A stretch of 64,000 bases of DNA from Escherichia phage vB_EcoM-Pr121LW. Positions 1 to 64,000 of this stretch are shown here, in pieces. The notes under the pieces were generated by a model. That model did not search any database. It saw only the letters and a list, made by a program, of their open reading frames with translations, and was not told where the DNA came from. The DNA lies in sequence record MH752840.1; one strand, 5' to 3'. Within the stretch, counting starts at the first letter, position 1; each line of letters begins with the position of its first letter. The position numbers and the translations under genes were made by a program.

Positions 1-528
1 GACAAGTTTTTCTCCTCTTTGTCAAGTGCTGCATGAAAAATTTACAATCTTGTATGGTAGCATTTTTGCGGCCCTGTTTACATTCAGCGATGTATGTATA
101 AGCCTTGTTGTGTGGGCGTTTAGACGTCTAGACGGTCAGAAGTCCGCAGGTCAATATCTAATCTATCGGCTGCTAACTATATCCCACACAAATAGTAAGA
201 AATATAATTGTTATATGCGTAAACAGTAACTCATGTTATCAATCCCTGTATGTATCGCCAGTGGTGCGCATAATGGGTATTATGTTAAATTGCCCGTAAT
301 GATAACAGTTCTCACAATGATAGGTATTCTCATTCACTCCCACAAGAGAGGTTGCAAATGTTGTGCCATTGTGTGAACGGCCTCGCCTATTAATTTGCCT
401 CACTGCCCCGATATTTGAGAATTGTTATAAGAATGAGAAGTATTCCCATTTCGTCCGCCTGGCAGCACTCCTGTAGGACAAGCACAAAATCGTGGCATAA
501 CTGGACCTGTTCAGATATTTCTGGCTGG

Positions 529-1047
529 CTCTTCAGGTCTGTGTGGGAAAAGCCAACCTCTCCGGCGGCGGGGAGGGGGTCAATTAAAAAATTTACGGGG
601 TGTATGAAGCGCTCTTCAGGCAAGGCATGTATTATTGGATTAAACCCTCTTCAGGCAATGATATTTGTGGGCGTGATATTTGCTGGAAAGCTAGATATGA
701 CGGGACTCTCGGCGGGGCAGGGGTAGTACAGACAGGGAAAATATGGAGGATGTTGGTGGGTAAATTGATCAAGCAGGCAGGGTATGGAATATGTTACAGG
801 TATGTTAAATATGGAGGGTGAATATCTGTAGGATTTATGTGTAAAATCAAAGACTTAAGTGGTGTTGTGGTATTTTCTATAAATAATTCAAGTTTAATAG
901 GGAATATTTGTCAGAAAGGCAGGTTCAGGTTATCTAAAGTAGTATTTCAGATGCATGTTTACAGAAGCAGGTAACCCCCCTCCCCCTTCGGCTACCATTC
1001 ACCTTTTCCTCTGACTGGTACTTAAACACTTATTCAGACTCTTCAGG
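529..1047. repeat. Four copies of CTCTTCAGG (529-537, 612-620, 647-655, 1039-1047) plus G/C homopolymer-rich tracts in a ~1.4 kb region with no convincing ORF
   Basis: Direct reading; the 9-mer recurs four times; GGGGAGGGGG-like tract at 569-578 and CCCCCCTCCCCC at 977-988. Confidence 0.4.
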
Positions 1048-1397
1048 TTATCACCCATATATCATATGGCAGTGACTGGTGTCCTCCGGCCCCTCTTTCG
1101 TCACCCGTCCGCTTCGCCATGCTAATGCCATAGCCAAATGTTCGGTTGTTCACCCTGTTCACTCAGGTGTATCTCCATACCCCTTCAAACCGAAGAGAAC
1201 AGAAAACCCGAATTACTCGGTAAAAGAAAAGAGAAGAACTTAATTTTATCAGGATAGGCAAGAATGTCAAGGCATGACTGCTCACTAAACAAGCAAACAG
1301 TCATGTGTGGGAGGTAAGTGATTGTGGTGGTAGGAAATTTAGTTGAAAGATGTGTTATAGGTGCTTCCAGCACTTTAGCCTGGCAGCTAATTGTGTG

Positions 1398-1613
1398 TCA
1401 GTCCAGCGGTTCATCCTCTACTTCACTGAAATCGATGTTCATGGTCTCCTCCCAACCATCAATCTCAGCACCAGAGTAGAGATCTTTAGGACTTACTCCC
1501 AAAGCCTCAGCAACAGAGTCCATATTTAACACCTCTGGCAGGTATGATTCATCGAATTCAAGGTAAATCAGGCCACGAGTGTTGTCAGCTCCACCAAATA
1601 TTTCTATCTTCAT
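1398..1613 (-). CDS. hypothetical small acidic protein (start taken at internal MKIEIF; track ORF extends to 1679)
   Basis: ORF on minus strand; MKIEI N-terminus and acidic C-terminus like neighbouring small-protein family. Confidence 0.35.
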   Translation of the reverse strand: MKIEIFGGADNTRGLIYLEFDESYLPEVLNMDSVAEALGVSPKDLYSGAEIDGWEETMNIDFSEVEDEPLD

Positions 1614-1733
1614 GAAATCTCCTCTGGAAATGAGAATGTGAACAGGGTTTATACGTCCCAATGCACAGGAATTATGCACGTTTGCCTCTTCAGGCCATGC
1701 TTTAGCATGAGGAACCTGTGTGGGCTCGGTGCT

Positions 1734-2039
1734 TCACAGTCTACCACCCCTGAACTCTTCGTGCTCAGGCATAATAGAGAACCAGATATCTACGATGTCT
1801 TCCCACGTTAAGTCATCAGCCTCAGGATCTACCTGGAGCGAAGATGGAGAATCTTCAGAATCGAAGTTTTCCTCTTTAACTGGCTCAGCCAAGGGACATA
1901 TAGTCACTCCTTTGGATGTCTCTTCAGATGCATGTGTGTTTATCATGTTCCACCCGTGAGTATTCCTGCAACAGCCGCTATGGACGTAATGATCATCAGG
2001 ATCACCACCAAAACTTCGGACAATGTTTTCATTGTGCAC
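1734..2039 (-). CDS. hypothetical protein
   Basis: ORF in minus-strand gene block; acidic composition. Confidence 0.25.
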   Translation of the reverse strand: MHNENIVRSFGGDPDDHYVHSGCCRNTHGWNMINTHASEETSKGVTICPLAEPVKEENFDSEDSPSSLQVDPEADDLTWEDIVDIWFSIMPEHEEFRGGRL

Positions 2040-2306
2040 TCCATATTCTCCAGACTATGTGTGGATACTATCATGAGAGAGGTAATGTGTCAACAGAAAT
2101 GCCGCGAGGGTTTGGTTAAAATCCGAGCGTATGGTGATTTTGGTCAAAACGGACGTGCGTTCTCGCTACGCTCGAAATATAGAGTTGTTAGTAGGAAGCT
2201 CTTAAACGCTCTGTAATGAGATTATCTGTCCAAGGTATGCAATCGTGCACTAAATAAAGAAAAGGACGCCACAGAGCGTCCTAGGTGTCTTAAATTTGAT
2301 ATTTTG

Positions 2307-2618
2307 CTATACCCATGAGGGCTTATCAAGGTTGGAGTAGCTGAAAGGTGTCAAAAGGTGATTGTCAAAATCTCTCAAACTATCCAAATCTTTTTCCTCG
2401 TCCTGACACCATCTGTGCCTACATTTATTGTTGTAGTGCATAGAATGCATAGCGTTCTGCAACTTAACAGGCACAAGTGACTCAGGGGTAGATAGTATTG
2501 TTGGGTATGCCAGAACCACCTCAAACAGTGGAAACACATCGAAACTGAAGTCTACCTCTGCAGAGGTTGATGGCATGTAGGAGTATTTAGCCGCCTTTGT
2601 AGACATAATCCACCTCAC
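2307..2618 (-). CDS. hypothetical protein
   Basis: ORF; stop overlaps start of upstream gene. Confidence 0.35.
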   Translation of the reverse strand: MRWIMSTKAAKYSYMPSTSAEVDFSFDVFPLFEVVLAYPTILSTPESLVPVKLQNAMHSMHYNNKCRHRWCQDEEKDLDSLRDFDNHLLTPFSYSNLDKPSWV

Positions 2619-2941
2619 ACAGGTTTGATAATACCTTTACCGAATAACTCTTCGTATCTAATCTTATCCGGATCCCACTCCTGGATAATTTCGAAGACAA
2701 TATCCAACCCTGGAATAATCACTTCTCCAGTGTCAAGTTTGGCAAGAACAAAACCGGAAGGTTGGATGGTTTCCCAGTTGCGACGATTGGAATAGAAGAC
2801 CTCGAAAATATCACCGACCTTGATCTGTTGATCAAGATGTTCAAGATTCTCTTTCATGTAGACGCAGCGGATTTTTCGTGCAGGCCATAGACCACCTGCA
2901 TCACGTTCATTCAATTCTTTTACAGTGATCGGTATACCCAT
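2615..2941 (-). CDS. hypothetical protein
   Basis: ORF with ATGA-type overlap to downstream gene. Confidence 0.4.
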   Translation of the reverse strand: MGIPITVKELNERDAGGLWPARKIRCVYMKENLEHLDQQIKVGDIFEVFYSNRRNWETIQPSGFVLAKLDTGEVIIPGLDIVFEIIQEWDPDKIRYEELFGKGIIKPV

Positions 2942-2961
2942 CTCAAATCTCCTTCATAGAT

Positions 2962-2990
2962 AGTAAAAAGAGGGGCCCAAGCCCCTCTCT
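2962..2990 (-). terminator. rho-independent terminator (minus strand)
   Basis: 8-bp stem AGAGGGGC/GCCCCTCT with 4-nt loop, followed on minus strand by TTTTTACT. Confidence 0.55.
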
Positions 2991-2996
2991 TTGTCA

Positions 2997-3302
2997 TTAT
3001 TCTACAGAGCGTTTGAACAGAATGTCTGCCTCGGACATGTGCTCAACCTCTTCTTCGATTTTAGCTCGACGTTTTTCAGCCTCATATCGAATATCGAACT
3101 CGGTAGCCACCAGAGATTTGATGAATTTAGGAGAATACAGATGATCCTGCTTCTCAACAAGAATGATATCCTTGATGGCATCTTTCAGATCTTTAATCTG
3201 AAGTTGGAGTTCCACCAGTTCTTCGATTGTTTTGCGAAGGCGATCACGCTCTGCAGTGTCAGAAGGAAGAGAGGTGAACAGTTCAACTTTAGATTTAGCC
3301 AT
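2997..3302 (-). CDS. hypothetical coiled-coil protein
   Basis: ORF; charged helical composition; followed by terminator. Confidence 0.4.
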   Translation of the reverse strand: MAKSKVELFTSLPSDTAERDRLRKTIEELVELQLQIKDLKDAIKDIILVEKQDHLYSPKFIKSLVATEFDIRYEAEKRRAKIEEEVEHMSEADILFKRSVE

Positions 3303-3330
3303 AGTAAGAGTCTCCTTATGTTGTTTTAAA

Positions 3331-3582
3331 TTAACGTTCTACAAAAATACCGTTCAGTTCAATAACCAGGAATTTCTGGTCTTCACTATCGTCTCGTGCC
3401 AGCACCTCACAGACGTATCGGTCATCCCCATCATCATCGCAGTCAAATACAAGACTGAGGACTTTATCATGATAAATCTTCGACACGACTGCCTCGTAAG
3501 TATTGCCGATTGTGAATCCAAGATAATCTCCAATGCATTTGACAACAACATGATCGCCAGCATTCAAGTCAATCTTCGTCAT
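3331..3582 (-). CDS. hypothetical protein (start at internal MTKIDL; track ORF to 3648)
   Basis: ORF; acidic tail DCDDDGDD. Confidence 0.35.
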   Translation of the reverse strand: MTKIDLNAGDHVVVKCIGDYLGFTIGNTYEAVVSKIYHDKVLSLVFDCDDDGDDRYVCEVLARDDSEDQKFLVIELNGIFVER

Positions 3583-3737
3583 TACTGCGCCCCTTTGGTA
3601 ATAATACTGTATGTAAAACTTTAACCAGAGATGTGAATAACGCCCCAAAACACACCGATAGCGCTAAAACAGACAAGGCCATCATTAAAGCTTCAGTAAA
3701 ATCAGTCACTCCTCACCTCTTGTTAGTCACTATACTG

Positions 3738-4001
3738 TCATTTATCCTTGCCGTCAAGAACTTTTTTAAATCTTTCAGGGATATCGCCTGTTCTTAGATA
3801 GCTCATGACCTCACAAGGTTCCCACTTGAATTTCTTACAAAGCAGGGCGGCTGAGATTGTTTCATTGCGAAAAGAAAGGATATTAATATCCCATTCTGAG
3901 AACCCCAACTTCCGAAGGGTAGCTACAGAAATCCTCACCGCAACCCAGCAGCAAAAACATGCAACAAACGCCACTGCTATAACCCATATCAGGATGTTCA
4001 T
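3738..4001 (-). CDS. hypothetical membrane protein (one N-terminal TM helix)
   Basis: Hydrophobic N-terminus ILIWVIAVAFVACFCCWVAV. Confidence 0.35.
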   Translation of the reverse strand: MNILIWVIAVAFVACFCCWVAVRISVATLRKLGFSEWDINILSFRNETISAALLCKKFKWEPCEVMSYLRTGDIPERFKKVLDGKDK

Positions 4002-4090
4002 ACAAGCACCTCACTGAAATACAAGACACAGTGTTAAGGTTACAGACCAGCAAATAATTAACAGTGCCGTTGCAACCTTGGCAAGATTTA

Positions 4091-4378
4091 TCATAGTGCC
4101 TCTAAGATTTCATATCCTTCGGGTCGGAATACAAGCCACTCCGTGGATCCGTTTGGTCGATACGCTTTATACAGAACAACCTGATCTCGGCACATGCACA
4201 TAGCTACATAGTTTTCATCCACACCTGCAGCCTGCATTGCAGCTTCTTCTCCGGCAACTGCTTTGCTTACAACCTCCTTAGTAGGCAGGTGTGCGATCAG
4301 CTCGTCACCATCATTAATTCCAAAATGGCTGAGTTCTCCATTGGTATCTTTAATCTTAATCTTAACCAGATCTTTCAT
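4091..4378 (-). CDS. small acidic protein, paralog family A
   Basis: MK(D/I)..K.K N-terminus, acidic C-terminus; ATGA overlap with neighbour. Confidence 0.45.
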   Translation of the reverse strand: MKDLVKIKIKDTNGELSHFGINDGDELIAHLPTKEVVSKAVAGEEAAMQAAGVDENYVAMCMCRDQVVLYKAYRPNGSTEWLVFRPEGYEILEAL

Positions 4379-4707
4379 TAGTCTTCCTCCAGGTTCAAAG
4401 GCCCTAAGATTTCATATGCCAGATTAGAAGTTACCAAAGGATCTTCTGCATCTTTAGTATTGTACCACCCATGAATAACCAGGGTCCCACTTTGTTTCAT
4501 GTCCAACTGGAACTCTTCTGCCGTTTCCTCATCCAGCTCCAAGATTTCCATAAGGTATTTGATGTTAGGAAGGTATGCAGCTGTTACAGTTCCCTCCACC
4601 AAACCTTCGGGCCAACCTACATCCGGATGACAAGTAGGAACCAAGTTGGTCAGCTTAATGGTGTACGCTTTTTCTGCACGAGCTTTCAGTAACTGGTCAA
4701 TCTTCAT
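4378..4707 (-). CDS. small acidic protein, paralog family A
   Basis: ORF, overlapping stop/start with neighbours. Confidence 0.45.
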   Translation of the reverse strand: MKIDQLLKARAEKAYTIKLTNLVPTCHPDVGWPEGLVEGTVTAAYLPNIKYLMEILELDEETAEEFQLDMKQSGTLVIHGWYNTKDAEDPLVTSNLAYEILGPLNLEED

Positions 4708-5057
4708 TATTCGTCCTCCTCTTCGGTGCCTGCTTCCAGTAATAAGTTAAGAATATCTTCTGCACAAGGCTCATAGAACTCTTGGCCTTCATTATCGATG
4801 ATTTTGTAGTCATCTCCACGAATAATCAGGGGATCACTCTCAAAATTATCAAGACCTTTAACAACGACAACACGATCGATTGCCATCATTGTAAGAACTT
4901 TATCGACATCTTCCTCTGCTACACCGTACTGCAGCAGAATGTCTTTGGTAGGAGGAACAGCATCCACCACAACACCGTTACCAAAACCTTCCGGAAGATT
5001 AGCTAAAATATCTTCCGGAACCACATTAACATCAAAACCAGTAATTTCTACTTTCAT
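4707..5057 (-). CDS. small acidic protein, paralog family A
   Basis: MKVEITGFD N-terminus, acidic tail EEEDE. Confidence 0.45.
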   Translation of the reverse strand: MKVEITGFDVNVVPEDILANLPEGFGNGVVVDAVPPTKDILLQYGVAEEDVDKVLTMMAIDRVVVVKGLDNFESDPLIIRGDDYKIIDNEGQEFYEPCAEDILNLLLEAGTEEEDE

Positions 5058-5318
5058 TTACAGCACCTCTTCGTCAACTACTTCATAAAAATGGCCTGGG
5101 ATTGCAATAGCGTTCTCACCTTCACCTACAAACACAGTTCCGTCAAGAATCAACATCATAAGAATTTCTGGAATATCCTCTTCCGGAACGTTGCCAAAAC
5201 CTTTAATCAGCTTGTAGGTTGGAAGATTTACCTCTAAGATGTCACCATCTTTAGAGCGGAAATCAACACCATCCTGAATCTCTGCCATTTCAAGGTTTTT
5301 CAGTTTAATCTTCATCAA
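5058..5318 (-). CDS. small acidic protein, paralog family A
   Basis: MMKIKLKN N-terminus, C-terminus VVDEEVL. Confidence 0.45.
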   Translation of the reverse strand: MMKIKLKNLEMAEIQDGVDFRSKDGDILEVNLPTYKLIKGFGNVPEEDIPEILMMLILDGTVFVGEGENAIAIPGHFYEVVDEEVL

Positions 5319-5394
5319 TCAGTCTCCTGTCTTGTTAAGATGAAGGTATTATTTCACACAGGGTTGGTGTTGTCAACACCTGTGTGCAAGAAAA

Positions 5395-5790
5395 TTACTG
5401 AAACAGTGCGGATAAATTACCTTCTGGTGGGAACTTATCTGCCAAAAACGGTGTTAGCACAGTAGCCTTCTGAAGATCTGGGGTCCACTCGTTGTTCAGA
5501 ACATCCCAGTAGTACGCAATGTTGCTGTGTGGGTGCCGCATTACGAACTTTTTCCCTTCGTAATCATCTGAAACCTCTACAGAAGAAATAACAACAGAAT
5601 CTTCAAGGGTTTCTTCATAGAAAGATCCGCCTTCAAATTTCCAACGAGATGCAAGAGCCCCTGCCTTGAACGCTGCAGATAAAGGACTGTCGGCAAGAAC
5701 ATACATTTCTTGCACTCTGTCGCTGCGATCTTTGCTTCTTACGTTGTATACAGTATCTGAGCTATACTCGACACGGTATAGGCTTATCAT
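5395..5790 (-). CDS. hypothetical protein, paralog of 7599-8012
   Basis: Shared HP.S...YW.....WTP motif with 7599-8012 product. Confidence 0.4.
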   Translation of the reverse strand: MISLYRVEYSSDTVYNVRSKDRSDRVQEMYVLADSPLSAAFKAGALASRWKFEGGSFYEETLEDSVVISSVEVSDDYEGKKFVMRHPHSNIAYYWDVLNNEWTPDLQKATVLTPFLADKFPPEGNLSALFQ

Positions 5791-6122
5791 TACCGCACCT
5801 CCTCAATAACTTCCACATCTGAACCAACAACAAATGCAAAAGGACAGGTTTCATGAAAGACATCCGGATCGCCGCCAAGCTTGCTAACAATTTCTCCACC
5901 ATTAATAAACACAAGCTCACCGATATTCATCAGATTGCTGAAATAGTATCCATAATGATTAAAGAATGCAGCGGGGTCAGGTAGACTAGTAGCCTCAAGC
6001 ACTACATCGGTTGAGGTTACTTTCTTATCATAACCTCTCGCCTTTTGAGATGCAAGATCTGCAGAATCCTCAGGCGACCGGAGATGCACAGGAATTGTTT
6101 CACCAATAAAGCGTACTTTCAT
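5790..6122 (-). CDS. small acidic protein, paralog family B (start at MKVRF; track ORF to 6149)
   Basis: MKVRF N-terminus and SDVEVIEE C-terminus resemble 8009-8480 paralogs. Confidence 0.4.
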   Translation of the reverse strand: MKVRFIGETIPVHLRSPEDSADLASQKARGYDKKVTSTDVVLEATSLPDPAAFFNHYGYYFSNLMNIGELVFINGGEIVSKLGGDPDVFHETCPFAFVVGSDVEVIEEVR

Positions 6123-6126
6123 ATTA

Positions 6127-6390
6127 TCACCCAACAACCATAGCTTCAAAAGGAGTCATGAACGAATAAACGGCATCATCATCTGCTTCAGGGAATGCTC
6201 CCAAAGACTTCATATCTGAGCCCTTGACAAATACAAGGTTTTGATCAAAGGCTTCTTGGGGGTCAATCCGATACATATTTCGTAAAATATCGCTTACCTC
6301 CTCATCAAGAGGTGAGTATGCTGTGCACGTTTTTCCGATCAAGCTTTGAGAATCAGGGTATCCACCTGAAGTTTTAAAATAAACAATCAT
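6127..6390 (-). CDS. hypothetical protein
   Basis: ORF in operon. Confidence 0.35.
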   Translation of the reverse strand: MIVYFKTSGGYPDSQSLIGKTCTAYSPLDEEVSDILRNMYRIDPQEAFDQNLVFVKGSDMKSLGAFPEADDDAVYSFMTPFEAMVVG

Positions 6391-6481
6391 ATAGTATCAC
6401 CTCTGGTAAGAGATTGGGACTCCTTTCCCACAAATAATTACAAATCTTCCTTAGCGAGGAAGTATGCTAATCCAAGCAGGA

Positions 6482-6751
6482 TTATTCCTCTACAATCTCA
6501 TACACATCAGGAGTTACAATCAACTCTTCTCCGTTACCCGGTGCAACAAACACCACCAAGCCTTCAGGTGTGTGCTTTTTAGCCATCTCGATAACATCTT
6601 CTCGCAGAGCTGGCTCCATCAGATCAAAACCTTCACCCAGTGCATCACGAACTACCTTCATGTAGTCCACTGGTTGTGCTTCAACGATCATGCCTTCAAC
6701 CAGTCCACAGTTTTTGTCTGCCAGCTCAGTTTTGAATAATTTAATTTTCAT
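6482..6751 (-). CDS. small acidic protein, paralog family A
   Basis: MKIKLFK N-terminus, YEIVEE C-terminus. Confidence 0.45.
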   Translation of the reverse strand: MKIKLFKTELADKNCGLVEGMIVEAQPVDYMKVVRDALGEGFDLMEPALREDVIEMAKKHTPEGLVVFVAPGNGEELIVTPDVYEIVEE

Positions 6752-6888
6752 TTAGAGGTCTCCTCAATTATTTGATATTAATAGCCGTAACCTAACACAT
6801 TAACTACAACTGCGATTGCAAACATAATTTCAAAGCATGCAATCTCTACATTTGGGACTAATTTCTTAATCACGCCCATTATAGCACC

Positions 6889-7206
6889 TCATTCTCCAAA
6901 GTCAATCTTTACTTTGCCTTTCCCCTTACCTTTCTTTCCACCGCATTTAGCCAGCTGACGTGCTGCAACATCTACCATACGGTCAGTTGCCTCGTAAGCA
7001 TCGCTACCTTTAGCTTTGGCGATAACTTCTTTCCCAGAATTGTCAAAAATAAAAGCCATAACTTCCTGGTGATCATTTTCAACTTTTACACTCACACGTG
7101 CATAGTTGGCAGATGGGTGCAAACGCTCCAGTTTGGACATTTTGTGGGAAATGAAAGACACCATACCTTCAGTGATCTCTACGTTGCCAGTGATTTCAAT
7201 TTGCAT
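6889..7206 (-). CDS. hpf: ribosome hibernation promoting factor / RaiA (ribosomal S30AE family) homolog
   Basis: MQIEITGNVEITEGM... N-terminus and spacing of KLE, VKVE, AKG.D.Y.A.D, DV.ARQL match bacterial HPF/YfiA as recalled; lysine/glycine-rich tail. Confidence 0.65.
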   Translation of the reverse strand: MQIEITGNVEITEGMVSFISHKMSKLERLHPSANYARVSVKVENDHQEVMAFIFDNSGKEVIAKAKGSDAYEATDRMVDVAARQLAKCGGKKGKGKGKVKIDFGE

Positions 7207-7290
7207 AACGTGTTCCTTTTAAGGAAGAGGGAATAACTATCTCTCTTTGAAAACAATGATACTAAATCTGAAGCGTTGTGTCAACAGTTT

Positions 7291-7581
7291 TTACAGCTTG
7301 TTGTCGATAGTTTTTAAAATATCCACTGCAAGATCTGCCATTTTACGAACATACTCTGCAAACTCAACAGGATCCTTGATCAATGAGTTCACAGGGTCAT
7401 ACCCTAAAGCGTTTAAAATGGCTACAGCATCCACAACCTTCTCATCGTTTGCGAAGATCTCACCGTCAAACTTGTAGGTCCATTTTGAGTCAATCTTGGC
7501 ATGGCAGGATTGGTCCATGCTTATTACACCATCTTTTTTAGACGATTCTGTGTTATCAGTATCCAAAACTAAATCCATCAT
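7291..7581 (-). CDS. hypothetical protein
   Basis: ORF. Confidence 0.35.
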   Translation of the reverse strand: MMDLVLDTDNTESSKKDGVISMDQSCHAKIDSKWTYKFDGEIFANDEKVVDAVAILNALGYDPVNSLIKDPVEFAEYVRKMADLAVDILKTIDNKL

Positions 7582-7598
7582 GTAAGTACTCCACTATT

Positions 7599-8012
7599 TC
7601 AGCTTATCTTTTCTTCAACAACCCCATAGCTTGGGGCAGAGTCAAGAGCTTTCTGGTTCAAAAGTGGTGTAGCAGAATCTGCAAACGGTGTCCAGGTTTT
7701 TGTTCTGGCATTCCAGTAATGCTTCACTCTGGAATCAGGATGCACTATAACAAAAACTTTTTCACTTGTCAACACATTAATTTCTTCCACACCCTTACTG
7801 ACAATTTCTCCGTCATAGCCCCCAGTCTGGTATCCTTCGTACCAGGTTCTTGCATAGGCATATCCGGCCTGCCAGCATGCAGCCTCTTCAGAGGTGGAGA
7901 CTACGTAGAAGTCTTTCTCAAATTCCGGGATACGCCCTTGCTTTACGCTCCAAGCTCCGCGAATTTTCATTGTAACTTTGAACAGTTTATTTTTCACAAC
8001 AGTCCCCATCAC
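7599..8012 (-). CDS. hypothetical protein, paralog of 5395-5790
   Basis: Shared IVHPDSRVKHYWNARTKTWTP motif. Confidence 0.4.
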   Translation of the reverse strand: MMGTVVKNKLFKVTMKIRGAWSVKQGRIPEFEKDFYVVSTSEEAACWQAGYAYARTWYEGYQTGGYDGEIVSKGVEEINVLTSEKVFVIVHPDSRVKHYWNARTKTWTPFADSATPLLNQKALDSAPSYGVVEEKIS

Positions 8013-8263
8013 AGCTCTAAAATATCTGCATCTGACCCTGCCCCAAAGGCATAATACGAGTCCTCTCCGAAATAATATTCCGGGGCACCAGCCGCTATTA
8101 GGTCTGATCCCAAGATGAAAACCACATTGTGGCCTACATAGCTGTGATTTTGCCGCACAGGATCATCCCACGGCAACTCTTCGAAGTATACAGCAGGTAC
8201 GACCTTTCCCTTCAGGAAGGATTGTCCCAAGTAGACGTTAGAGTCAAGAATTTTAACTTTCAT
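8009..8263 (-). CDS. small protein, paralog family B (DLIAAGA motif)
   Basis: MKVKILDS...DLIAAGA shared with 8253-8480 and 11907-12140. Confidence 0.45.
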   Translation of the reverse strand: MKVKILDSNVYLGQSFLKGKVVPAVYFEELPWDDPVRQNHSYVGHNVVFILGSDLIAAGAPEYYFGEDSYYAFGAGSDADILEL

Positions 8264-8480
8264 GATCGTCCTCCACTACCTCCACATCCTCCCCTAGGGC
8301 AAAGTTGTAGGTCCACTGACTGTCAAAGCATTCCTGAGATGCACCAGCGGCAATAAGATCTGCCCCTTTTATTTTTAAAAGGTCAGGGTAATCTTCGTTA
8401 GGGACAGCAGTAAACACTTTCCCTACTAAAAGCTCCTGACCAATATAGAAGCTTGAATCTAAAACTCTAACTTTCATCAA
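8253..8480 (-). CDS. small protein, paralog family B (DLIAAGA motif)
   Basis: MMKVRVLDS...ADLIAAGA. Confidence 0.45.
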   Translation of the reverse strand: MMKVRVLDSSFYIGQELLVGKVFTAVPNEDYPDLLKIKGADLIAAGASQECFDSQWTYNFALGEDVEVVEDDHES

Positions 8481-8764
8481 CGGTCTCCATCAGGTGGTTG
8501 TGGGACGTAAACACTGTTACGAATATCGTCCGCAGTATAGTAATAAGTGTCTCCAACCCTATCTCTAGCTGCAATGTACTCTGCTATACCAATAAGTGCC
8601 ATTGATTTGGTGGCGTATCTTCCCAACTCGTTAGCTCCCCAGTAGAATTTAGACCAATAGGGAATAAGACCGAACAAATATACCTTTTGACGAACTTCCC
8701 AGTAAGTGCCTTTCCCGACAAGTTTAAACTCGACTTCACCACTGTTAATCTTTTTCATTATCAA
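8477..8764 (-). CDS. hypothetical protein
   Basis: ORF with 4-nt overlaps. Confidence 0.35.
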   Translation of the reverse strand: MIMKKINSGEVEFKLVGKGTYWEVRQKVYLFGLIPYWSKFYWGANELGRYATKSMALIGIAEYIAARDRVGDTYYYTADDIRNSVYVPQPPDGDR

Positions 8765-9156
8765 TCTCCCTCCACCGTGGTCGGATTGTCAGTAAGAAAT
8801 TGAGCATTAGCTGGAGGAACACCTGACATTTTCCACACAACCATAAGTTTGTAACCAGGCACTCTATTAAGTGCAGATCGAGTAGAGTTTGTGCACGTAT
8901 ACTTTCGCTTTCCAAACCCGTTCTCCATCATAATCCAGTACCCAGTATCTTTGTCACCAGGTATTGGTAGACCACCTTCATCAACCCACTGAATGGACCA
9001 CGGCACGATGGCTACAGCTTTATATTTAAACTTTTTAAACCACTGAAAAAGTTTCATAATCCAGCCTCGCATAGACATAATCACTATAAACAGGCAAACA
9101 ATGAATCCGAATGCCACGCCACCCATAAACGTTAATATTGATGCAATCATAGTCAA
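8761..9156 (-). CDS. hypothetical membrane-anchored protein
   Basis: N-terminal hydrophobic helix IASILTFMGGVAFGFIVCLFIVIM. Confidence 0.35.
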   Translation of the reverse strand: MTMIASILTFMGGVAFGFIVCLFIVIMSMRGWIMKLFQWFKKFKYKAVAIVPWSIQWVDEGGLPIPGDKDTGYWIMMENGFGKRKYTCTNSTRSALNRVPGYKLMVVWKMSGVPPANAQFLTDNPTTVEGD

Positions 9157-9338
9157 TCAGCCTCGCTTGGCAACTCTTCTACCTTAACATGCCGAAAAGT
9201 GTTACCGTAATGGTTGATCCATGACATCAGCTCGCTTTCTTGCTCTTCCTCTGGAATGCACTCTCGAATGCTGACAAGTTTTAAGAAAACCCAATCGCAA
9301 TCTGCACCCATTCTACCAGATAGACAATAGTGCTTCAT
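9153..9338 (-). CDS. hypothetical small protein
   Basis: ORF, overlaps neighbour. Confidence 0.3.
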   Translation of the reverse strand: MKHYCLSGRMGADCDWVFLKLVSIRECIPEEEQESELMSWINHYGNTFRHVKVEELPSEAD

Positions 9339-9357
9339 AAAAACCCTCTACCTTGGT

Positions 9358-9558
9358 TTAGAATACTGCCTCTTTTAATGATCCAAGGAGCAGTAGGTGT
9401 GAAATCTGATCCACATTCATGGTAGATTCAATCTCCTCTTTTTTGAAAGGTTCTCGGCAAAACAGTACTACATTTGGGTTTTCGCTACGCACTATATAAT
9501 ACAGATCGTTCAAATCATTCTCATAGTAGGTATTAAATTTAAGAATTTTGTCACTCAT
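9358..9558 (-). CDS. hypothetical small protein
   Basis: ORF. Confidence 0.3.
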   Translation of the reverse strand: MSDKILKFNTYYENDLNDLYYIVRSENPNVVLFCREPFKKEEIESTMNVDQISHLLLLGSLKEAVF

Positions 9559-9842
9559 TTTCTAATCCTCTTCTTAGATTTTTGGGGAGAAACGCTTTCT
9601 GCAATACGAGACAAACGTTCTTCTGAAGCCTTTCCTATTCCAGGTTTTTTGAGTGGATTATCTTTATGACCACAATCCAATTGGATATTGGACACCTCTC
9701 CCACTTTGTAAGCCAATTCTAGCAAAAGGTTGTCGTCCTTGTCAAATGTTTTTACGATAAATTTTTTATCGTCCTCCTGAACCTCATATCTGGTACCTGC
9801 AGTATACAGCATGGTGCCATCAGTATAGGATATCCAGATCAT
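9555..9842 (-). CDS. hypothetical protein
   Basis: ORF. Confidence 0.35.
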   Translation of the reverse strand: MIWISYTDGTMLYTAGTRYEVQEDDKKFIVKTFDKDDNLLLELAYKVGEVSNIQLDCGHKDNPLKKPGIGKASEERLSRIAESVSPQKSKKRIRK

Positions 9843-10186
9843 TGAGCCTCCTTCTGCTGTAACAGCATTAACTCTTTGTTAGAGATCTTTACTGCTGTTT
9901 TTATTGTTCCATCTTCACGGAACCACGACCAGAACTCTACAGTGTCACCACTATCAAGCAAAGCATGCCCATGGTAAAAATCTTTGTCCTTAGACAGTTT
10001 CTCATCTATATCTGCATCAACACATTCGTGATCCATAGCGTTTTGCCTGAACGCATCGGTTATGCCAATACACGCCTTGCTCTCAAGACTGGTATATCCG
10101 ATATCTTTTAATTCAGTTTCCCAAACCCAGTACCCTATAAAAGCCACAACAGCTACCCACATTAATATCGATTTAATCTTTGGCAT
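9839..10186 (-). CDS. hypothetical membrane-anchored protein
   Basis: N-terminal TM/signal segment ILMWVAVVAFIGYWVW. Confidence 0.35.
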   Translation of the reverse strand: MPKIKSILMWVAVVAFIGYWVWETELKDIGYTSLESKACIGITDAFRQNAMDHECVDADIDEKLSKDKDFYHGHALLDSGDTVEFWSWFREDGTIKTAVKISNKELMLLQQKEAQ

Positions 10187-10246
10187 TCTCTCTACCTCTT
10201 TCTTAGTTTATTTAGTTATGGCACATCCTTTGTGCCTTATTGTGCA

Positions 10247-10708
10247 CTACTTAAACAACAGTTCAAGATAGTGCAAAATTAACAGAAGTTGAATTACGCC
10301 CAGCACAACGGCAAGTATGTTAATCTTAGAATCAAAAAACTTCTTAACTTTTACCCTAAAAGGTTCCTTAATGTCCTTTACGATCCTATCTATAGATGAC
10401 CTCATATCTCTGATTACCATCCTGAACATTAAAGACGGATGCTCCCTCTCTGTAACGGAATCGAAAACATACTCTCTTCGGTCATAAGGGCCGCCAGCTC
10501 TGCGTATTAACCTCTCCACAGATACCTCGAACGTCACACCTGTAACGTAATCATCTATAACAAGTAGTGACGGGTCTTTACTGTCAAGAGGCACCAAAGT
10601 TATCTTTCCAGATTTTGTTAAAATTTCTCCTTTTTCAAGCAAGGTATACCAATGCTCTCTGCCAAGGCTATTGAGGCACGTTTTTACATATTTAACAAAC
10701 ATCGTCAC
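10247..10708 (-). CDS. hypothetical protein (C-terminal TM helix)
   Basis: ORF; hydrophobic C-terminus. Confidence 0.35.
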   Translation of the reverse strand: MTMFVKYVKTCLNSLGREHWYTLLEKGEILTKSGKITLVPLDSKDPSLLVIDDYVTGVTFEVSVERLIRRAGGPYDRREYVFDSVTEREHPSLMFRMVIRDMRSSIDRIVKDIKEPFRVKVKKFFDSKINILAVVLGVIQLLLILHYLELLFK

Positions 10709-10908
10709 CCCTCATCGCACGTCTGATATAACCACTCTATAAAATCTTGATACCATTCACCCTCTGAGCGCTCCGTAGGCCAATAATCTTCACCCTCTCG
10801 TGCATTAAAATCTGAGTATTCAACTTTCCACTCCTTTACCAGCTCGTGGAGAAGGTTTTCAGCCTGCTCTAAAGATTTATTTTTTACCATTGCTGTCTCC
10901 TTTTTCAA
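10705..10908 (-). CDS. hypothetical small protein
   Basis: ORF. Confidence 0.3.
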   Translation of the reverse strand: MKKETAMVKNKSLEQAENLLHELVKEWKVEYSDFNAREGEDYWPTERSEGEWYQDFIEWLYQTCDEG

Positions 10909-11109
10909 GATAGTTATACATCAGAACTGCACCACCTAAGATGGTTACCAGTAACAATACCCCAGATAGCATTTCAATAAACATGGCTTGAAACACCGGA
11001 AGATCTCCCTAAATTAATGCACCATTTTAAATACATGCTCTTTTCCCATAAAGGTGCCCGGCTAAGATCTGCGTAGAACGCAATCTCTTTAAGAACAGTA
11101 TAAACAGTT

Positions 11110-11346
11110 TTAGGTGCAGTCTCCATTCCTGCTCTCCTTTTTCTCCTTACGGGTATTCTTGTAGTAATCCACCAGGCACATTATCACTATGAAGATAACA
11201 ACAGGCCAAAAAGGTGCAGCAGTGATGATAGTGATAAAATCATCAAACTTCACCCTTCGTGTGGACACGATGCATACACCTGCCAAGAATACTGCCGTTA
11301 TAACGGCTATTACCAGGTAGCCTATTAGCACAACATCTATACTCAT
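11110..11346 (-). CDS. small membrane protein with two predicted TM helices
   Basis: Two hydrophobic segments then a basic tail. Confidence 0.35.
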   Translation of the reverse strand: MSIDVVLIGYLVIAVITAVFLAGVCIVSTRRVKFDDFITIITAAPFWPVVIFIVIMCLVDYYKNTRKEKKESRNGDCT

Positions 11347-11376
11347 TAGTCCTCCCTTTGTAGGTTAAATTATATA

Positions 11377-11910
11377 CTACAGATGGTTGCTGATGGTGTC
11401 AAGAAAATTATCTCGTTCTTTCTTGGAGTTTTCACTGGTGTAGTTGAAAAACATATCTAGAATAACCTTATTGATATATTCCAGCTCCTCTGTGTTCAGG
11501 TACTTAGCAGGATCTACAATGACATCCCAAGTCTCATACAGACCACACTCATGATACCCCCAACGCTGCTCAATTGTCAAGCTGATCGGCAAAGCTTTAC
11601 CGTCACAAACAACCTTCCATCTGCAAATGCTGGTATCTGGGCGTACCTGTGCACGGTATACCTGCACAAAATCCAATTTGAATTTGAGATACTCGTCATA
11701 CAATTTAAGTACAAAGCTCTCGATTTGTGGAGACACTTTTGCAGCAAACTGTGCGTATTTGTACTTGCACTGGATAATCTTTCTGCGTTTCGCAGTTAAA
11801 TTTTTTGCAGCCAGTTGTTCTTCAGTATATCTCCATCTACGATCAACAAACGCAACAGGGTCTTTGTCCCCATAGAGGTCTTCCCAGTTAATCAGAAGCA
11901 TACCTGTCAC
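11377..11910 (-). CDS. hypothetical protein
   Basis: ORF. Confidence 0.4.
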   Translation of the reverse strand: MTGMLLINWEDLYGDKDPVAFVDRRWRYTEEQLAAKNLTAKRRKIIQCKYKYAQFAAKVSPQIESFVLKLYDEYLKFKLDFVQVYRAQVRPDTSICRWKVVCDGKALPISLTIEQRWGYHECGLYETWDVIVDPAKYLNTEELEYINKVILDMFFNYTSENSKKERDNFLDTISNHL

Positions 11911-12140
11911 TCCTCCACAACTTCAAGGCCTTTACCGCCTCGCTCTGGCAGATTACTTAAAGATAGGTAATACATATAATCAGGAGAGATCCTGCCAGAC
12001 TCTGCACCTGCAGCTAGTAAATCCTTCCCTTTAACCAGGACAACATTATCGTTTGCAGATAGTCGTTTTGCTTCCACAATTTTACCAACGCAGTCAACCA
12101 AGGAAGGGTACCCTAAATCTGTAAGAAATTTAACTTTCAT
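11907..12140 (-). CDS. small protein, paralog family B (start at MKVKF; track ORF to 12161)
   Basis: MKVKFLTD...DLLAAGA. Confidence 0.4.
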   Translation of the reverse strand: MKVKFLTDLGYPSLVDCVGKIVEAKRLSANDNVVLVKGKDLLAAGAESGRISPDYMYYLSLSNLPERGGKGLEVVEE

Positions 12141-12179
12141 GCTACCTCCTACTTCTACCATCCCTGGTAAGATAAATTA

Positions 12180-12578
12180 TTACTGAACAGAGCGCGGAGC
12201 TGGGAAGGATAACTCTTCTAAAGAGAAGATTTCATTCCCCACAATCCATGTTGCAGGATCATCTGGGTTGACTGGATAGATAATCATCACCTCGTCAGTG
12301 TTACATACCCGCTTTTTACCTGTGGAGTCATCAGCAACCAGCATGCGCGGTTCTTCAGAAATGCACAGGTAGCCTCCTCGGCCCACTGTTCCTTCCACGG
12401 GATCCTGCCCTTTGACCACAATGAATACCTTCTCTCCTGTGGAGATATTACTTTTCACACTAACAGTTTGACCAACTTTAGATGTACCGATCTTGGTGGC
12501 TTCAAACATTAAATCCCGAATTACTGTTGCATAGTTGCCGGACACTTTCTTACCTTCTTTAGTAATCTCAATCTTCAT
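12180..12578 (-). CDS. hypothetical protein
   Basis: ORF; MKIEITKEG N-terminus. Confidence 0.4.
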   Translation of the reverse strand: MKIEITKEGKKVSGNYATVIRDLMFEATKIGTSKVGQTVSVKSNISTGEKVFIVVKGQDPVEGTVGRGGYLCISEEPRMLVADDSTGKKRVCNTDEVMIIYPVNPDDPATWIVGNEIFSLEELSFPAPRSVQ

Positions 12579-12850
12579 AATCTAGGCTCCTTAAATGAAT
12601 CTATGTAATCAATTAAATCCCAAGCATCGCGATGGGCTGTCAGAGGGTATACTTCTCCGAGAGGGATCATAGCAATAAGTCTATCAAAAACCCAGTCTGG
12701 ACGCAACATTTTATGGTGATATTCCCACTCACCTTCCACAGATTTTTTCTGAGTGATCAGGATCTCTGTGTAGTGTTTCGCCTGTCTTGAGTAGATTGAA
12801 AATGACTTGTACATAAATGACCCCCTCTTGTTGAAAACAACAATACACAA
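12575..12850 (-). CDS. hypothetical protein
   Basis: ORF. Confidence 0.35.
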   Translation of the reverse strand: MCIVVFNKRGSFMYKSFSIYSRQAKHYTEILITQKKSVEGEWEYHHKMLRPDWVFDRLIAMIPLGEVYPLTAHRDAWDLIDYIDSFKEPRL

Positions 12851-13135
12851 CTACCAGGTTACTGTCAAGTAGGCAACCGTATTATTTTTCTCTGGGGAGA
12901 TGCCAACAACATCTACCTGCAGACCTCCTGCCCTTAAATCTCCAACAATGTGCGGGAAGTAATCTGAGAGATGCGAGGGTAGATTTATCGAAAATCCGCA
13001 CCCCAGAAAGCCTGCTAACGCTTTATTTTGTATCTCCCCTACAATCGCATCATAAATGGAGTTAAGCTCGTCAGGAAGCGTTACAGGACGTTTTAGCGCT
13101 AACTGGTGTAATTTGTCCTTAGCACTCATTTTCAT
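12851..13135 (-). CDS. hypothetical protein (start at MKMSAKDK)
   Basis: ORF. Confidence 0.3.
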   Translation of the reverse strand: MKMSAKDKLHQLALKRPVTLPDELNSIYDAIVGEIQNKALAGFLGCGFSINLPSHLSDYFPHIVGDLRAGGLQVDVVGISPEKNNTVAYLTVTW

Positions 13136-13665
13136 TTCAGGTCTACCTCTGGAGGTGCCAACCACATAAACGGCGGCAAGTCTAAACGGTTTTTCTTATC
13201 CCACACAAAATATGCATATGCTTGCCCGTCAGTTCTGCCATTTGATTGAAATGATGGACGCTTAGATATTGTGATCACAGTAGTAGGTGCATTATTAAGC
13301 CACCATTCAAATCTGGCTTTGCTTTCCAGAAAATTAAGACGTAAAAGCATAATAACTACGTCAGCATCTTTCAACGCCTTGTCTACGAACTCACGGGCCA
13401 GACTGTATGGTGGGTTGGTGATAATACAGTCAACATGGTTGTATTCTGTATTCAGATAGTCAACACCTTCTTGGATTTCTCCCCATGCAGATCCTAACGG
13501 CATACGGGAGTAGAACACACCTGAGGCACTATTCCTGCAAGGCTCTAAATAGGTCCAGTCCTCTGGGAACGGAATAAGGTCATACAGTCCTTCTGCACAC
13601 CACTCCGGTGTCACATACTCATCGTATGCGTTACGTTGTTCATCAGGTTTTCTAGCACAAGTCAT
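13132..13665 (-). CDS. DNA N6-adenine methyltransferase (small, NPPY class)
   Basis: IITNPPYS catalytic motif with upstream YVTPEW. Confidence 0.6.
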   Translation of the reverse strand: MTCARKPDEQRNAYDEYVTPEWCAEGLYDLIPFPEDWTYLEPCRNSASGVFYSRMPLGSAWGEIQEGVDYLNTEYNHVDCIITNPPYSLAREFVDKALKDADVVIMLLRLNFLESKARFEWWLNNAPTTVITISKRPSFQSNGRTDGQAYAYFVWDKKNRLDLPPFMWLAPPEVDLK

Positions 13666-13680
13666 GCAAATCTCCAGATC

Positions 13681-13703
13681 ATAAAAGCCCTCCGAAGAGG
13701 GCT
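13681..13703 (-). terminator. rho-independent terminator (minus strand) after ClpP-like gene
   Basis: GCCCTC-CGAA-GAGGGC hairpin followed on minus strand by TTTTAT. Confidence 0.55.
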
Positions 13704-13716
13704 TTAGAATTAATGT

Positions 13717-14766
13717 TTAAGCTTCTTCGACAATTCCTGCACCCAGGATTTTTTCATTGAGCTCTTTTGCTGTTTTAATGATATTGTCCATCAGACGCTT
13801 GCGGGTCTTGTCTTTCACCTTAACCTCTTCACCGCCGTTCAGAGTAGTCTTCAATTGAGACAGAATATCCTGAAGTTCGACGACAGAGAATCGCTGCAGA
13901 TCTTCTGAAGTAATTTCACCCAGGGCGATCCGGACGGTCTCACCACTTTCCATCTGCAGATTCAGGAACACAGTGTGAACATCGTCTTTCATACCATTTG
14001 CTTTTGCAGACTCAACAGCATGAACCAGCTCGTCCAGAGATGTGCATTGGTGAATCTCTGGCAGGCCTGCTTCGCCTAGCACACCTTCTTCATCACTTTT
14101 TGCCAAAAGCTTTTTCGGTTTCTGTCCATTCTGAATGCGCTGAATGTTTTCATCGTCCAGAATGATAGCACCAGTTCTAGATGCCAGCTCTTCTCCATCT
14201 AACCACACTTCACCGCCAGCTGTGATGGATGCGATCTCATCTTCTGTCAGCACCCCACCGTAGTATTTTTCGATCAGGCGTTCAAAACGTTTTTTCCAGT
14301 AGCTGACCTGAGTATTCATGTTCACACCGTTACCATAAGTGCCACCTTGATAGTAGTGGAACATAAATTCTGTGTCCGGAGCCACAGTACGTTCTTTGCA
14401 ACCAAGCCATAAGATTGTTCCAGCAGAGCAGCACATCCCTTCAGCATGTGCAACAACGCTTGCCTGAGACTCTCGGAATGCCTGCAGATAAGCCATTGCA
14501 ATGTGCACGCAACCCCCAGGGCTATTGATGATCACCCGAATGCTTTCTTCCGGCTGAGCCATACGGATCGTCTGCAGACGAGACATATGATCTTGTAAGT
14601 CTTCCAAATCGTCGATATAAAGAACGTGGTCAACAACAGGTGTTGGGTAGCTGTATGTTTCCATGATACCGCCCGGCATACCAAACATTTTATTACTCAT
14701 AGGTTCGAAACCGTTCTGTTTTTCTTTCATGCCGTGTACCATGGTGCTGCGAGGTGTTAAATTCAT
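13717..14766 (-). CDS. ClpP-like serine peptidase (S14 family) with ~150-aa C-terminal extension
   Basis: INSPGG oxyanion motif and GMCCSAG serine motif spaced as in ClpP; long acidic helical C-terminus. Confidence 0.6.
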   Translation of the reverse strand: MNLTPRSTMVHGMKEKQNGFEPMSNKMFGMPGGIMETYSYPTPVVDHVLYIDDLEDLQDHMSRLQTIRMAQPEESIRVIINSPGGCVHIAMAYLQAFRESQASVVAHAEGMCCSAGTILWLGCKERTVAPDTEFMFHYYQGGTYGNGVNMNTQVSYWKKRFERLIEKYYGGVLTEDEIASITAGGEVWLDGEELASRTGAIILDDENIQRIQNGQKPKKLLAKSDEEGVLGEAGLPEIHQCTSLDELVHAVESAKANGMKDDVHTVFLNLQMESGETVRIALGEITSEDLQRFSVVELQDILSQLKTTLNGGEEVKVKDKTRKRLMDNIIKTAKELNEKILGAGIVEEA

Positions 14767-14826
14767 GAGAAATCCTTAATATTGGAAGTTGAAAGCTATT
14801 TATTTAAACCTGATTCACATTTACCT

Positions 14827-15138
14827 TTATTTAGCAATCACTAGGGAATACTTACGATTGTCAGAAGCATCACAGCTCAATGATTGCCAGTCTACCACAT
14901 ACCACGTATCATTGTCAACAATTACTTTATCGCCTGTTCTGTAGCAGGTGCTGCTTTCAATAATCCGAGACTCGATAAAGAATCTGTGTCGGCGCTCACG
15001 TAGCAACGCTAAGTTGATTATATTACCACCGCTGTCCTTGATCCACACATTCTTGGATCCTTTATTTGCCAAAATTGTCTCTCCGTTATAGACAAACAGG
15101 CAGTATATTTTATTCAGTCTCTCTTGTATTGTAGCCAT
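14827..15138 (-). CDS. hypothetical protein
   Basis: ORF. Confidence 0.35.
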   Translation of the reverse strand: MATIQERLNKIYCLFVYNGETILANKGSKNVWIKDSGGNIINLALLRERRHRFFIESRIIESSTCYRTGDKVIVDNDTWYVVDWQSLSCDASDNRKYSLVIAK

Positions 15139-15168
15139 ACTATCTCCTTCTCCTTGTCTTGTCCGGTA

Positions 15169-15197
15169 ATAATATCTAAATCTTACCTGTTTGTCAA
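15169..15197 (-). promoter_or_regulatory. sigma70-like promoter (minus strand) TTGACA-17-TATTAT
   Basis: Reverse complement reads TTGACAaacaggtaagatttagaTATTAT upstream of 14827-15138. Confidence 0.45.
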
Positions 15198-15241
15198 CAA
15201 CTGTTTTAGATATCTAAGGGTGGAATAACCACCCTTCTGTA

Positions 15242-16030
15242 TTACTCGGAAACAGGGGTCCAAATATGATTTGCACGATCCTCAATAAGATTGAGTGCAA
15301 TCTGACGACCCAACCCGGAACGAACAACATCGTCTGGACTATCAAAGCTGATCATTCCAACCTCAGGATCTGGATGACGAGTAAAGAAATCCGTCACCCA
15401 TGCAAGGCCAGATTTACCAGGGATGTCACGTTGGCTATTATCGCCCATAATTACAAGGGTGGCCTGATCAGAGATCCTTGTGATAATTGACAACATTTCT
15501 TCAGGGTTAGTTTGCTGTGCCTCGTCAATCAGGACAAAGCATCGCTCATCGAAACTACGACCACGAATGCTTTCAACCTCACAAATCTCGATACGGCTGT
15601 TCTGACCGTCTCCCAGCATTGCGGCAAAAGCACCTTTGCCAACACGACGACAAATCGTGTCCATCATGCTTCGAAGATAGGGCCACAGTTTCTGCATTGC
15701 ATTTCCAGGTTTAAATCCTGAAGTCTTTCCTGTCTGAACGTAAGGACGTGCAACAATGATCTTATCAATCTCGTTCTTACGCAGAAGATCACCTGCATAG
15801 GCAGATGCCATGAATGTCTTACCAGATCCAAACACACCGTTTACAATGATAATCTTACGTGACCCTAGATAATCAAGATACTTTTGCTGCTTCTTATTCA
15901 TTGGTCGGAGAGCTGGAGCGGTGTGCTCTCTTTCGTCAGCAAATTTCTCAGCAGCCTTACGCAGGCGATCAGATTTGCGAGCCTCTCTAGCTTCATCACG
16001 CATGCGTTTTGTTTCTTTAGCTCGACCCAT
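15242..16030 (-). CDS. phoH: PhoH-like ATPase
   Basis: Walker A GVFGSGKTFMA and overall PhoH-like layout; basic N-terminus. Confidence 0.75.
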   Translation of the reverse strand: MGRAKETKRMRDEAREARKSDRLRKAAEKFADEREHTAPALRPMNKKQQKYLDYLGSRKIIIVNGVFGSGKTFMASAYAGDLLRKNEIDKIIVARPYVQTGKTSGFKPGNAMQKLWPYLRSMMDTICRRVGKGAFAAMLGDGQNSRIEICEVESIRGRSFDERCFVLIDEAQQTNPEEMLSIITRISDQATLVIMGDNSQRDIPGKSGLAWVTDFFTRHPDPEVGMISFDSPDDVVRSGLGRQIALNLIEDRANHIWTPVSE

Positions 16031-16067
16031 GTGGGACTCCTTTCAGATTGAGATGTGCCAAGTACTT

Positions 16068-16418
16068 TTACTGCAACAGTTTTTCAATAGCCGCTTCCAT
16101 GCTGCTTGCAACAGCCTGAACTCGGATATTCATCTCTTCTTGGTGGATCAGCTCCTTAAGCTCTTTAATGGTAAATTCTTTAGAGAAACCTTCCACCATA
16201 ATCTTGTGTAAGGCTTCTTGCGTGTCTACTTGCAAGAACTTTTCCAGTTTGTTGGCAGAGGCTTCTAAATCAGCCCGAATACGAGGGTCATCTGTGCGAT
16301 TCAGCATTAGGCGTAAGCCATCAAGATTAGTAGAAATAGCGTCTGCATGTTGAGTAACTAACCGTGGCAAAATGAGATCTACAAACTTATTAGCCAAATC
16401 GATACGTTCTTGTGTCAC
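16068..16418 (-). CDS. hypothetical protein (GTG start)
   Basis: ORF. Confidence 0.35.
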   Translation of the reverse strand: MTQERIDLANKFVDLILPRLVTQHADAISTNLDGLRLMLNRTDDPRIRADLEASANKLEKFLQVDTQEALHKIMVEGFSKEFTIKELKELIHQEEMNIRVQAVASSMEAAIEKLLQ

Positions 16419-16528
16419 TGTTGCACCCCCTCTTCATCCTCATGATGTTTCTTTTCCCGCTTGTGTTTTTTCTTAAGCTCAAGCGCAATTTCTTTTTTGT
16501 ACGCCTTCTTCAAGGCTTTTTTAGCCAT
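16415..16528 (-). CDS. small lysine-rich protein, 37 aa (MAKKALKKAYKKEIALELKKKHKREKKHHEDEEGVQQ)
   Basis: AGGAGG 6 nt upstream of ATG; stop overlaps GTG start of downstream gene (GTGA). Confidence 0.3.
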   Translation of the reverse strand: MAKKALKKAYKKEIALELKKKHKREKKHHEDEEGVQQ

Positions 16529-16592
16529 TTGGCACCTCCTCTGCTTTCATTTTACGATAATTATACCTATCTAAACAAAGCTTTGTCAACAG

Positions 16593-17066
16593 CTAGTCTA
16601 CCTGAACCCAACCGCCTGATACTTTTTTAAACATTCTTTGGTTATCACTGCCTCGGAACGGTTTCTTGGTTGGTAAATCTTTTACATACTTACCGTCAAT
16701 GATGATATCAGCCAGTTTAAGAACATCACTAGAGATATGGTCAAATGTGAACCCAGTATATACAAGAATAGTTTTCTTGTCACCAAATTTTTCCTTAATT
16801 TTCTCCATCAGGCTAATAATATCTGGCTCATTATAGTATGCTAAGGGTTCTCCACCCAGCAGAGAGATACCGCACACAGACGGGTTATCTAAATCTGACA
16901 AGATTTTTTGCAAGTCTTCTTCAGTAAACTCTCTCCCCTTATCTTTTGACCAAAATGCCTGATTAAAGCAACCAGGGCAAGCGTGTGGGCACCCAGATAC
17001 CCATAAGGCAGTTCTAATACCTGGCCCTTCGGTGTAAGATATTTCTGTGTATCCGACAATATTCAT
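16593..17066 (-). CDS. nrdG: anaerobic ribonucleotide reductase activating protein (radical SAM)
   Basis: CPHACPGC cysteine cluster near N-terminus; directly downstream of nrdD. Confidence 0.8.
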   Translation of the reverse strand: MNIVGYTEISYTEGPGIRTALWVSGCPHACPGCFNQAFWSKDKGREFTEEDLQKILSDLDNPSVCGISLLGGEPLAYYNEPDIISLMEKIKEKFGDKKTILVYTGFTFDHISSDVLKLADIIIDGKYVKDLPTKKPFRGSDNQRMFKKVSGGWVQVD

Positions 17067-17179
17067 AGATACTCCGCATCACATTCAGGGCAATGCCAAA
17101 TAAAATCGTCCAGTGCCTTGCACCAACGAAGATTGCAACGACAACCACACTTGCAAATTTTATAAATACCTGTAGACAT
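17063..17179 (-). CDS. small cysteine-rich protein, 38 aa (MSTGIYKICKCGCRCNLRWCKALDDFIWHCPECDAEYL), putative zinc ribbon
   Basis: GGAGG RBS; stop overlaps nrdG ATG (ATGA); 8 Cys in 38 aa; below the track length cut-off. Confidence 0.4.
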   Translation of the reverse strand: MSTGIYKICKCGCRCNLRWCKALDDFIWHCPECDAEYL

Positions 17180-17242
17180 ACTGTACCTCCTAGCTCACTG
17201 TGTGTCAATAATATGCCACATCCTTGTGGCTTTTGTCAAGTA

Positions 17243-19366
17243 TCAGCAACCACAACTTCCGTAGTGCTTAACCCGTTCTATAACTTCCGCTTGCTTACCT
17301 TTATTGTAAGGACGGGAGTTTGGACTAGACAGGTACCCGGATACACGTCTGATCACACTGATCGTTCCCTCTTCATGGTTTCCACACTCTGGGCATACAA
17401 AGCCTTTAGCTGTTGCACTGAACTCACCAGAAAAACCACACTTGAGACATTTATCCACAGGCTGGTTGATACCAAAATACATAATGTGTTTATATCCGAA
17501 ATCAACAAGAGCTTCCAAAGCATCTAAGTTGTTTTTCAGATTTGGTGTCTCTACGTATCCGATGTTGCCACCAGAGGAGATCATAGCAAAACCTTCCTCA
17601 TACTCCCACTTATCAAAAGGAGAGCTATTGATCCATACTGGCTGATGGAAACTGTTGGTGAGATATTCATGCTCGTGCTTCAACACTTCAGGATATTCAC
17701 GATCCAGACAGGTTGCAGCTTTATAGCATAGACTCTCAGAAGGGGTGCCGTACAAGCTAAACGCTAGTCTACTTTCCTTCTTGTATCGCTCACAAACATC
17801 TCTCATGTGCTGGAGTATTCCAAGAGCTAAAGCCTTGTCACCCTCCCTGCCCAAAATCTGACAGGTTTCATACACACCAATATACCCAATACTGATGGAA
17901 GCGTACCCGTCATAGAAGAGTTTATCAATACTCTCTTCAGGATCCAGGCGAGCAAGAGCGCCTTCACACCACATGATTGGGTTCTGCCCTGCCTTTGTTC
18001 CTTTTAGACGGTTAACCCTTACAAGGTGAGCCTCGTATGCAAGATCCAGGTATTCGTCAAGAACTGCAAAGAAATCAACACCTTCCGTTTTAGCTTTTGC
18101 CGCAATCATTGGCAGGTTAAGGCTAACAACGCCTAAGTTAAATCTACCAAGGTATTTCTCCTCGCCTGTTTCCAAGTCATTGTATTTGCTAAGAAAACTC
18201 CGGCAACCCATGCTCGTTACTTTACCATCTGTCGAGCCTGTCACTTTACGATTTAGTGGAACAGAAACAAAGTCAGGATAAATCCGCTCTGCAGAGCATT
18301 CCAGAGCTAATCGTTTCAAATCATAGTTAGGATCTCCAGGGTTCATGTTGACACCCTCTTCTAGGAAGAACAGCACTTTAGGGAACACAGGTGTGATACG
18401 TTCTTCACCAAGACCCATTTTGTGGACTTTCAAGTAGTTTTTGGTAATCATTCTACCAAAGACCGAGGTATCCAGTCCTAAACTTAATGTGATGAATGGA
18501 GTTTGCCCGTTGACAGAGGTTAACGTATTGATTTGATAGAGCAAAGTCTGCATGCTGTCAAATACGTCTTTATCTGTCATTTGCATTGCAACAGTCTCAG
18601 CATCTGGCAACCAATGTTCCTGGCAAAATTTAAGGTTCTTCTCATAGGTTGCTTCAGCATACTGTGCCAGATAATGATCAATATGGCTCATAGTCTGACC
18701 TCCATATTGAGCACTAGCTACTGCACTAGAGATTTGGCTAAGGATTGTTGTTGCAACCCCTATTGACTTCGGCTTACTGACATGGGCGTTGCCAATGTTG
18801 AATCCGTTTTCCAACATATCTGGATAATTTACCAAACAACAGTTTGTTAACGGACTGATCAAGTAGTCAAGATCATGCACATGGATGAAGCCTTTATTGT
18901 GCTCTTCTGAGACACGGTCTGGCAGGATCTGTGTTGATGCAAGGTGTTTGCTAAGGATGCCTGCAAGCAGGTCACGATGAGTGTGTACATGATTGGTAGG
19001 CTTATTTGCGTTTTCTTTTGTAAATTCATCACAAGTGCGATCCAAGAAGCCACTAATATCTGCAAGCAGTTTTCCACCTGCCTCTCTGTTATTATCTCTT
19101 GTCTGCCTATACTGGATGTATTCTCTGGCTGCGCATTTTAAACCCATATCCATAAGAGCGTCTTCAACAAGGATATGGATATTTTTTACAGAGATCGTGC
19201 ACTGGTCGGTTGGTAGATTGTTAGCAACAACTTCATTAACCGCGCAGGCGATCCGGTAAGCTTCTTCTTCAGTATGTCCAGACTCAAGTAAGGCGGACTC
19301 TGCCGCCTTGATCACCTTAATTCCGTTATAGACCTCTTCTCTACCGTCCCGTTTTACAACTTTCAC
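17243..19366 (-). CDS. nrdD: anaerobic ribonucleoside-triphosphate reductase (class III)
   Basis: 707 aa; C-terminal glycyl-radical region RRVSGYL and C-terminal Cys cluster. Confidence 0.9.
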   Translation of the reverse strand: MKVVKRDGREEVYNGIKVIKAAESALLESGHTEEEAYRIACAVNEVVANNLPTDQCTISVKNIHILVEDALMDMGLKCAAREYIQYRQTRDNNREAGGKLLADISGFLDRTCDEFTKENANKPTNHVHTHRDLLAGILSKHLASTQILPDRVSEEHNKGFIHVHDLDYLISPLTNCCLVNYPDMLENGFNIGNAHVSKPKSIGVATTILSQISSAVASAQYGGQTMSHIDHYLAQYAEATYEKNLKFCQEHWLPDAETVAMQMTDKDVFDSMQTLLYQINTLTSVNGQTPFITLSLGLDTSVFGRMITKNYLKVHKMGLGEERITPVFPKVLFFLEEGVNMNPGDPNYDLKRLALECSAERIYPDFVSVPLNRKVTGSTDGKVTSMGCRSFLSKYNDLETGEEKYLGRFNLGVVSLNLPMIAAKAKTEGVDFFAVLDEYLDLAYEAHLVRVNRLKGTKAGQNPIMWCEGALARLDPEESIDKLFYDGYASISIGYIGVYETCQILGREGDKALALGILQHMRDVCERYKKESRLAFSLYGTPSESLCYKAATCLDREYPEVLKHEHEYLTNSFHQPVWINSSPFDKWEYEEGFAMISSGGNIGYVETPNLKNNLDALEALVDFGYKHIMYFGINQPVDKCLKCGFSGEFSATAKGFVCPECGNHEEGTISVIRRVSGYLSSPNSRPYNKGKQAEVIERVKHYGSCGC

Positions 19367-19641
19367 TTTTTCTCTCCAAAACCATTCTTAACAAAAGAGA
19401 TGAAATCGTCGGCACCACCTACATGGACACTATCAAGATCGCTTTCTAAGAAGATCTGCGGTAACGTTCTTGGGACGATTGGACTACACTTCTCAATAAG
19501 CTCTTCTTTTGTGTATCCCTCTCCAAGTGTCTTATATACAAAAGGCAGACCTTTACTGACTGCAAATTCTTTTGCTCTTACACAATGTGGGCAGTTATCT
19601 TTACCGTAAATAATAAAGAAAAAAGATTTTTCACAGCTCAT
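19363..19641 (-). CDS. glutaredoxin/NrdH-like redoxin
   Basis: CPHC active-site motif in a ~90-aa protein between nrdB and nrdD. Confidence 0.7.
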   Translation of the reverse strand: MSCEKSFFFIIYGKDNCPHCVRAKEFAVSKGLPFVYKTLGEGYTKEELIEKCSPIVPRTLPQIFLESDLDSVHVGGADDFISFVKNGFGEKK

Positions 19642-19644
19642 ATA

Positions 19645-20733
19645 TTAAAACTCCCAAATTTCTTCTTCAGCGTCGTTAACAGTTGTGTTGACTCGGTAGT
19701 CGGTGTTCGACATTTCCTGGTTAGCCGTCTGTTGCAATGAAGGTTTCATCCACACCTGCATAAACGGTAGCGGGTCCTTTGTTGGCGGCACAAAATCTTT
19801 GTCGATGTCGTAGTAATCATAAATCGGTGAGCAGTTATAGTCAACCCATTCTTTAAGCAACGGTGAGTTAAGACCTATAATCGCTCTTCCTTCGCTGAAA
19901 ATATAGTCACTCCAACCGTACTCCTTGGTTCGTACTTCATCAAGAATCTCTTTTAACTCTCCCTTTATCTCAAGGAAGCTTTTCTCCCATGCTGGATCAT
20001 TAAGCAGGATATCAATGATGGCAAAATCACCTTTCGAATGCAGCATTTCGTCAAGCATGATTTTTTGAACAAGCTGCGCCACCTGAACAAAAATACCCTG
20101 TTCAGCTACTGCGAAAGTGCATGCAAAACTTGCAATAAACTCAATACTTTCTAGAGCTAAAAGTGCAAAAAGCGCTCTAAGAATGCATTTCCGCACAGTA
20201 TCTTCTTCAACACTAGAAGGATCCAGTCGATATTTTGCACCAATAATCTCAAGCTCTTGCATGTATTTGACAATAACTCCAGATCTGCTCAGTACGTTCT
20301 GGTTTTCCTGAATCTCTTCTATAATCTCCCGAGCATTAGGAAGGCATTGTCTAACAATCTCTGAGTAGGTTAGTGCGTGAAGAACTTCAATCTCTGACTG
20401 TTTCATCAATAGAGTGAAAAGCTCACTATTAGTGATGAATGGTGAAAAGAGGCAGATGATCGATCTTGCCGCAACGCTATCAGCCTCCCATTGCCACATC
20501 AAGGTCTGCACCATCACGTCATAAGTTGACTTGGAGCATGTTACAAAATCTGAAATAGATTGCGACAAATCCACTTCATCCTCTGCCCAGTCTTGTTCTT
20601 TTTGTTTTTTGTACAGTTCGAACAGTTGTGGATATTTTTTGTTAATAGAGTCGTACATACCCATTTGCTGTCCTAAAAACAGCGGATAGTCACCAGTTTT
20701 ATGAGCAGTGTTCTCAGCATTAAATACAGCCAT
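19645..20733 (-). CDS. nrdB: ribonucleotide reductase class I beta subunit
   Basis: 362 aa, immediately downstream of nrdA; composition and length typical of R2 subunit. Confidence 0.8.
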   Translation of the reverse strand: MAVFNAENTAHKTGDYPLFLGQQMGMYDSINKKYPQLFELYKKQKEQDWAEDEVDLSQSISDFVTCSKSTYDVMVQTLMWQWEADSVAARSIICLFSPFITNSELFTLLMKQSEIEVLHALTYSEIVRQCLPNAREIIEEIQENQNVLSRSGVIVKYMQELEIIGAKYRLDPSSVEEDTVRKCILRALFALLALESIEFIASFACTFAVAEQGIFVQVAQLVQKIMLDEMLHSKGDFAIIDILLNDPAWEKSFLEIKGELKEILDEVRTKEYGWSDYIFSEGRAIIGLNSPLLKEWVDYNCSPIYDYYDIDKDFVPPTKDPLPFMQVWMKPSLQQTANQEMSNTDYRVNTTVNDAEEEIWEF

Positions 20734-20744
20734 TATTCTACCTC

Positions 20745-20766
20745 TAAGACAGGGGCCGAAGCCCCT
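20745..20766 (-). other. nrdA-nrdB intergenic hairpin without U-tract
   Basis: AGGGGC-CGAA-GCCCCT stem-loop; on the minus strand it is followed by GTCTTAG, not a U-run. Confidence 0.35.
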
Positions 20767-20772
20767 TTAAAA

Positions 20773-23088
20773 TTACAGTGCACAGCTTTCGCAATACGGA
20801 TCTTCAACTGAACTATCTGCAATCAAAGGATAGTTCTTTCTGGTTTCATCTTCAGCCTGTTTCTTGGCATGAAGTTCCTCTGCCAAGGAGTCACCAGCAC
20901 CAACCCTGGAGTTTAAATAATACCATGTCTTCATCCCGAATTTAGTGGCACGGATAAGGTACCCTAGCTGCTCCTTCATTGAAATTTTACCATCTTTCAA
21001 CTTGGTGTAGTCTATGTATAAATCCGCGCTGATTGCCTGGCCTGTGAATTTTTGAATCACAGCATACATATCGATCATGTCGTTAGTATCAACGTCCCAA
21101 GCCGAAGTGTAATACTCTTTCAGCTCATCGTATTCAGGAACGATAAACAGCACCTGCCCTTGTGGCGACTTTTTAAAGATAATGTGCTCACGGACAGGAT
21201 AAACCCCGTTAGTGGTGTTTGTTGCCAGCGAAGAGCTTTCATTAGGCATATATGCTTCAAGAACGCTATTACGTAGCCCACCATTTTCAATGATTTCTTT
21301 ACGTAACCCTTCCCAATCCTGTTTAAGAGAAGGATCTTTCACCACGCTATCGACCTCTTTGTTATAGGTGTCGATTGGTAACCAACCTTCTGGATATTTT
21401 GTTTTATGCATCCACTCGCAGACACCACGCTCTTTTGCCAACCGTAAACTTGCCTTATGCAAGCTGTAGCTGTGAAGTTCTGCAAGATCGTGAACGAGCT
21501 GTTTACTTTCAGGAGATCCGTAAGTAACCTTGTGGCTGGCAATAAAATGTGCAACATTGGTAAGGCCAACCCCGATGGATCTGCGTTTTTTAACTGTGCT
21601 TTCCATATTTTCATACGGATATGTCATGATTTCCATAACATTGTCAATCATAAGCACCGTGTAGTATGCAACATCCTCATACTCCTCTGGAGTAACCCTT
21701 CCAGCTACAAGGGATGACAGGAAGCACAATGCAACCTCTCCATCATCAGCATCGTACTTGAAGATATTACGCATATCTGAATAGCCTTTTGTCGGGAGGG
21801 CTATTTCTGCACACAGGTTACTTGAATAGATCACATCTTTAAAAGGTGTATGTCTATTCATCTCATCTGTCCAGTATACATACAGCCTACCCACCTCAGT
21901 ACGCTGCGTGATCAGTTCAACAGCAAGATCTCTGGCTCGGATCCATGTTTTAGGAATACTGTCATCTTTAGCAATACGATCAACCTCTGCATCAAACTCC
22001 TCCATAGACATGGTGAAGATACCCTCATGCAGTTGAGGAGCGTGCTTATAAGAAACAAGAATCCAATCTAAATTCTTAGCCACACGGTTGATAAACGACC
22101 TATTAATACCGATGGAATAGTCCATGGTGTTGATTCTTTTTGAAGCAACAGTCATAGGGTTTCTCAAACGGATTAGCTCATCAATCTGCGGGTCCAGTGC
22201 AAGGAATGATACTGTTGCAGAACCGCCACGTGATTGTTGTCTGTTCTCCTTAACACCAGCATCAATACCTCGATAATACGGAATCTTACCCATATGTTTA
22301 ATAGTGTTACCACGAACACCATCGCCTGCAGATCTTGAGGATAAGTAGTAGCCGATGCCTGCTTGGTTAACCGTCATCGTGTACGCAACTTCACGTGCCA
22401 CACCAATAGATTTTGCTGTATCGTCAGCTTTTATTACACAACAAGATGCATACCCTGTCTTACCTGTGCGCAGCCCGTTTAAGTACGGTGTCGGAGCATT
22501 GATCTTTAAGTCGGACAGATAATTGTATAGTTTTACAACATCGTCGATACGACGTTCTTTCGGCATATTCTTCATGACAGCCATTGCTATCCCCATAAAC
22601 ATCATCTGGGGAGATTCAAACAGGGTGTCTTTAAGAGTATCCTTGATCCCGTATTTGTCGCGAAACTGTTTAAGGACTGCATAGCCGTAACCGAGATCTT
22701 TACTGTGGTCAATAACAGCGCCTAAAGTATTTAGCTCGGTAAAGCTATAACCCATATCCTCCCAATACCCTTTCTCAACCATGGTATTGTAAAATGATGG
22801 TAATGAAGGGATCTTTGTAAACCCTCCAAAAGCCTCTTTATAAATCTGACCAATAAGAACACGACCAGCCATACGGGAATGTGCTTCGTCTTTACGGCTA
22901 ACACAGGAGTCTATGATAGCTTGGTTAACTTCTTTGGTCGTACATCCATCATACAGTCGTTTGTATGCATCCAGTGCAATGTGTGACCAATTGCCGTTAC
23001 CGTCGTCACCGAAAATAGCTGCCTTATTTAAACGTTCTGGATCGAATGCCACTTCACATCCGTTGCTTTTAATTACCTTGGTGATCAA
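20773..23088 (-). CDS. nrdA: ribonucleotide reductase class I alpha subunit
   Basis: 771 aa; active-site SSNLCAEI motif; N-terminal ATP-cone-like region. Confidence 0.9.
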   Translation of the reverse strand: MITKVIKSNGCEVAFDPERLNKAAIFGDDGNGNWSHIALDAYKRLYDGCTTKEVNQAIIDSCVSRKDEAHSRMAGRVLIGQIYKEAFGGFTKIPSLPSFYNTMVEKGYWEDMGYSFTELNTLGAVIDHSKDLGYGYAVLKQFRDKYGIKDTLKDTLFESPQMMFMGIAMAVMKNMPKERRIDDVVKLYNYLSDLKINAPTPYLNGLRTGKTGYASCCVIKADDTAKSIGVAREVAYTMTVNQAGIGYYLSSRSAGDGVRGNTIKHMGKIPYYRGIDAGVKENRQQSRGGSATVSFLALDPQIDELIRLRNPMTVASKRINTMDYSIGINRSFINRVAKNLDWILVSYKHAPQLHEGIFTMSMEEFDAEVDRIAKDDSIPKTWIRARDLAVELITQRTEVGRLYVYWTDEMNRHTPFKDVIYSSNLCAEIALPTKGYSDMRNIFKYDADDGEVALCFLSSLVAGRVTPEEYEDVAYYTVLMIDNVMEIMTYPYENMESTVKKRRSIGVGLTNVAHFIASHKVTYGSPESKQLVHDLAELHSYSLHKASLRLAKERGVCEWMHKTKYPEGWLPIDTYNKEVDSVVKDPSLKQDWEGLRKEIIENGGLRNSVLEAYMPNESSSLATNTTNGVYPVREHIIFKKSPQGQVLFIVPEYDELKEYYTSAWDVDTNDMIDMYAVIQKFTGQAISADLYIDYTKLKDGKISMKEQLGYLIRATKFGMKTWYYLNSRVGAGDSLAEELHAKKQAEDETRKNYPLIADSSVEDPYCESCAL

Positions 23089-23336
23089 TTTGCTTCCTCC
23101 ACTTCATTAACGTATTTATCAAGGCAGGTATCAGTATCTTGCTGGATAAAGGTATCCTCTTCTACAGAGATATTTATAATTTTACCTGTATACTCGTCAT
23201 AATAAACATCATCATACATTTTAATATCGTTTGTCAGACCGTTGAACCAAAGCCAACCAACATACTCTGCCCGACTTGCAAAACCAAGATCCTTCCACTT
23301 GGAGCTATGACTCATCTTCACCACCTTAGCTTTCAA
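23085..23336 (-). CDS. hypothetical protein
   Basis: ORF, 4-nt overlap with nrdA. Confidence 0.35.
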   Translation of the reverse strand: MKAKVVKMSHSSKWKDLGFASRAEYVGWLWFNGLTNDIKMYDDVYYDEYTGKIINISVEEDTFIQQDTDTCLDKYVNEVEEAN

Positions 23337-23826
23337 TACCGAATAATTTTTCTAGGCGATGCAGATCTTCAAAATTGAAAGGTTCATCAACAATATGAAT
23401 ATCTTCAGCCTTTTCAGATTGTTTTGTATACTTTCTTACATTAACACGATCTTCTACTGGGATATCATACGGAAGATCTTGAACAAGCATTGCCTCACCA
23501 GGTGCTTTATCTACATCTAAAATATCTACACCGTTATACATTTGTGGGTATCTAAAGTCTGCACGCATGACACCAGCAAATACATCTGCCTTTCGATAAT
23601 GGGTTGGCTTATTTTTGCATCGAACGTTTTTTCCACGGAGAACATCAATATTTTTTAAATCAAAGCCTACGGCGAAGAGTGCAGCTCGGAGACCGTTTCG
23701 TGTGCGAACGTTAAACCCAGGTACTGTAGATAGGAAATCTAAAGTAACTGAAATAAATGTCTTTTTAGGAATCATAACATTACTCATATCTGTCTCCATT
23801 TCTGGCTCACCAACAAAGTGAGCCAT
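23326..23826 (-). CDS. hypothetical protein
   Basis: ORF; no recognisable motif. Confidence 0.35.
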   Translation of the reverse strand: MAHFVGEPEMETDMSNVMIPKKTFISVTLDFLSTVPGFNVRTRNGLRAALFAVGFDLKNIDVLRGKNVRCKNKPTHYRKADVFAGVMRADFRYPQMYNGVDILDVDKAPGEAMLVQDLPYDIPVEDRVNVRKYTKQSEKAEDIHIVDEPFNFEDLHRLEKLFGIES

Positions 23827-23885
23827 TATTATAGATTATCTGATAATATTAGTCAACACAAAAGTTACCTATCGCTGTGATAGGA

Positions 23886-24869
23886 TTAACCTTTCACGAA
23901 GTGGTTATTAAGCAGTTGTCTGTGCTGAACCCACCCACAAAAGTTGGCAGACCAGAATTTACCATCACGGTCTTGATGGGTTACACCTTCCTGCCAAACA
24001 CAGCTGTCTTGTGTGATTTCACATGAAGATAGATAGTAGTTTAAACGTTCCATTGCGTTATCGTGATCCATAGGTGTTGCTTGGTGCTCGTAAGGGCTTG
24101 CATGAATACGATCCCCACCAATCAATTTTTTAGCCACACTGTCTGCCTTTTCAAACGTGCTGTCAATATTTCGATAAGATACTTGTGCACAGCAACTAGC
24201 ACTAATAGACAGAGCTTCTCCAGTATCGAGAATGCAAAGCTTTCCTTCTGTGTCACGTACAGCATAGTTAAACTCGCCGTCCAAATAAACGTGCTCTACA
24301 TATGGTGTGTGCCATTGACCAGGTTTAAGGATTTCAGGAGTGCTATTCATAAGAGCATCCCACATGCAATTAGCCAACATCTGAATAGTAGGGTCCGCAT
24401 CGTGCCAGCAACGGAGATGGAAGAAATTATTCCACTCTGTGCTTGTTACAACTGTTTTCATGCGCTGAAACGGCTCCACTAAGCGGTTACATACTTGCTT
24501 ATGGTAACCCGCAAGGGCGAACTTCTCTGCATGCCAAGCTGCGTTTTTTGCAGCTTCTTTCCAAAACTCTTCAGGAGTTAACTCCATGTCAGTGTACTCT
24601 ACACGGATCTTTTGATCGTGTTCTCCACCATCTTCCATCCCCCGCTTATTTACACCGAAGCGGACGGGCATTGCCGGATTCTCCACAATCTGTTGCAGCA
24701 TCTTGCCGACAGGCACTGCACGGGAAGACATGGCGTTTCGGCTGAACACTCGGTGCGTCATAAGCTCTGAGTGAATAATTCGAGGATACTCCAGCTCAAA
24801 AGTGGTGATACGCTTACCTTTCTCGGAAATGCTGTCAGCAATGATCTTTGCAGTGCACAGTTTTAGCAT
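23886..24869 (-). CDS. thyX: flavin-dependent thymidylate synthase (ThyX)-like
   Basis: THRVFSRNAMSSRA resembles the ThyX RHRxxSxNxxSxR signature; length suits a ThyX homolog. Confidence 0.55.
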   Translation of the reverse strand: MLKLCTAKIIADSISEKGKRITTFELEYPRIIHSELMTHRVFSRNAMSSRAVPVGKMLQQIVENPAMPVRFGVNKRGMEDGGEHDQKIRVEYTDMELTPEEFWKEAAKNAAWHAEKFALAGYHKQVCNRLVEPFQRMKTVVTSTEWNNFFHLRCWHDADPTIQMLANCMWDALMNSTPEILKPGQWHTPYVEHVYLDGEFNYAVRDTEGKLCILDTGEALSISASCCAQVSYRNIDSTFEKADSVAKKLIGGDRIHASPYEHQATPMDHDNAMERLNYYLSSCEITQDSCVWQEGVTHQDRDGKFWSANFCGWVQHRQLLNNHFVKG

Positions 24870-25069
24870 TATTTAGCTCTCCTTGTTTTAATTTTGGAAA
24901 TTTCGTCTGGGCTTATGTTAGCCTTAAATGCAAGGTATCTGTTAAACATATCAGAGCACATGTCTTGGGTGATCCTGGAGGCATACACTAGCTTGCCCCC
25001 CAGATCATATACCTCCAGCCAGTCACCGTATCTGACTACAGGATCGCCACCTTTAGAACATCTGCCCAT
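24869..25069 (-). CDS. hypothetical small protein
   Basis: ORF. Confidence 0.3.
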   Translation of the reverse strand: MGRCSKGGDPVVRYGDWLEVYDLGGKLVYASRITQDMCSDMFNRYLAFKANISPDEISKIKTRRAK

Positions 25070-25070
25070 T

Positions 25071-25664
25071 TCAAATACCTTCTAAAAACTTCCCTATTTT
25101 ATACCAGCTATTAGCGGTATAGTCAACACTGACCTTTAACTCCTCGAATTGCTCATAAGGTGTGTCTTTTAGGATTTTAATAACTTCAGGTCGTGAAGCG
25201 AATTGGTTCAGGTATTCATGCCTGTCGTCAATTATAACATCTACAGCCACATTACCTTTGAAATGTGTGGCGTAGAAGCCGTGACCCTGGGTGTGATCAT
25301 CCAGATCCATAAAATCACTGGTCCAACGCTTTAAGAACCTTGATTTAGATGCCAGGTGACCTTTCTTGCATACCGAGATAAATGCGAGCTTGTGACCGCG
25401 AGCCACCAAATCTTTCATAACCTCAATAGCCCCCTCTTCAGGCTTAAGAAAGTCGTAGAGGAACGGATCACTCCAGAAATCAAAAGGTCCTATGATGTTT
25501 TCTTTGGGGCGATCAGGCCAATACTTTGACAGATCGTAATACATCAGCCCATTAGAAGGTTTAACGACTGTCTTACTGGCTGGACCATACAAACGCTCCA
25601 ACCACTCCCACCATGCTGTTCCTGAATCTACCAGTGTCAAATCTACATCAATTCCGATTAACAT
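25071..25664 (-). CDS. HAD-superfamily hydrolase, likely 5'(3')-deoxyribonucleotidase
   Basis: N-terminal IGIDVDLTL (DxDxT) motif. Confidence 0.5.
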   Translation of the reverse strand: MLIGIDVDLTLVDSGTAWWEWLERLYGPASKTVVKPSNGLMYYDLSKYWPDRPKENIIGPFDFWSDPFLYDFLKPEEGAIEVMKDLVARGHKLAFISVCKKGHLASKSRFLKRWTSDFMDLDDHTQGHGFYATHFKGNVAVDVIIDDRHEYLNQFASRPEVIKILKDTPYEQFEELKVSVDYTANSWYKIGKFLEGI

Positions 25665-26275
25665 TCTTCTTGGGCCTCTTTAGCATCAATATACTTGCAC
25701 ACAATCTCCGATGCACATTCCCAAGGTGCACCTTCAGGATTTACAACATCGAACTCAATCCCTTTTATTCCGTTATTTTCCAGACTTAGATAGGTTCTGG
25801 AATCATTTCCCCAGTCATATCCGACACGGTGAATACGGAACAACAACAGATCTCCACCTGTGCTGTATGCGTACTCACTAAGGCATGCCAGCTCCTCTTT
25901 GAATCCACCATCGGAGTAAACAACAACCCCTTTACCTTTAGGGAAATCTTTCTTCAAGGATGTGACTGCGGCCTTACCGAAAGCATCTTCACCAAAGATA
26001 GGTTTAATCAGATTTTCACTACAATGGATCATCCACTCTCGCGGAGAAACATGCTTGCCGTCTATCATTAAGAAAGGGCAAGGATCTTCTTTGTAGTGGC
26101 GGTCATAAAGTGCATTCCAGAGTTGAGGAGTTACACCAGCTGCCTTAATTGCCACACTGAAGAGCATCTCCTTAACCTCACGGTGGTGTGAGTTAGGAAT
26201 AGCTTCCAACAAGAGATCTGCAATGTGATCCTTACCACTGCTGGGTGGGGCGTTAAGAACAATAATATCCATCAA
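25658..26275 (-). CDS. P-loop nucleotide kinase, dNMP kinase-like
   Basis: N-terminal IVLNAPPSSGKDHIADLL resembles the phage dNMP kinase P-loop. Confidence 0.45.
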   Translation of the reverse strand: MMDIIVLNAPPSSGKDHIADLLLEAIPNSHHREVKEMLFSVAIKAAGVTPQLWNALYDRHYKEDPCPFLMIDGKHVSPREWMIHCSENLIKPIFGEDAFGKAAVTSLKKDFPKGKGVVVYSDGGFKEELACLSEYAYSTGGDLLLFRIHRVGYDWGNDSRTYLSLENNGIKGIEFDVVNPEGAPWECASEIVCKYIDAKEAQEEC

Positions 26276-26475
26276 AAACCTCCGTGGTATTCTTCAACTG
26301 CATCAATAATACTTTTACACTTATCTACTAGCTCGTTAGCCACTACAGCATCGTCTTCCCAAACAGCTTCCTCAATCTGATCAAGCAATGATCGCATCTT
26401 ACCCATCATTTCTGGGATAAAGTTTTCTGAAAAGCTGTCTGGAATTGTTAACTTTAGTGTCATTGTAGTCTCCAA
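26272..26475 (-). CDS. hypothetical small acidic protein
   Basis: ORF. Confidence 0.3.
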   Translation of the reverse strand: METTMTLKLTIPDSFSENFIPEMMGKMRSLLDQIEEAVWEDDAVVANELVDKCKSIIDAVEEYHGGF

Positions 26476-26490
26476 TCATACTATGCGTTA

Positions 26491-26949
26491 TTAGAAGTTT
26501 GTTTTTACACGTCCCTTTTCATCAACTTCGTTGTTAGCTAAAAGCGTTACAAAGTCTGTGAAACGGACATGAAGAACTCTTTTCTTATCAAGGTATCCTA
26601 AAGCCACCCCTGAGAAATTTAGCATCAAAGGGGCTAAAGAAGCTCTAGCGCTGAAATGCTGTTGCTCTACCCTTCCAACACCCTTAGTATAGGATGGGTT
26701 GAGATTGTAAGTTCTGAATCCAAGTTTTGTTGGGGCTTTAGAATTAAAAACAACTTTGTAGCGTTTCTTACTCAACTTATGCTCCAGGATAAGCATTCCC
26801 TTATCACCTTTGATAAGTTGAAAATCTGTAAAGTGCTCTTTTAAGACGAAAGGTAGTGCCAGTCCCATCGCCTGGCCTCTTTGTACCGCTGTCTCACCAA
26901 AAGCTTTTGCATCAGTAAGTTCTTTTGTCAAGTCTATGCTTTTGATCAT
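26491..26949 (-). CDS. hypothetical protein
   Basis: ORF. Confidence 0.35.
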   Translation of the reverse strand: MIKSIDLTKELTDAKAFGETAVQRGQAMGLALPFVLKEHFTDFQLIKGDKGMLILEHKLSKKRYKVVFNSKAPTKLGFRTYNLNPSYTKGVGRVEQQHFSARASLAPLMLNFSGVALGYLDKKRVLHVRFTDFVTLLANNEVDEKGRVKTNF

Positions 26950-27730
26950 ACCAGGTCTCCAAAATGTATTGTAGTTCTTTCTTGCCTATACTCTTCATTC
27001 CAGCAGTCTTACCTGCTTCTTCTTGAAAAGAAGAATAGCATTCAGCAAACACTCTGTCAACACCGTCAACTAAAGATTTTATGAAATACGTAGATTCTTC
27101 AGATTTTGGATCATCATCACCCAATACTTTTCCAGCGTTATACCCAACACGTCTTACACAGAAGTCGTAGTCATCCGGTGTGCTAAAAGAAAATAACTTA
27201 TTCTCTCCAATCTCTACAGGATCCCTATTGCACGCCTTTTTCTCCCAAATTTGGAAAACACATGGCACGTCGTAAGGTTTGCCATTAAGTAAAAACGAGT
27301 TCTTAGGGCACCTTTCGCTGTAGACAAGGTGCATAGACATGTCCAGTTTGTTTGCAAAAAATATTTTTTCAAATGTCCGTGGCAAGATGAAGGCTATAGC
27401 CCCGCCAAGCTCTAGCAATGATGCACAATGGTTAAAGAATTTGCAAGCTAAAGATGAATTCTTGCCAAATGGTGGGTTACCTATGAAGACATCTGCCTTA
27501 GGATGCACCTCCAAGAAGTTTGCCTGAATGCACTGTGTTGGTCCTTCAAATTCAGGATCTGGTACTAGATCGTACGACAGTATCTCTGAAAATAGTTTTG
27601 AAAAAGAACCCCTTCCAGCAGAAGGCTCAACGTATGCACAATTCCCATACTTGTCTTTTACTTTACCAACAAGATATTCTGCATACTTAGGGTTTGTGTA
27701 ATATTTGTCGTTGGACTCTTTCTTGCTCAA
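26912..27730 (-). CDS. DNA N6-adenine methyltransferase (probable TTG start; track ORF to 27760)
   Basis: EPSAGRGSF (SAM-binding motif I) and IGNPPF (motif IV); GGAGG 4 nt before TTG. Confidence 0.6.
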   Translation of the reverse strand: MSKKESNDKYYTNPKYAEYLVGKVKDKYGNCAYVEPSAGRGSFSKLFSEILSYDLVPDPEFEGPTQCIQANFLEVHPKADVFIGNPPFGKNSSLACKFFNHCASLLELGGAIAFILPRTFEKIFFANKLDMSMHLVYSERCPKNSFLLNGKPYDVPCVFQIWEKKACNRDPVEIGENKLFSFSTPDDYDFCVRRVGYNAGKVLGDDDPKSEESTYFIKSLVDGVDRVFAECYSSFQEEAGKTAGMKSIGKKELQYILETWYDQKHRLDKRTY

Positions 27731-27739
27731 AGTGCCTCC

Positions 27740-27767
27740 AAAAGGAAAAGGGAGGCGCAAGCCTCCC
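27740..27767 (-). terminator. rho-independent terminator (minus strand)
   Basis: GGGAGGC-GCAA-GCCTCCC hairpin followed on minus strand by TTTTCCTTTT. Confidence 0.5.
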
Positions 27768-27775
27768 TATAATTG

Positions 27776-28759
27776 TTAGATTATCTGAATCAGGGTGTTT
27801 TTCATTTCTTCTCTGGTACGGATGTTGTTACGGTCACGAACAACAGATCCACAACCTTCACAGCGGTATGTTTTAAATGCACTCAGCTGAGTATATGCCA
27901 AAGCTTCTTCCTCGTGAAAGTGTTCTCCACCACAGCGTGGGCAACGAACCTTTGGCTCCTCGTCTTGGTAGTACAATGACATGTTTGGGTGCTGCTTAGC
28001 AAACGGGCGAGCCAGCAAATACAGTCCTTCCAGAGACAGGATATCACCAACATTATACTCTCGCATCTGTTTAAATGCCTCAAGATCGCCATGGACACAC
28101 TTGATCCACATTTCAAATGTGTGATCAATCAGTTTCTGTCGGGCCAGTTGGAAGTATTTGCATGCATACTCCAAAGTGTTTGCATTCAAACGGAATGCCT
28201 TCTTGATCATTTTAAGGGTGTCGACCTCTTTGTAAGGGCTTGTTGGGGGCAACCCGTGAAATGCAAATCGTTGGTTGGCCCACCCGCAGTCAAAACCTGA
28301 ATTGTGGGCTACTGCGACATCGCATTTATCCAGATAATACCACAAATCCTGAATCAATTCGAGATCATTGTGAATATCTTCATCCCACATTTTGTAATCT
28401 GGAAGAGCGCAGTCAACCACACTAGGGCTGTCTAACCACTTACCTGCGAAAGTTAGCATATAGGGCATAACTTCAATACCGCAGGTTTGAATGTTGGTCT
28501 TATAGTGCCCAAAGAACCAGCCGTTTGTTGGGGATGTCTCTGTATCATACACCCAAACTTTAGCACCTTTGTGCTCTTCAAGGAAGCGCTCCGTTGCTTC
28601 TCCTACAATCTCTGACATATTATCTTGTGCACGTTTAAGCTGTAGTCGGATCCAGCTCTCACGTGACTCACGGCCTAAAAATTCACGAGCAATTTGTCTA
28701 TTAGTGTATCCCTGTTGCTTTAGTGTTAAAATTTGCTCAAGAGTTAACTTTGTCATCAT
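27776..28759 (-). CDS. DnaQ-like 3'-5' exonuclease with N-terminal HTH and C-terminal zinc ribbon
   Basis: VYDTETS (Exo I), AHNSGFDCGW (Exo II), C-terminal CPRCGG...CEGCG. Confidence 0.55.
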   Translation of the reverse strand: MMTKLTLEQILTLKQQGYTNRQIAREFLGRESRESWIRLQLKRAQDNMSEIVGEATERFLEEHKGAKVWVYDTETSPTNGWFFGHYKTNIQTCGIEVMPYMLTFAGKWLDSPSVVDCALPDYKMWDEDIHNDLELIQDLWYYLDKCDVAVAHNSGFDCGWANQRFAFHGLPPTSPYKEVDTLKMIKKAFRLNANTLEYACKYFQLARQKLIDHTFEMWIKCVHGDLEAFKQMREYNVGDILSLEGLYLLARPFAKQHPNMSLYYQDEEPKVRCPRCGGEHFHEEEALAYTQLSAFKTYRCEGCGSVVRDRNNIRTREEMKNTLIQII

Positions 28760-28771
28760 CGTTAAGATTCC

Positions 28772-28993
28772 TTAGTAAAACTGAAGAATGTCTTTTAAAG
28801 CGAAGTCACGATATTCGCCCTTGTCTACATCGAAGGCACGCATCAACCACTGCTCTTCTTTATGATACTCTGTAGAGCCAAACCATAAATTAGGCTCAGT
28901 AACGCAGCGATCTGCAACAACACCTTTCCAGTTACGGTATTTCATCCTGATCAGGACTGAGTCGCAAGGATTGAATACCTTTTTCATCCCCAT
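28772..28993 (-). CDS. hypothetical small protein
   Basis: ORF. Confidence 0.3.
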   Translation of the reverse strand: MGMKKVFNPCDSVLIRMKYRNWKGVVADRCVTEPNLWFGSTEYHKEEQWLMRAFDVDKGEYRDFALKDILQFY

Positions 28994-29537
28994 AGAAATC
29001 TCTCTCCTCAGTTTTCTTTATAAACTCCTGCATGTAGAACTCAATAGCCTCATGCTTGGTGCACTCCGGATTAATGACAAGATTGAGATCTGATTCTGCT
29101 CGTGCAATAATCGTAGCTTTAGAGCATCTCCTCAAGAACTTTGTCATATCATCTCTGTAGTTTTTGTGGAGTGGGAAGTCGCTGTAGTCTTTCTCCAAAT
29201 AGTCAGCCATCCGGCGCAACGCCTCTGATAAACTGCAATCTGTATACTCGTTACAGTATTTCATCCAGTATTTAAGCACATACCCCTCAAAGGTATTAGT
29301 GCATTGAGACAAAACACCCCTGCAACGACCAGTCAGATGATCATGATCTAAACAAGGCTTACGAAGTGGCTCGCACAAGATCGGATCAAGACCATCCTGC
29401 TCCTCTGACAATTCTTTTCGAAAGTTGGCTATGTCCTTAGAATCTTTTAACCACCCGTTATGAACTGGGGCTTTGACAGCTTTCTTTCTTATTTTACGCT
29501 TTGCGATAATCCCTCCAGATGAGCCCTGCCTATCCAA
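28932..29537 (-). CDS. recombination endonuclease VII-like
   Basis: CEPLRKPCLDHDHLTGRCRGVLSQCTN matches the Endo VII zinc/active-site signature. Confidence 0.7.
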   Translation of the reverse strand: MDRQGSSGGIIAKRKIRKKAVKAPVHNGWLKDSKDIANFRKELSEEQDGLDPILCEPLRKPCLDHDHLTGRCRGVLSQCTNTFEGYVLKYWMKYCNEYTDCSLSEALRRMADYLEKDYSDFPLHKNYRDDMTKFLRRCSKATIIARAESDLNLVINPECTKHEAIEFYMQEFIKKTEERDFYGDEKGIQSLRLSPDQDEIP

Positions 29538-30118
29538 TAAGCATCTGCGAGATCGGCCTTACCTTGTACCAAATTGATCCCGTCTAGGAACCCAGGTTCA
29601 GATACTTCGCAGGCCTTAACCATCAACTTTTTATCCATTGTAACAGGTTTCTTCACAGTATGCTCTTTACCTGTCTTTTTGTCAAGCTTTTTCTTCTCCT
29701 CAAAAGCAAGTTCTTCAGGAAGATGACTACGAGCAAACTTTTTGGCAGTTGTTGGTGTCACTGTGTGGACCTTAAACAGGCCGTCATTTGCACAATCAGC
29801 TAAGGCATCCCAAAGCATAATTTCAAGACCGTAAAACAACCCGGCCAGTTCACGTGTGGCATCCCCGCGTGATCCAAAGGAAAGCCCTTCCATAACCACG
29901 GTGTCAACTCCGTGCGTGTGGATATAATATCTGACCTGTTTGCAGATCCAGTCAATACGCTCAGCAGCTGTTGCAAAAGAAACCGTCCCTGGTTTCTTTT
30001 CTTTTGCAGATGAGCTTTGAGTTCGTAACACAACCTTATGAACAGGCTTTCCATCGTCCCATACAACGCAGGCTGTGTGGGTAAGAGACTGATCTATAGA
30101 CAGCAGTCTTTCTCTCAT
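29489..30118 (-). CDS. RuvC-like Holliday junction resolvase (phage type)
   Basis: LSIDQSLTHTACVVWDDG N-terminus, VMEGLSF, DLADAYWIGRA consistent with RNase-H-fold resolvase. Confidence 0.45.
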   Translation of the reverse strand: MRERLLSIDQSLTHTACVVWDDGKPVHKVVLRTQSSSAKEKKPGTVSFATAAERIDWICKQVRYYIHTHGVDTVVMEGLSFGSRGDATRELAGLFYGLEIMLWDALADCANDGLFKVHTVTPTTAKKFARSHLPEELAFEEKKKLDKKTGKEHTVKKPVTMDKKLMVKACEVSEPGFLDGINLVQGKADLADAYWIGRAHLEGLSQSVK

Positions 30119-30441
30119 ACTGTTTCCTCTTCATCTAGGGAATAAGCTTTGTCTTTGAACAGCACAAGAGAGCAAAGCTTAACGTCTGTTTCCACGCTGG
30201 TAAACATGCATAGCCGCTCGCCCTCAATCAGCTCACAATCCTCTTTTAACACAGCAGACCATACACGATCATCTGCGTAATCATCAGTATACAAGATGTA
30301 TGCAATAGTGTCATCTTCATACAACCGCCACATACCTGTGGCAACAATAAATGTATTTTTTGTTTTAATGGTCCCTGTTGTATGATCATCCTCAAAAACA
30401 GCTTCCATAATTGCACTATCTACAGAATTTTTAGTCATCAA
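30115..30441 (-). CDS. hypothetical protein
   Basis: ORF. Confidence 0.35.
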   Translation of the reverse strand: MMTKNSVDSAIMEAVFEDDHTTGTIKTKNTFIVATGMWRLYEDDTIAYILYTDDYADDRVWSAVLKEDCELIEGERLCMFTSVETDVKLCSLVLFKDKAYSLDEEETV

Positions 30442-31577
30442 ATTGCTCCAACATTTCTAAGAACGTTAACAAGTTTTGTTTGATCATTGAATGTTCGCTT
30501 CATATACAAACAGTCAAAAATTATACTCATCCATTGACCTACGGAAATTCTACGATCAATACCATTGAAGTCAGTATACTTAACAACACCTTTCGGGAAC
30601 CACTTCTTGTACTGATCAATAATAGCCACCCACATCTCTTTTGGAGTGCTGCACTGAGACAGCAGGTAGAATGCTGAGGCATCCCCGAACTTACCTTTAC
30701 CGATAAGTCCTTGATACGGCTTGATATTGTCAGCAGAGTCACCACACAGCATTTGGTATCCGAAGAACAGCATTCCGTAACCACCAACCTCTCCATTAGG
30801 CTTCATGAAGATGTTCCCCATACCGTTATCGATCAGCATAGGGGTTTCCCTTACAAAATCTCCCTTATCGTTTCGCATAGGATCGAACACAAGCCCCGGT
30901 AGTGTTCTTTGGTCCTTATCAATAGAGATAATAAACTTGTTGAACTTACCTGTTTTTTGGTAGTGGTTCCAACCTTCAAATTGCTGGATAGCTAACCAGT
31001 CGTCAGCCTCGATACCGTTGATCACTTGAGCATTATACTGCTTTTGGAGATACTGTCTTGCATCTCCAAGCAGCAGTGGTCGAAGGGTATTGTTACGGTT
31101 GGCTTTGTATCTTTCCGGCATTGGAAGATCTAGTCTGAAGTTACCTGTGCCTCCCAACACCCCGACACATCGCTCCTCCGGAATACCAAGATAGTTAAGA
31201 ACTGCATTTGCCTTACATTTTATTGTGTGCAAGCAGTTCTCTACTGGGTCAGGTGTTTGGATATCCAAGACATCAAAATCTTCACGTGTCCACGGAATAA
31301 ACTCCTTACCAGACTTTTTACATGCGGCTTCACGGTTGGTATTCTCAGCTTTTAACCAACCACCAACGGTGTTCTTCTGCCGACCCCAGAACTCTGTTCG
31401 TGTTTTAAACATCTTCTTACGTCCGGAGGCTTTGTGTGTTACCTCAATTGTCCTTTTTTCACAACTTGCCGCAGCTTGATATGCAACCTGGTCGAAGTCA
31501 TAATAAACTATAGCGTCAGGTTCGAGAAGATCAGCAAGACAATCTACAGATTCAATAAGTGGATATTCTCTACTCAA
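30438..31577 (-). CDS. 5'-3' exonuclease / flap endonuclease (FEN / RNase H family)
   Basis: GIEADDWLA and LCGDSADNIKPYQG (H3TH) motifs. Confidence 0.7.
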   Translation of the reverse strand: MSREYPLIESVDCLADLLEPDAIVYYDFDQVAYQAAASCEKRTIEVTHKASGRKKMFKTRTEFWGRQKNTVGGWLKAENTNREAACKKSGKEFIPWTREDFDVLDIQTPDPVENCLHTIKCKANAVLNYLGIPEERCVGVLGGTGNFRLDLPMPERYKANRNNTLRPLLLGDARQYLQKQYNAQVINGIEADDWLAIQQFEGWNHYQKTGKFNKFIISIDKDQRTLPGLVFDPMRNDKGDFVRETPMLIDNGMGNIFMKPNGEVGGYGMLFFGYQMLCGDSADNIKPYQGLIGKGKFGDASAFYLLSQCSTPKEMWVAIIDQYKKWFPKGVVKYTDFNGIDRRISVGQWMSIIFDCLYMKRTFNDQTKLVNVLRNVGAI

Positions 31578-31878
31578 AGCCCCTCCTGTTAGTTATTCTG
31601 CAAGATGGTTGGATGCTGTAATGAAATGCATCATCACTCTCTGCAATAAGTGACTCAACATCCCAATACTTTTCAAAAAGGAACGGATTAGACCCCCAGT
31701 GGTGGGTTATTTTCATCAAGGAGTCTGGTATCATATAACCACAGATCTTAATTACATCACCCGGTTGAATTGTGTTTTCATGAAGGTTTTTTGCCTTCTT
31801 CAGAATCATACCTTTGTGATTCTCGTTTGCATACAACTGGACGATATCTTTATCTTCAACAATAAAAATTTTAAGCAT
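31570..31878 (-). CDS. hypothetical protein
   Basis: ORF. Confidence 0.35.
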   Translation of the reverse strand: MLKIFIVEDKDIVQLYANENHKGMILKKAKNLHENTIQPGDVIKICGYMIPDSLMKITHHWGSNPFLFEKYWDVESLIAESDDAFHYSIQPSCRITNRRGFE

Positions 31879-31937
31879 ACCTAGTTCTCCTAGTTAATAA
31901 ATAGTTAACTGATAATATCAGATCAGAGACTCATTTG

Positions 31938-32231
31938 TCAAGACTTTTTAGTCTTTCTTGGAGAGCTTTTTGTTGATCTTTTTCTTTTGTGGTAAATTCC
32001 AAGTGCAGCATTTTCTTGGGCACACGTTTTAACGGTTTTTAGATCAGAGCTTTCAGCTTTAGGTAGATTAAGCTCCCACCAACCCAACCAGTAAAGCTCT
32101 GATTCCGACAGCTGCTCAGATTCAGACTTCCGATACAAGGCTTGCATACCTCTGATGATATCGTCCAAAGGTGTATCGAATACAAAAGCTGTCTTATCAA
32201 ATTTCTCTTTTACAGGTTTCTTAGCCATCAA
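31938..32231 (-). CDS. hypothetical protein with basic C-terminus
   Basis: ORF. Confidence 0.3.
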   Translation of the reverse strand: MMAKKPVKEKFDKTAFVFDTPLDDIIRGMQALYRKSESEQLSESELYWLGWWELNLPKAESSDLKTVKTCAQENAALGIYHKRKRSTKSSPRKTKKS

Positions 32232-32685
32232 GGTAACCCTCTATCCACGAAAAGTCAGTCTTCCATTCTGGAACTTTACTAAGCTCACGCCACTCTGCAA
32301 AGCAGTCTCGGTAATAGGCCTCCGCCATACCCTTGGTGATCTTATTCACCTTAGCTAACTGACTAACTGCCTGAGCATACTTCCCACGGATATTTGCTAA
32401 ACCAGGATGCACCGATGTGTGACAATCCGGGCACAACGCTATCAGTCCGACAAGCCGGATCACTCCCTCTTCGAAAGTGTAAAGTTCATGACACTCAACT
32501 GGATGTTTGCTGCCTTTACCTCCGCACACCTCGCAAGTGTAGTTTGCTTCTCTGTAGCACTTCTTACGGATCTTATCCCACTCACTCTTCTTCACAGCGT
32601 TTCGGAGGTTATTATACCAAGCTGTTTCTGGGATCAGTTGCACAATAAGCCTGCGTTCAGACTTCATTAAACGTCCGTCTTCCAC
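32221..32685 (-). CDS. putative HNH-family endonuclease (free-standing)
   Basis: CEVCGG...HPVECHELY...CPDCH metal-binding pattern. Confidence 0.4.
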   Translation of the reverse strand: MEDGRLMKSERRLIVQLIPETAWYNNLRNAVKKSEWDKIRKKCYREANYTCEVCGGKGSKHPVECHELYTFEEGVIRLVGLIALCPDCHTSVHPGLANIRGKYAQAVSQLAKVNKITKGMAEAYYRDCFAEWRELSKVPEWKTDFSWIEGYLDG

Positions 32686-32694
32686 GTATTCTCC

Positions 32695-32901
32695 TCATTC
32701 AAAGAAATGGGTGCGAGGACAAGATCCAGCCTCGCCTTGTTTCACAAGCTCGTAGAGCTCACCTTGACTTGTCTCATAAAGGCAAATACGTTTACCATTG
32801 TCCCGATATACATCGACAAGATACGCTGTTTCACCTGCAAACACGACACCACAGGCCAGACATGCTGCCATGAACAAAATTGCCAACAGAAAATCTTTCA
32901 T
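32695..32901 (-). CDS. small secreted or membrane protein
   Basis: N-terminal hydrophobic signal-like segment LLAILFMAACLACGVVFA. Confidence 0.35.
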   Translation of the reverse strand: MKDFLLAILFMAACLACGVVFAGETAYLVDVYRDNGKRICLYETSQGELYELVKQGEAGSCPRTHFFE

Positions 32902-32906
32902 GGTTA

Positions 32907-32935
32907 AGCCCTCCTAAACATTTTATGAGGTAACA
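32907..32935 (-). promoter_or_regulatory. sigma70-like promoter (minus strand) TTGACA-17-TATTGT
   Basis: Reverse complement TTGACAtaaccacacggacgtggTATTGT upstream of 32695-32901; shares CATAACCACAC with the region upstream of the endolysin gene. Confidence 0.4.
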
Positions 32936-32964
32936 ATACCACGTCCGTGTGGTTATGTCAATGA

Positions 32965-33435
32965 TCAATCAAGGACAACACCGCCTGCCTTTTTAAACAC
33001 CTCGATCAACTTCTCGATCTTCTGTTCATGCTGACCATATCCAGCACCAGGTAACGAAGCCCAGCGGGAACGGCATTTATGGATAGCCTCGTGGATACGC
33101 CCTTCGTCAATGTCGGCGAGAGCCTTGCACTCACGGATAAGTTGCAACGCAATCTTGTCCTGACTGGCAGGGCCAAAATCTGGCAATCCTAACTGTTCCA
33201 TGTAGTGTTTAGCAAACTTCTCCAAAACCTGGTAACGACCAGCAGCGGAGGAGGTAAGTTTAGCATTTAGCTTAACGTACACACCTGGATGCTTGCTGTA
33301 ATCGCTAAACAGCTTGCCACCAACTATGACATCGTATCCACGATCCTTAGTGGGTTGCCTACCATTATCTGTGCCTTCCGAATATGCGATCATATCCAAG
33401 AAAGCTTTTCGTTGAACATTTTTATCAAGTTTCAT
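32965..33435 (-). CDS. endolysin, lambda R-like lytic transglycosylase
   Basis: QRKAFLDMIAYSEGTDNGRQ...GYDVIVGG...AGRYQ...WASLPGAGYGQ closely follows lambda R as recalled. Confidence 0.85.
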   Translation of the reverse strand: MKLDKNVQRKAFLDMIAYSEGTDNGRQPTKDRGYDVIVGGKLFSDYSKHPGVYVKLNAKLTSSAAGRYQVLEKFAKHYMEQLGLPDFGPASQDKIALQLIRECKALADIDEGRIHEAIHKCRSRWASLPGAGYGQHEQKIEKLIEVFKKAGGVVLD

Positions 33436-33558
33436 TTTTCATACTCTCCAGTTTACTCATAACTAACACGATCAACAACACTACACAGTGTGGTTATGTA
33501 TGTGCCGATTGAAAACCATCATTCAATTGGCTACCGTTACCTACTGAACCTTCCTACA

Positions 33559-34842
33559 TCATTCAAGCACCTCCCAAGTGTCTGGGTTAACATTTCGGAC
33601 GCAGATACCGACAGGGAATTGGTAGTTGTTGTCTTCTGTCCTTGCTTGGTATTTGAAGGTGACAAACTTGCCGATCATTTCCTGCATCCTGTCATAGCTA
33701 CGCTCCTCGTGCGTGCCTTTCATCTTCATTTTAACAACAACACCTTCCTTGTCAACACAGATAAGAACACCTTCATCATTCTTATCTTTCTCAACGTCAA
33801 TAACTTTCACCTCTGCGTCGTTGAACTTTTTCCATTTCAATGCTTCAGATGTTCGCTGACCGTACTCGTATTTACCGCAGAAATTACGCATGATAGTACC
33901 TTCATATCCTTCGGACATGAATATACCAACAGATTCTTCGCAATGATCAACTGTGTACGCAAGCTCTGCGTCAACAACCTTGATATGATCAAGCATCAGA
34001 GTGGTAACGGTATCCTCTGCATCCATAAGATCCTTGCAGCGTCCAGACTCTGTTTCTGGATCCCACCACACCTTGTCGCTAGGAATATCAAAAATGTGAT
34101 ACTCCAGATCGTAGCTACAGTACCCACCGTAACGCAAATCATCACGAACAGGCTCAACATCGACAGGAATATCTACCTTGTTGAAGTTTTTGTATGTTGA
34201 TAAGCCTGCCTTAATTGCGGCATGACGGCGTTTTTTATCTGCCTCATAGTCTTTATCGATCTCGGCCTGAATCTCTTCCTGTGTGCGCCACCGTTTAGCA
34301 AGAGACACTATTTTCTGCAAAGGAAGACCATGAATGTATAGTTCCCCATCAAGTTGTTTAATACCAGTGGTAGAATGGAAAGAACGAAGTTGCTCTAAAA
34401 GCTTTCCTTGAATAGGGTAGGACTTATTACCACGGGAAATAAATTTAGGCTCACCATTTTGGAAAACAACAAGCAGACGAAGGCCATCTAACTTACGCAA
34501 GATCCAGCAAGGTAATTTAAGTGCCTTGCCACGCTTCAGGTAGTCATGCACCAGCATGGGTAAAAGGTCAACACCCTGCTCGCAATCTTCCATGTTTTCA
34601 ACATACCCCAGACGGACTTGTTTTTCCCACTTGCTGATAGCCTCAAGCTCGGCCTGTTGCTCAGCTGTAGTCTCATTGGCACGACCTACGTTCTTAGGTG
34701 TGCATACCGTCTCTTTGTACTGCAATTTACCGTCAAGCTTGCCAAACTCTACGATAACCTTTTCGCCATCAGTGAATACTTTCCACTGTTGGTAGCTGCC
34801 ATCTTTGTTCAGTGCGTACAGTGTTGTTTTGATTTGATGCAT
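33559..34842 (-). CDS. ATP-dependent DNA ligase
   Basis: KLDGLR (motif I), EGYEGTIMRN (motif IV), LKWKKF (motif V). Confidence 0.8.
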   Translation of the reverse strand: MHQIKTTLYALNKDGSYQQWKVFTDGEKVIVEFGKLDGKLQYKETVCTPKNVGRANETTAEQQAELEAISKWEKQVRLGYVENMEDCEQGVDLLPMLVHDYLKRGKALKLPCWILRKLDGLRLLVVFQNGEPKFISRGNKSYPIQGKLLEQLRSFHSTTGIKQLDGELYIHGLPLQKIVSLAKRWRTQEEIQAEIDKDYEADKKRRHAAIKAGLSTYKNFNKVDIPVDVEPVRDDLRYGGYCSYDLEYHIFDIPSDKVWWDPETESGRCKDLMDAEDTVTTLMLDHIKVVDAELAYTVDHCEESVGIFMSEGYEGTIMRNFCGKYEYGQRTSEALKWKKFNDAEVKVIDVEKDKNDEGVLICVDKEGVVVKMKMKGTHEERSYDRMQEMIGKFVTFKYQARTEDNNYQFPVGICVRNVNPDTWEVLE

Positions 34843-35111
34843 TACTCGGCCTCTTCCTTAAAAATTTTAAACATCTCTTCTTTACTCATTACCAACCAGT
34901 CTCCCATAAAGTCAACTAGCCAATCCCCCTGGTACAAGACAAGGTTACCAAAAGGCTCGACAAGCTCACACATGCGACGAAGATCTCTGGTCCGAACAGG
35001 TGACGATGTAAACACACCTGTATCAATCCACCGTTGCAGATCAGATACTGATGAAGAGCTTCCGTCAAACTGGTGGGCTTCTACAGGTTTAGCAAGATTA
35101 AATAACGGCAT
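34842..35111 (-). CDS. hypothetical protein
   Basis: ORF. Confidence 0.35.
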   Translation of the reverse strand: MPLFNLAKPVEAHQFDGSSSSVSDLQRWIDTGVFTSSPVRTRDLRRMCELVEPFGNLVLYQGDWLVDFMGDWLVMSKEEMFKIFKEEAE

Positions 35112-35406
35112 TGCAGTCCTCCTTCTGTAGTAGGTCTTTTATAGGATAAACAAGTAAGTGTGGATCGGAATAACGTATAGTCTTATTCTGCCACACTATG
35201 AACTTTATTACAACCAAATTTACAATATCTTTATCACCATGTAGCCCAACACACACATTTGTCCATATTTTGTGGTTGAAGATCTTGCTATCGATGTAGA
35301 TTTTAGTGTCAAACTTATCTTCCATTCTACCTATAAGTTTGATCAGCTCCTTCATCTGGTCGCCAAACACAGCATCTTTTTCAAGATCTCTGGAATGCTT
35401 GTACAT
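35098..35406 (-). CDS. hypothetical protein
   Basis: ORF. Confidence 0.3.
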   Translation of the reverse strand: MYKHSRDLEKDAVFGDQMKELIKLIGRMEDKFDTKIYIDSKIFNHKIWTNVCVGLHGDKDIVNLVVIKFIVWQNKTIRYSDPHLLVYPIKDLLQKEDCNAVI

Positions 35407-35468
35407 AACTAACTACCTCGCTGCATACTTTCCATAATAAGTAAAGCCGGGATTACCCGGCTATGTTG

Positions 35469-36182
35469 TCAAATAGACTCTGTTACATCCTTGAAGCTCG
35501 AAGGCTTCATGATCTTACCTTTACTGTCAAGGAATATGATAACTTTATTACCGTTGTAGAACTCTTCCTTAGCAACAAAACCTTCGTAGCGACCACCAAA
35601 ACGACGCTCAAGATCTTTAATCTCCAACTCGATGAGTTGTTCAGCAGGCATATCTGCACTGGCACCGTGTGAATGCCGTAGATGGTTGATCCGTGCAAAC
35701 TTACTGTCATTAGATTTGAGAACCTTCCGCATCATCCCACACACATCGCCGCGAAGCTGGAACAGCAAAGCTGTTGACAACTCCGCTAAGCGGTAAGCTG
35801 ACGCTCTTTGCTTGGATGTGTTTTTCGCAGCGATCAGTGTATCATAGAACTCACCAATCTTGAACTTAAGACCTCGTGGATTATCAAACAGGTTTGACCA
35901 CTTTTCGTGATTGTCATTAACAAGATAGGCGGCATAACTTGTGACAACGTGAAGATCGCAGGCCTCTTTTAACAGGTGATCTCCACCATCACCTTTCTCC
36001 AGCTCTTCCAAAACCTCATTGAACTCTTCCTCAATGAAGCTAAGCTGTAATTCGAATGGTGTGTATGATTTTTTCACTTTAGCTGCCACACGGTTCCAGT
36101 TTTCCACCCAGTTGGCAGACCAAAGGTAGTTTTCAGGCTGAGACAGTTTTTCCAGGTTGTCGATCAGTTTAGTATTCAGCAT
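35469..36182 (-). CDS. putative MazG-like nucleotide pyrophosphohydrolase
   Basis: FIEEEFNEVLEELEKGD...LLKEACDL resembles the MazG EExxE...D metal-binding helices. Confidence 0.35.
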   Translation of the reverse strand: MLNTKLIDNLEKLSQPENYLWSANWVENWNRVAAKVKKSYTPFELQLSFIEEEFNEVLEELEKGDGGDHLLKEACDLHVVTSYAAYLVNDNHEKWSNLFDNPRGLKFKIGEFYDTLIAAKNTSKQRASAYRLAELSTALLFQLRGDVCGMMRKVLKSNDSKFARINHLRHSHGASADMPAEQLIELEIKDLERRFGGRYEGFVAKEEFYNGNKVIIFLDSKGKIMKPSSFKDVTESI

Positions 36183-36195
36183 TAAAGGTCTCCTT

Positions 36196-36957
36196 TTAAA
36201 GTTCCATAAAGTTTTCTACAGTTTCAATAAATGCTTTATCAGAGAAAGCGTCAACAGCACCGTTAAACCATACAGGGATCCCGCGATCCTCATATTGATA
36301 AAGGTCGCTACGTGAAATGCCACTTCCATCTGCACTCTGCGAGTCATACTTGTTTACAATCAGCAGTTTTGTGCCTTTACAAGTAGCAGGAAACAATTCC
36401 CAGTTAAAATTAATAACTGTGTTAGAACAACCTACCAGGATCACCATATCATTGCTTGTGAGAGATGTCAACAGGTCATACATGTCTGTATACTTAGGAG
36501 CAACCTCACCGAAGAACACTACATTAGGCTTAACCCAGGTATACTTGCCTGTATCTACCTCCGTATATCCGATATTTTTAATTACATCGTTACCTTCAGC
36601 ATCTTCGTAGGTGATTTCAGGCAAATACCCGTGGACATGTAAAATATCTTCATGTTTTACACCAGCACGCTCCAGCAAATCATCTACATTGGTGGTAAGG
36701 TTGATCACACGACCAGACCAGCGGGAATACCACTCAGCGATCCGAAGATGTGCAAGGTTAGGATCAACACTGCCCAGAGCTACACGACGTGCATTGTAAA
36801 AGTCATGCACCTTATAGTAGTTCTTGGCAAAGGTGTGGATGTTGCACACCTCATCGATGCTGAAATTCTCCCACATTGCAGTGCTACCAGATCGGAAAGT
36901 GGGAATACCAGATTCAGCGCTCAAACCGGCACCGGAGATAATAATCAGTCGTCGCAT
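36196..36957 (-). CDS. Sir2/CobB-family NAD-dependent protein, lacking the zinc-binding cysteines
   Basis: GAGLSAESGIPTFR, FYNARR, NLTTNVDDLLERAG, HVHG and VVFFGE motifs in sirtuin order; no CxxC pairs. Confidence 0.7.
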   Translation of the reverse strand: MRRLIIISGAGLSAESGIPTFRSGSTAMWENFSIDEVCNIHTFAKNYYKVHDFYNARRVALGSVDPNLAHLRIAEWYSRWSGRVINLTTNVDDLLERAGVKHEDILHVHGYLPEITYEDAEGNDVIKNIGYTEVDTGKYTWVKPNVVFFGEVAPKYTDMYDLLTSLTSNDMVILVGCSNTVINFNWELFPATCKGTKLLIVNKYDSQSADGSGISRSDLYQYEDRGIPVWFNGAVDAFSDKAFIETVENFMEL

Positions 36958-36965
36958 AAGTGTCC

Positions 36966-37316
36966 TCAGTAGATGTTTTGTTTAATCTCTATTCCAAACT
37001 TCTTGAATGAGTCAGCAGCAAGCATAAATTTACGAGCTGCCGATGGATTAGAAGTATGTACGAAAATCTTCACGTTGTCAATCACTGGAGGCTTACCGAA
37101 TACAAATTTTTCCTCCAACATGGATAGGCAATCGTATCCTTCGAATACTTCTCCTAGGTCGTTGTCCATATGCCACTCAGAAACGCGTCTGTAGAGCTTT
37201 CCCTTATCGTTAATAAAATCCATAAACTCTGAGGAATTCTTCAGCCAAATAGCGTCTGGGAGTCCATAATTTGACGGATCTCTCAAATCATCCAGCCACA
37301 CAATCCACTTCTTCAT
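36966..37316 (-). CDS. hypothetical protein, possibly co-functional with the Sir2-like gene
   Basis: ORF with 4-nt overlap to RNA ligase gene. Confidence 0.35.
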   Translation of the reverse strand: MKKWIVWLDDLRDPSNYGLPDAIWLKNSSEFMDFINDKGKLYRRVSEWHMDNDLGEVFEGYDCLSMLEEKFVFGKPPVIDNVKIFVHTSNPSAARKFMLAADSFKKFGIEIKQNIY

Positions 37317-38248
37317 TGCATATAGTCCTCGTTGTGGAAATAGTAGTCCAGTATCTCACGACGCTCCTGCTCTAATAAGCAATTCCACACATCTTCTGTA
37401 TAGTTGCTACGAATAAATTTTACCATACCGTAAAACTCTTCGTCAACACGTTTAAAGATATCATCATCCCAAATCTTCCAAGCTTTACCCCTCATTACTG
37501 CCTTCCGTGCCAGATAGTATGGAGACTTGATCTTCAGCTGCAGATCATAAGGGTAGTAAGGCTTACGAATCATATACCCTTCACCTCTTGTTTCTGCAGC
37601 TAATTCTTTTGCATAGCTGAACGGAATTTCACGCACAGTGTGAGGACGTTTTGCACCAAGGTATTTGGCAATCCCATCTAAAGCTGCTTCTGGTAGCATT
37701 ATTCCAGAATCATTATATCTGCAACCTATCAAATATGCGCCATGATCTTCCTGAACAATATGCGGATCTGAAGGGTGGCAAATTTCAAACATGAATGTCA
37801 TGTTTTCATTGCCCATAACCTTCTTGATAAGATCTAAATTACCACATTGCTCCTTGATGGTTTCTTTTGCGAGGTTACAATATGGGGAATCAAGAGACCC
37901 GGTTGTTGAGAACAATAGTTCACCTTTATGAGATGATACCACACCGAGGAATCCGTTCTTTTTCTCTACCGCAGTAACAAGTTTACTGTCCGGTAGGTTG
38001 GTGGAGTTTTCTCCTAAGTTGAATACTTTTGTGAAAGGCCATGCCACAACATTCCCCTCATTGCCAACAACAATACCTCGGCACTCCAGTAAACGCGGAG
38101 ACAAATGCCACAGATCGTTGTAGAATACTTTTCTGGCATATTTATAGATCTTTAATCCAAGATCTGGATAATACCGACTGGTTACAAGACCTTTGTCTAC
38201 TAGGTCATCTGCATTAAAATACTTCATCATACGTTCCTCATTTGTCAT
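37313..38248 (-). CDS. RNA ligase (Rnl2-like nucleotidyltransferase)
   Basis: EKKNGF (motif I-like KxNG), EGYMIRKP (motif IV), LKIKSPYY (motif V). Confidence 0.5.
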   Translation of the reverse strand: MTNEERMMKYFNADDLVDKGLVTSRYYPDLGLKIYKYARKVFYNDLWHLSPRLLECRGIVVGNEGNVVAWPFTKVFNLGENSTNLPDSKLVTAVEKKNGFLGVVSSHKGELLFSTTGSLDSPYCNLAKETIKEQCGNLDLIKKVMGNENMTFMFEICHPSDPHIVQEDHGAYLIGCRYNDSGIMLPEAALDGIAKYLGAKRPHTVREIPFSYAKELAAETRGEGYMIRKPYYPYDLQLKIKSPYYLARKAVMRGKAWKIWDDDIFKRVDEEFYGMVKFIRSNYTEDVWNCLLEQERREILDYYFHNEDYMQ

Positions 38249-38291
38249 TTTGTCAGTCTATCCTGCCACACAAATAACCTAGTGTCAACAC

Positions 38292-38320
38292 TTGAAATTA
38301 ACAAAACAGTTAGGTATACT
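38292..38320 (+). promoter_or_regulatory. sigma70-like promoter TTGAAA-17-TATACT
   Basis: Hexamers at 38292-38297 and 38315-38320 in the divergent intergenic region. Confidence 0.5.
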
Positions 38321-38348
38321 ATCATTAAAATTAAAACGGAGGATTGCT

Positions 38349-38759
38349 ATGTCTAAAATGCTATATATCGTGCGTGGTCTGCCAGGGTCTGGCAAATCAA
38401 CACTGGCAAATGCGCTATCTTTAGAAGGTCTGTATCCACATTTTGAGAATGACATGTTTTGGTATGACGATGACGGCAATTACAACTGGGATGCAAGTAA
38501 AGTAACACTCGCAGCAAAATGGTGCAAAGATAACGTAGAAGATATGATGCGTATGGGATACGACCGTATCGTGGTAAGTAATACGTTTACAAAAGAAAAA
38601 CATGTGCAGGAATATGTTGACATGGCAATCAGTCATGGGTATAGTTATACCGTAATCGTGGTTGAAAACCGCCACGGTAATAAAAGCATTCATGATGTTC
38701 CAGACAAGGTTGTGGATCGTATGGAACGCCAGCTTAAAAACTGCATTAAACTTAAATGA
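38349..38759 (+). CDS. P-loop kinase, polynucleotide-kinase-like
   Basis: GGAGG RBS 6 nt before ATG; Walker A GLPGSGKST; track ORF starts at a TTG that is the promoter -35. Confidence 0.5.
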   Translation: MSKMLYIVRGLPGSGKSTLANALSLEGLYPHFENDMFWYDDDGNYNWDASKVTLAAKWCKDNVEDMMRMGYDRIVVSNTFTKEKHVQEYVDMAISHGYSYTVIVVENRHGNKSIHDVPDKVVDRMERQLKNCIKLK

Positions 38760-38766
38760 GGAATGT

Positions 38767-39321
38767 ATGAAATACTTTGTAACAAGCGATACGCACTTTC
38801 TCCACCAGCGGGTCATGGAGTTTGATTCATGTCAAAAACACAGATCTCAATATGATCACAATCTTGACAGTATGAATGCGGGAATCATCACCGAGTGGAA
38901 CTCCGTTGTGTCACCTGCAGACACTGTGTTCCACCTGGGAGATATTGCGTGCACTAATGATAAGAATATCAACAACTTACTTCCAGATATTCTAAATATG
39001 TTGAACGGACATATTATTCTTGTTCGTGGCAACCATGACACAAGGACGACTGTCAGAATTATGAAAGAGTTCGGTCATGAGGTTGTAGATTATTACGAGC
39101 TTCGCCACAACAAGAATTTGATCTGTATGAGCCATTACCAGTTTGCAAAGTGGAACAGAAAGCCTCACGGATCAGTCCAACTGTTCGGTCATGCTCACGG
39201 AACCACACAACAGTTGTTTGGCAGGCAGCTTGATGTCGGTTGGGATGTGTGGGGGAGACTCTTACCATTAGAAGAGGCATACCGTATTGCAATGAGTTTT
39301 GATATTGACAGCAGGGAGTAA
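38767..39321 (+). CDS. calcineurin-like metallophosphoesterase
   Basis: DTHF (motif I), GDIACTND (II), GNHD (III), GHAH. Confidence 0.7.
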   Translation: MKYFVTSDTHFLHQRVMEFDSCQKHRSQYDHNLDSMNAGIITEWNSVVSPADTVFHLGDIACTNDKNINNLLPDILNMLNGHIILVRGNHDTRTTVRIMKEFGHEVVDYYELRHNKNLICMSHYQFAKWNRKPHGSVQLFGHAHGTTQQLFGRQLDVGWDVWGRLLPLEEAYRIAMSFDIDSRE

Positions 39322-39368
39322 TCCCTGCTATTTTAAAGAAAATTGCCACACAAGGAGAATCAGGAGAT

Positions 39369-39719
39369 ATGAAAGATGGGGATAAGCTGCTATATCTTAA
39401 AGTCCCCCTTGAAATACTATCTATGTCAAAAGTTTTGAATGACACAACTGGGGAGGTTGTTGTTCTTGACTTGTATGACAAGATTGTATACTGCTACCTG
39501 CACAACTGGTATAAGCTTGGAGGAAATTCCCGCTTCACACCAAGCACAAGGAAAATTGCAGCAGATGTTGGGATAAAGAAAACAAAAGCAGCAGCGTGCG
39601 TTAAAACTTTAGAATGTGCAGGAGTGGTTGAAACATCCACACAAGGGAGAGGTAAAAGATGCACATTTTCCAAAGTTTTGCCACCAGAAGAAGTTATTCG
39701 AATGTCAACAACTGGTTAG
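39369..39719 (+). CDS. putative DNA-binding protein (HTH)
   Basis: TRKIAADVGIKKTKAAACVKTLECAGVVE helix-turn-helix-like segment; immediately upstream of palindrome array. Confidence 0.4.
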   Translation: MKDGDKLLYLKVPLEILSMSKVLNDTTGEVVVLDLYDKIVYCYLHNWYKLGGNSRFTPSTRKIAADVGIKKTKAAACVKTLECAGVVETSTQGRGKRCTFSKVLPPEEVIRMSTTG

Positions 39720-39794
39720 ACCAGTAAAAACTTAAATATCTGTACTATAAGGGTTTGTATGTTTTATGTTCACCATGGAACAGAAACTATTAAC

Positions 39795-39875
39795 TGTCCG
39801 TGATACGGACACCACTGTCCGTCACGCGGACACATCTGCCCGTAATACGGACACTAACTGTCCGTGATACGGACA
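39795..39875. repeat. Four phased copies of a 17-bp palindrome TGTCCG-N5-CGGACA (39795-39811, 39816-39832, 39837-39853, 39859-39875)
   Basis: Direct reading; centre-to-centre spacing 21/21/22 bp; copy 3 has one substitution (TGCCCG). Confidence 0.7.
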
Positions 39876-39914
39876 CATAAAGAATATAACTAAAATAACT
39901 AAATAATAAAAAAT

Positions 39915-40000
39915 AAAAGATCTAGTACTTATGGTACTAAGTACATATACTTAACTTATGTAGAATATACTAGATCCTAAGTACCATGTTTTAAATTTAT
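39915..40000. promoter_or_regulatory. AT-rich region with nested inverted repeats (candidate origin or regulatory site)
   Basis: AGATCTAGTA...TACTAGATC and ATGGTACTAAG...CTAAGTACCAT inverted repeats in an AT-rich stretch. Confidence 0.35.
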
Positions 40001-40019
40001 TACTTTCTATAGGTAGTGT

Positions 40020-40260
40020 CGGCCCTTCATTGGCACTCGCCTACGAGGGGCGAGATGCCGGGCCTCCATAGTGCACACATGCAGGTCTGTTAACATGTGT
40101 GGGAGCGAAGCGGCGCAGGCCAAAGGCCGAGCACTAATGTGGACCACCGACGAAAGCTTGCCAGCGCCGTAAGGAGTCGGTTGAGAGCCTCCCGCGCGAG
40201 TTTGGATAAAGTTTATGTGTGGAAACGGACAATGAGGCCCCTAAATCGCTCCACAGCCAT
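40020..40260 (+). ncRNA. GC-rich structured noncoding island (candidate structured RNA, class unknown)
   Basis: No ORF of 60 aa or more; several perfect hairpins (CTCGCC/GGCGAG, CACACATG/CATGTGTG, GGCC-AAA-GGCC); GC content well above neighbours. Confidence 0.25.
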
Positions 40261-40358
40261 ATAAACTATACCAAGTAAGGCAATCGCACCAGTTTGATAG
40301 AAAAGCTCGTTACAAAGCGATACAGCGAGTTTTTCTATAACTTGAAGAGGAGGCAGCT

Positions 40359-40937
40359 ATGAGTCCACGCAAAGATGACCGTGAAAAGATTGCAAAACGT
40401 TATCAGAATGAAGAACAGATGGAGAAAACTTTCAAGTGGAAGCCAGGTTTCCAGCGTAATCATTCTAACGCTCGTGATCGTAAGCATCCGGATAAGTGGT
40501 TAACACCGCCAAATGATGGCATGCAGGTTGGTGATGAGAAGGAGCTGTCACCTGGAAAAGATGGCAACTACATTCGCACTAAGGAAGCAGGTCCAAAGGA
40601 TGACAGCTATCTTGTAGATAAGGTTCTTGATGGTATTGATGTGGATGTTGACACTGCACGAAACCTTTTTCTTGGTTGGTATCGTACAGGGTTTTTCGAC
40701 ATCAAGGCTATTCGTCGTGTTTGCGATATTAAAAAGTCTGCCTATGATGATGACTCTCTACATCGCACTCTGAGACAATACTCAGAGAGATACGGTCATC
40801 CAGTCATCACTATTGACGATATTAACGAAGTGATGTATCATGCAGAGGTTGTTGCAGGTAGATTCGGTGATGCATATCTCGGTATTCTTTCTGCAAAAGA
40901 TGAGGTAATGTTAAATAAAATTTACTATGAACGCTGA
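40359..40937 (+). CDS. hypothetical protein
   Basis: AGGAGG RBS; ORF. Confidence 0.45.
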   Translation: MSPRKDDREKIAKRYQNEEQMEKTFKWKPGFQRNHSNARDRKHPDKWLTPPNDGMQVGDEKELSPGKDGNYIRTKEAGPKDDSYLVDKVLDGIDVDVDTARNLFLGWYRTGFFDIKAIRRVCDIKKSAYDDDSLHRTLRQYSERYGHPVITIDDINEVMYHAEVVAGRFGDAYLGILSAKDEVMLNKIYYER

Positions 40938-41136
40938 GGAGCGCTTAATGAACAACCCGGTAGCAAAGAACTGTAATAAGTTCAACAAGTCTGCAATTCA
41001 CACTGACAGGAAAAAGAGCTGGTCTCCTGACATTGACGAGGAGCTTGAGAGTTACTTTGAAGACCTGGTCACTAATGCAGATGAGGTTGCGATTAAAGAA
41101 TACGCAGACAGGAAGGATAAGGCCGGAATCTGTTGA
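40927..41136 (+). CDS. hypothetical small protein
   Basis: ORF overlapping previous stop. Confidence 0.3.
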   Translation: MNAEERLMNNPVAKNCNKFNKSAIHTDRKKSWSPDIDEELESYFEDLVTNADEVAIKEYADRKDKAGIC

Positions 41137-41212
41137 CAAAAATAGTGTTACCTGATAAGATCTGCAATATGATGTGATGCAATTTTAACTTACGAGGTCT
41201 ACAGGTAATGCT

Positions 41213-41455
41213 ATGTTTAAGGTTAAGCTCGTTTTTCGTTCCATGAATGAGGATTATTTAGAAGATGAAGGTGAATTTCGTGCACTGGATGATGCAATAG
41301 ATTTTGCCAACGACTTAGCTTGTATGAATACAGGTTATGGGCTATGCTGTTGGGATGGTGGTGTTCAGATCGGTGATAGCAAGATCTTCTACTTCTACCC
41401 TGAGCCTGATAACAAACAAATTAAGTATGTTTTATTTATTTGTGCTTTACAATGA
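41213..41455 (+). CDS. hypothetical small protein
   Basis: ORF. Confidence 0.35.
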   Translation: MFKVKLVFRSMNEDYLEDEGEFRALDDAIDFANDLACMNTGYGLCCWDGGVQIGDSKIFYFYPEPDNKQIKYVLFICALQ

Positions 41456-41479
41456 GGTTGTTTTCGTGTATCATGATGA

Positions 41480-41740
41480 ATATCCAATTTAAAGATGAAT
41501 TTGATGGCTTTATCTCCGGATGCTTTGAAACAGGGTTCGGAGAAGACTGAGTTCCCCTCAGAGGGCTTGATAGTGCACCACACTTAAAATGGTAGGGGCA
41601 GCCAGCACATGACGATGTGACCCCAGCCAACCTGTAACAAGGTCGAGCCGAAGCGCGGGTAATAGGCCTCTGGTAACCCACTTGTTGGGTCTTGCTGGTC
41701 CAGGACGCTGGACAAGTCGCAGGGAATACCACCCTGCGGC
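41480..41740 (+). ncRNA. second GC-rich structured noncoding island (candidate structured RNA)
   Basis: Only low-quality ORFs overlap; GC-rich with multiple complementary segments; ends at a consensus promoter. Confidence 0.2.
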
Positions 41741-41744
41741 GAAC

Positions 41745-41773
41745 TTGACAATCAGTATTTGCTATGATAAAAT
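41745..41773 (+). promoter_or_regulatory. sigma70-like promoter TTGACA-17-TAAAAT
   Basis: Consensus hexamers with 17-nt spacer upstream of 41802 gene. Confidence 0.55.
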
Positions 41774-41801
41774 CCACCTATCACGTGATAATGGAGGAAA
41801 C

Positions 41802-42140
41802 ATGGCGGATACAACTAAAAAGCGTCGCCGTAGAGGCAGACCTCTGAAAGAGGAGTCCAACGCCATTCAGCTAGAGAAGAACATCCTTGATATGAAGGAA
41901 TCTTTTATAGCGATGGTTCCAGAAGCTCACAAAGTTTTAAGAGAGCTGATGTTGGACCCGAAAACCAAACAAAATATTCGTCAAAGCATTGCAGAGTATG
42001 TTCTTGATAAGGCAGACCGAATGCAGGAAGAATATGATGAGATGTTTGGTGAAGAGGAAGAGGTGGTAGTAGAAGAGGCTGAAAAACCAGCACCTTTTAT
42101 GCCATTTACCACAGAAATACAACCTGTTAGCAATAGCTAA
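41802..42140 (+). CDS. hypothetical protein with basic N-terminus and acidic C-terminus (possible small terminase or DNA-binding protein)
   Basis: GGAGG RBS; MADTTKKRRRRGRPLK N-terminus. Confidence 0.4.
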   Translation: MADTTKKRRRRGRPLKEESNAIQLEKNILDMKESFIAMVPEAHKVLRELMLDPKTKQNIRQSIAEYVLDKADRMQEEYDEMFGEEEEVVVEEAEKPAPFMPFTTEIQPVSNS

Positions 42141-42149
42141 AATATTTTC

Positions 42150-42178
42150 TTGACAAACTTTGCTTAACAGTGTAATAT
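42150..42178 (+). promoter_or_regulatory. sigma70-like promoter TTGACA-17-TAATAT driving the tRNA cluster
   Basis: Consensus -35 with 17-nt spacer ~60 nt upstream of first tRNA. Confidence 0.55.
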
Positions 42179-42236
42179 TGTAAACATGGTCTCCCACCTT
42201 TTCTGGCGGCTAAGGTGTAAAAGAAAGCCACCCAGT

Positions 42237-42311
42237 GCCCTGTTAGCTTAGTGGATAAAGCAGCGGCCTTCTAAGCCGTTGACACTGGTTCGAGTCCAGT
42301 ACGGGGTGCCA
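42237..42311 (+). tRNA. tRNA-Arg (anticodon TCT)
   Basis: Manual cloverleaf: 7-bp acceptor stem, D-stem GCTT/AAGC, anticodon loop CTTCTAA, T-loop TTCGAGT, encoded CCA. Confidence 0.75.
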
Positions 42312-42442
42312 AGTTCTTTTTAATGTAGCTTACTTTAGCAGAGTAAATCTTCGGCAAGTGGCGGTAACCACTTTTACCGATACCTCATAGTTAGTGGTGA
42401 GAACACTAGCTATTTTAAAAAGAATTTAAATATTAGTATTTA

Positions 42443-42530
42443 GGTGAGTTAATTCCGTAGGGGTAGCGGGGCAGACTGTAAATCTGTTATCATTGCGATT
42501 CGGGTGGTTCGACTCCATCACTCACCACCA
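42443..42530 (+). tRNA. tRNA-Tyr (anticodon GTA), long variable arm
   Basis: Perfect 7-bp acceptor stem GGTGAGT/ACTCACC, anticodon arm GCAGA-CTGTAAA-TCTGT, T-loop TTCGACT, CCA; 88 nt. Confidence 0.7.
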
Positions 42531-42644
42531 AATTTATATTTTTAAATGCATAAATTATACAGATAATGGCATTGATATTTATCGTCGTTTATACTAGTCA
42601 CTAACTGCTCGAAAATCAGTGTCATTATCAGTATTGTTTATAAA

Positions 42645-42735
42645 AGAGGGTAGGGAGCAATGGTGCTCAAGCGGTCTTGAAAACCGTCCCGTTGAGGATG
42701 ACTCGATGATGGTTCGATTCCATTACCCTCTGCCA
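42645..42735 (+). tRNA. tRNA-Ser (anticodon TGA), long variable arm
   Basis: Perfect 7-bp acceptor stem AGAGGGT/ACCCTCT, anticodon loop CTTGAAA, T-loop TTCGATT, CCA; 91 nt. Confidence 0.7.
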
Positions 42736-42833
42736 TATTGTTGACCTTGTAATTAAGCGAAAGCCGGAAGCAGAACCGGATTATCAAATGTTACAGTCGT
42801 CATCGCCGACTAGCAACATTGTCAACATACTGA

Positions 42834-42932
42834 GCTAGGTAAGCCCTTTGGCAAGGGCGAGGATTTTTAATCCTGAAAATAGACGAGGTAGTCGTTGAAT
42901 ACATAGGTGGTTCGATTCCACCACCTAGCACC
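42834..42932 (+). tRNA. atypical tRNA-like gene (anticodon loop TTTTTAA, possibly Lys-TTT), ~30-nt extra region, no full CCA
   Basis: Acceptor GCTAGGT/ACCTAGC, D-arm GCCC-TTTGGCAA-GGGC, T-arm GGTGG-TTCGATT-CCACC are clean; anticodon stem and variable region are irregular. Confidence 0.35.
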
Positions 42933-42937
42933 TTTTT

Positions 42938-43013
42938 GCTGATGTAGCACAATTGGTAGTGCAATTGATTTGTAATCAATAGGTTGCAGGTTCAAGTCCT
43001 GCCATCAGCACCA
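42938..43013 (+). tRNA. tRNA-Thr (anticodon TGT)
   Basis: Acceptor GCTGATG/CATCAGC, D-stem GCAC/GTGC, anticodon arm ATTGA-TTTGTAA-TCAAT, T-loop TTCAAGT, CCA. Confidence 0.8.
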
Positions 43014-43014
43014 T

Positions 43015-43089
43015 GGCCCTGTAGCTGGAAGGTTCAAGCAAGCGACTCATAATCGCCAGACGGTGGTTCAATTCCACCCAGGGCCACCA
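43015..43089 (+). tRNA. tRNA-Met or tRNA-Ile2 (anticodon CAT), elongator type
   Basis: Acceptor GGCCCTG/CAGGGCC with G1-C72 pair, anticodon loop CTCATAA, T-arm GGTGG-TTCAATT-CCACC, CCA. Confidence 0.7.
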
Positions 43090-43100
43090 AATAGTAAATA

Positions 43101-43177
43101 CTCCGCGTAGCTCAGCTTGGTAGAGCGCCTGATTTGGGATCAGGAGGTCGAGTGTTCGAATCACTCCGTGGAGACCA
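43101..43177 (+). tRNA. tRNA-Pro (anticodon TGG)
   Basis: C1-G72 acceptor pair as in bacterial tRNA-Pro, D-stem GCTC/GAGC, anticodon arm CCTGA-TTTGGGA-TCAGG, T-loop TTCGAAT, CCA. Confidence 0.8.
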
Positions 43178-43223
43178 CTTTCAGTTATACTTTAAACATA
43201 TACACACAAAAGGAACCTTTAAA

Positions 43224-43493
43224 ATGTATACACTTAAAATTGTAGAGCGTGTAAATCCAACAAATACTGTAGATTTTCGTGACGATTTCAATCCTCTGGC
43301 TGTAAATCTTCGAGAGTCATATCATGAACTCAGCTGCGATGCAGTGGTGGTCTTTTTTGAAGACAACTCTGAAGGGGCGGTAGCTTGTGTTGTTGATAGT
43401 GAGCAGAAGTTTTATATTTACAGAGATGTAGATGCATACTTGATGAATGAAAATGCAGTTACTGTTAGAATCATCCACCGAGTGCCTCGATAA
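43224..43493 (+). CDS. hypothetical protein
   Basis: ATG with AGGAA RBS; followed by terminator. Confidence 0.4.
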   Translation: MYTLKIVERVNPTNTVDFRDDFNPLAVNLRESYHELSCDAVVVFFEDNSEGAVACVVDSEQKFYIYRDVDAYLMNENAVTVRIIHRVPR

Positions 43494-43548
43494 GTATTAG
43501 TCTCCTTTTAGTTAGTTTCGATCTATTTAGGTTACTAAATTTTAACCC

Positions 43549-43580
43549 GCCCCGTTAGCTGTATAGCTGCGGGGTTTTTT
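43549..43580 (+). terminator. rho-independent terminator
   Basis: CCCCG...CGGGG stem followed by TTTTTT. Confidence 0.55.
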
Positions 43581-43598
43581 CGTTTCTGGAGCCTTAAA

Positions 43599-43997
43599 AT
43601 GATTTCAGGTTTAACATGGCTTAGTAGGTATAGAGGGATCATAAAAGGTTTAGTTTTTGCAGCGGCTATAGGTACAGCTTATCTTGGGGCCGTGTATTGG
43701 TTTAACTCTAAGCTTAATGATGCCTACCAAGAGGGTGTGTCAGCAACAGAGTTAAAGTGGGAACGGATCCTTGATCAGCAACAAAAGCAGGCCGACAAAA
43801 TTAAAATGGGCCACGCAGAGGAGGTTAAAAACCTTGAAAAATCTCTTTCTGATCTGCAGGATAAATTAAATATAGCTGAGAGGGCAGGTAGAGAAAAGCA
43901 GATTATCTACCTCCAATCACCTGAAGGTAAGAAGTCAACACTCCCTGATCAGCTTATAGATATTTATAATGAGAGTATCAATCAGGAGGATCTATGA
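43599..43997 (+). CDS. i-spanin (Rz-like): N-terminal TM anchor plus coiled coil
   Basis: TM segment GLVFAAAIGTAYLGAVYWF followed by charged helical region; downstream overlapping lipoprotein gene. Confidence 0.5.
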   Translation: MISGLTWLSRYRGIIKGLVFAAAIGTAYLGAVYWFNSKLNDAYQEGVSATELKWERILDQQQKQADKIKMGHAEEVKNLEKSLSDLQDKLNIAERAGREKQIIYLQSPEGKKSTLPDQLIDIYNESINQEDL

Positions 43998-44281
43998 GAG
44001 TTGCTGCACTGTTTATTGTGTGCTTTTTATTATGCGGGTGTGCAACCAGCGTTGAGAGAGAATACAAGATTGACCCTCCTGATGTAGGAAGGTTGATTGT
44101 TAAACCCCCGGAAGGTGCCATGAAACCACCTGCTAAAGCTATGCCTTTGAAGAAAGGTGCGCCAGATGCAGTGAATTCTGGCATTATGAGGGATAATAAT
44201 CTGTCTTGTAGCAATGATAGAGCTAAATTGATCATTTTGCAAGACTATATTAGAACACTGTTTCCAAAGGAGAGAGGTTAA
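43994..44281 (+). CDS. o-spanin (Rz1-like) outer-membrane lipoprotein
   Basis: Signal peptide with lipobox-like LLCGCAT, proline-rich mature region; 4-nt overlap with previous gene. Confidence 0.5.
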   Translation: MRVAALFIVCFLLCGCATSVEREYKIDPPDVGRLIVKPPEGAMKPPAKAMPLKKGAPDAVNSGIMRDNNLSCSNDRAKLIILQDYIRTLFPKERG

Positions 44282-44706
44282 TGTCTAAGATTTACGGACC
44301 GTGTTCTGAAAAGCAGAAGATGATCCTCGAAAACGATGCAGATATTTTGGTAATCGGCGGTGCCGCAGGGTCTGGCAAGTCGTTCCTCTTGCAGTTGATG
44401 CCGCTTAAAATTATCGATGACCCCCACAGCTCTGTGGTTATGTTCCGAAGAACAACCCCACAGTTGGAAGGTGAGGGTGGACTATGGCCTAAAGCAGTAG
44501 CTATTTATAGCGATCTGCCTGAAAACATTAAGCCAAAGTTCAGAGAGAAGGATCATAAGTTCATTTTTCCACGGTTTGATCCGAACACTGGCAAGTGGGA
44601 TAGAAGCAAAAAGGGAGCTGTTGTAAAATACTGCCACATGGAGTATGTACAAGATAAGCTTAACCATCAAGGGCTTGAGTACACCATGGTTTGCTTCGAT
44701 GAGGGT
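44281..44706 (+). CDS. terminase large subunit, exon 1 (ATPase N-terminal part)
   Basis: Walker A GGAAGSGKS and Walker B MVCFDE; frame closes with TAA right at the intron start. Confidence 0.7.
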
Positions 44707-45026
44707 TAATTTGTAGCTCTCGTAAAACCTCCCTAATTGCGGGGAAATCTTTACTATTAATACCACCAACCTGTCATGGTAACATGATAGAGGCTTCGAA
44801 GAGAGATCGAAGGTATGGTAACAGTGTGTTAATTTAGATAATCCGCAGCGAAGCATCCGAGAGGATGAACGTTCAACGACTAGTCGAAAGACGTAGAATC
44901 AAGCGATTCGAAACGGGAGGGTAAGCGGTTGTTGTCGCTTATAAGATATAGTCTGGTCTGCATGGAGACATGCAGCTGCCTGAAAAATGGCGGGGCAAGA
45001 CTAGCGACCTTGCCCGAACATAGACG
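44707..45026 (+). ncRNA. group I self-splicing intron (ORF-less) in the terminase large subunit gene; boundaries approximate
   Basis: Conserved elements in order: P AATTGCGGGGAAA (~44737), Q AATCCGCAGC (~44842), R GTTCAACGACTAGTC (~44870), S AAGATATAGTC (~44940); intron begins GGT|TAATT like T4 td; no ORF inside. Confidence 0.65.
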
Positions 45027-46148
45027 ACACAATTCGAATGGGAGCAGATAGACTATCTGATGTCTCGTCTGCGATCTCAGTCAAAGTATCCATCAAGGAT
45101 GGTTATCAGCTGTAACCCTGATTCAGAACACATGCTTGCCAAACTGGTTAGATGGTGGTTGGACGATGAAGGGTATCCAGATCCGGAGAAATGTGGTAAG
45201 AAAAGATATTTTATCCGACGCGACGGTGAATTTATTTGGGGGGACTCTAAGGAGGAGTTGATAGAGAAATACACCACGGTTAACGGACTGGGTGTAGAGA
45301 TCAAGCCAAGACCGTTGTCATTCTCGTTCATAGGCGCAACAATATTCGATAATCCTGTCTGTTTGAGAGACAACCCAGAATACCTTGCTTTCCTCGAAGG
45401 TCTACCAGAGCTGGAAAAAGCTCAGCTTCTCCATGGTAACTGGTTTGCAAAGCCTGAGGGTGCAAACTATTTTCAAAGATCTTTCCTTCGTGATGCCGAT
45501 AGAGTACCCCTTGGATCAGTATCTTGCAGGGCATGGGATAAGGCAGGAACCGAGAGAACTTCTGGCAATAAATTTCCTGACTTTACTGCCAGTATTAAGG
45601 TAAGTAAAGATAGCGACGGCTTTTATTACCTGTCAGGGGATTATTGTCCTGAAAACGTGGATGACGGGAGGTATTCCACAGGTCTGGAAGGCAAGTTCTG
45701 TAAAAAGGCTGGTGAACGAGATGTGATCATCAGGAAACAGGCGCAGTTTGATGGTGATGATTGCATAATCGTATTCTCTGTGGACCCTGGTCAGGCAGGT
45801 AAGAGTGAGTTCTTAACCTCATCCAGATCCTTGCTCGCAGAAGGGTTCAGGGTTGAAGAAGACCCAATGCCTTCCAACAAGTCTAAACTGACAAGGTTCT
45901 CACCTTTTGCCAATCTTGCCCAACAAGGGATGGTGAGGATTGTAAAATCCAGTTTCCATCCTGATACTCTGGAAGCATTTCTGACCGAACTTGAAAAATT
46001 CAACGGGGAAAGATCAACATTTAACAGAAAAGACGACTGGGCTGACTGTGTAGCTTCTGCAATTAATTTCCTGGAGAAAGAGGAGGTAGCACTTCCTTGT
46101 GTGATTCCATCAATCTCATCACCTTCTATGTTCAAGCGTTTTATCTAG
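45027..46148 (+). CDS. terminase large subunit, exon 2 (nuclease domain); exon start uncertain within 45027-45060
   Basis: Frame open from 45024; 45027 follows a G and restores frame with exon 1; product size and position before the putative portal gene. Confidence 0.6.
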   Translation, partial: TQFEWEQIDYLMSRLRSQSKYPSRMVISCNPDSEHMLAKLVRWWLDDEGYPDPEKCGKKRYFIRRDGEFIWGDSKEELIEKYTTVNGLGVEIKPRPLSFSFIGATIFDNPVCLRDNPEYLAFLEGLPELEKAQLLHGNWFAKPEGANYFQRSFLRDADRVPLGSVSCRAWDKAGTERTSGNKFPDFTASIKVSKDSDGFYYLSGDYCPENVDDGRYSTGLEGKFCKKAGERDVIIRKQAQFDGDDCIIVFSVDPGQAGKSEFLTSSRSLLAEGFRVEEDPMPSNKSKLTRFSPFANLAQQGMVRIVKSSFHPDTLEAFLTELEKFNGERSTFNRKDDWADCVASAINFLEKEEVALPCVIPSISSPSMFKRFI

Positions 46149-46198
46149 GTGTTGCCAATCTTAATTAGATGTGGTAGAATAGATTAATCGGAGATACT

Positions 46199-46223
46199 AG
46201 CCCTCTAACACGAGGGCTATTTT
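46199..46223 (+). terminator. rho-independent terminator
   Basis: AGCCCTC-TAACAC-GAGGGCT hairpin followed by ATTTTG. Confidence 0.5.
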
Positions 46224-46250
46224 GTTATACTGTTTTGAGGGGTAAAGCTT

Positions 46251-47807
46251 GTGTCCAAAAAGAACCGCAGGAAACACAACGCCACAGCCAAAACTGTGAA
46301 TAAATCTGGGAACGCAGGCGCACCAACTCATAATGTTCGTATGAGTGAGATCGGTTCTGGCGCACTTTCCCAAATTATGGCAGAATCGCAATCTATGATG
46401 GTTGAGGAATTGCGTTGGCCTCAGCTGATTGCCACAGTGGAGACTATGAAATGTGATTCCACAGTTGCTACTGCCTTAGATACAAAATACGTTTTCATCA
46501 CGAAAGCATTTAATGATTTTAAGATCCTTTATAATGTTAAAAGTGAAGACTCTAAGAAAGCTGCCGAGCTTATAGAGTATTCTTTGCGTAATTTGGCAAA
46601 CCAACAAACCCTTCGGGATATTGCAAGAAGCGCAGCTACCTTTAACGAGTATGGTTTTTCACTGTTTGAGAAAGTATACCGCAGAGAGAAAGAAGGTAAA
46701 TATGCTGGGATGCTTCTTATTGATAAAATTGCATTCCGACCTCAGGCCAGTCTGTCTAGATCAGAGCCGTTTGTCTTTGACAAGAATAGTAGAACGCTGA
46801 CAGGTATTTATCAGTCACCTAATGCATTTCTAAACACTCAGAATGCACGCTGGGCTGGACCTCTTGCTGCAATGCCTTCAAAAGGCTTTAATGAGCCTGA
46901 AATTTTCATCCCTGCTAAAAAGCTTATGCTCATGACCCTGTCAGGAACAGAATCTAACCCTGCAGGTGTGTCACCTATGATAGGTTGCTACAGATCTTTC
47001 CGTGAGAAAGTTCTGATTGAAAACCTTGAGGTTGTTGGCTGTTCCAAAGACCTTGGTGGTGTACTTGAGCTGAAAATTCCTTCCAATATTTTGAACAAGG
47101 CCAGCATTGACCCGAATTCAATGGAAGGGAGAATGGTTGCAGATCTTATGCTTGACGCAGCAAACGCCCATAGTGGTGAGCAAAGTTTCTTTATACTTCC
47201 GTCTGATAGAGATAAGTCTGGTAAAGAGCTTTACTCCATGACCCTGAAGGGGGTTGACGGTATGGGTAAGCAGTATTCCACTAAAGATTTGATTGATGCC
47301 CGTAAGAAGGCGATTCTTGACCGTTTCGGTGCTGGCTTTATTAACCTCGGTAACGATAACGTTGGATCCTTCTCTCTGTCTGAGTCAAAACAGTCTATCC
47401 ATGGTCATTTTGTTCAGCGTGATATAGATATTATCACTGAAGCCTTCAATAAAGATCTTATTCCACAGCTTCTGGCATTGAATGGTATCATCCTTGAAGA
47501 TGATGATATGCCTAAACTGAAACCTGGTCTGATTGAAGAGGTGGACATGGAGAGCTTCTCCAAGTTTGTCCAGAGGATCGGTGCTGTAGGTTACTTGCCA
47601 AAAACTCCTGCAGTAATTAATAAGATTCTTGAAGTAGGTGGGTTTGATGAAAGATTTGACGAGGACATGGATCAGGAAGAGCTGATGAAGCTCTTGGGCC
47701 AGGACATCAGTAGAGCTGGTGATGGAATGGCTGCAGGATCCACTGGTAACGGCACTTCTAAGATGTCATCAACCAGAGATAATTCCATATCCAACATGGA
47801 AAATTAA
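46251..47807 (+). CDS. putative portal protein (GTG start)
   Basis: 518 aa, immediately downstream of terminase; position and size only. Confidence 0.45.
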   Translation: MSKKNRRKHNATAKTVNKSGNAGAPTHNVRMSEIGSGALSQIMAESQSMMVEELRWPQLIATVETMKCDSTVATALDTKYVFITKAFNDFKILYNVKSEDSKKAAELIEYSLRNLANQQTLRDIARSAATFNEYGFSLFEKVYRREKEGKYAGMLLIDKIAFRPQASLSRSEPFVFDKNSRTLTGIYQSPNAFLNTQNARWAGPLAAMPSKGFNEPEIFIPAKKLMLMTLSGTESNPAGVSPMIGCYRSFREKVLIENLEVVGCSKDLGGVLELKIPSNILNKASIDPNSMEGRMVADLMLDAANAHSGEQSFFILPSDRDKSGKELYSMTLKGVDGMGKQYSTKDLIDARKKAILDRFGAGFINLGNDNVGSFSLSESKQSIHGHFVQRDIDIITEAFNKDLIPQLLALNGIILEDDDMPKLKPGLIEEVDMESFSKFVQRIGAVGYLPKTPAVINKILEVGGFDERFDEDMDQEELMKLLGQDISRAGDGMAAGSTGNGTSKMSSTRDNSISNMEN

Positions 47808-47827
47808 AAATTATCAACACAGGGGGG

Positions 47828-47856
47828 TTGCAAAACCTCCTTTGGCGTGATAAAAT
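47828..47856 (+). promoter_or_regulatory. sigma70-like promoter TTGCAA-17-TAAAAT
   Basis: Hexamers with 17-nt spacer; the track TTG start at 47828 is the -35. Confidence 0.45.
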
Positions 47857-47875
47857 AATCCACATGGGGAATAAG

Positions 47876-48295
47876 ATGCCACAGGAAGAAATGATTTCCT
47901 ACGAAATCATCTACGAACCTGACACTAAAGATGCTCACGGTGAGTGGATGAGTAAAGACACCATCAAAAAGGCTAAAGATAACTGGGACGCAGCATACGC
48001 CGCAGGCCTAGTTTCTGAGAACCTTTTCCACTTGACCTCTACAGATGCTTTCACCATTGAAAAGACGTGGATTCAAGAAGAGTTTGATGTTGTAGTGATT
48101 GGCACTGAGCAGGTCATCAAGGCTGGCTCTTGGGTTGCTAAAGTTAAATACAATAATCCTGAATTATGGGAAGCTAAGAAGGCTGGCATTGTTGGTGGCC
48201 TAAGCATTCAGGCAACAGGTAATGTTGATGAAGAAACTGGTGAAATTACCAACGTAAACTTCGGGATCAGTGTTGTAGAAGAGGGCAATGAATAA
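47876..48295 (+). CDS. hypothetical head morphogenesis protein (possible prohead protease)
   Basis: GGGGA RBS then ATG (MPQEEM...); lies between portal and scaffold. Confidence 0.35.
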   Translation: MPQEEMISYEIIYEPDTKDAHGEWMSKDTIKKAKDNWDAAYAAGLVSENLFHLTSTDAFTIEKTWIQEEFDVVVIGTEQVIKAGSWVAKVKYNNPELWEAKKAGIVGGLSIQATGNVDEETGEITNVNFGISVVEEGNE

Positions 48296-49272
48296 TGTCT
48301 GAAAAAACGATTACTATTAAAGAGAAGGGGATTGCCCTGTGCCACAAGGCGCAAGGCTATAGCGCTAACAACAGACCTGTATCTCTTTTGATGAAGAGTG
48401 ATCTTAAGCCTGAGCAGTTAACAGACGATATTGTTAAGGCACTTCGTCAAGTTACTGTGGAGCTTAGTTTTGAAGAATACCTGCGTCGTTTCTTCGATAT
48501 GTGGTATGATGATGCTAAAGCACTTGCACATATGCTTGGCTTTGAGATTGAAGAAGAGGCTTGGGCTAAAGAGCATCCTGATTGGGAATGGGCGCAAGCT
48601 GACGCAGAGTCTTGTATTGCATGGCTGGAAGAGCGTTGTGATAACGTGACCATTCATAAAGCTGCAAAAGAAGGCAAGCAGCTTAGTGTGGTAGATCAGT
48701 ACAGTCTGTTAAAAACACAACAGATTTTTGAACAAGTAACCGCTGATCTCTTCGATAAAGAAGGGAACCTGATTAAGGCGGTACAGGAACCTGCTGAGGT
48801 GGATAAAACTACCGAGGTGGATGATGTTGCAAAATCCGCAAATACCGAGGAGAATCCGGTGGACGTAACCAAAACTAAAGAGTATCTGGATCTGCTGAAG
48901 CAAGTAGAAGAGCTGAAAGCAACCCAGAGTAAAGCTGAAGAAATCATCAAGGCCCAAGTTGAAGTTGAAAAAGCTAAAATGCTGACTAAGGCTCAAGCTT
49001 TAAGCTTTGTTGGTGAAGAAGATCATGCAACCCTGGTTGACTTCATGCTGGAAAAAGCTAACGAACCTATCGTAGCTATGCTGGAGAAAGCTCAAGCCAA
49101 AATTAAAGAGCTGGAAGCAGAGGTGCATAAAACCAAAGAAGAGTTTGCCACCACTGAACATGGTAATGATGGCGAACCTGTTGTGGATGATATTGCAAAA
49201 TCCGCAGAAGAAATTCTTGCTGAAAACGTTGCAAAAGCACTTGCTCGTGCACGTGCAGAATCTGCCAAATAA
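48295..49272 (+). CDS. putative scaffolding protein
   Basis: Acidic, helix-rich, coiled-coil-like; between portal and capsid genes. Confidence 0.4.
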   Translation: MSEKTITIKEKGIALCHKAQGYSANNRPVSLLMKSDLKPEQLTDDIVKALRQVTVELSFEEYLRRFFDMWYDDAKALAHMLGFEIEEEAWAKEHPDWEWAQADAESCIAWLEERCDNVTIHKAAKEGKQLSVVDQYSLLKTQQIFEQVTADLFDKEGNLIKAVQEPAEVDKTTEVDDVAKSANTEENPVDVTKTKEYLDLLKQVEELKATQSKAEEIIKAQVEVEKAKMLTKAQALSFVGEEDHATLVDFMLEKANEPIVAMLEKAQAKIKELEAEVHKTKEEFATTEHGNDGEPVVDDIAKSAEEILAENVAKALARARAESAK

Positions 49273-49292
49273 GACATTAACGGGGGAAATAA

Positions 49293-49682
49293 ATGATTAC
49301 CGCTCAATATTCTGATATCGTGCTCGGCAAAGTTGATTCTAGCGATGCTGGCTACAATTTTAAAGAGATTAAGGTAACACTGACAGAGCATCACCACGCT
49401 GGCACTGTTGTAACAAAAACAGGTACCATCGCTAACGCAGACGGTTCTGATGTGTACGGCGTTCTTGTTGACCGTGCTCTTGTCAAAGATGCTGGTACGG
49501 TTCATCTTGCAAAACCTTTAGAAGTAGGTCAATCCTATAACCTGGTTGTTGCCGTCCATGGTGTTACCTTTGCAAAAGACATGCTGTTAGGTGCAGGTGG
49601 AACTAAAGCAGACCAAAGAATTCTGGATAAGTTGGAAGCTTTAGGTAACAAAGTTCACGTCCAGACTCTTGGTGATGAGTAA
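49293..49682 (+). CDS. hypothetical head protein (possible decoration protein)
   Basis: ORF with GGGGGA RBS; strong codon bias. Confidence 0.35.
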   Translation: MITAQYSDIVLGKVDSSDAGYNFKEIKVTLTEHHHAGTVVTKTGTIANADGSDVYGVLVDRALVKDAGTVHLAKPLEVGQSYNLVVAVHGVTFAKDMLLGAGGTKADQRILDKLEALGNKVHVQTLGDE

Positions 49683-49730
49683 GCCCTAAATTGTTCGGGA
49701 AAATATTTAAGTTTTACTTTGGAGAAATAA

Positions 49731-50741
49731 ATGATTACTCGTAAAGATGAATTTGGCATTGTTGATTTAGGTGCTACTCTGGACCTTGTTCCGCGCCAAT
49801 TCCGACTGATTACCGGTATGGATCTGTTCGAAACCCGTCTCGGCACCTCAACGATTGCTCAGATCGAGCGTGTTGATGAAGTTGTAACCGACATTCCGGC
49901 ACGCCGTCGTGGTGGTGAGCGTAACTACGTTGGTAATGAACGTGCTCAGGTTAAAAACCTGAACATCCCGTTCTTCCCTCTGGACAAAGGCATCACCGCC
50001 GCAGATGTTCAGAACTTCCGTCGTTACTTCACCCCTGATGCTCCGAAAACTGTTCAGGACGTAGTAACCCGAGTTGTTCGCCGTATCCGTGTTTCCCATG
50101 AAGCACTGCGTGAGAAAGCGCTGTTCCAGGCTATTCTGGGTAAATCCTATGCACCTGGTGACGCTACCTGCCAGTATGATTACTACACTCTGTGGGGTGT
50201 GTCTCAGAAATCTGTAGAAATCGATCCAGCAAAAGCAGATCAGGACCCGATGGAAGTTCTGGAAGACGCTCGTCTGCATATCGCTCTGCAAGCTGGTGAC
50301 AACGCTGCTGGCTACCGTATCGTGGCTCTGTGCTCTCCTGAGTTCTTCAGTGCAGTCACTCACCACCCGCTGGTAGAGCTGGCATACACCTACTACGGCT
50401 CTGCTCAGGAACCTCTGCGTCGTCGTCTGGGTGCTGGCGGTCAGGACAGCGTTTATCGTGTGTTCGAACATAAAGGTATCACCTTTATCGAAGATATCTC
50501 TGGCAATATTCCTAAGAAAGAAGCTCGCATTCTGCCGATGGGTATTGATCAGATGTTCCAGCTGCACTTTGCTCCGGCAGATGATGTTAACGAAGCAAAT
50601 ACCCCAGCACAGGAACTGTATATGTGGTATAAACACTCTGCATACCTGCGTGAAGAGAAGATTGAATCTGAAACTTCTATGCTGGCAGTTAACACCCGTC
50701 CAGAGCTGGTTGTTAAAGCAACTCTGAAAGGTGGTGAATAA
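49731..50741 (+). CDS. putative major capsid protein
   Basis: 336 aa; codon usage shifts to CTG/CGT/GGT-type codons; strong terminator downstream. Confidence 0.5.
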   Translation: MITRKDEFGIVDLGATLDLVPRQFRLITGMDLFETRLGTSTIAQIERVDEVVTDIPARRRGGERNYVGNERAQVKNLNIPFFPLDKGITAADVQNFRRYFTPDAPKTVQDVVTRVVRRIRVSHEALREKALFQAILGKSYAPGDATCQYDYYTLWGVSQKSVEIDPAKADQDPMEVLEDARLHIALQAGDNAAGYRIVALCSPEFFSAVTHHPLVELAYTYYGSAQEPLRRRLGAGGQDSVYRVFEHKGITFIEDISGNIPKKEARILPMGIDQMFQLHFAPADDVNEANTPAQELYMWYKHSAYLREEKIESETSMLAVNTRPELVVKATLKGGE

Positions 50742-50765
50742 TCACTGAGGTGATTCATCCCATAT

Positions 50766-50798
50766 GGGGAGGGGGTTCTCCCCCTCCCCTTTTTATTT
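50766..50798 (+). terminator. rho-independent terminator
   Basis: Perfect 10-bp stem GGGGAGGGGG/CCCCCTCCCC with TTCT loop then TTTTT. Confidence 0.8.
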
Positions 50799-50822
50799 AT
50801 TAGGGTTTAACAGGAGTGCCCC

Positions 50823-51653
50823 GTGAAGAGAGCCGTATATCCAGTTGAGTATGATCCTCTATTAAGAGTTTTCAACAATCAGTTAAGTTTTTATCAATTT
50901 TTAGCACAATATAATCCAGAAATCAATGTTGGTTTATCAGCCCTTCTGCCACCAACAGAATTCGTTATTGGCAGTGTTCACTATCCATGTAGAACGATTG
51001 TAGACTTCTTCGAGAAGATTGCAAAACATACAGGCCTGCCAATTGATACTGGTATTTCAACTATCCGTATGGGTGTTATTCTTCTGTTCTTCACAGAAAA
51101 CCTTGATGAAAGCACTTTAACACTTCAAAGTGGTGATGTCAACATTACACTTACCCCTTCAGTGTTTAAAGAGGTAGATGCTGCTTTCAAGGTTTCCGTG
51201 GCAGAGGGCCATCTATGGGACCCTGCAGGAATGCCTAAAAAAGTGACCATAAACGATGAGCAATGCAACATTGTTTATGAAGAAGATACCCAAACTTTCA
51301 CCATTGAGTGGCCTAAGAAACGTTCTCAGGTTATAAATCTGGGTTTGACTTCTACAGTAGCACCTGAACCAGAACCTGAGCCTGAACCTGAACCAGAGCC
51401 TGAGCCGCCTGGAGAGGGTGACGGTGAAGGTCCTGCAGCAGATCCACAAGATGTGGCTGTAGCCTCTTTCGCATCTGCAGCTGTTGAGAATAAGGATGAA
51501 ATCCTTAAACAGGCCGCAGCTCTTAACAACGAAGATGACAAAAGTGGTTCAAAAGATGCACTCCAAACCTTCGCTAAAGAGTACGGTGTTACCTTAAGTA
51601 AGGCAAAAACTTTCCAAAATATGATGAAAGATTTTGAGGCTGCACTGGCATAA
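50823..51653 (+). CDS. hypothetical head-associated protein with (EP)n linker (GTG start)
   Basis: EPEPEPEPEPEPEPP encoded by GAACCTGAGCCT-type repeats at ~51366-51410. Confidence 0.4.
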   Translation: MKRAVYPVEYDPLLRVFNNQLSFYQFLAQYNPEINVGLSALLPPTEFVIGSVHYPCRTIVDFFEKIAKHTGLPIDTGISTIRMGVILLFFTENLDESTLTLQSGDVNITLTPSVFKEVDAAFKVSVAEGHLWDPAGMPKKVTINDEQCNIVYEEDTQTFTIEWPKKRSQVINLGLTSTVAPEPEPEPEPEPEPEPPGEGDGEGPAADPQDVAVASFASAAVENKDEILKQAAALNNEDDKSGSKDALQTFAKEYGVTLSKAKTFQNMMKDFEAALA

Positions 51654-51662
51654 TTTTGTTAA

Positions 51663-51697
51663 GGCCCCTTCCAAATCAGGAATGGGGCTTTATTTTT
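51663..51697 (+). terminator. putative rho-independent terminator
   Basis: GCCCC...GGGGC stem with long loop followed by TTTATTTTT. Confidence 0.4.
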
Positions 51698-51712
51698 ACG
51701 AGGTATTTTCAA

Positions 51713-52333
51713 ATGGCATGGTATGAAGATGAAGAGATTATCCCGTCCCCGCCTAACCATGATGGTGTAGTCGATACCCCAGCAGAGCCACCAAAAGAAG
51801 ATCCTGTACCTCCGGAACATGATCCAGACCAACCTCTTATTAATATTATGAGGTTGTTGCTTGGCAATGTTGATGAGGAAACCCTCCCTGATGAGGTAAT
51901 TAAAACATTCCTTGACATGGAGAAGTTAAAACTAAATTATCCGGCAGATCCTGATAAGCTTCCCCTACTTAAGTACAATGTGCTTGTGCAGCTTGTGCGG
52001 TGGCTGATGATGCAGGAAGTGTCCAGCGGTAATGCAAGTATAACTTCCCGTCTGGAAAAAATAGGTGATGAGACCATAGAGATTCGTGGTGGATCTTCCT
52101 ACGCCCAATGGAAAGATTTCCTTGATTGGCTGCTGGCACACCCAGACTATGTAGATTCTGAGCTAGATGCTTACAGCAGAATGATTATTATTGGTGGTGT
52201 TCGTGTAGATGAAGGAATTCGGGTTAAATTTAATGAAAACAGCAACGGGCCGTTCGATGTCCAGGGTATTACACCTATCAGTGGTCTAAATAACCAACCT
52301 CCTCGCCACCCAAGACGCAAACGCAGTTTTTAA
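51713..52333 (+). CDS. hypothetical structural protein (start at MAWYEDEE)
   Basis: GAGG RBS; proline/acidic-rich N-terminus. Confidence 0.4.
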   Translation: MAWYEDEEIIPSPPNHDGVVDTPAEPPKEDPVPPEHDPDQPLINIMRLLLGNVDEETLPDEVIKTFLDMEKLKLNYPADPDKLPLLKYNVLVQLVRWLMMQEVSSGNASITSRLEKIGDETIEIRGGSSYAQWKDFLDWLLAHPDYVDSELDAYSRMIIIGGVRVDEGIRVKFNENSNGPFDVQGITPISGLNNQPPRHPRRKRSF

Positions 52334-52339
52334 AAATTG

Positions 52340-52368
52340 TTGCTTTTGATGTATCTTTGTGGTAAAAT
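52340..52368 (+). promoter_or_regulatory. sigma70-like promoter TTGCTT-17-TAAAAT
   Basis: Hexamers with 17-nt spacer upstream of 52387 gene. Confidence 0.4.
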
Positions 52369-52386
52369 ACATTAGTGAGGGATATA

Positions 52387-52845
52387 ATGCTAAAGGTTAA
52401 ATGTCAAACAAGGTTCAACCTAAAGCGTTTAGATAGCTTCTACAAAGAACTTGTGAGACTTGAAAGTAAAACAATAACCTACGGCTTTTATGACGAACCT
52501 CACCCGTCAGGCTTAAATATGGCAACATTGGCAGCCATTCACAACTTTGGTTGGAACGGGCTGCCTGTTCGCAATTTCATGGAGACAGCCTTTGCATTTC
52601 ACAGCACTCAACTGCAGACCTTGACAGAAAAATTGTTGAGAGCTATGGCGAGAGGATCAAGTGCAGAGGCTATTCTTAAGCAGATGGGGGACACAGGGGC
52701 CAAAGCTATCCAGTTTGTTATTGAGGCTGGTCAGTTTAGTAATCCTACTGTTAGTGAGCAGTGGGCACAAGAAAAGGGCTTCAACGAGGCTATGCGGCAT
52801 TACGATGTGCTGCTTGAATCTGCAACCTTTAAAATCGGACAGTAA
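52387..52845 (+). CDS. hypothetical head-tail connector/neck protein
   Basis: ORF in structural module; position. Confidence 0.35.
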   Translation: MLKVKCQTRFNLKRLDSFYKELVRLESKTITYGFYDEPHPSGLNMATLAAIHNFGWNGLPVRNFMETAFAFHSTQLQTLTEKLLRAMARGSSAEAILKQMGDTGAKAIQFVIEAGQFSNPTVSEQWAQEKGFNEAMRHYDVLLESATFKIGQ

Positions 52846-52861
52846 AAATAAGGGGGGTTGA

Positions 52862-53287
52862 GTGGCAGCAGGTTATAAGCTGATAGGAAAGAACAGACTA
52901 ATACCTCGTAAAACATTCAAAGGTCGCCACAGAGTGTATAACAAAACAGTTGGTGGTCCTTTTGTCAACGAGGGGTTAGAGCTTGAGTATGAAGAGTTTG
53001 ATGTCTTAGAGTGTGTTGTGCAGCCGTTGACAGGAAGGGCAGCTAAAGATTACTCCTCTCAAATAAACCCTGAAGGTGACAGACAGTACGAGGCTTTTAC
53101 AGTTTACTCCTCAACCAAGTTGTATAGTCCGGACGAAGGAACATATGCAATGGCTGACCAAATTCAGCTGCCTGACATCCGTGGTGACTTGAAATGGTTT
53201 ACCGTTTTAAAATGCGATGCATATGTTACCTCTGGTGGTGGGAGATATAGATTTTTTGTGGTAGAAGAGCCTGAAGGAGAGAACTGA
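52862..53287 (+). CDS. hypothetical structural protein (GTG start)
   Basis: ORF in structural module. Confidence 0.35.
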   Translation: MAAGYKLIGKNRLIPRKTFKGRHRVYNKTVGGPFVNEGLELEYEEFDVLECVVQPLTGRAAKDYSSQINPEGDRQYEAFTVYSSTKLYSPDEGTYAMADQIQLPDIRGDLKWFTVLKCDAYVTSGGGRYRFFVVEEPEGEN

Positions 53288-53838
53288 TGGAAGCTTTCGA
53301 AAAAGTTTTTTCTGATCTTGAAACAACCATTGCTAAGCTCGTCAAGGTTGCCACAGGAAGAACTGTAGTTCTGGCAGAAAGCTCGACCATACCGAAGCCG
53401 GAAGGTGAGTTTGTACTTTTACAAACCTTGGCGATCAATCCCACCACTTGGGAAGATAATGAGTTTCAAGATGCGGAGGGTAATGCTTACGTCACCCACA
53501 GCTACACTGTTACTTATCTATTAACAGCTTATCGTGGCAGGGCATATGCTGCACTTAGCAGAGTATTGCAAGCAATAAACCTTCCAATGTTTTATGACAA
53601 GTATTTCCCTTTGGGATCGTGCTTTGCCTACTCTAACAATTCAACAATCTCACCTCAAAGAGTGCCGTTGAATAAGCAGACGTATGAAAATAGAGCCACT
53701 GTGATGCTGACATTTAACGTAAGGTTTGTTGAAACAGACATTGGGGCTTTTGAGGATCTTCAGGGAATTAAGGCTGAAATAACCACACACTTCCCTTCAC
53801 CCAATTCTGGTAAAGCGGTTACAGACAGTGGTCAGTAA
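53287..53838 (+). CDS. hypothetical tail completion/terminator-type protein
   Basis: Start overlaps previous stop (ATGA); position before sheath. Confidence 0.35.
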   Translation: MEAFEKVFSDLETTIAKLVKVATGRTVVLAESSTIPKPEGEFVLLQTLAINPTTWEDNEFQDAEGNAYVTHSYTVTYLLTAYRGRAYAALSRVLQAINLPMFYDKYFPLGSCFAYSNNSTISPQRVPLNKQTYENRATVMLTFNVRFVETDIGAFEDLQGIKAEITTHFPSPNSGKAVTDSGQ

Positions 53839-53910
53839 TCGTTATAATTGTGTAGTGTAATGATTACACTGCGTGTTTGATATCCGTGCACAGATATTAA
53901 GAGGAAACAA

Positions 53911-55287
53911 ATGCCATATTTAGATAAAGTGGTAGATGTTACAGTTAACCTCGGAACCCAGCCTATCGACACTGTAGGTTTCGAAACTCCCCTGTTCATC
54001 GCTATCCACAATAACTTTACTGAGCGAGCTCGCGTATATGCGGAGCTGGATCAGATGGTGGAAGATGGTTTCGCACAAGGCTCTGCAGCGTATGAGTTTG
54101 CAGCAAAAGCTTTTGGTGGTGTATTCCCTCCACAATACGTTATGATCGGCAGACAGGCCAAAGAAAAGACCACTGTAGATTTTAAAGGTATTGCTGCCGC
54201 AGCTGATACCGATGTTGTAATGACTATTGCAAAAGGTGACTACAATACTGCCTTGATAGTCCCTATCTCTGGTGGAACAGGGGCAACCCAGATCGCAGAG
54301 GCAATGAAGGAAAAAATTGAGGCTGATGATAGCTTAGACGGTATCACCGTACAGGCCGAAGAAGGTGTTATCACCATCACTGGTGATTGTACTGTTGGTT
54401 ATCATACTGGTAACTACACGATCAAAAACATTGCTAATAGTGAAAAACCTTCTACCGTGATCGACAAGATCAACGCTGAGCAGGATAATTGGTACTTCTT
54501 GTGCCATGAAGACCACACAGATATTGAAGCATGTGCTAAGTGGGCTCAGGCTAACTACAAACTGCATGTCTACTCTACTGCAGAAGATGTGACTGGCAAA
54601 GACAGCAACATTGCCACTAAACTGAAAGCTGCAAAATATGACAGTATTGGTATGTACGACCCTCGCGCCGACAAAGACTTCCCAGAGGGCGGTATTATCG
54701 GTGCTATGGCATCCAACGATCCGTCCTACGGCGACAGCTTACACTTAAAACAGATGCCTGGTGTTCTTGCACCATCCCTGACCTTGACCCAGCGCATGGC
54801 GATTTGGGAGAACAACATTAACTTCTACAGAACAATCAACGGTGTTGGTGCTTTCTGGGAAGGTAAATGTGCTTCTGGTCAGTATGCAGATGCTATCCGC
54901 TTCGCCCACTGGATTAAATTCAGATCCGAAGAGTCTATGTTTGGATACATGCATCGCCGATCTAATATGGGTCTGAGCATGAAGATGTCTGATGATGATC
55001 TTCCGGTTATCAAGTCTGTCCTGATGAACAACCCAATTAATACTGGCATTAAGAATGGTGCGATCCTGACAGGTTTCGACGAAGACAATAATGTATTCTA
55101 CGACCCGATCATCACAGTTCCTAAACGTGCAGAAATCCCAACCAATCAGTTGGCTGCTCGTGTTCTGGAAGGTGTGAAAGTAGAACTGGTGTACAATAAC
55201 GCCCTGCACTTCGTTCGTATCCGGATCAACGTCCTTCTGGACAAAGTTGGTTCTAAATCCACCAATGCTGTTGCAATGACTGAATAA
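53911..55287 (+). CDS. putative tail sheath protein
   Basis: 458 aa; strong codon bias; followed by 157-aa tube candidate, chaperones and tape measure. Confidence 0.45.
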   Translation: MPYLDKVVDVTVNLGTQPIDTVGFETPLFIAIHNNFTERARVYAELDQMVEDGFAQGSAAYEFAAKAFGGVFPPQYVMIGRQAKEKTTVDFKGIAAAADTDVVMTIAKGDYNTALIVPISGGTGATQIAEAMKEKIEADDSLDGITVQAEEGVITITGDCTVGYHTGNYTIKNIANSEKPSTVIDKINAEQDNWYFLCHEDHTDIEACAKWAQANYKLHVYSTAEDVTGKDSNIATKLKAAKYDSIGMYDPRADKDFPEGGIIGAMASNDPSYGDSLHLKQMPGVLAPSLTLTQRMAIWENNINFYRTINGVGAFWEGKCASGQYADAIRFAHWIKFRSEESMFGYMHRRSNMGLSMKMSDDDLPVIKSVLMNNPINTGIKNGAILTGFDEDNNVFYDPIITVPKRAEIPTNQLAARVLEGVKVELVYNNALHFVRIRINVLLDKVGSKSTNAVAMTE

Positions 55288-55297
55288 GGAAGCCTAG

Positions 55298-55771
55298 ATG
55301 GAAACTCAAATTTTAACTCCTTATGCGTATGACCCTAAAAAGGTCAAACTGTATCTGATGCAGCAGCGTGTCACTGGCTTCGCTGCTGACACCAAGATTG
55401 TTGTTTCAAGAAACGAAGACAACATTTATCCTCACGTCGGTGTGGATGGTGAAATGTCTGCGGCTCTGTCCCGTAACCAATCTGGTGTTATGACTGTGTC
55501 TTTGCAGAACACTTCTGTATGGAACGCTTACCTTTCTGACTGGCAGAAACAGGCATCGATTACTGGTCTGGTATTCTTCCCAGTTCTGCTGGAAGGTAGC
55601 CAGGGCCCTGGTATTTCCACAATTGGTTGGATCCAGAAACAGCCTGACCTGACTTACGGAACCGAAGTAGGTCAGCTGGACTGGGATATCGGTATTCTGG
55701 ATGCATGGCTCAACCGTGATAACATCACTGGTGCTCTTACTGGCCTCGCAGGTCTTGCAGGTATTATCTAA
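55298..55771 (+). CDS. putative tail tube protein
   Basis: 157 aa, strong codon bias, terminator downstream. Confidence 0.4.
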   Translation: METQILTPYAYDPKKVKLYLMQQRVTGFAADTKIVVSRNEDNIYPHVGVDGEMSAALSRNQSGVMTVSLQNTSVWNAYLSDWQKQASITGLVFFPVLLEGSQGPGISTIGWIQKQPDLTYGTEVGQLDWDIGILDAWLNRDNITGALTGLAGLAGII

Positions 55772-55788
55772 GGGCACACTTTAGCATA

Positions 55789-55815
55789 AGCCTCACCTTC
55801 GGGTGGGGCTTTTTG
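55789..55815 (+). terminator. rho-independent terminator
   Basis: CCTCACC-TTCG-GGTGGGG hairpin then CTTTTT. Confidence 0.65.
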
Positions 55816-55861
55816 CTTTTATGGTTTTGACACACGTTCTTGAATTGCTTGAAAGGTTAAA

Positions 55862-55890
55862 TTGACAATGCACCATAATCATGGTAAAAT
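55862..55890 (+). promoter_or_regulatory. sigma70-like promoter TTGACA-17-TAAAAT
   Basis: Consensus hexamers with 17-nt spacer upstream of tail chaperone gene. Confidence 0.5.
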
Positions 55891-55933
55891 ACACAAATAT
55901 GGTGCACAACATGACTAATAAGGATGCTATAAA

Positions 55934-56407
55934 ATGGCTATAAACTTTAGACCTACAACAGAGATTGATTTAGCAGGGCACAACTTTGTGATCACCCACT
56001 GGGGACCGATGAAAGCAATGAAAAACATGCCTAAAATCGGTAAGATTGTGGCTGTCCCGCTAGGTGCTATCGGTGGATCTATTATCTCTGGTGGTCAGAA
56101 TATGGCAGAGGTCCTTCCTACTGCTCTGGCTTACCTGTTCCAAGAACTTGATGATAGCTCTATTGAAGAGTTATTTAAAATCTTGTTCGAAGATATTACC
56201 GTAGATGGTGTGGATAAGCTTAACCCAGATGTTGTGTTTGCAGGGCATCTGCTGGAGATGATTAAGCTGGCAGGTAAGGTTCTGGAGGTTAACTACGGCT
56301 GTTTTTTCACACAAGACGGTTTAGGAAGCCTTCTGGAGATGTTACAGCAGATGGGTATGATTCAGCAGGTGAACAACCTGGATCAGACTCCGGAAGAGCA
56401 GGAATAA
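55934..56407 (+). CDS. tail assembly chaperone (zero-frame product)
   Basis: Position directly upstream of tape measure; slippery site near 3' end. Confidence 0.5.
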   Translation: MAINFRPTTEIDLAGHNFVITHWGPMKAMKNMPKIGKIVAVPLGAIGGSIISGGQNMAEVLPTALAYLFQELDDSSIEELFKILFEDITVDGVDKLNPDVVFAGHLLEMIKLAGKVLEVNYGCFFTQDGLGSLLEMLQQMGMIQQVNNLDQTPEEQE

Positions 56408-56667
56408 GCAAGGTTGTTGTGAGGGCCAGTGAGTGGGCAGCCAAGAACAGTTCACTCAACTGGTTCGACTTTCTTTGGTGCAGGGTGCTCAAGAATTTCA
56501 AAGGGGAAAATTTTGAATCGCTAAATCTTGCAGATATGGCGTATTTCCTGAAGCTCTGTGAGTATCTTGATATTGAAGAATTCCTAGATACCGTCCAAAA
56601 CAGGGAAATGGAGCGGGAGCAGAAGGCTGCCGCAGCTGCTGCGAAAGCTAAGCGCAGGAGAGGATAA
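56293..56667 (+). CDS. -1 frame extension of tail assembly chaperone (fusion via programmed frameshift at 56302-56308)
   Basis: T_TTT_TTC heptamer in the zero frame; -1 frame open from 56293 to 56667; conserved chaperone architecture. Confidence 0.45.
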   Translation, partial: LRLFFHTRRFRKPSGDVTADGYDSAGEQPGSDSGRAGISKVVVRASEWAAKNSSLNWFDFLWCRVLKNFKGENFESLNLADMAYFLKLCEYLDIEEFLDTVQNREMEREQKAAAAAAKAKRRRG

Positions 56668-56672
56668 TCTAA

Positions 56673-56708
56673 GGGCCGGATTCCTTTTCTGGGATCTGGC
56701 CCTTTTTA
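56673..56708 (+). terminator. putative rho-independent terminator
   Basis: GGGCC...GGCCC stem followed by TTTTTATT. Confidence 0.45.
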
Positions 56709-56721
56709 TTATGAGGAAACC

Positions 56722-59061
56722 ATGGCTACAAACAAAATAGTTGCCACAACAGTCAACAAGATTGGCTTTGAGATAGAGAACTCCTCCTACAAAAAAGCTG
56801 TAGAGAAAATTCGCAGTATTGGGAGGGAGTTCAGGAAACTAGGCGAGGATTTTAACTCAGCCAACCCCATGGGTAGATGGCAGGCGGTAGCTGTTAAAAC
56901 CCAGCAGACAATGCAGAGGGTTGCCAGACAGCAATCCCAGGCAAATGCTAAACTGCACAGGGAGAGCGTAACACAGGCTAAGAAAGAGGCTGCAGTAAGG
57001 GCTGCAATAGAACGTAGGGAGAATGCGAGACGTAAACAAGCTGTAGGTAATCTTACCGCTAAAAATCCAGAAATGGTTAGGATGCGTAAGTTCTATCAGC
57101 AGCAAGCTAAAGAGGCCAAAAAGGCTGCCAAATCTGCACCAGTGTCTTACGGTGGTTATAAGGCACCTAAGGCAAGAGTTCTGGCTAATGCCAAATCTTT
57201 CAAATATATCCCCGGTAACCCTAATATGGGTGGTGTGGCTTCCGACCCTAATCTTGTGAAAGCGCAGACAGCCGCTATGAATCGTTATCATAGACAGCTA
57301 AGAAGGGACGGTAAGGCTGGCATGGATAATAGGCTTATGTCGGATCGTGAGGCAAGGAGAACCCACCTCTACAACTCAGCGATAAGACTTTCTGCCAAGT
57401 ATGGTGCCGGATTCCGTGGAAGCTTGCCAGGATACTCAGAGTTAGAGTCCAGGTTTGCTCGTGGGGAGATGAAAAAGTCAACATTTAACGCCCACTTGTC
57501 AGCGCTGCAGTCTGGATTTAAAAGCGCCACCAGTCAAACGCTTACACTAGGCGATGCCATGAGAGACCTACGTAGGTCTGTTATTAATGCAACAGCTGCG
57601 TATACGGCTTTTTCTGGATTTACTGCTGTTAACAGATCCGGTCACATGATGGAGGGTGCAAGTGCTGCTCTTACTGCTGTTACTGGAGATCCAAACAAAG
57701 CCAACAGTGAGGTTGCGTTTGTCCAGCAAGAGGCTATGCGTCTTGGTTTTGATCTCAAATCTGGTCTTCAAGGTTACGCCCAGATGGCGGTAAACGCCAA
57801 AAACCAGATGACAAATCAGGAGGTTCATGAGCTGTTCTCTGCATACTCCCAGTATGCTGCTGCTTATGGTGCCGATGAGGTAAAATACCAGCGTGGTATC
57901 ATGGCAATCCAACAGATGCTAGGCAAGGGACAAGTAATGTCCGAAGAACTGAAGCAACAACTTGCTGAAGCATTGCCTGGTGCATACGAACCTTTTATCA
58001 AGGCCACCAAAGAGGCTTTTGGTCTTTCTGAACTCTCCATGGATCAGTTCATGGACATGATGAAGAAAGGTGAGGTTAAAACAGCTAAGATCATGAAGTA
58101 TGTGGCTAAGTACATGAACGAGGCATCTGCAGCTGGTTATGAAAGAATGCAGAAGTCTAACGTACTGGCAGAAAACAGACTGAAAACCTTCATCGAACTG
58201 TCTCGTCAGAAACTGTTCACCCGTTGGGCAGATGAATTGACAGAGTTCTACTACACCCTGATCCGCACAGGTGAGACTCTGCAATTTGTGTGGGATGCCT
58301 CAGGTGATTTTGTTAGCGGATTTATTAGAGGCCTTAACTGGGTTGTTGGTGAGCTAAACAACACTATAGTTAAGATCCGCCTGTTTTTCCTTGAGTGGGG
58401 CATCAAATGGGGGTTCATAACAGCTAAGACGAAGGAGTATTCCGAAGAGCTGCATGACACCTTCAGCACTGCCAAATGGGCAGGGTATGCTGCTGCCATT
58501 ATGCTGGTAGTGCACGCTCTTACAAAAGGGTTTGTCATGGCATCCATGCTTGTAAAAACTTTTAAGTTCCTTAGCACCCTGAAAGGTGCAGCTGGAGCTG
58601 CTGGCGCTGGTGCCATCACCACAGGGGGTTCTGTAGGTGGCGCAGCAGGAAAAGGTGGTGGAATAAAAGCACCAGGCATCAAAGGTACCGGTATGTTAGG
58701 CAAGTTGGGGATACTTGGGACATTATTGAGTGCTGGGGCTATGGTTAATGATCGTTTCAACCCTTTCAGTGAGAGAAATCAACAGCTGGATACTATTAGT
58801 GACATGATCCGCAAAGATATAGTATCGGGTGGCAACGGGTTTGTTAATCCTCTAGACACTTTACCTGGTGGAACCCTTCCGCTACCCGGTGGTCCTGGTT
58901 TTGCCTCTCAACTGAGAACCATGGAAATGTTACCTTTGGAGATCAGCGATGGTAAAATCACCATTTCGATAGATGAAGGTGAGTTTAGCAAAATACTTGA
59001 TGCAAAACTTGAGTGGGAGAATAGCAAAGATATTAACTTTATGTCAACAGATCTTTGGTAA
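56722..59061 (+). CDS. tail tape measure protein
   Basis: 779 aa, helix-rich, glycine-rich segment GAAGAAGAGAITTGGSVGGAAGKGGG, follows chaperone pair. Confidence 0.65.
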   Translation: MATNKIVATTVNKIGFEIENSSYKKAVEKIRSIGREFRKLGEDFNSANPMGRWQAVAVKTQQTMQRVARQQSQANAKLHRESVTQAKKEAAVRAAIERRENARRKQAVGNLTAKNPEMVRMRKFYQQQAKEAKKAAKSAPVSYGGYKAPKARVLANAKSFKYIPGNPNMGGVASDPNLVKAQTAAMNRYHRQLRRDGKAGMDNRLMSDREARRTHLYNSAIRLSAKYGAGFRGSLPGYSELESRFARGEMKKSTFNAHLSALQSGFKSATSQTLTLGDAMRDLRRSVINATAAYTAFSGFTAVNRSGHMMEGASAALTAVTGDPNKANSEVAFVQQEAMRLGFDLKSGLQGYAQMAVNAKNQMTNQEVHELFSAYSQYAAAYGADEVKYQRGIMAIQQMLGKGQVMSEELKQQLAEALPGAYEPFIKATKEAFGLSELSMDQFMDMMKKGEVKTAKIMKYVAKYMNEASAAGYERMQKSNVLAENRLKTFIELSRQKLFTRWADELTEFYYTLIRTGETLQFVWDASGDFVSGFIRGLNWVVGELNNTIVKIRLFFLEWGIKWGFITAKTKEYSEELHDTFSTAKWAGYAAAIMLVVHALTKGFVMASMLVKTFKFLSTLKGAAGAAGAGAITTGGSVGGAAGKGGGIKAPGIKGTGMLGKLGILGTLLSAGAMVNDRFNPFSERNQQLDTISDMIRKDIVSGGNGFVNPLDTLPGGTLPLPGGPGFASQLRTMEMLPLEISDGKITISIDEGEFSKILDAKLEWENSKDINFMSTDLW

Positions 59062-59068
59062 TAAACTG

Positions 59069-59095
59069 CGGGGGGCTCCGGCCCCCTTTATTTTT
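59069..59095 (+). terminator. rho-independent terminator
   Basis: GGGGGC-TCCG-GCCCCC hairpin then TTTATTTTT. Confidence 0.65.
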
Positions 59096-59102
59096 ATCGG
59101 TG

Positions 59103-59131
59103 TTGTAAAAACAGCTATTTTATGATACAAT
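59103..59131 (+). promoter_or_regulatory. sigma70-like promoter TTGTAA-17-TACAAT
   Basis: Hexamers with 17-nt spacer; track ATG at 59138 is too close to the -10. Confidence 0.4.
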
Positions 59132-59164
59132 ATCTAAATGGTATCGGAGTGTCCTGGAGAGGTT

Positions 59165-60049
59165 ATGCCAAATAATATAGTTGATGAAAAAGATCTGTAC
59201 AAGCCTCAAGAGGTTAAGTCTCCAAAGGCTGAAAAGGCTGAGCAGCAAACTGAAGGTGATGTAAAGTACACTATGTTTGTCAGCGGTCTTAACTATGGTG
59301 GTCGCAATACGGAGATGAAGGGTAAAAACTTTACTAACGATCTTGCTATTATCTTCGACCAGGTTGAGAACTATTCTTTCAAACATTCTGTTGATAAAAC
59401 TGGTTTTGCAGTGGAAGATAAATCTACCATGTCAGACCACGCTGTAATTAAAGATGGTGTATTTTCTTTTACTGGTAGGGTAAATACATCCCCACATATA
59501 ATTTATGAGCAAAACTACATTGATAGGAATACTGACTCTAAAAACCCTGCAGCATCTATGAGACCAGGCGCTGCATTGGAGGCTTTGACTGAGATTATCA
59601 ATAAGCGACAGTTGGTTTCCTTGGTTACCGAGGAGAGACTCCTTGAGAACTATATCATAACCAGCCTTTCTGCCAACAAGTCTGTTGGTGAAGGCGCTGC
59701 AATGGTGTTTGATGTGGAACTTACAGAGTTCCGCACATTCTACTTGAATAAGGTTGTTAATGCAACAGTGTACAGCAATCCTAAAAAAGTTGGGAAGACC
59801 CAGCAAAAAGGTGCTGTCAACGATTGCAAGAATGGTAGTAATGTAGGTAACAAGAGAGATACAGGGGCATTTGCAGACACTGCATCCACAAATGCTGCAG
59901 AAGAGTGGCAGCCATACAAGTCTATGATGTGGACAGATGAAAACGGTGTTACCCAGTCCGCTGCCGATTGGTACTATCAGGAATATGGAAGACCTTCCAC
60001 TATAGTTCCGTCAGAGCAGGGAAACTACGACAAAGTTAACGGAAAATAA
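59165..60049 (+). CDS. putative tail/baseplate protein (start at MPNNIVDEK)
   Basis: GGAGAGG RBS; position after tape measure. Confidence 0.4.
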   Translation: MPNNIVDEKDLYKPQEVKSPKAEKAEQQTEGDVKYTMFVSGLNYGGRNTEMKGKNFTNDLAIIFDQVENYSFKHSVDKTGFAVEDKSTMSDHAVIKDGVFSFTGRVNTSPHIIYEQNYIDRNTDSKNPAASMRPGAALEALTEIINKRQLVSLVTEERLLENYIITSLSANKSVGEGAAMVFDVELTEFRTFYLNKVVNATVYSNPKKVGKTQQKGAVNDCKNGSNVGNKRDTGAFADTASTNAAEEWQPYKSMMWTDENGVTQSAADWYYQEYGRPSTIVPSEQGNYDKVNGK

Positions 60050-60060
60050 GGGGAACAGTA

Positions 60061-60441
60061 ATGGAGCTTAAAGATTGGTGTGTAATCACTTTTGTGTGGG
60101 ACATTGATGGCTTTCCTGATCAAACCATGCGTGTTGTTTTAGATAACGAAACGTATGAAATGCGTATGCAGTGGAATGAAAGAGATGAGTCCTGGTGGCT
60201 ATCCCTTGGTCCGGTAGGGGATAGTCCTCTAGTAACCAGAAAGGTAACAGCTTGCCAAGATATTTTAGACGGTCTGCATTACAGAGACGATTTACCGAAA
60301 GGTAGATTGATGGCTTTGTCGTTTAAAGACGATCAATATTGGGGCAGGGTTGGAAGGTACAACCTTGGTGCGAGATCTGAGTTACAACTTGTGTACGGCA
60401 CCCCAGTTGATCTTTACAAGGAACAGCAAGGGTTAGACTAA
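60061..60441 (+). CDS. putative tail/baseplate protein
   Basis: ORF; position. Confidence 0.35.
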   Translation: MELKDWCVITFVWDIDGFPDQTMRVVLDNETYEMRMQWNERDESWWLSLGPVGDSPLVTRKVTACQDILDGLHYRDDLPKGRLMALSFKDDQYWGRVGRYNLGARSELQLVYGTPVDLYKEQQGLD

Positions 60442-61445
60442 TGGCAGAGTACAGACGTAGAACATGGCGATTATTGTTTGGTCGTCCTGTAGAGCACGGT
60501 GGAAAATCAAAAACCAATATTCCGAAATCTGTTGAAAAGAAAGGTGAGAGTGATTCTGGAGTCTATGAGATTAGCTCAGACACAGGCGCTGCCAACATAG
60601 AGTTCGACATACAAAAGGATAATACAAAAGAGCCAAACAAAGGTTATGTGACAGTTTACAACCTGTCTGACGATACAGTTAACTATTTGGATATGCATCA
60701 GGCTGATGCCCTTGCAGTTATGTTTGAAGCTGGCTATGATAATGAGAACCAGTTGATATTCTCCGGAACTGTGGAGTTTGTTGAAGACAGATGGGAAGGT
60801 CCGACCAGAAAAACTAAGTTCATCTTTGGGGATGGCACTGAGAACATCATTAAGTGCCAAAGCACAAGATCGTATCAGAAAGGCACACCTCTGAACTCTG
60901 TGCTTAATGACCTACTGAAGGATATGAACTTGCCAAAGGGTAGGGTTGTTGGTTTTGGAAACCAGACTTTGCAATACTCTATGGCTTTCTCTGGAAACAC
61001 TGCAGAGAACCTCCGCAGGTTTGCAAGGCTGACCAACTCAACATTCAGCGTTCAGGATGGGGCTTTGTATTGGACCAAGGTTGGAAAAAGGTTCAAGGAC
61101 TCTGTGTTTGAAATAAGTGCAGAGTCTGGGATGCACGGATCTCCTACCCCTAAAAACCCAGAACCTGCTAAAAAACGAAAAGCTAAAGCTGCTGCCAAAG
61201 GTGGTTCGACATCTAAAAAGAAAAAGAAAAACCCGAGAGAGGATGTTGGCCTTACTGTAACCACATGCCTTAACGGGGCCATTCTTCCAGAATCCACCAT
61301 TTACCTTAAAAGCAGGCAATACACAGGTTTCTATAAGGTGATCACGGTGCATCATAAAGGTACCATAGAAGGTGGTGATTACACTACAGAGCTCGGCCTT
61401 GGGGAAACAGTGGGTGGAGTTGTTGACAAAACTGAGGAGGTATAA
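60441..61445 (+). CDS. putative baseplate hub protein
   Basis: 334 aa, start overlaps previous stop; position after tape measure. Confidence 0.35.
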   Translation: MAEYRRRTWRLLFGRPVEHGGKSKTNIPKSVEKKGESDSGVYEISSDTGAANIEFDIQKDNTKEPNKGYVTVYNLSDDTVNYLDMHQADALAVMFEAGYDNENQLIFSGTVEFVEDRWEGPTRKTKFIFGDGTENIIKCQSTRSYQKGTPLNSVLNDLLKDMNLPKGRVVGFGNQTLQYSMAFSGNTAENLRRFARLTNSTFSVQDGALYWTKVGKRFKDSVFEISAESGMHGSPTPKNPEPAKKRKAKAAAKGGSTSKKKKKNPREDVGLTVTTCLNGAILPESTIYLKSRQYTGFYKVITVHHKGTIEGGDYTTELGLGETVGGVVDKTEEV

Positions 61446-62122
61446 TGGCAATAAACAGGAAAGATGCTGCTGTAAGATCCTTTATAGAAAAAATAATGAG
61501 GGACTACCACACCAGCATCAGGGCCAGAGTTGTCAGCGTAGATTACAGTATCCCCTCTGCAGCCGTGCAGCCAATAGCTGAAACCACGTTTGATGACGGA
61601 GATGTGGAGAGATACCCGCTTATCTATGACGTTCCAATTCAGGTGATGTCTGCAAACAGTGGGAAGGCAAGGTTAACACTTCCTATTAAGGCTGGAGATG
61701 TTGTAGGGCTGCAGTTTTCAGAGAGAAATGAAAACAATAACGATGATCAACAAACTCACGGCCTGTTTCCTGGGTGGGCAATCACCTCTGTTCATTCAGA
61801 CTCAAACGCTTTACAGATCGATCCTGATAACGTAGAGTTATGGAATGATAGGGTTTATTTTAAACTGACACCTTCTGGCGATTTTGAGCTTCAAACACCG
61901 GGTGGAACATTACGGTGCGACAGTAGCGGGGAGTTTTCTTTCACTAACGGTGCTGCCAATTTGCGAGCTGCTGTGGATGGAAATATCAGAATGAATGGTG
62001 CCACAATAGACCCATCTGGTAGAATTATAACTGCTGCTGGTGTGGATTTGGATTCATTCTATGCAGAATATAAAGGTCATACCCACTCTTGCCCTGATGG
62101 CGAGACAAGTGGACCGCACTAA
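61445..62122 (+). CDS. putative baseplate central spike (gpV-like)
   Basis: C-terminal HTHSCPDGETSGPH resembles the spike-tip metal-binding HxH motif; position. Confidence 0.45.
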   Translation: MAINRKDAAVRSFIEKIMRDYHTSIRARVVSVDYSIPSAAVQPIAETTFDDGDVERYPLIYDVPIQVMSANSGKARLTLPIKAGDVVGLQFSERNENNNDDQQTHGLFPGWAITSVHSDSNALQIDPDNVELWNDRVYFKLTPSGDFELQTPGGTLRCDSSGEFSFTNGAANLRAAVDGNIRMNGATIDPSGRIITAAGVDLDSFYAEYKGHTHSCPDGETSGPH

Positions 62123-62134
62123 TAGAGGGCTTTC

Positions 62135-62851
62135 ATGGCTACGCTTTATAGTGATATATTAATGGACCCACAGACAGGCGATTTGGCGATAGACAAAGGT
62201 CTTGAGTTGATAGATTCAAACCAGGTAAGTCTGCGCCAGCGCTTGTGGATGAGGTTTAATACGTGGAAGGGGAGCTGGTACTTTGACGAGTTGTTTGGCT
62301 TCCCTTATATGGACTTTCTCAGTAAGAAGGTCATGAAGACTGTTCTTGATAACAAGATTATGGAAGTGGCAAGACAAGAGCCGGATGTGCTAAACATCAT
62401 AAACTTCCAGTCTACCATGGATCGAAGATCGAGAACATACCAAGCGTTCTTTGAGGTTGTTACCAAAGAGAACGAGATTGTAAGGCTGGCTTTCGTAGGT
62501 CTTGATCAGTTTACCTACCCACAGCCTGATTCTGGGACAACCTCTCTCTGTGATGATGAAGGTTGGATTAAGTGGGCTAATAAACTGTACTATCTGATCA
62601 ACTTCAGATTGCCCAGAACCGGAGATGCCACATGGTGGAACCAGTATGCTGGTCCTGAGATGGAAAACCCGATCCCTGTAGGCTCTCTGTTGACTCAGGA
62701 TAAAGATCTGCTGATGACTGAGGCAGAACAAACCATTAACCGCAATACCTGGACGCTTGCTCCAGATGAGCGCGAATACTCTGGTGTTATTGCTACCTCC
62801 AATGATGAGGCTATTGCCAACCAGTCTGGTCGTGCTATTGATGTTAACTAA
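62135..62851 (+). CDS. putative baseplate wedge protein
   Basis: ORF; position. Confidence 0.3.
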   Translation: MATLYSDILMDPQTGDLAIDKGLELIDSNQVSLRQRLWMRFNTWKGSWYFDELFGFPYMDFLSKKVMKTVLDNKIMEVARQEPDVLNIINFQSTMDRRSRTYQAFFEVVTKENEIVRLAFVGLDQFTYPQPDSGTTSLCDDEGWIKWANKLYYLINFRLPRTGDATWWNQYAGPEMENPIPVGSLLTQDKDLLMTEAEQTINRNTWTLAPDEREYSGVIATSNDEAIANQSGRAIDVN

Positions 62852-62860
62852 GGAGAAACC

Positions 62861-63529
62861 ATGGCTGTAGCTTATCCTACAATACCAATTCCAGATCTTG
62901 AAGATGCAGAAACAGTCCTGAGTGATGACTTCTTGGTTGTCAACCAGACTGATGGGACAAGAAAGGCTAAGATTGACGATGTTGTCAACGATCTTAGCAT
63001 CACTAAGATAGTCTATTTCACAGAGGGTGGTTATCTTAAGAGTAAGAAGGACTTTGCTTATGATCCAGAAACTAAGCGCTACTACACGTGGAACGGGGAT
63101 TATCCTAAAATAATCCTCCCAGACTCCACTGTAGAGGGTGCTGGAGGTGTGTCTGCAAATGCCTGGTCTGTTTTTGGTGAGCTTGCTGCAACTTCTTCTG
63201 GCAGAATAGTTGATTACGGATCTATCGGCGGTCAGCTTGATATGGATCTTGAAGTTGCGGATACTTTTAAGGTTCGACTAACTTCAAATACCACAATCTC
63301 TTTTGAAAATCAAACAGAAGGTCTTGAAGGGGTGGCGAGAACTATAACCGTATGCATTACTCAGACCTCTGGCGGCAACAAAGTCTATTGGCCTGGTAAT
63401 GTTAAATGGTCCTACGGAAGAGATCCTATCCTAACATTTACAGCTGGTGCAACAGATATTTTCAAGTTGGAAACCTACGACAACGGGTTAACTTGGTACG
63501 GGGCACTGATTATCGCAGGAGCTATCTAA
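62861..63529 (+). CDS. putative baseplate/tail protein
   Basis: ORF; position. Confidence 0.3.
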   Translation: MAVAYPTIPIPDLEDAETVLSDDFLVVNQTDGTRKAKIDDVVNDLSITKIVYFTEGGYLKSKKDFAYDPETKRYYTWNGDYPKIILPDSTVEGAGGVSANAWSVFGELAATSSGRIVDYGSIGGQLDMDLEVADTFKVRLTSNTTISFENQTEGLEGVARTITVCITQTSGGNKVYWPGNVKWSYGRDPILTFTAGATDIFKLETYDNGLTWYGALIIAGAI

Positions 63530-63530
63530 G

Positions 63531-64000
63531 ATGCGTATTCAACATAACATTGATAACGTATTTCAGATGATTGAGGGGCACAGGAAGTGCCTCGATAACA
63601 ACACAGGTATTACCAACACCCCTACACAAAATAAGCTAGTAAACCCTGATGGTCTTATAGCTGCAGGGTGGGCAGGTAATAAGATAAATAATGATTGGGC
63701 GATGCATGAGCCCCAAGCTGTGTTGATTCTGGGATACATTGAAGCATACAGGGCATCGAAAAGCGATTTCTATCTGGATAGGGCAAAAGATGCTTGGGAA
63801 GCTTACAATAGCCATCTTCTAGGTGCATATGCAGTAGAAAGTAAAATGCAAAGATTGTCCCACTACCCTCTATCTACAGATGGGGTTCCATCACATGGTG
63901 GGTTTAAAGATGTGGTGGTGTCTTTTACCAATGGTAGAGGAAAAATCCCAGCTGGATCTCCGACATGGGGGGAATACCTGGACAAGGCATTCCAAGCGTA
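63531..64000 (+). CDS. putative tail fiber/baseplate protein, 3' end beyond window
   Basis: ATG at 63531 right after previous stop; frame open to window end; absent from track because no stop. Confidence 0.35.
   Translation, partial: MRIQHNIDNVFQMIEGHRKCLDNNTGITNTPTQNKLVNPDGLIAAGWAGNKINNDWAMHEPQAVLILGYIEAYRASKSDFYLDRAKDAWEAYNSHLLGAYAVESKMQRLSHYPLSTDGVPSHGGFKDVVVSFTNGRGKIPAGSPTWGEYLDKAFQA

Follow-up and report, generated by a model that had tools for sequence, protein, structure and literature searches.

The window analysed here, a stretch of 64 kb out of a genome of ~137 kb, comes from a Vequintavirus, an rV5-like myovirus infecting E. coli. Its first 1397 nt match positions 104011-105431 of phage rV5 at 92% identity. 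The following features were located in this region and at its inner edge (a slash marks the repeat junction).

1-459, no strand: one copy of the direct terminal repeat (DTR), base 1 being the physical DNA end
1-48, plus strand: conserved outer cut-site sequence, overlapping an inward-facing promoter-like element
19-48, plus strand: the inward promoter-like element, TTGTCA (19-24), 18 nt, TACAAT (43-48)
450-470, no strand: inner DTR boundary (junction 459/460), the reverse complement reading ...GTGCTGCCA/GGCGGACGAA
460-500, no strand: indel hot spot just inside the repeat boundary, from an alignment of 10 genomes
529-537, 612-620 and 647-655, minus strand: three oriented copies of CCTGAAGAG (the plus strand reads CTCTTCAGG)
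557-579, plus strand: G/C hairpin CCTCTCCG-GCGG-CGGGGAGG, with a G4AG5 tract at 570-579
640-960, no strand: extreme strand asymmetry, the plus strand G-rich, the minus strand C-rich and G-poor
711-723: second GGCGGGGCAGGGG box, within the skewed stretch 640-960
975-986, minus strand: G5AG6 tract, the 3' boundary of the ultraconserved block
975-1357, no strand: the whole ultraconserved block, from a comparison of 117 records
987-1239, minus strand: candidate RNA of ~250-260 nt, untranslated, G-rich and near-invariant in a 17-genome comparison
1039-1047, minus strand: fourth copy of CCTGAAGAG, within the candidate RNA stretch
1243-1270, minus strand: predicted sigma-70 promoter, TTGACA (1270-1265), 16 nt, TGaTAAAAT (1251-1243)
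1273-1305, no strand: palindrome CATGACTG-N17-CAGTCATG, directly upstream of the -35 hexamer
1398-1613, minus strand: first real gene (71 aa), final gene of the long transcription unit on the minus strand

Six linear genomes deposited independently (Gotham, EdH4, HdK5, YN3, ECP2303 and Aya) begin or finish at window base 1. Moreover, window positions 1-459 align without gaps, at ~94% identity, with the 459-bp repeat_region of Gotham (vB_EcoM_Gotham), which is annotated at both ends of that genome in two identical copies. Terminal repeat lengths of 459 bp (PMC7471380) and 458 bp (PMC6563267) have been published. A genome end was among the options that the preliminary description, made from the sequence alone, had offered for this DNA, and the six records together with the Gotham alignment bear that option out. 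Concatemers are cut at base 1 and at the 459/460 junction. Immediately inside the latter, at 460-500, five of the 10 aligned genomes carry insertions of ~30-50 nt with repeated CTCCTGTAGG-like units, and pairwise diversity rises to as much as 0.14.

Both boundaries are also recognizable outside the genus. The terminal 45 nt, read as the reverse complement, can be aligned to the ends of the DTR in both Klebsiella phage KPP-1 and Salmonella phage PVP-SE1, and the inner boundary gtgcta/GACGGACA is present at the DTR start of KPP-1 (MT438396, position 116316) and in PVP-SE1. The 514-bp DTR of KPP-1 was mapped with read coverage and PhageTerm (PMC9862379). The promoter-like element at 19-48, which scored 10/12 in a promoter scan, is likewise shared, in that both hexamers and the 18-nt spacing are retained in KPP-1 and PVP-SE1 around a different spacer sequence, and it may act as a promoter. 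The junctions of the two sister phages were located by the published KPP-1 repeat coordinates and in a 32-kb stretch of PVP-SE1; no homology to the genes flanking the KPP-1 repeat was found in the window by tblastn. The DsbA-like gene of the window (2997-3302) is found 30 kb from the junction in Seunavirus and is useless as a synteny anchor.

The open reading frames within 1-1397 are all short (31-103 aa) and overlapping, and in the 10-genome alignment most of them are disrupted in relatives by frameshifts or stops. Three are intact in 10/10 genomes, namely 233-376 (plus strand, 47 aa), 1043-1162 (minus strand, 39 aa) and 1079-1243 (plus strand, 54 aa). It could be argued that these are small unannotated protein genes: a GGAG lies nine nucleotides upstream of the GTG start of the 39-aa frame, as read from the sequence, frames are annotated here in Mangalyan, MiataMamis and NHEP1, and some database records hold up to eight 'hypothetical proteins'. 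However, an excess of variation at third codon positions is absent from all three (6/15, 1/5 and 2/5 variable sites, respectively), whereas the adjacent real gene, 1398-1613, which is intact in 10/10 genomes and annotated in most records, has 12 of its 16 variable sites at position 3. The sole polymorphic spot of the 39-aa frame alters the residue (F/I, G/S) and its other codons show no synonymous change, a 62-aa frame contains the predicted promoter, Pfam returned no matches for nine frames of the region, and careful annotations (rV5, FV3, ECP26 and the Danish set) leave the region empty. We regard such genes as very improbable, and the many 'hypothetical proteins' called here by annotators as spurious.

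The earlier impression that 1-1397 holds no convincing genes thus stands, the frames being either broken in relatives or devoid of third-position bias. A conserved gene spanning the region, which the preliminary description had named as the observation that would count against it, was sought in the 10-genome alignment and none was found. In circularly permuted records the gene-free DNA extends ~1.2 kb past base 1 (rV5 DQ832317, 104013-106618). Region 1-1397 is non-coding and forms the junction of the two long converging transcription units of the genome. The rV5 genome paper drew this locus as a 'non-coding' box between converging transcription units (82-163 and 10-1-238-164) and reported no other large gene-free region; its authors expected a bidirectional terminator there and found none (Kropinski et al., 2013; PMC3606486). 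FV3, nomine and PVP-SE1 (2.27 kb) likewise have a gap without genes where their transcription units converge, and the KPP-1 junction has two small annotated open reading frames only, across ~1.8 kb. That the region comprises a genome end with its repeat and is free of genes can be stated with high confidence.

A 9-mer, CTCTTCAGG, had been reported four times in this DNA, and four exact copies are indeed found in 1-1397 (at 529, 612, 647 and 1039, all on the plus strand) against ~0.015 expected. Across the window there are eight copies where 0.67 are expected, a count reached in 0/100 shuffles. A fifth non-coding copy occurs at 1686 and a one-mismatch copy at 1920. The remaining three exact copies are Pro-Glu-Glu codons within long minus-strand open reading frames and the non-coding cluster is therefore limited to the terminal 1.9 kb, with its copies in a single orientation. 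Those at 529, 612 and 647 are each retained in 9-10 of the 10 genomes. Read as CCTGAAGAG, these three copies lie 70-190 nt from the 459/460 boundary, and this singly oriented arrangement recurs in three genera, since PVP-SE1 (four copies in 380 nt) and KPP-1 have oriented clusters of CCTGAAG[AT]G in the interval from the last gene to the DTR. Oriented repeats beside a cut site would be compatible with a packaging signal. The motif was also considered as a general phage promoter element and rejected, as there is no further exact intergenic copy of CCTGAAGAG in the 64 kb and its distance to -10-like hexamers is inconsistent. Tandem Repeats Finder gave no tandem repeats, and a search of IMG/VR for paired CTCTTCAGG copies 15-45 nt apart returned at least 120 unrelated loci, mostly in-frame coding repeats.

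The sequence GGGGAGGGG is present at 570-578 on the plus strand, with its complement at 977-985. Elsewhere in the window it occurs only in the hairpin at 50766-50789 (four copies in total, 0.24 expected), the one with which the tracts of the present region had been compared in the preliminary description, as a terminator after the capsid gene. The hairpin at 557-576 folds at -17 to -19 kcal/mol on the plus strand, where it is stable and followed by GGGTCAATTAAAAAA, and at -8 to -16 kcal/mol on the minus strand, where there is a C-A mismatch and the tail reads UUGGCUUUU. A homologous hairpin is located 65-130 nt inside the DTR in PVP-SE1 (-19.8 kcal/mol, then TTTT) and KPP-1. In approximately half of the Vequintavirus genomes the tract at 570 reads GGGGCAGGGGG and has a 22-nt insertion. 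On account of this alteration, long-range pairing of that tract with the one at 975 into a stem was considered and rejected.

The stretch 640-960 shows the strongest G/C strand imbalance of the 64 kb, with a GC skew of up to +0.57. The C/G ratio of its minus strand is 2.4-5.0 in 78-nt windows, and the window-wide C/G maximum of 7.0 is reached near 740; the 99th percentile for the sense strand of genes is 1.7. A skew of equal sign in homologous orientation was found in KPP-1 (-0.33) and PVP-SE1 (-0.15). Two incompatible readings can be given to the skewed stretch, which may be a Rho loading site on a minus-strand RNA or the G-rich body of a plus-strand RNA. The rut sites of Rho-dependent terminators are untranslated RNA segments of ~80 nt or more that are rich in C and poor in G, and the RNA-sense sequence 3' of both the last gene and the outward unit resembles them in composition over 320 nt. 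Rho termination at this position would explain why no intrinsic terminator was found by the rV5 authors; little would be left for Rho if transcription already ended at the G-tract at 975-986. A T4-type late promoter motif (TATAAATA at 878) was also considered and rejected, the motif being not enriched (six against 2.6 expected) and unlinked to late genes.

The variability of this part of the region raises the question of whether 460-975 has any function at all. It might consist of decayed small early genes with promoter and stem-loop cassettes, kept only as a spacer separating the last gene from the repeat, in which case the CTCTTCAGG copies would be leftovers of local duplications. Indeed, no other part of the region varies as much (there are indels of 1-50 nt, and the blocks 460-500, 570-580 and 905-970 are replaced), the repeat copies have flanking similarity over 15-25 nt, as in local duplications, and the two further copies at 1686 and 1920 lie upstream of real small genes. 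However, genera with an otherwise unalignable spacer also have the hairpin and the motif cluster, in the corresponding orientation, near-invariant islands are embedded in the stretch (e.g. 851-900, diversity 0.012), and neutral decay does not predict the most extreme G/C asymmetry of the window. Decay would also leave 975-1357 wholly unexplained, and we consider it improbable.

The block 975-1357 is conserved to an unusual degree. Of 117 genomes, 58 match it at 99% identity or more and the other 59 at 95-99%, whereas the adjacent 383 nt, mostly coding, reach at least 99% in none, 95-99% in 60, 90-95% in 52 and 80-90% in five. Among the 375-nt windows of a 6.4-kb alignment, none is less diverse than the block (0.013; median 0.086). 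It was found only within Vequintavirus: blastn with 'distant' settings against 50,697 phage records gave matches in this genus only, and nhmmer with the genus alignment gave no match in the KPP-1 and PVP-SE1 junctions, where short motifs alone are held in common. An IMG/VR scan with a 15-mer of the block gave 40 matches, among which the block itself was present only in two that were already known, and a protein-anchored IMG/VR search gave three loci. Since no homologue is detectable in the sister genera, the block cannot be essential to an end-processing mechanism that they share. There was no blastn match in 5426 E. coli genomes, which indicates that the block is neither captured host sequence nor a mimic of it.

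At the upstream end of the block the predicted promoter 1270-1243 scored 11/12 in the promoter scan and has an extended -10 hexamer. In a divergent genome from IMG/VR (L014) the spacer is 18 nt long and changed in sequence, and both hexamers and the TG are retained; the -35 variant TTAACA occurs in one genome. Hexamers conserved at a spacing of 16-18 nt while the spacer varies are the pattern that would be expected of a promoter, and it is on this conservation pattern that the consensus matches at both 19-48 and 1270-1243 are put forward as candidate promoters. Outward promoter-like elements with a TG are also present 3' of the last gene in PVP-SE1 and KPP-1 and are the most widely conserved piece of the last-gene spacer across genera. 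The palindrome at 1273-1305, nearly invariant among 17 genomes, may be a regulator-binding site.

Downstream of this promoter, positions 982-1236 contain only 10 variable positions among 17 genomes. The predicted minimum free energy of the minus strand is modestly lower than that of shuffled sequences (z = -2.17), in contrast to the plus strand (z = +1.0). Across 14 distinct sequences, the 10 variable positions of the body comprise six that are unpaired, two one-sided changes that keep the pair and two pair-breaking singletons, with no compensatory pair changes; the block is so invariant, and its variable sites so few, that covariation analysis is without power. Searching 1-2400 against Rfam 15 gave nothing at the gathering score, and at E values up to 5 there were four chance-level matches, none of them within 975-1357. 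These properties suggest that the ultraconserved block probably makes a non-coding RNA, and a real outward promoter with an untranslated transcript is, in our judgement from the sequence comparisons, reasonably probable.

Such a transcript might function independently of its position. The block would then be a free-standing gene for a trans-acting, stable regulatory RNA of ~250-260 nt, made on the minus strand by the host polymerase from promoter 1270-1243, with its 3' end at the G-tract or produced by Rho termination in the C-rich stretch and trimming to the structured part, and its location at a genome end would be incidental. The conservation signature of the promoter is in keeping with this, as is the fact that exactly the interval from promoter to tract is more conserved than the neighbouring genes, that the minus strand and not the plus strand out-folds its shuffles, and that the 320 nt downstream are the most C-rich, G-poor RNA-sense sequence of the window, a composition like that of Rho loading sites. 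Purine-rich ribosome-binding sites could, moreover, be targets for pairing with the 5' pyrimidine run UUCUUCUCUUUUCUUUU. The block is genus-specific and the end-processing anatomy subfamily-wide, and an accessory function therefore fits better than a core one. Set against this are the lack of an Rfam family and of covariation, the lack of any E. coli sequence similarity hinting at a target or mimic, and a near-invariance of every base over 250 nt that exceeds the usual need of structured RNAs. A trans-acting RNA with an incidental location is, in our view, doubtful.

The downstream end of the block is sharply defined, as conservation drops immediately to the left of the G5AG6 tract, ~260 nt downstream of the promoter. 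The tract has no hairpin partner and is therefore not a canonical intrinsic terminator. Its sequence, GGGGGAGGGGGGTTT, is almost the same as that of human mitochondrial CSB II, GGGGGAGGGGGGGTTTG (PMC4176368, PMC5027508). At CSB II, transcription is halted via an RNA or hybrid G-quadruplex, aided by a T-run, and the RNA primes DNA synthesis (PMC4176368, PMC3488243, PMC5027508); the downstream T-run is needed (PMC4176368, PMC5027508). The phage tract is followed by TTTCTTGTATCTTTAATTT (TTTCTTG) in 15 of 17 genomes, and the CSB II-type combination of a G-tract on the non-template strand, a promoter upstream and a T-run is present in that number. In the window itself TTACCTG stands in place of the T-run, which is likewise replaced in Mangalyan (TTACCTGC...). 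The lengths of the G-runs vary among genomes (G5AG6, G6AG7, G6AG6 and G5AG4), as they do in mitochondrial DNA (PMC5027508). The likeness is a match of 16-17 nt and for that reason is a lead and not a test.

This lead suggests one further possibility, that of an RNA-primed replication origin like mitochondrial LSP-CSB II, ColE1 RNA II or the T4 R-loop origins. Polymerase would stall at a G-run/A/G-run/T tract and the 3' end of a persistent RNA-DNA hybrid would prime the phage DNA polymerase, on either unit, i.e. from 1270 to 975 (minus strand) or from 19-48 to 570 (plus strand). Beyond the CSB II match and its length polymorphism, the sense strand is G-rich upstream of both tracts, a G4-5 A(A) G4-6 tract lies 3' of the inward element in three genera, no second large gene-free region has been reported for the genome, and a skew change placed by the rV5 authors at 104425 corresponds to about window position 986. 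However, the polarity of the skew flip at ~965 is that of a terminus or of a place where transcription converges and not that of an origin, and the rV5 authors ascribed every skew change to the direction of transcription. Moreover, the work cited above demonstrates hybrid-quadruplex termination only with mitochondrial and T7 polymerases, the outward unit is aimed at a DNA end less than 1 kb away, and the 570 tract is changed in half of the genus. An origin at this site is unlikely.

The elements that recur in three genera of the subfamily are both repeat boundaries, element 19-48, the hairpin 557-576 and the oriented CCTGAAGAG cluster. The 458/459-bp repeat and the 'non-coding' box at this locus are already known. 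In the rV5 paper the termini were not known and no terminator was found (PMC3606486), and the papers that define the repeat contain nothing on the adjoining DNA (PMC6563267, PMC7471380). The ultraconserved block, the candidate promoters, the oriented repeats, the conservation of the boundaries across genera and the composition anomaly are new with respect to the literature searched, in which no transcriptome, origin or terminase study of the genus was found. The rV5-like phages are widely isolated and are used in therapy cocktails and typing sets. The present analysis places the physical ends, identifies boundary sequences conserved across three genera and lists the conserved cis elements, comprising two putative promoters, a hairpin, oriented repeats and a CSB II-like tract. 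For genome engineering, these 1.4 kb are not DNA to be disturbed or used for insertion without testing.

The interpretation that we favour, and consider rather probable, is that 1-1397 is the non-coding terminal control region of the linear Vequintavirus genome. The other options raised in the preliminary description, a packaging site, a promoter cluster and a non-coding RNA locus, all appear compatible with this anatomy. The region would carry two small convergent non-coding transcription units. The inward unit would run from promoter 19-48 (plus strand) through the repeat to the conserved hairpin and G-tract at 557-579, and the outward unit from promoter 1270-1243 (minus strand) through ~250 nt of G-rich untranslated sequence to the GGGGGAGGGGGG-TTT tract at 986-975, with the oriented CCTGAAGAG repeats and 320 nt of extreme G/C asymmetry between the two. 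The tracts and the skewed stretch would halt both converging transcription streams short of the repeat, and the boundary sequences and oriented repeats would direct terminase cutting.

The outward unit would act in cis, like promoter phiOR at the T7 right end, in one of two ways. Its RNA could end at the G-tract and prime DNA synthesis via a stable RNA-DNA hybrid or, alternatively, the transcribing polymerase could mark the junction for maturation. That the role of this unit lies in cis, in replication or packaging, rather than in a free regulatory RNA is a possibility that we advance tentatively. The most specific version, in which 975-1357 is a phage element not described before, an outward, host-polymerase-driven non-coding unit whose RNA ends at the CSB II-like tract, forms a hybrid or quadruplex and serves as primer or maturation trigger, is doubtful. 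If true, it would represent a bacterial-virus counterpart of the LSP-CSB II transcription/replication switch, near-invariant across more than 100 genomes, and, whether through RNA primer or maturation trigger, a new example of host-polymerase-driven, transcription-coupled end processing. In a weaker form, the block may define a new genus-wide family of ~250-nt phage regulatory RNAs. An origin firing toward a DNA end 975 nt away is an awkward arrangement on a linear template.

Repeated terminase-recognition motifs beside cut sites are familiar from the R sites of lambda cosB and the pac hexamers of P1. The phage resembles these systems in having one motif, in a single orientation, ~70-200 bp from a defined cut site, but differs from them in that the repeat spacing is irregular (83, 35 and 392 nt) and further copies are located 1.2-1.5 kb away, upstream of genes. 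In ColE1 RNA II and in T4 ori(uvsY) and ori(34), a promoter gives rise to a transcript that is untranslated, a few hundred nucleotides long and in need of correct folding, and the RNA at the priming point is G-rich and faces a C-rich template. The promoter, the untranslated transcript and the G-rich RNA over a C-rich template have counterparts in the candidate outward unit, whereas RNase H cleavage and a DNA-unwinding element are not visible in the phage sequence and neither system has a comparable position at a linear end.

The parallel with human LSP-CSB II lies in a GGGGGAGGGGGG-TTT sequence on the non-template strand 3' of a promoter and in its polymorphic G-run length. The polymerase is a different one, termination being cited for mitochondrial and T7 polymerases and not for that of E. 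coli, the copy of the tract in the window is without a T-run, and a resemblance of 16-17 nt does not imply common ancestry.

The ends of T7, where the promoters phiOL and phiOR are associated with secondary origins, offer a further comparison. Short-repeat arrays and the phiOR origin of T7 were reportedly described by Dunn and Studier in 1983 and by Chung and Hinkle in 1990. Maturation of T7 begins with a pause of the polymerase at the concatemer junction, and the DNA that is recognized is situated within 5% of the ends (PMC3276506); for T7 phagemids to be packaged, they must carry an origin and a pac site as well as the terminal repeat (PMC13236587). T7-type packaging has been predicted for KPP-1 (PMC9862379). 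The present phage has no sequence similarity to T7, its candidate promoters are of the host sigma-70 type and not of a phage-polymerase type, with no single-subunit polymerase seen, and its outward unit, separated from the repeat by 800 nt, has a G-tract and a strongly skewed stretch downstream of it. It nevertheless shares with T7 a short direct terminal repeat, a predicted T7-type packaging, non-coding short repeats beside the terminal repeat and, just inside the end, a putative promoter that points outward into the junction.

Window base 1 is a genome end, which was the first guess of the preliminary description, and bases 1-459 are a terminal repeat. In alignment, base 1 falls on the final base of the linear vB_EcoM_Gotham record, in which a 459-bp repeat_region is annotated at both ends (the two copies being identical), and window 1-459 aligns with this repeat without gaps. 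Moreover, five further records (EdH4, HdK5, YN3, ECP2303 and Aya) start or end exactly at window base 1; the terminal repeat of EdH4 and HdK5 has been published as 458 bp (PMC6563267). In a DNA search, 121 phage records matched window 1-1400 at 88-97% identity, all of them Vequintavirus, the rV5-like E. coli myoviruses with genomes of ~137 kb, and there were no DNA-level matches outside this genus. GenBank MG065635-MG065690 include 19 'Campylobacter phage' records (host given as Campylobacter jejuni) that are up to 96.5% identical over the terminal region and carry its ultraconserved block at 99% identity; these are probably mislabelled or from contaminated lysates.

Genes in the window lie on the minus strand from 1398 to ~38 kb and on the plus strand thereafter. 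Gene-free DNA extends ~1.2 kb past window base 1 in circularly permuted records, and in rV5 the gap between ORF 163 and ORF 164 is 2.6 kb. The rV5 paper drew this region as a 'non-coding' box on which units 82-163 and 10-1-238-164 converge, expected a bidirectional terminator at the convergence but did not find one, and reported a GC-skew change at 104425-105475 (PMC3606486), which by coordinate arithmetic maps to ~window 986 and just past base 1. The region itself has been documented before; its internal anatomy, of which no account was found in the literature searched, is a new description, with a testable candidate element as its centrepiece.

Features of the terminal region (window coordinates)
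1-459: direct terminal repeat, cut at base 1 and at 459/460
19-48, plus strand: inward promoter-like element at the outer end of the repeat (TTGTCA, 18 nt, TACAAT)
557-579, plus strand: G/C hairpin
975-1357: ultraconserved block
986-975, minus strand: GGGGGAGGGGGG, the 3' limit of the block
1270-1243, minus strand: near-consensus promoter from a promoter scan (TTGACA 1270-1265, 16 nt, TGaTAAAAT 1251-1243)
just upstream of the minus-strand promoter: palindrome CATGACTG-N17-CAGTCATG

Also within the window are a tRNA cluster and, downstream of it, a group I intron (44697-44975, plus strand; full-length match to Rfam RF00028, 84 bits). Inside the cluster, at 42834-42932, ARAGORN reports a tRNA-like gene of 99 nt whose anticodon has four bases (atcc; Rfam tRNA model 37 bits); it may represent a tRNA interrupted by an insertion or intron, or else one resembling a frameshift suppressor. 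Closer to the end, 2997-3302 (minus strand) encodes a 101-aa DsbA-like double-stranded-DNA-binding protein or transcriptional regulator (at least 99% protein identity in 114 Vequintavirus records); in Seunavirus the homologue is ~30 kb away from the end of the genome, and synteny near the terminus therefore differs between genera.

The ORFs of 1-1397 had been described as short, overlapping and unconvincing as genes, and both the ORF listing and comparison with relatives bear this out. When every ORF of at least 30 aa was checked in a 10-genome alignment, most proved to be wrecked by frameshifts or stops in relatives, among which indels of 1, 2, 15, 22 and 30-52 nt are frequent. Three ORFs are intact in 10/10 genomes, with no excess of variable sites at the third position (6/15, 1/5 and 2/5); the minus-strand gene at 1398-1613, the first real one, has 12/16. 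None of the ORFs had a Pfam match. Hidden genes, the three intact frames included, are poorly supported, and the up to eight 'hypothetical proteins' annotated here in some records are over-annotation. Within window 1283-1376, the 78 nt past the last gene's stop codon have a sense strand rich in C and poor in G (C/G 4.0). A small hairpin, GTGCT-TCC-AGCAC (1362-1374), comes before them, and its loop differs by 1-2 nt among genomes. This arrangement may be a Rho-type stop for the long operon, immediately ahead of the conserved promoter.

The block at 975-1357 is the lowest-diversity 375-nt window of a 6.4-kb alignment, with a pairwise diversity of 0-0.02; the adjacent genes have 0.03-0.10, and other parts of the spacer as much as 0.19. 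Across 117 records its identity is at least 99% in 58 and 95-99% in 59, whereas the neighbouring, mostly coding DNA, taken at the same length, reaches at least 99% in 0, 95-99% in 60, 90-95% in 52 and 80-90% in 5. Only 10 positions in 982-1236 vary among 17 genomes. Neutral decay of the region is likewise poorly supported. In the most divergent genome, from IMG/VR, the promoter spacer is different and 18 nt long, both hexamers and the TG are unchanged, and identity with other genomes resumes a few bases past the expected start, which is how a working promoter should behave. At the opposite limit, GGGGGAGGGGGG is followed by TTTCTTGTATCTTTAATTT in 15/17 genomes, and to its left some genomes, the window included, have a different sequence instead.

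The minus-strand RNA of the block folds better than shuffled sequences (z = -2.17, 4/200) and the plus strand no better (z = +1.0). Variable sites are mostly unpaired or are one-sided changes preserving pairs, and none of them makes a compensatory pair, which leaves the fold unproven. The block matched no Rfam family and no E. coli genome, and phage records and IMG/VR held no copy outside Vequintavirus. A terminator-like mini-hairpin at 1208-1220 (minus strand; CCGAGTAATTCGG then GTTTTCTGTT), ~16-30 nt downstream of the predicted outward-transcript start, may act as an attenuator or just belong to the RNA fold.

The 9-mer CTCTTCAGG does occur four times (529, 612, 647 and 1039), as first noted, and the whole window has 8 copies, every one of them on the plus strand, against an expectation of 0.67. 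Distant copies (17933, 24567 and 25434) are Pro-Glu-Glu codons within long ORFs; the non-coding copies (the four, one at 1686 and another, with one mismatch, at 1920) all lie within the terminal 1.9 kb. GGGGAGGGG is found at 570 (plus) and 977 (minus), its other copies lying only in the hairpin 50766-50789, to which the tracts had rightly been likened. Beyond window base 1 on the circular map, within 200 nt, the rV5 locus (DQ832317, reverse complement; locus positions 2318-2449) carries five GTRAACAG copies in one orientation, an array that stops ~50 nt short of the repeat's outer boundary and may be the counterpart of the CCTGAAGAG cluster on the repeat's other side. The 6.4-kb locus has 10 GTRAACAG copies against 0.54 expected, and 4/7 copies in the window fall within its first 1650 nt (74, 219, 1155 and 1638). 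A second near-invariant non-coding island (2100-2200; diversity 0.006, 7-genome alignment) is intergenic, between a terminator-like hairpin (2263-2282) and a promoter-like site (2093-2065), minus strand. Within it, 2117-2131 and 2167-2181 form an inverted repeat, and it includes the 11-mer CGCTACGCTCG, which also occurs in non-coding DNA beyond the repeat, on its far side, in KPP-1 and PVP-SE1 (~4545 and ~18358 of the respective extracted loci).

The same anatomy recurs in two sister genera, although the spacers of KPP-1 and PVP-SE1 cannot be aligned to the window. In Klebsiella phage KPP-1 (Mydovirus) a repeat of 514 bp was mapped by coverage and PhageTerm to 116316-116829 (PMC9862379), likewise at a convergent junction, and Salmonella phage PVP-SE1 (Seunavirus) has a convergent junction with a 2.27-kb gene-free gap. 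Both repeat boundaries, the inner gtgct(gcc)a|GRCGGACRA and the outer GTAAATTT...CTTGACARRGAG...TTGTS|, are kept across three genera, which independently confirms 459/460 and base 1 as cut positions. The inward element has constant hexamers and spacing across the three genera, with differing spacer sequence. Each genus also has a G/C hairpin with a G4-5 A(A) G4-6 tract, placed 65-130 nt inside the repeat; the use of G-U pairs gives this hairpin greater stability on the window plus strand. Between last gene and repeat, PVP-SE1 has 4 oriented CCTGAAG[AT]G copies in 380 nt (0 in 28 kb of its internal genes) and KPP-1 a comparable oriented cluster. After the last gene, each genus has an outward promoter-like element with a TG extension, and in the two sister genera no other piece of the spacer is as widely conserved.

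On its minus strand the candidate RNA is G 23-40% and C 13-19%. Beyond the G-tract, from 960 to 640, this flips to C 21-42% and G 5-13%, a C/G ratio of 2.4-5.0 (window-wide maximum 7, near 740; 99th percentile for gene sense strands 1.7). KPP-1 has a skew of the same sign, and PVP-SE1 a weaker one. Two readings fit the skewed stretch: a zone where Rho would load onto any minus-strand read-through, and the G-rich body that a plus-strand transcript from the repeat would have.

Alongside the observed terminus, repeat, boundary conservation, absence of genes, conservation pattern, and motif and composition statistics, a working scheme can be proposed. Two small convergent non-coding units would run from 19-48 to 557-579 (plus) and from 1270 to 975 (minus); together with the skewed stretch, both would stop converging transcription before the repeat, and boundary sequences and oriented repeats would direct the terminase. 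For the outward unit, a role in cis, as primer or maturation trigger, is tentatively placed slightly ahead, because conservation ends exactly at the G-tract and constraint extends to every base. A free regulatory RNA, itself rather doubtful, follows close behind: the block is genus-specific whereas the end anatomy is common to the subfamily, and the two readings therefore remain close.

The minus-strand G-tract and T-run are near-identical to human mitochondrial CSB II, GGGGGAGGGGGGGTTTG, a likeness that is a lead and not a test. At CSB II an RNA or hybrid G-quadruplex and a downstream T-run halt transcription, yielding a replication primer (PMC4176368, PMC3488243, PMC5027508), an effect shown in the cited work for mitochondrial and T7 polymerases, not the E. 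coli enzyme; G-run lengths are polymorphic there, as in the phage tract. The outward unit also resembles the phiOR arrangement of T7, in which a pause of the polymerase at the junction starts maturation, the DNA that is recognised is close to the ends, and plasmid packaging requires an origin, a pac site and the repeat (PMC3276506, PMC13236587).

What the first reader, a model, noticed from the sequence alone, without database searches (positions are those of the whole stretch)
6889..7206. Phage-encoded ribosome hibernation factor (HPF/RaiA) homolog
The 105-aa product begins MQIEITGNVEITEGM and keeps the conserved positions of bacterial HPF/YfiA through the whole S30AE core, then ends in a lysine/glycine-rich tail. 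A phage copy could shut down or reprogram host ribosomes; it sits in the early small-gene block.
Basis: partly seen in the sequence, partly recalled or inferred. Interest (0 to 1): 0.65.

Follow-up and report, generated by a model that had tools for sequence, protein, structure and literature searches.

The report
Known phage rV5 ribosome-hibernation-factor homolog
This gene of an rV5-type E. coli phage really does encode a copy of the bacterial ribosome hibernation factor HPF, but it has been annotated since 2008 and was published and partly tested in 2019, so only its role in infection remains open.

Summary
Window 6889-7206, on the minus strand, encodes a 105-aa protein that passes Pfam Ribosomal_S30AE (E 1.8e-12) and TIGR00741. 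[quoted passage not shown] The last 16 residues form a disordered Lys/Gly-rich tail.

It is not new. The window is a Vequintavirus (rV5-like), and the protein is 100% identical to rV5 ORF144 (ABI79209), annotated 'sigma 54 modulation factor' in the original record. Mizuno et al. 2019 (Nat Commun, PMC6375957) described it as a phage HPF and expressed it in E. coli. They found it in extracts but not in salt-washed 70S/100S ribosomes, and 100S formation did not change.

What I add:
- The core is under strong purifying selection (dN/dS 0-0.05).
- Syntenic orthologs in two more divergent phage lineages are 55-64% identical.
- About half of the published HPF ribosome-contact residues are replaced in a way conserved across the phage lineages.
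- In Mizuno's own data, host HPF was also absent from the washed ribosomes, so their negative result does not show loss of binding.

Most likely it is a weakly binding, HPF-derived 30S ligand made from a host-type promoter. Whether it shuts down, protects or 'un-hibernates' ribosomes is untested.

The parts
6889..7206 (-). hpf-like gene (ortholog of rV5 ORF144): 105 codons plus TGA
   Evidence: ORF list. Pfam S30AE E 1.8e-12. 100% identical to the rV5, nimi and other Vequintavirus copies.
6940..7206 (-). [quoted passage not shown]
   Evidence: AF2 model with pLDDT 80-97 over residues 1-89. Foldseek to HPF structures at rmsd 1.0-1.6 A. dN/dS 0-0.05 for codons 1-88.
6889..6939 (-). Region coding the disordered Lys/Gly-rich C-terminal tail (residues 90-105, GGKKGKGKGKVKIDFGE) plus the stop codon
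   Evidence: pLDDT below 50. Net charge +4. The sequence is variable between lineages but always basic. Indels in the GGGGAAAGG run truncate it in APCEc02 and Murica.
7214..7218 (-). Shine-Dalgarno-like AAGGA, 7 nt upstream of the ATG
   Evidence: Read directly from the sequence. Conserved in rV5, Aya and JES2013.
7256..7284 (-). Sigma70-type promoter TTGACA-17-TATCAT (11 of 12 matches); equals rV5 'P144'
   Evidence: Consensus scan. Annotated as promoter P144 in DQ832317. Conserved in four Vequintavirus genomes, and the -35 TTGACA is also present in L003. Activity has not been measured.
6778..6879 (-). 33-aa hydrophobic ORF immediately downstream (rV5 ORF145); probably co-transcribed
   Evidence: ORF list. 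phrog_15151, unknown function. Annotated in rV5, FV3 and JES2013.
6482..6751 (-). 89-aa acidic ORF (rV5 ORF146), which follows hpf in all three phage lineages; not an S30AE protein despite its label in some records
   Evidence: No Pfam hit. phrog_11868, unknown function. An 89-aa gene follows hpf in L003 and L006.
6446..6462 (-). Terminator-like hairpin that would close a P144-hpf-ORF145-ORF146 unit
   Evidence: Consensus scan only: 1 found against 0.9 expected in shuffles. Weak evidence.

Best explanation
The gene encodes a phage-adapted descendant of an enterobacterial-type short HPF (the hpf/yhbH type, not raiA).

Shown:
- It has the S30AE fold.
- It keeps the fold-determining residues and four of the published rRNA-contact residues: Lys25 (E. 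coli K26), Asp75, Arg83 (the contact to m4C1402) and Lys87. Lys91 is also kept in this lineage.
- It has been held under strong purifying selection in at least three rV5-related lineages.
- It is preceded by a near-consensus sigma70 promoter and a Shine-Dalgarno sequence.
- It is translated to full length in E. coli: the C-terminal peptide VKIDFGE was detected by Mizuno 2019.

Inferred:
- It is made by host RNA polymerase early in infection.
- It binds, reversibly and in a salt-sensitive way, in the tRNA/mRNA channel of the 30S subunit of vacant ribosomes, as HPF does.
- Its interface is remodelled. The uS9-contact pair His55/Glu60 becomes Phe54/Lys59. The m2G966 patch Thr53/His62 becomes Phe/Arg52 and Ile/Met/Leu62. 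Lys80 and Lys89 are lost. New lysines appear at positions 64 and 66.
- The basic tail extends about 10 residues beyond HPF, to a YfiA-like length. It may reach toward the uS7 and RMF region.
- The most likely consequence is that the phage sets the pool of idle ribosomes to a 70S state it controls. It would do this by competing with host YfiA/HPF/RMF rather than by durable shut-off.
For: Family and fold.

Closer to HPF than to RaiA: 55.8 against 17.6 bits; E 5e-12 against 0.35-0.78. The nearest cellular proteins are enterobacterial HPFs at 40-45% identity.

Selection: dN/dS is 0-0.05 at dS 0.1-0.6 among 11 Vequintavirus copies. Between the three lineages pS is about 0.8 (saturated) against pN 0.12-0.25. 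The orthologs P0004 and P0019 are syntenic.

Contact-residue mapping: against the residue list in bioRxiv 10.1101/2025.10.07.680626.

Promoter and SD.

Expression of the full-length protein in E. coli: PMC6375957 Table 2.

The published negative binding result is not decisive. Host HPF and RMF were present in the crude extract (Supplementary Data 5) but absent from all three salt-washed ribosome preparations.

Weak hint of competition: host YfiA was detected in ribosomes from cells expressing bS21 and bL12, but not in ribosomes from cells expressing the viral HPF.
Against: No direct evidence of ribosome binding exists. The only experiment found no viral HPF in 70S/100S fractions and no change in the 100S peak.

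Seven of about 14 published contact positions are non-conservatively changed, including the 'strictly conserved' Lys80 and Lys89. That is also what would be expected if ribosome binding had been lost.

The YfiA observation is a single unreplicated mass-spectrometry comparison with low peptide counts.

Expression timing has not been measured. The role of the tail is pure inference: it is disordered, variable, and truncated in two deposited genomes.
Confidence: 0.5

Rival explanations
1. Classical hibernation or shut-off factor. The protein binds vacant 70S or 30S as tightly as HPF and blocks tRNA/mRNA binding. It would either silence host translation early, or park and protect ribosomes from RNases and defence nucleases during infection.
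For: The fold and the central Arg83/Lys87/Lys25 contacts are kept. The gene has its own sigma70 promoter in a block of small genes typical of host-takeover functions (PMC3606486).
Against: Constitutive arabinose-driven expression from overnight culture to OD 1 allowed normal growth and gave a normal 70S profile, with no extra 100S. A general block would also hit phage mRNAs. The uS9 and m2G966 contact sets are replaced.
Confidence: 0.2
2. Anti-hibernation decoy (the hypothesis of Mizuno et al.). The protein competes with host HPF/YfiA/RMF and keeps ribosomes out of 100S or YfiA-locked states, so that phage mRNAs are translated in slow-growing or stationary hosts. This overlaps with the outcome proposed in the best explanation.
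For: HPF-type core combined with a longer basic tail of YfiA-like length. YfiA's tail is reported to block RMF binding (PMC7764885). Host YfiA was missing only from ribosomes of cells expressing the viral HPF. The hypothesis is stated in PMC6375957.
Against: The small 100S peak was unchanged. The YfiA difference is n=1. No infection data exist.
Confidence: 0.2
3. Neofunctionalised S30AE fold. Ribosome binding is lost, and the conserved phage-specific surface (Phe54, Lys59, Lys64, Lys66, plus the basic tail) binds another RNA or protein.
For: Lys80, Lys89, Thr53, His55, Glu60 and Tyr30 are lost, and the replacements are conserved across the three lineages. The protein was absent from ribosome fractions. 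It has its own PHROG family (12469), annotated as of unknown function.
Against: Arg83, Lys87, Lys25 and Asp75 are invariant in all phage lineages. Host HPF also fails the same assay. No alternative partner is suggested by any data.
Confidence: 0.1

Closest known systems
E. coli / enterobacterial short HPF (YhbH; PDB 2RQL, 4V8H, 6H4N, 6Y69)
   Same: Same fold, at rmsd 1.2-1.6 A and 40-45% identity. Same N-terminal MQxxITG-NVEIT motif. Lys26, Asp75, Arg83 and Lys87 are kept. Similar size.
   Different: Below the HPF equivalog cut-off (55.8 against 125 bits). Residue 8 is deleted in most copies. Tyr30, Thr53, His55, Glu60, His62, Lys80 and Lys89 are replaced. pI is 8.7 against 6.5. A 10-residue longer Lys/Gly tail. 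Encoded by a lytic phage behind a sigma70 promoter, rather than in the rpoN operon.
E. coli YfiA/RaiA (protein Y; PDB 4V8I, 1N3G)
   Same: Same fold. Both have a C-terminal extension beyond the HPF length that starts basic. Both would be expected to give 70S monomers rather than 100S.
   Different: Weak sequence match only (RaiA equivalog 17.6 against 158 bits; PDB E 0.35-0.78). The RefSeq product name 'RaiA' is therefore a family-level label. The tail sequences are unrelated.
rV5 ORF144 / 'phage HPF' of Mizuno et al. 2019 (ABI79209)
   Same: Identical protein sequence. Same locus and same promoter.
   Different: None. This is the same gene in a 96%-identical genome.
S30AE proteins of jumbo phages (Cronobacter GAP32 K4F6Q6; E. 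coli PBECO4 L7TII8; phrog_8990)
   Same: Phage-encoded HPF-fold proteins. phrog_8990 matches at E 1.5e-6.
   Different: Only 19-24% identity, in a different PHROG. Mizuno 2019 places GAP32 elsewhere in the tree. These are independent acquisitions.

Membership tests
Pfam PF02482 Ribosomal_S30AE / TIGR00741 HPF-YfiA family | Score above the curated HMM cut-offs over the full domain | tested here: met
   PF02482: 48.3 bits against 23.7, residues 3-88. TIGR00741: 45.9 against 40.9.
Pfam PF02482 Ribosomal_S30AE / TIGR00741 HPF-YfiA family | [quoted passage not shown] | tested here: met
   AF2 model topology. Foldseek top 37 PDB hits are all HPF/YfiA/pY, with TM up to 0.93 and rmsd 1.0-1.6 A.
Short HPF (hpf/yhbH equivalog, NF007780) | Score above the equivalog cut-off (125 bits) | tested here: not met
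   55.8 bits. It is a diverged relative, not an equivalog.
Short HPF (hpf/yhbH equivalog, NF007780) | Conserved alpha2 basic track (K80, R83, K87, K89, K91) and the beta-sheet contacts T53/H62 (m2G966) and H55/E60 (uS9) | tested here: not met
   R83, K87 and K91 are kept. K80 becomes V, K89 becomes G, T53 becomes F, H55 becomes F, E60 becomes K, and H62 becomes I.
Short HPF (hpf/yhbH equivalog, NF007780) | Binds 30S/70S and, together with RMF, converts 90S to 100S dimers | not testable with these tools
   The published test was negative under a 500 mM NH4Cl wash at OD 1. Host HPF was also not recovered in those preparations, so the test is inconclusive.
RaiA/YfiA (NF007654 equivalog) | Score above the equivalog cut-off (158 bits) | tested here: not met
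   17.6 bits.
RaiA/YfiA (NF007654 equivalog) | C-terminal tail that blocks RMF binding and so prevents 100S formation | not testable with these tools
   A tail of comparable reach is present (16 residues beyond helix alpha2). Its sequence is unrelated and its path on the ribosome is unknown.
Long HPF (Gram-positive type) | C-terminal dimerisation domain (about 60 aa) after a linker | tested here: not met
   The protein is 105 aa. Residues 90-105 are disordered, with no second domain.

The most novel reading that the evidence does not exclude
The phage protein is not a hibernation factor but an evolved antagonist of host hibernation. It would have a remodelled, low-affinity HPF core that transiently occupies the decoding channel and evicts YfiA/HPF. 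Its basic tail would exclude RMF. This would let rV5-type phages re-awaken or keep available the ribosomes of slow-growing gut E. coli. The only empirical hint is that host YfiA is missing specifically from ribosomes of cells expressing it, in the supplementary data of Mizuno 2019.
Probability: 0.2. Interest if true: 0.6.

Novelty: already known. Interest (0 to 1): 0.25.

Why it matters
Phage-encoded translation factors are one way viruses may take over or preserve the host's protein-synthesis machinery. A phage HPF could explain how some coliphages cope with slow-growing or stationary hosts, such as those in the gut. However, this gene has been annotated for over 15 years and was highlighted and tested in a 2019 paper, so re-finding it adds no discovery.

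What remains valuable is that its function is still unresolved. The published negative binding result is weaker than it looks, because the host's own HPF failed the same assay. The residue map given here tells an experimenter which surfaces to mutate.

Tried and rejected
1. A second S30AE gene next door. Some records label the ortholog of window 6482-6751 'sigma 54 modulation factor'. It has no Pfam hit and belongs to an unknown-function PHROG. The label is an off-by-one error that started in APCEc02 and was propagated.

2. A regulatory 5'-UTR hairpin between the promoter and the SD. It is not better than shuffled sequence in the window (z -0.47) or in rV5 (z -0.36), and is marginal in Aya (z -1.97). 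Dropped.

3. P0122, a 1160-aa protein with E 2.9e-9 in the exhaustive search. It is a sum of eight weak matches to an unrelated repeat protein. Spurious.

4. Recent transfer from the host, as suggested in Mizuno 2019. This is not supported. The best cellular match is only about 45% identical among 1.84 billion cluster representatives. Synonymous sites are saturated between phage lineages.

5. My first dN/dS run for P0004 and P0019 used a wrongly placed gap. It was corrected.

6. Literature searches for later functional work on a phage HPF, or for an rV5-type transcriptome, found nothing beyond Mizuno 2019 and passing mentions.

7. The Polikanov 2012 paper, which I tried under the id PMC3377384, is not held in the library. 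Statements about YfiA's tail rest on PMC7764885 and on the 2025 preprint.

Full report
**The observation**

The coordinates 6889-7206 delimit an ATG-to-TGA ORF of 105 codons on the minus strand. Five codons upstream there is an AAGGA Shine-Dalgarno-like element, 7 nt before the ATG. Further upstream, at 7284-7256, lies TTGACA-17-TATCAT, matching 11 of 12 positions of the sigma70 consensus.

**Family and fold**

- The protein passes Pfam Ribosomal_S30AE (E 1.8e-12; 48.3 bits against a gathering score of 23.7; residues 3-88).
- It passes the NCBIfam HPF/YfiA family model TIGR00741 (45.9 against 40.9 bits).
- It is much closer to HPF than to RaiA. The HPF equivalog model scores 55.8 bits and the RaiA model 17.6 bits. 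Both are far below their equivalog cut-offs of 125 and 158.
- Among PDB sequences, E. coli HPF matches at E about 5e-12 over residues 1-89, while YfiA/protein Y matches only at E 0.35-0.78.
- An AlphaFold2 model built on a 60-sequence alignment has mean pLDDT 84. [quoted passage not shown] Residues 90-105 have pLDDT below 50.
- In Foldseek against the PDB, the top 37 hits are all HPF, YfiA or pY. V. cholerae HPF gives TM 0.91-0.93 and rmsd 1.0-1.1 A. E. coli HPF gives rmsd 1.2-1.6 A at 42% identity.

**What genome this is, and what is already known**

The surrounding 4.5 kb is 93-96% identical to more than 100 Vequintavirus (rV5-like) genomes. tblastn finds the protein in 117 such records at 94-100% identity; the only other record matched is a Salmonella genome at 42% identity. 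It is 100% identical to the rV5 protein itself.

In the original rV5 record, DQ832317, it is ORF144, 'sigma 54 modulation factor'. The same promoter is annotated there as P144. Other records call it hpf, ribosome hibernation factor, or RaiA.

Mizuno et al. 2019 (Nat Commun 10:752, PMC6375957; preprint 10.1101/174177) list ABI79209 in their Table 1 as a phage HPF. They discuss its phylogeny amid gammaproteobacterial sequences. They propose that viral HPF might compete with the cellular protein and prevent ribosome dimerisation.

They also tested it, expressing it from pBAD24 in E. coli NM522:
- Peptides including the C-terminal VKIDFGE were found in crude extract.
- None were found in purified 70S/100S.
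- The 100S peak did not change.

PMC6969025 cites the hpf gene again as an auxiliary gene of five gut rV5 isolates, 'as already described'. Searches for later functional work found nothing. The finding is therefore already known. The gene's role in infection is not.

**Evolutionary analysis**

The word-indexed search and the exhaustive HMMER search show one tight phage clade. After that, nothing is closer than about 45% identity. The nearest cellular proteins are 95-aa enterobacterial HPFs at 38-45% identity.

Two more divergent members, P0004 (64% identical) and P0019 (56%), lie on phage-like contigs of up to 137 kb. They sit in the same block of small genes and are followed by the same 89-aa gene. 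These contigs match cultured Vequintaviruses over only 15-19% of the 8.3-kb region queried, so they represent separate lineages.

Selection on the core:
- Among 11 Vequintavirus copies, codons 1-88 show dN/dS of 0-0.05 at dS 0.1-0.6.
- Between the three lineages, synonymous sites are saturated (pS about 0.8) while pN is 0.12-0.25.

The core has therefore been under strong constraint for a long time. The acquisition is old relative to the diversification of these phages, which qualifies the 'relatively recent' transfer suggested in 2019.

The tail is different. Its sequence is not conserved between lineages, but it stays basic (net +3 to +4):
- GGKKGKGKGKVKIDFGE in the window
- SKSKGIDKRTAKWDY in P0004
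- NLTKSRRASKQEITLY in P0019

Its last residues vary (DFGE, DFWD, DFLD). One-base indels in the GGGGAAAGG run truncate it in the deposited APCEc02 and Murica genomes. Those indels could be real or could be homopolymer sequencing errors.

**Residue-level comparison with the ribosome-binding surface**

A 2025 cryo-EM preprint (10.1101/2025.10.07.680626) lists the HPF contacts in Gram-negative ribosomes:
- the alpha2 basic track K80, R83, K87, K89 and K91
- T53 and H62 against m2G966
- H55 and E60 against the C-terminus of uS9
- K26 and Q29 against phosphates near m3U1498
- Y30 stacking on A790
- N86 against m3U1498

Mapping these through the 60-sequence alignment gives the following:

| E. coli HPF position | Phage protein (window; other lineages) |
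|---|---|
| K26 | kept (K25) |
| D75, R83, K87 | kept in all three phage lineages |
| K91 | kept in this lineage only |
| Q29 | R |
| Y30 | L (I in P0019) |
| T53 | F (R in P0004 and P0019) |
| H55 | F |
| E60 | K |
| H62 | I (M, L) |
| K80 | V (T, I) |
| K89 | G (S, N) |
| residue 8 | deleted |

New lysines appear at positions 64 and 66. Several of these changes (F54, K59, K64, K66) are invariant across the three phage lineages. This argues for a selected, altered surface rather than decay. Overall, 30 of the 57 columns that are at least 90% conserved in bacterial HPFs are kept. The predicted pI rises from 6.5 for E. coli HPF to 8.7-9.7.

**Re-reading the published experiment**

Ribosomes were pelleted through 500 mM NH4Cl from cells harvested at OD600 = 1.
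- The crude extract of the cells expressing viral HPF contains host RMF, host HPF and host YfiA (Supplementary Data 5).
- Neither host HPF nor RMF appears in any of the three ribosome preparations.

So the closest host homolog fails the same assay, and the absence of the viral protein does not show that it cannot bind.

Host YfiA does survive the wash in ribosomes from cells expressing bS21 (1 peptide) and bL12 (2 peptides, 6 spectra). It is absent from the 71-protein list for ribosomes from cells expressing the viral HPF. That would fit competition for the shared site, but it is a single unreplicated comparison. I treat it only as a hint.

**Mechanism**

I commit to the following, at about 0.5 confidence. 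The protein is an HPF-derived ligand of the 30S decoding channel. It is made from a host-type promoter and binds reversibly through a remodelled interface. It has a basic tail of YfiA-like reach. It resets which factor occupies idle ribosomes rather than imposing a durable block.

- Shown: family, fold, selection, synteny, promoter-like and SD-like elements, and production of the full-length protein in E. coli.
- Inferred: early timing, ribosome binding, the path of the tail, and the physiological outcome.

The rivals are:
- a classical shut-off or protective hibernation factor, which is disfavoured because constitutive expression allowed normal growth and a normal ribosome profile
- a pure anti-hibernation decoy, which is Mizuno's idea and overlaps with my reading
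- a neofunctionalised fold that no longer binds ribosomes

**Context**

The rV5 paper describes 88 mainly small ORFs in this part of the genome. It proposes that genes 82-163 form one transcriptional unit with sigma70-type promoters, but it has no timing data (PMC3606486).

In the window, hpf is followed by a 33-aa hydrophobic ORF, an 89-aa acidic ORF and a weak terminator-like hairpin. All neighbours belong to PHROGs of unknown function. The cassette is flanked by paralogous gene modules.

IMG/VR holds only two further loci with this phage-type HPF. HPF-fold proteins in the jumbo phages GAP32 and PBECO4 are only 19-24% identical, and so are separate acquisitions.

**Verdict**

Interest is low to moderate, and only because the function remains open.

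Noticed in passing
window 6482-6751 (-): The 89-aa gene two ORFs downstream of hpf is labelled 'sigma 54 modulation factor' in APCEc02, nimi, nomo and ECP32, but it has no S30AE signal. In APCEc02 the true hpf gene is 'hypothetical' and its neighbour carries the name. This is an off-by-one annotation error that has spread by similarity transfer.
   Followed up: yes
window 6889-7206 (-), as annotated in OR062525/OR062528/OR062530 and MT884009/MT884011: The same hpf gene is annotated 'ATP-dependent protease La Type I' in several recent Vequintavirus records. This is clearly wrong for a 105-aa S30AE protein.
   Followed up: partly
window 5000-9500, compared with MG0656xx records: Eighteen GenBank records named 'Campylobacter phage' (one checked here, MG065653.1, is marked UNVERIFIED and classified under Vequintavirinae) match this E. 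coli Vequintavirus region; those listed are about 96% identical. The host assignment looks erroneous.
   Followed up: partly
window 5395-6390 and 7599-8480 (-): Paralogous small-gene modules flank the hpf cassette. 5395-5790 and 7599-8012 are both phrog_7379 (28% identity, E 3e-10). 8009-8263 and 8253-8480 are both phrog_5009 (39% identity), with weaker similarity to 5790-6149 and 6127-6390. All are of unknown function.
   Followed up: partly
window 6878-6905 (-): A near-consensus sigma70-like site with an extended -10 (TTGACT-16-TGcTATAAT, 11 of 12) lies inside the last hpf codons (K-I-D-F) and overlaps the ATG of the 33-aa ORF. The TTGACT is kept in FV3 and ECP32 even where the final residues differ. 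DNA-level constraint may therefore shape the end of the tail.
   Followed up: partly
window 42237-43177 (+): A cluster of six tRNA calls (Arg-tct, Ser-tga, Thr-tgt, Met-cat, Pro-tgg). One 99-nt ARAGORN call at 42834-42932 has an undetermined identity and a four-base anticodon 'atcc'.
   Followed up: no
L011 (APCEc02) and L012 (Murica), tail-coding region; corresponds to window about 6905-6925: One-base indels (+1 and -1) in the GGGGAAAGG run of the tail-coding region give truncated tails of 101 and 99 aa in two deposited genomes. These are either natural tail-length variation or homopolymer sequencing errors.
   Followed up: partly
L010, L012, L014 (C14, Murica, nomo); corresponds to window about 7183-7185: Some Vequintavirus copies carry an extra Asn codon (GNNVEIT). 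This restores the bacterial spacing of the beta1-alpha1 loop, which contacts 16S rRNA in some HPF structures.
   Followed up: no
PMC6375957 Supplementary Data 2-5: Host YfiA is detected in salt-washed ribosomes from cells expressing phage bS21 or bL12, but not from cells expressing the rV5 HPF, although it is present in the extract of those cells. Host HPF and RMF are absent from all three ribosome preparations.
   Followed up: yes

What the first reader, a model, noticed from the sequence alone, without database searches (positions are those of the whole stretch)
13132..27730. Two separate N6-adenine DNA methyltransferases
Genes at 13132-13665 (TNPPY) and 26912-27730 (EPSAGRGSF, NPPF) both carry amino-methyltransferase signatures but differ in size and motif order, implying different target specificities. 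This would give broad anti-restriction protection.
Basis: partly seen in the sequence, partly recalled or inferred. Interest (0 to 1): 0.35.

Follow-up and report, generated by a model that had tools for sequence, protein, structure and literature searches.

The report
Two orphan phage adenine DNA methylases
This rV5-like E. coli phage does carry two adenine DNA methylase genes, one Dam-like (GATC, shown by experiment in a near-identical phage) and one related to the chlorella-virus GTAC methylase M.CviQI, but both are already annotated, share one motif order, and protect only narrowly against restriction.

Summary
Both genes are real, on the minus strand, at the stated coordinates. The window is a Vequintavirus (rV5-like, 97-98% identical to known phages), and public records already call both genes "putative N6 adenine methyltransferase".

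- **Gene 1 (177 aa, TNPPY):** 175/177 identical to the Bas51 enzyme. Published T83P, D69G and D79G mutants of that enzyme abolish retron triggering, and T83P was shown to remove GATC m6A from phage DNA. It is a Dam-like GATC methylase.
- **Gene 2 (272 aa, EPSAGRGSF, NPPF):** I recovered M.CviQI (GTm6AC) from chlorella virus NY-2A using its published PCR primers. Gene 2 is a full-length homologue of it (35% identity, E 2e-39).
- **Bas51 methylome:** 509-511 of 516 GTAC adenines are methylated, and this does not depend on gene 1. Gene 2 is therefore very probably the GTAC methylase. This is an inference.

The claim that the two proteins differ in motif order is wrong. Their families align collinearly (hhalign 97.9%). 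The claim of broad anti-restriction protection is contradicted, because BASEL phenotyping found Vequintavirinae exceptionally susceptible to restriction-modification systems. Any protection is limited to enzymes that target GATC or GTAC.

The finding is ordinary and largely already known.

The parts
13132..13665 (-). Gene 1: 177-aa single-domain Dam-like orphan N6-adenine DNA methyltransferase (target GATC)
   Evidence: ORF. PHROG 799 'DNA methyltransferase', E 1e-66. 175/177 identical to bas51_0176, which has the D69, D79 and T83 residues named in PMC12548924. AlphaFold model pLDDT 90, one Rossmann-type domain.
13405..13419 (-). Codons for T83-N84-P85-P86-Y87 (catalytic motif IV) of gene 1
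   Evidence: Translation check. N84, P85 and P86 are invariant in 52 homologues. T83P removes GATC methylation in Bas51.
13537..13545 (-). Codons for E41-P42-C43 (motif I region, predicted SAM-binding loop) of gene 1
   Evidence: E41 and P42 are at least 90% conserved.
13459..13461 (-). Codon for D69 of gene 1 (conserved acidic residue; the role in SAM ribose binding is inferred)
   Evidence: At least 90% conserved. D69G is a retron-escape mutation in Bas51.
13684..13705 (-). Hairpin AAAGCCCTC-TTCG-GAGGGCTTT between the ClpP-like gene and gene 1, followed by the GGAG ribosome-binding site (13672-13675) and the ATG (13663-13665)
   Evidence: Read directly from the sequence. The pattern scan did not flag it because the T tail is short.
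26912..27730 (-). Gene 2: 272-aa M.CviQI-family orphan N6-adenine DNA methyltransferase (inferred target GTAC), TTG start
27602..27628 (-). Codons for E35-PSAGRGS-F43 (motif I) of gene 2
   Evidence: E35, P36, G39, G41 and F43 are invariant in 53 homologues.
27467..27478 (-). Codons for N85-P-P-F88 (motif IV) of gene 2
   Evidence: G84-N-P-P-F-G89 is invariant. NPPF is present in all 120 listed homologues.
27749..27768 (-). Terminator-like hairpin (8 pairs, 6 G-C, then TTTCCTTTTG) after the DnaQ-like exonuclease gene. The GGAGG ribosome-binding site (27735-27739) lies just downstream of it, in the 5' leader of gene 2
12851..13135 (-). 94-aa ORF whose ATG overlaps the stop codon of gene 1 (ATGA), so it is probably translationally coupled. 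Function unknown
   Evidence: PHROG 12158, unknown function. Annotated as hypothetical in MaxBurger.
26491..26949 (-). 152-aa ORF overlapping the 3' end of gene 2 by 38 nt. It is not a restriction-enzyme partner
   Evidence: PHROG 9938, unknown function. hhalign against the R.CviQI-like partner family gives probability 3.8%.

Best explanation
The window comes from an rV5-like Vequintavirus. It encodes two distantly related, SAM-dependent, orphan N6-adenine DNA methyltransferases with no linked nuclease. Both share the layout Y-x-T(P), motif I (EPxxGxG), an acidic residue, then motif IV (NPPY/F). Gene 1 (177 aa) is a minimal catalytic domain with no separate DNA-recognition domain, and it methylates the adenine of GATC on both strands of replicating phage DNA. 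This activity was shown by experiment in a 99%-identical orthologue. Gene 2 (272 aa) adds a compact C-terminal recognition domain and belongs to the family of the chlorella-virus enzyme M.CviQI. By inference it methylates GTAC to GTm6AC. If both enzymes act as in Bas51, all 355 GATC and 104 GTAC sites of this window would be modified. The likely benefit is immunity to the specific restriction enzymes blocked by Gm6ATC (MboI/DpnII type) and GTm6AC (RsaI, CviQI, PabI/HpyAXII type). It is not general anti-restriction. The Dam-like enzyme also has a cost, because it triggers abortive-infection retrons.
For: Identity of the phage and existing annotation of both genes.

Gene 1:
- PMC12548924 reports Bas51 escape mutations D69G, D79G and T83P in 'the N6 adenine methyltransferase'.
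- m6A site counts in that paper are GATC 1405, GTAC 509, other 576 for wild type, and 35, 511, 349 for T83P.
- Only bas51_0176 has D, D and T at positions 69, 79 and 83, and it is 175/177 identical to window gene 1.
- Bas51 has 703 GATC and 258 GTAC sites, i.e. 1406 and 516 adenines, so both motifs are about 99-100% methylated.

Gene 2:
- The printed M.CviQI primers hit a 368,683-bp viral contig. The only ORF of at least 100 aa that lies wholly within the amplicon (269 aa) is 35% identical to gene 2 over its full length, E 2e-39.
- The convergent neighbour of that ORF belongs to the roughly 210-aa family found immediately downstream of gene-2 homologues in 22-23 of 80 bacterial loci (hhalign 99.6%). 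This is a restriction-modification-type cassette.
- Burkholderia and Paraburkholderia homologues are fused to an Eco57I-type DNA methyltransferase module.
- The C-terminal domain has many invariant columns across phage, giant-virus-like and bacterial members.
- The other adenine methyltransferase of Bas51 (bas51_0070) is a beta-class type III Mod-like enzyme. Such enzymes typically mark one strand of asymmetric sites, which fits the 'other' class better than a fully methylated palindrome.
- GTAC is the most depleted of all 256 tetranucleotides in the window (O/E 0.52), whereas GATC is neutral (1.01).
Against: - No experiment has been done on this phage.
- Nobody has genetically tied gene 2 to GTAC. 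The retron paper does not discuss the GTAC signal.
- 35% identity does not guarantee the same specificity.
- Relatives, and probably this phage outside the window, carry a third adenine methyltransferase that could in principle be the GTAC enzyme.
- Neither protein reaches any curated Pfam or NCBIfam threshold.
- The biological benefit is inferred. The Bas51 methyltransferase mutants plated as well as wild type on K-12 without retrons.
Confidence: 0.8

Rival explanations
1. The GTAC methylation seen in Vequintaviruses is made by the third, type III Mod-like methyltransferase (bas51_0070, outside this window). Gene 2 methylates some other DNA motif hidden in the 'other' class.
For: Bas51 encodes three putative adenine methyltransferases. 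349-576 methylated adenines fall outside GATC and GTAC. No genetic assignment exists for GTAC.
Against: Gene 2 is a full-length homologue of M.CviQI, a GTm6AC enzyme. Its bacterial relatives pair with homologues of the M.CviQI neighbour gene. bas51_0070 is beta-class and closest to EcoP15I-type Mod subunits, which normally mark asymmetric sites on one strand. About 350 sites fits a 5-bp asymmetric motif in 141 kb, where about 275 are expected.
Confidence: 0.1
2. Gene 2 is an RNA (rRNA or tRNA) m6A methyltransferase of the METTL5 / COG2263 type, not a DNA enzyme.
Against: Those matches cover only about 150 residues of the Rossmann core, whereas DNA methyltransferases align over 229-251 residues. 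Gene 2 is homologous to the DNA enzyme M.CviQI. Relatives occur in restriction-modification-like cassettes and in fusions with Eco57I-type DNA methyltransferases.
Confidence: 0.03
3. One reading: the two enzymes together give broad protection against host restriction.
For: Two methylation specificities are present, and methylation is a classic anti-restriction device.
Against: BASEL phenotyping found Vequintavirinae 'exceptionally susceptible' to type I, II and III RM systems, and the BASEL Vequintaviruses checked here (Bas50-54) carry both genes. Bas51 has 21 GAATTC, 52 GATATC and 225 AGACC/GGTCT sites that neither motif covers.
Confidence: 0.05
4. The main role of one or both methylases is not defence against restriction. 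Instead they control the phage's own DNA transactions, for example by keeping fast-replicating DNA fully Dam-methylated to avoid MutH nicking, or by marking DNA for packaging or replication as in P1.
For: The host already has Dam, yet without the phage enzyme only 35 of 1406 GATC adenines pass the methylation threshold, so host Dam cannot keep up. GATC is not avoided in the genome (O/E 1.0). Both genes sit among nucleotide-metabolism and replication genes.
Against: The Bas51 D69G, D79G and T83P mutants plate normally on K-12. GTAC is strongly avoided (O/E 0.52), which looks like the signature of restriction pressure.
Confidence: 0.25

Closest known systems
Bas51 (Escherichia phage WalterGehring, MZ501111) N6 adenine methyltransferase bas51_0176, the trigger of retrons Asa1 and Squ1 (Nakamura et al., PLoS Biol 2025, PMC12548924)
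   Same: 175/177 residues identical to gene 1, same genomic position just downstream of the ClpP-like gene, and the same D69, D79 and T83-NPPY residues. Shown by experiment to make Gm6ATC on phage DNA.
   Different: Two substitutions (N124D, V174A). No experiment exists on the phage in this window.
Small phage Dam family (Pfam PF05869, TIGR01712: T1, VT2/933W and HP1 Dam; the named members are recalled from my own knowledge)
   Same: About 160-180 aa single domain without a separate recognition domain, an N-terminal TP motif, a (D/E)PC motif, then NPPY. GATC specificity.
   Different: Gene 1 scores below both curated cut-offs (18.9 against 28.1 bits, and 16 against 97 bits). A more distant homologue, P0083, reaches 25.1 bits. 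It is at best a sister family (PHROG 799).
E. coli Dam and T4 Dam (alpha-class; class assignment from my own knowledge)
   Same: Same product, Gm6ATC.
   Different: Different permutation class and size, with no detectable sequence match here. The shared specificity is convergent.
M.CviQI of chlorella virus NY-2A (GTm6AC; used in PMC4357717)
   Same: Similar length (269 against 272 aa), collinear, 35% identity, E 2e-39. Shares the DK(F/Y)YT, EPSAGxGSF, GNPPFGKN, YDVPCVFQIW, RRVG and TAGxxSIxKxEL motifs.
   Different: In NY-2A the gene sits convergent to a homologue of the roughly 210-aa partner family, presumably R.CviQI. The phage copy has no such partner. The specificity of the phage copy is inferred, not measured.
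M.HpyAXII (H. pylori) and M.PabI (P. abyssi), GTm6AC methyltransferases of the restriction-glycosylase systems (PMC2588503, PMC4357717)
   Same: Same modification. M.HpyAXII is a compact gamma-type enzyme threaded on M.TaqI with its motif IV asparagine at residue 87. Gene 2 has N85.
   Different: Their partner nucleases are PabI half-pipe glycosylases, whereas the partner family found here has no PDB sequence match.
M.TaqI, M.BseCI, CamA and MmeI (gamma-class N6-adenine DNA methyltransferases)
   Different: Gene 2 is about 110-480 residues shorter. Gene 1 lacks the recognition domain entirely. Identity is only 14-20%.

Membership tests
Small phage Dam family (Pfam PF05869 Dam; NCBIfam TIGR01712 phage_N6A_met) - gene 1 | Score at or above the curated family threshold | tested here: not met
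   PF05869: 18.9 bits against a 28.1 cut-off. TIGR01712: 16 bits against 97.05.
Small phage Dam family - gene 1 | Single catalytic domain of about 160-180 aa with no separate target-recognition domain, with N-terminal TP and (D/E)PC motifs before NPPY | tested here: met
   177 aa. Y17-x-T19-P20, E41-P42-C43, T83-NPPY. The model is one alpha/beta domain, pLDDT 90.
Small phage Dam family - gene 1 | Methylates adenine of GATC in DNA | tested here: met
   The activity comes from the published Bas51 experiment (GATC m6A 1405 falling to 35 in T83P). Tested here: orthology (175/177 identical; D69, D79 and T83 are unique to this gene), and that 1405 equals 99.9% of the 1406 GATC adenines.
Gamma-class (M.TaqI-like) N6-adenine DNA methyltransferases - both genes | Motif order X, I, (II/III), IV ... 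followed by a C-terminal recognition domain | tested here: met
Gamma-class Pfam models (PF07669 Eco57I, PF02384 N6_Mtase) | Score at or above the gathering threshold | tested here: not met
   Gene 2: Eco57I 16 bits against 25.3. Gene 1: 13.3 bits. Some homologues carry a precomputed PF26055 hit. That model is absent from the local Pfam copy, so its identity could not be checked.
M.CviQI family (GTm6AC) - gene 2 | Full-length sequence homology to M.CviQI | tested here: met
   35% identity, residues 8-260 against 2-260, E 2e-39. The M.CviQI ORF was located with the published primers.
M.CviQI family - gene 2 | GTAC adenines N6-methylated in DNA of an organism carrying the gene | tested here: inconclusive
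   Bas51 (gene 2 orthologue 267/272 identical) has 509-511 of 516 GTAC adenines methylated independently of gene 1. The signal has not been genetically assigned, and a third adenine methyltransferase exists.
M.CviQI-type restriction-modification system - gene 2 | Adjacent cognate nuclease gene (homologue of the M.CviQI neighbour) | tested here: not met
   The partner profile A3 finds nothing in the window at E up to 10, and the downstream ORF is unrelated. The partner is present next to 22-23 of 80 bacterial homologues. The phage gene is an orphan.
METTL5 / COG2263 rRNA m6A methyltransferases - gene 2 | Core-only methyltransferase of about 200 aa, closest in sequence and structure to METTL5, acting on RNA | tested here: inconclusive
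   Literature phenotype: Vequintavirinae are 'exceptionally susceptible' (PMC8594841), and the BASEL Vequintaviruses checked here (Bas50-54) carry both genes. EcoRI, EcoRV and EcoP1 sites are abundant and are not covered by GATC or GTAC methylation.

The most novel reading that the evidence does not exclude
Gene 2 and its more than 700 relatives form an uncurated family of compact GTAC-specific adenine methylases (PHROG 5172 'unknown function', no NCBIfam model, no model in the Pfam copy searched). The family spans coliphages, giant-virus-like contigs and many bacteria. In about 30% of bacterial loci it pairs with an equally unannotated roughly 210-aa protein family that is homologous to the neighbour of M.CviQI, i.e. 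a widespread CviQI-type G^TAC restriction system. The phage both depletes GTAC (the most avoided tetranucleotide) and methylates what remains. That would mean GTAC-directed restriction is a major, under-appreciated pressure on enterobacterial phages.
Probability: 0.5. Interest if true: 0.35.

Novelty: already known. Interest (0 to 1): 0.18.

Why it matters
The importance is modest.

- **Defence triggering.** For anyone using rV5-like phages in typing, biocontrol or therapy, DNA of the close relative Bas51 is fully m6A-modified at GATC and GTAC, and this phage very probably is too. The Dam-like enzyme is a known trigger of retron abortive-infection systems, so it affects host range in both directions.
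- **Practical handling of the DNA.** The modification also predicts restriction patterns: resistance to MboI/DpnII and RsaI, and sensitivity to DpnI. It matters for nanopore base-calling.
- **What is new here.** The small new piece is the link between gene 2, M.CviQI and an unannotated bacterial partner family. This gives a testable specificity for a PHROG of 'unknown function' and a candidate family of GTAC restriction enzymes.

Tried and rejected
- **Curated family libraries.** Pfam and NCBIfam scans of both proteins gave only sub-threshold hits. PF26055 is listed for some gene-2 homologues, but it is not in the local Pfam copy and appears in no paper. I left it unnamed.
- **PDB sequence searches.** Single-sequence searches found nothing useful. 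The profile search of the partner family against PDB also found nothing, so a PabI-type glycosylase relationship could not be shown.
- **Structure searches.** Foldseek against PDB recovered only generic Rossmann-type methyltransferase matches and did not separate DNA from RNA enzymes. The afdb50 library was unavailable.
- **Literature.** The rV5 genome paper does not mention methylation or restriction. Searches for Vequintavirus with 6mA, GTAC with phage, BASEL with methylome, and RsaI with rV5 gave nothing beyond the retron paper. The M.PabI paper is not held.
- **Naming the partner family.** All 106 homologues are 'hypothetical', there is no plasmid hit, and there is no Pfam or NCBIfam hit. 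A plasmid search with gene 2 gave no informative names.
- **Downstream ORF as a hidden nuclease.** The 152-aa ORF downstream of gene 2 was tested against the partner family and rejected.
- **Longer start for gene 2.** The 282-aa ORF starting at 27760 was rejected because it begins inside a terminator hairpin.
- **Large contigs with gene-2 homologues.** Two contigs (L003, L004) look giant-virus-like but gave no functional clue.

Full report
**What the window is.** Positions 12000-28000 are 97-98% identical to more than 100 rV5-like coliphages of the genus Vequintavirus, including MiataMamis, JES2013, Murica and the BASEL phage MaxBurger (Bas54). Gene 2 is 100% identical at the DNA level to phage Murica. 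The whole window maps collinearly onto BASEL phage Bas51 (WalterGehring, MZ501111), from coordinate 94,958 to the end of the record and then from 1 to 20,971.

**Checking the observation.** Both ORFs exist on the minus strand.
- Gene 1 is 13132-13665 (177 aa). It has an ATG start, a GGAG ribosome-binding site, and a hairpin at 13684-13705 just upstream.
- Gene 2 is 26912-27730 (272 aa). It has a TTG start and a GGAGG ribosome-binding site.
- The quoted motifs are present: TNPPY, EPSAGRGSF and NPPF.
- These are the only two ORFs in the window with an amino-methyltransferase motif IV. Each family's HMM finds only these two genes.
- NPP(Y/F) is present in all 240 listed homologues.
- Against Bas51, synonymous codon changes far outnumber non-synonymous ones: 26 to 2 for gene 1, and 16 to 5 for gene 2.

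So the genes are real and under purifying selection.

**The motif-order claim is wrong.** Both proteins run Y-x-T(P), then EPxxGxG, then a conserved acidic residue, then NPP(Y/F). A profile-profile comparison of the two families gives 97.9% probability (E 3.6e-13) over 143 collinear columns. They are distant paralogues of one architecture. Gene 2 simply has about 100 extra C-terminal residues.

**Already annotated.** rV5 itself (NC_011041), JES2013, Murica and the BASEL phages annotate gene 2 as a (putative) DNA N6-adenine methyltransferase. MaxBurger and WalterGehring annotate both genes that way. A Danish phage survey also notes methyltransferases in all vequintaviruses.

**Gene 1 is a Dam-like GATC methylase.**
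- Curated models give only sub-threshold hits to the small phage Dam family and to EcoRI methylase. PHROG 799 'DNA methyltransferase' matches at E 1e-66.
- The AlphaFold model (pLDDT 90) is a single Rossmann-type domain. The family profile hits M.TaqI at E 1e-5.
- The decisive evidence is published. Nakamura et al. 2025 (PMC12548924) selected Bas51 escapers of retrons Asa1 and Squ1. [quoted passage not shown] Rebuilt D69G, D79G and T83P mutants lost retron triggering.
- Native nanopore sequencing in that paper gave m6A site counts of GATC 1405, GTAC 509 and other 576 in wild type, against 35, 511 and 349 in T83P.
- I fetched Bas51. Of its three putative adenine methyltransferases and one Dcm-like gene, only bas51_0176 has D69, D79 and T83. 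It is 175/177 identical to window gene 1.
- Bas51 has 703 GATC sites, which is 1406 adenines. The published 1405 therefore amounts to complete methylation.

**Gene 2 belongs to the M.CviQI family, so its target is probably GTAC.**
- PHROG 5172 ('unknown function') matches at E 2e-129. No curated model reaches threshold.
- The model (pLDDT 93) has a Rossmann core plus a C-terminal domain.
- Bas51 has 258 GTAC sites, which is 516 adenines. Of these, 509-511 are methylated whether or not gene 1 is active. E. coli K-12 has no GTAC methylase (my own knowledge: Dam, Dcm, EcoKI, silent YhdJ), so a phage enzyme must do it.
- To test gene 2 as that enzyme, I took the M.CviQI PCR primers printed in PMC4357717 and searched the viral contig collection. 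Both primers hit a 368,683-bp contig. That is the size of the NY-2A genome as I recall it.
- The only ORF of at least 100 aa that lies wholly within the amplicon (269 aa) is 35% identical to gene 2 over its full length (E 2e-39). It shares every family signature. M.CviQI makes GTm6AC.

**Independent support from genomic context.**
- In Poseidonibacter, in several Paracoccaceae/Rhodobacteraceae genome bins and in other bacteria, gene-2 homologues are followed by a roughly 210-aa gene, usually with overlapping stop and start codons. Some cassettes are flanked by IS1595 transposases.
- These partner proteins are homologous across phyla. They carry a D...S-I-K pattern that resembles some PD-(D/E)XK nucleases; this nuclease reading is my inference.
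- The partner lies downstream in 22-23 of 80 bacterial loci.
- The gene convergent to M.CviQI in NY-2A belongs to this same family (hhalign 99.6%, E 1e-24). It is presumably R.CviQI.
- In Burkholderia and Paraburkholderia the gene-2-like domain is fused to an Eco57I-type DNA methyltransferase module.
- The family is therefore a restriction-modification-type DNA methyltransferase family, and the phage copy is an orphan.

**The remaining rival for GTAC.** Bas51's third adenine methyltransferase (bas51_0070, outside this window) is a beta-class, type III Mod-like enzyme. It fits the roughly 350-576 'other' sites better than a fully methylated palindrome. I put gene 2 = GTAC at about 85% given these data, and the overall explanation at 0.8.

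**Function.**
- The 'broad anti-restriction' reading fails. Maffei et al. 2021 (PMC8594841) found Vequintavirinae 'exceptionally susceptible' to RM systems and seeming 'to lack any effective protection', and the BASEL Vequintaviruses checked here (Bas50-54) carry both genes.
- Bas51 has 21 EcoRI, 52 EcoRV and 225 EcoP1 sites that neither methylation motif covers.
- Protection can extend only to enzymes blocked by Gm6ATC or GTm6AC. For GTm6AC these include RsaI, CviQI, and the PabI/HpyAXII restriction glycosylases.
- GTAC is the most depleted of all 256 tetranucleotides in the window (O/E 0.52) and the second most depleted in Bas51 (0.59). GATC is neutral. This suggests real GTAC-directed pressure.
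- The Dam-like enzyme also carries a cost, because it triggers retrons and is toxic when over-expressed. A role in the phage's own DNA metabolism cannot be excluded.

**Verdict.** This is an ordinary finding and largely already known. Gene 1 has been characterised by experiment in an orthologue, and gene 2 is annotated as a putative methyltransferase.

Noticed in passing
window 11380-11904 (-): Orthologue (92% aa identity) of the Bas51 'putative glycosidase' bas51_0171. Its R87* mutation abolishes defence by retron Asa1 (PMC12548924). It lies five genes downstream of gene 1 on the same strand. It has no Pfam hit and matches PHROG 13467 (unknown function), so the 'glycosidase' label has no support in the Pfam and PHROG scans run here.
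   Followed up: partly
whole window; Bas51 genome (L011 + L012 + L010): GTAC is the most under-represented of all 256 tetranucleotides in the window (104 observed, 202 expected, O/E 0.52) even though it is apparently fully methylated. GATC is neutral (O/E 1.01). Nine GC-rich 6-bp palindromes, including TGGCCA, GCTAGC and GGCGCC, are absent altogether.
   Followed up: partly
Bas51 L012:14456-15781 and L012:17042-17806 (outside the window): Vequintaviruses carry two more methyltransferase genes between the helicase and primase genes. One is a 441-aa beta-class, type III Mod-like adenine methyltransferase (PF01555, DPPF at residue 73). The other is a 254-aa 'Dcm-like' protein (PHROG 757, no Pfam hit). 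The 349-576 'other' m6A sites in Bas51 are unassigned.
   Followed up: partly
L013:5805-6404, L015:5000-5650, L018:3501-4142, L101:2967-3863 and 22-23 of loci L020-L099: An unannotated roughly 210-aa protein family (all 'hypothetical', no Pfam, NCBIfam or PDB match) sits immediately downstream of gene-2-like methylases in diverse bacteria, and convergent to M.CviQI in chlorella virus NY-2A. It is probably the R.CviQI (G^TAC) nuclease family. Invariant residues include D41, K57 and N-x-K-x-D-S-x-x-Q-R-R-x-Q-C-S.
   Followed up: partly
L088:2938-6444 (Burkholderia anthina), L093:2953-5427 (Paraburkholderia sp.): The gene-2-like domain appears fused in one long ORF to an Eco57I / N6_Mtase-type module. 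These genomes are high in GC, so the true ORF boundaries are uncertain.
   Followed up: partly
L003, L004 (contigs of 230-250 kb carrying P0177 and P0172): Gene-2 homologues occur on very large contigs full of unannotated genes, with ankyrin, ART-PolyVal, patatin and RCC1 domains. These look like giant viruses or jumbo phages, which fits the chlorella-virus member of the family.
   Followed up: no
window 16704-17211, 18506/18507 and 44922-44941, against Bas51: The window lacks three insertions present in Bas51: a roughly 1.9-kb block with a homing endonuclease upstream of nrdD, the 0.8-kb intron plus homing endonuclease inside nrdD (also present in MaxBurger), and the insertion in the large terminase gene. 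nrdD (17243-19366) is uninterrupted here.
   Followed up: partly
search hits: 21 GenBank records named 'Campylobacter phage' (MG0656xx, unannotated) are about 97% identical to this E. coli rV5-like sequence. They are probably mislabelled or contaminant assemblies. A 137.6-kb E. coli 'plasmid' record (CP057073.1) carries a 97.8%-identical copy of gene 2 and, at that size, may be a phage genome of this type.
   Followed up: no
window 25071-25664 (-) and 25658-26275 (-): Between thyX and gene 2 lie a 5'-deoxynucleotidase-like protein (PF06941 NT5C, 27 bits) and a gene annotated as P-loop NTPase or dNMP kinase that has no Pfam hit. This is ordinary nucleotide metabolism with no sign of a hypermodification pathway.
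   Followed up: partly
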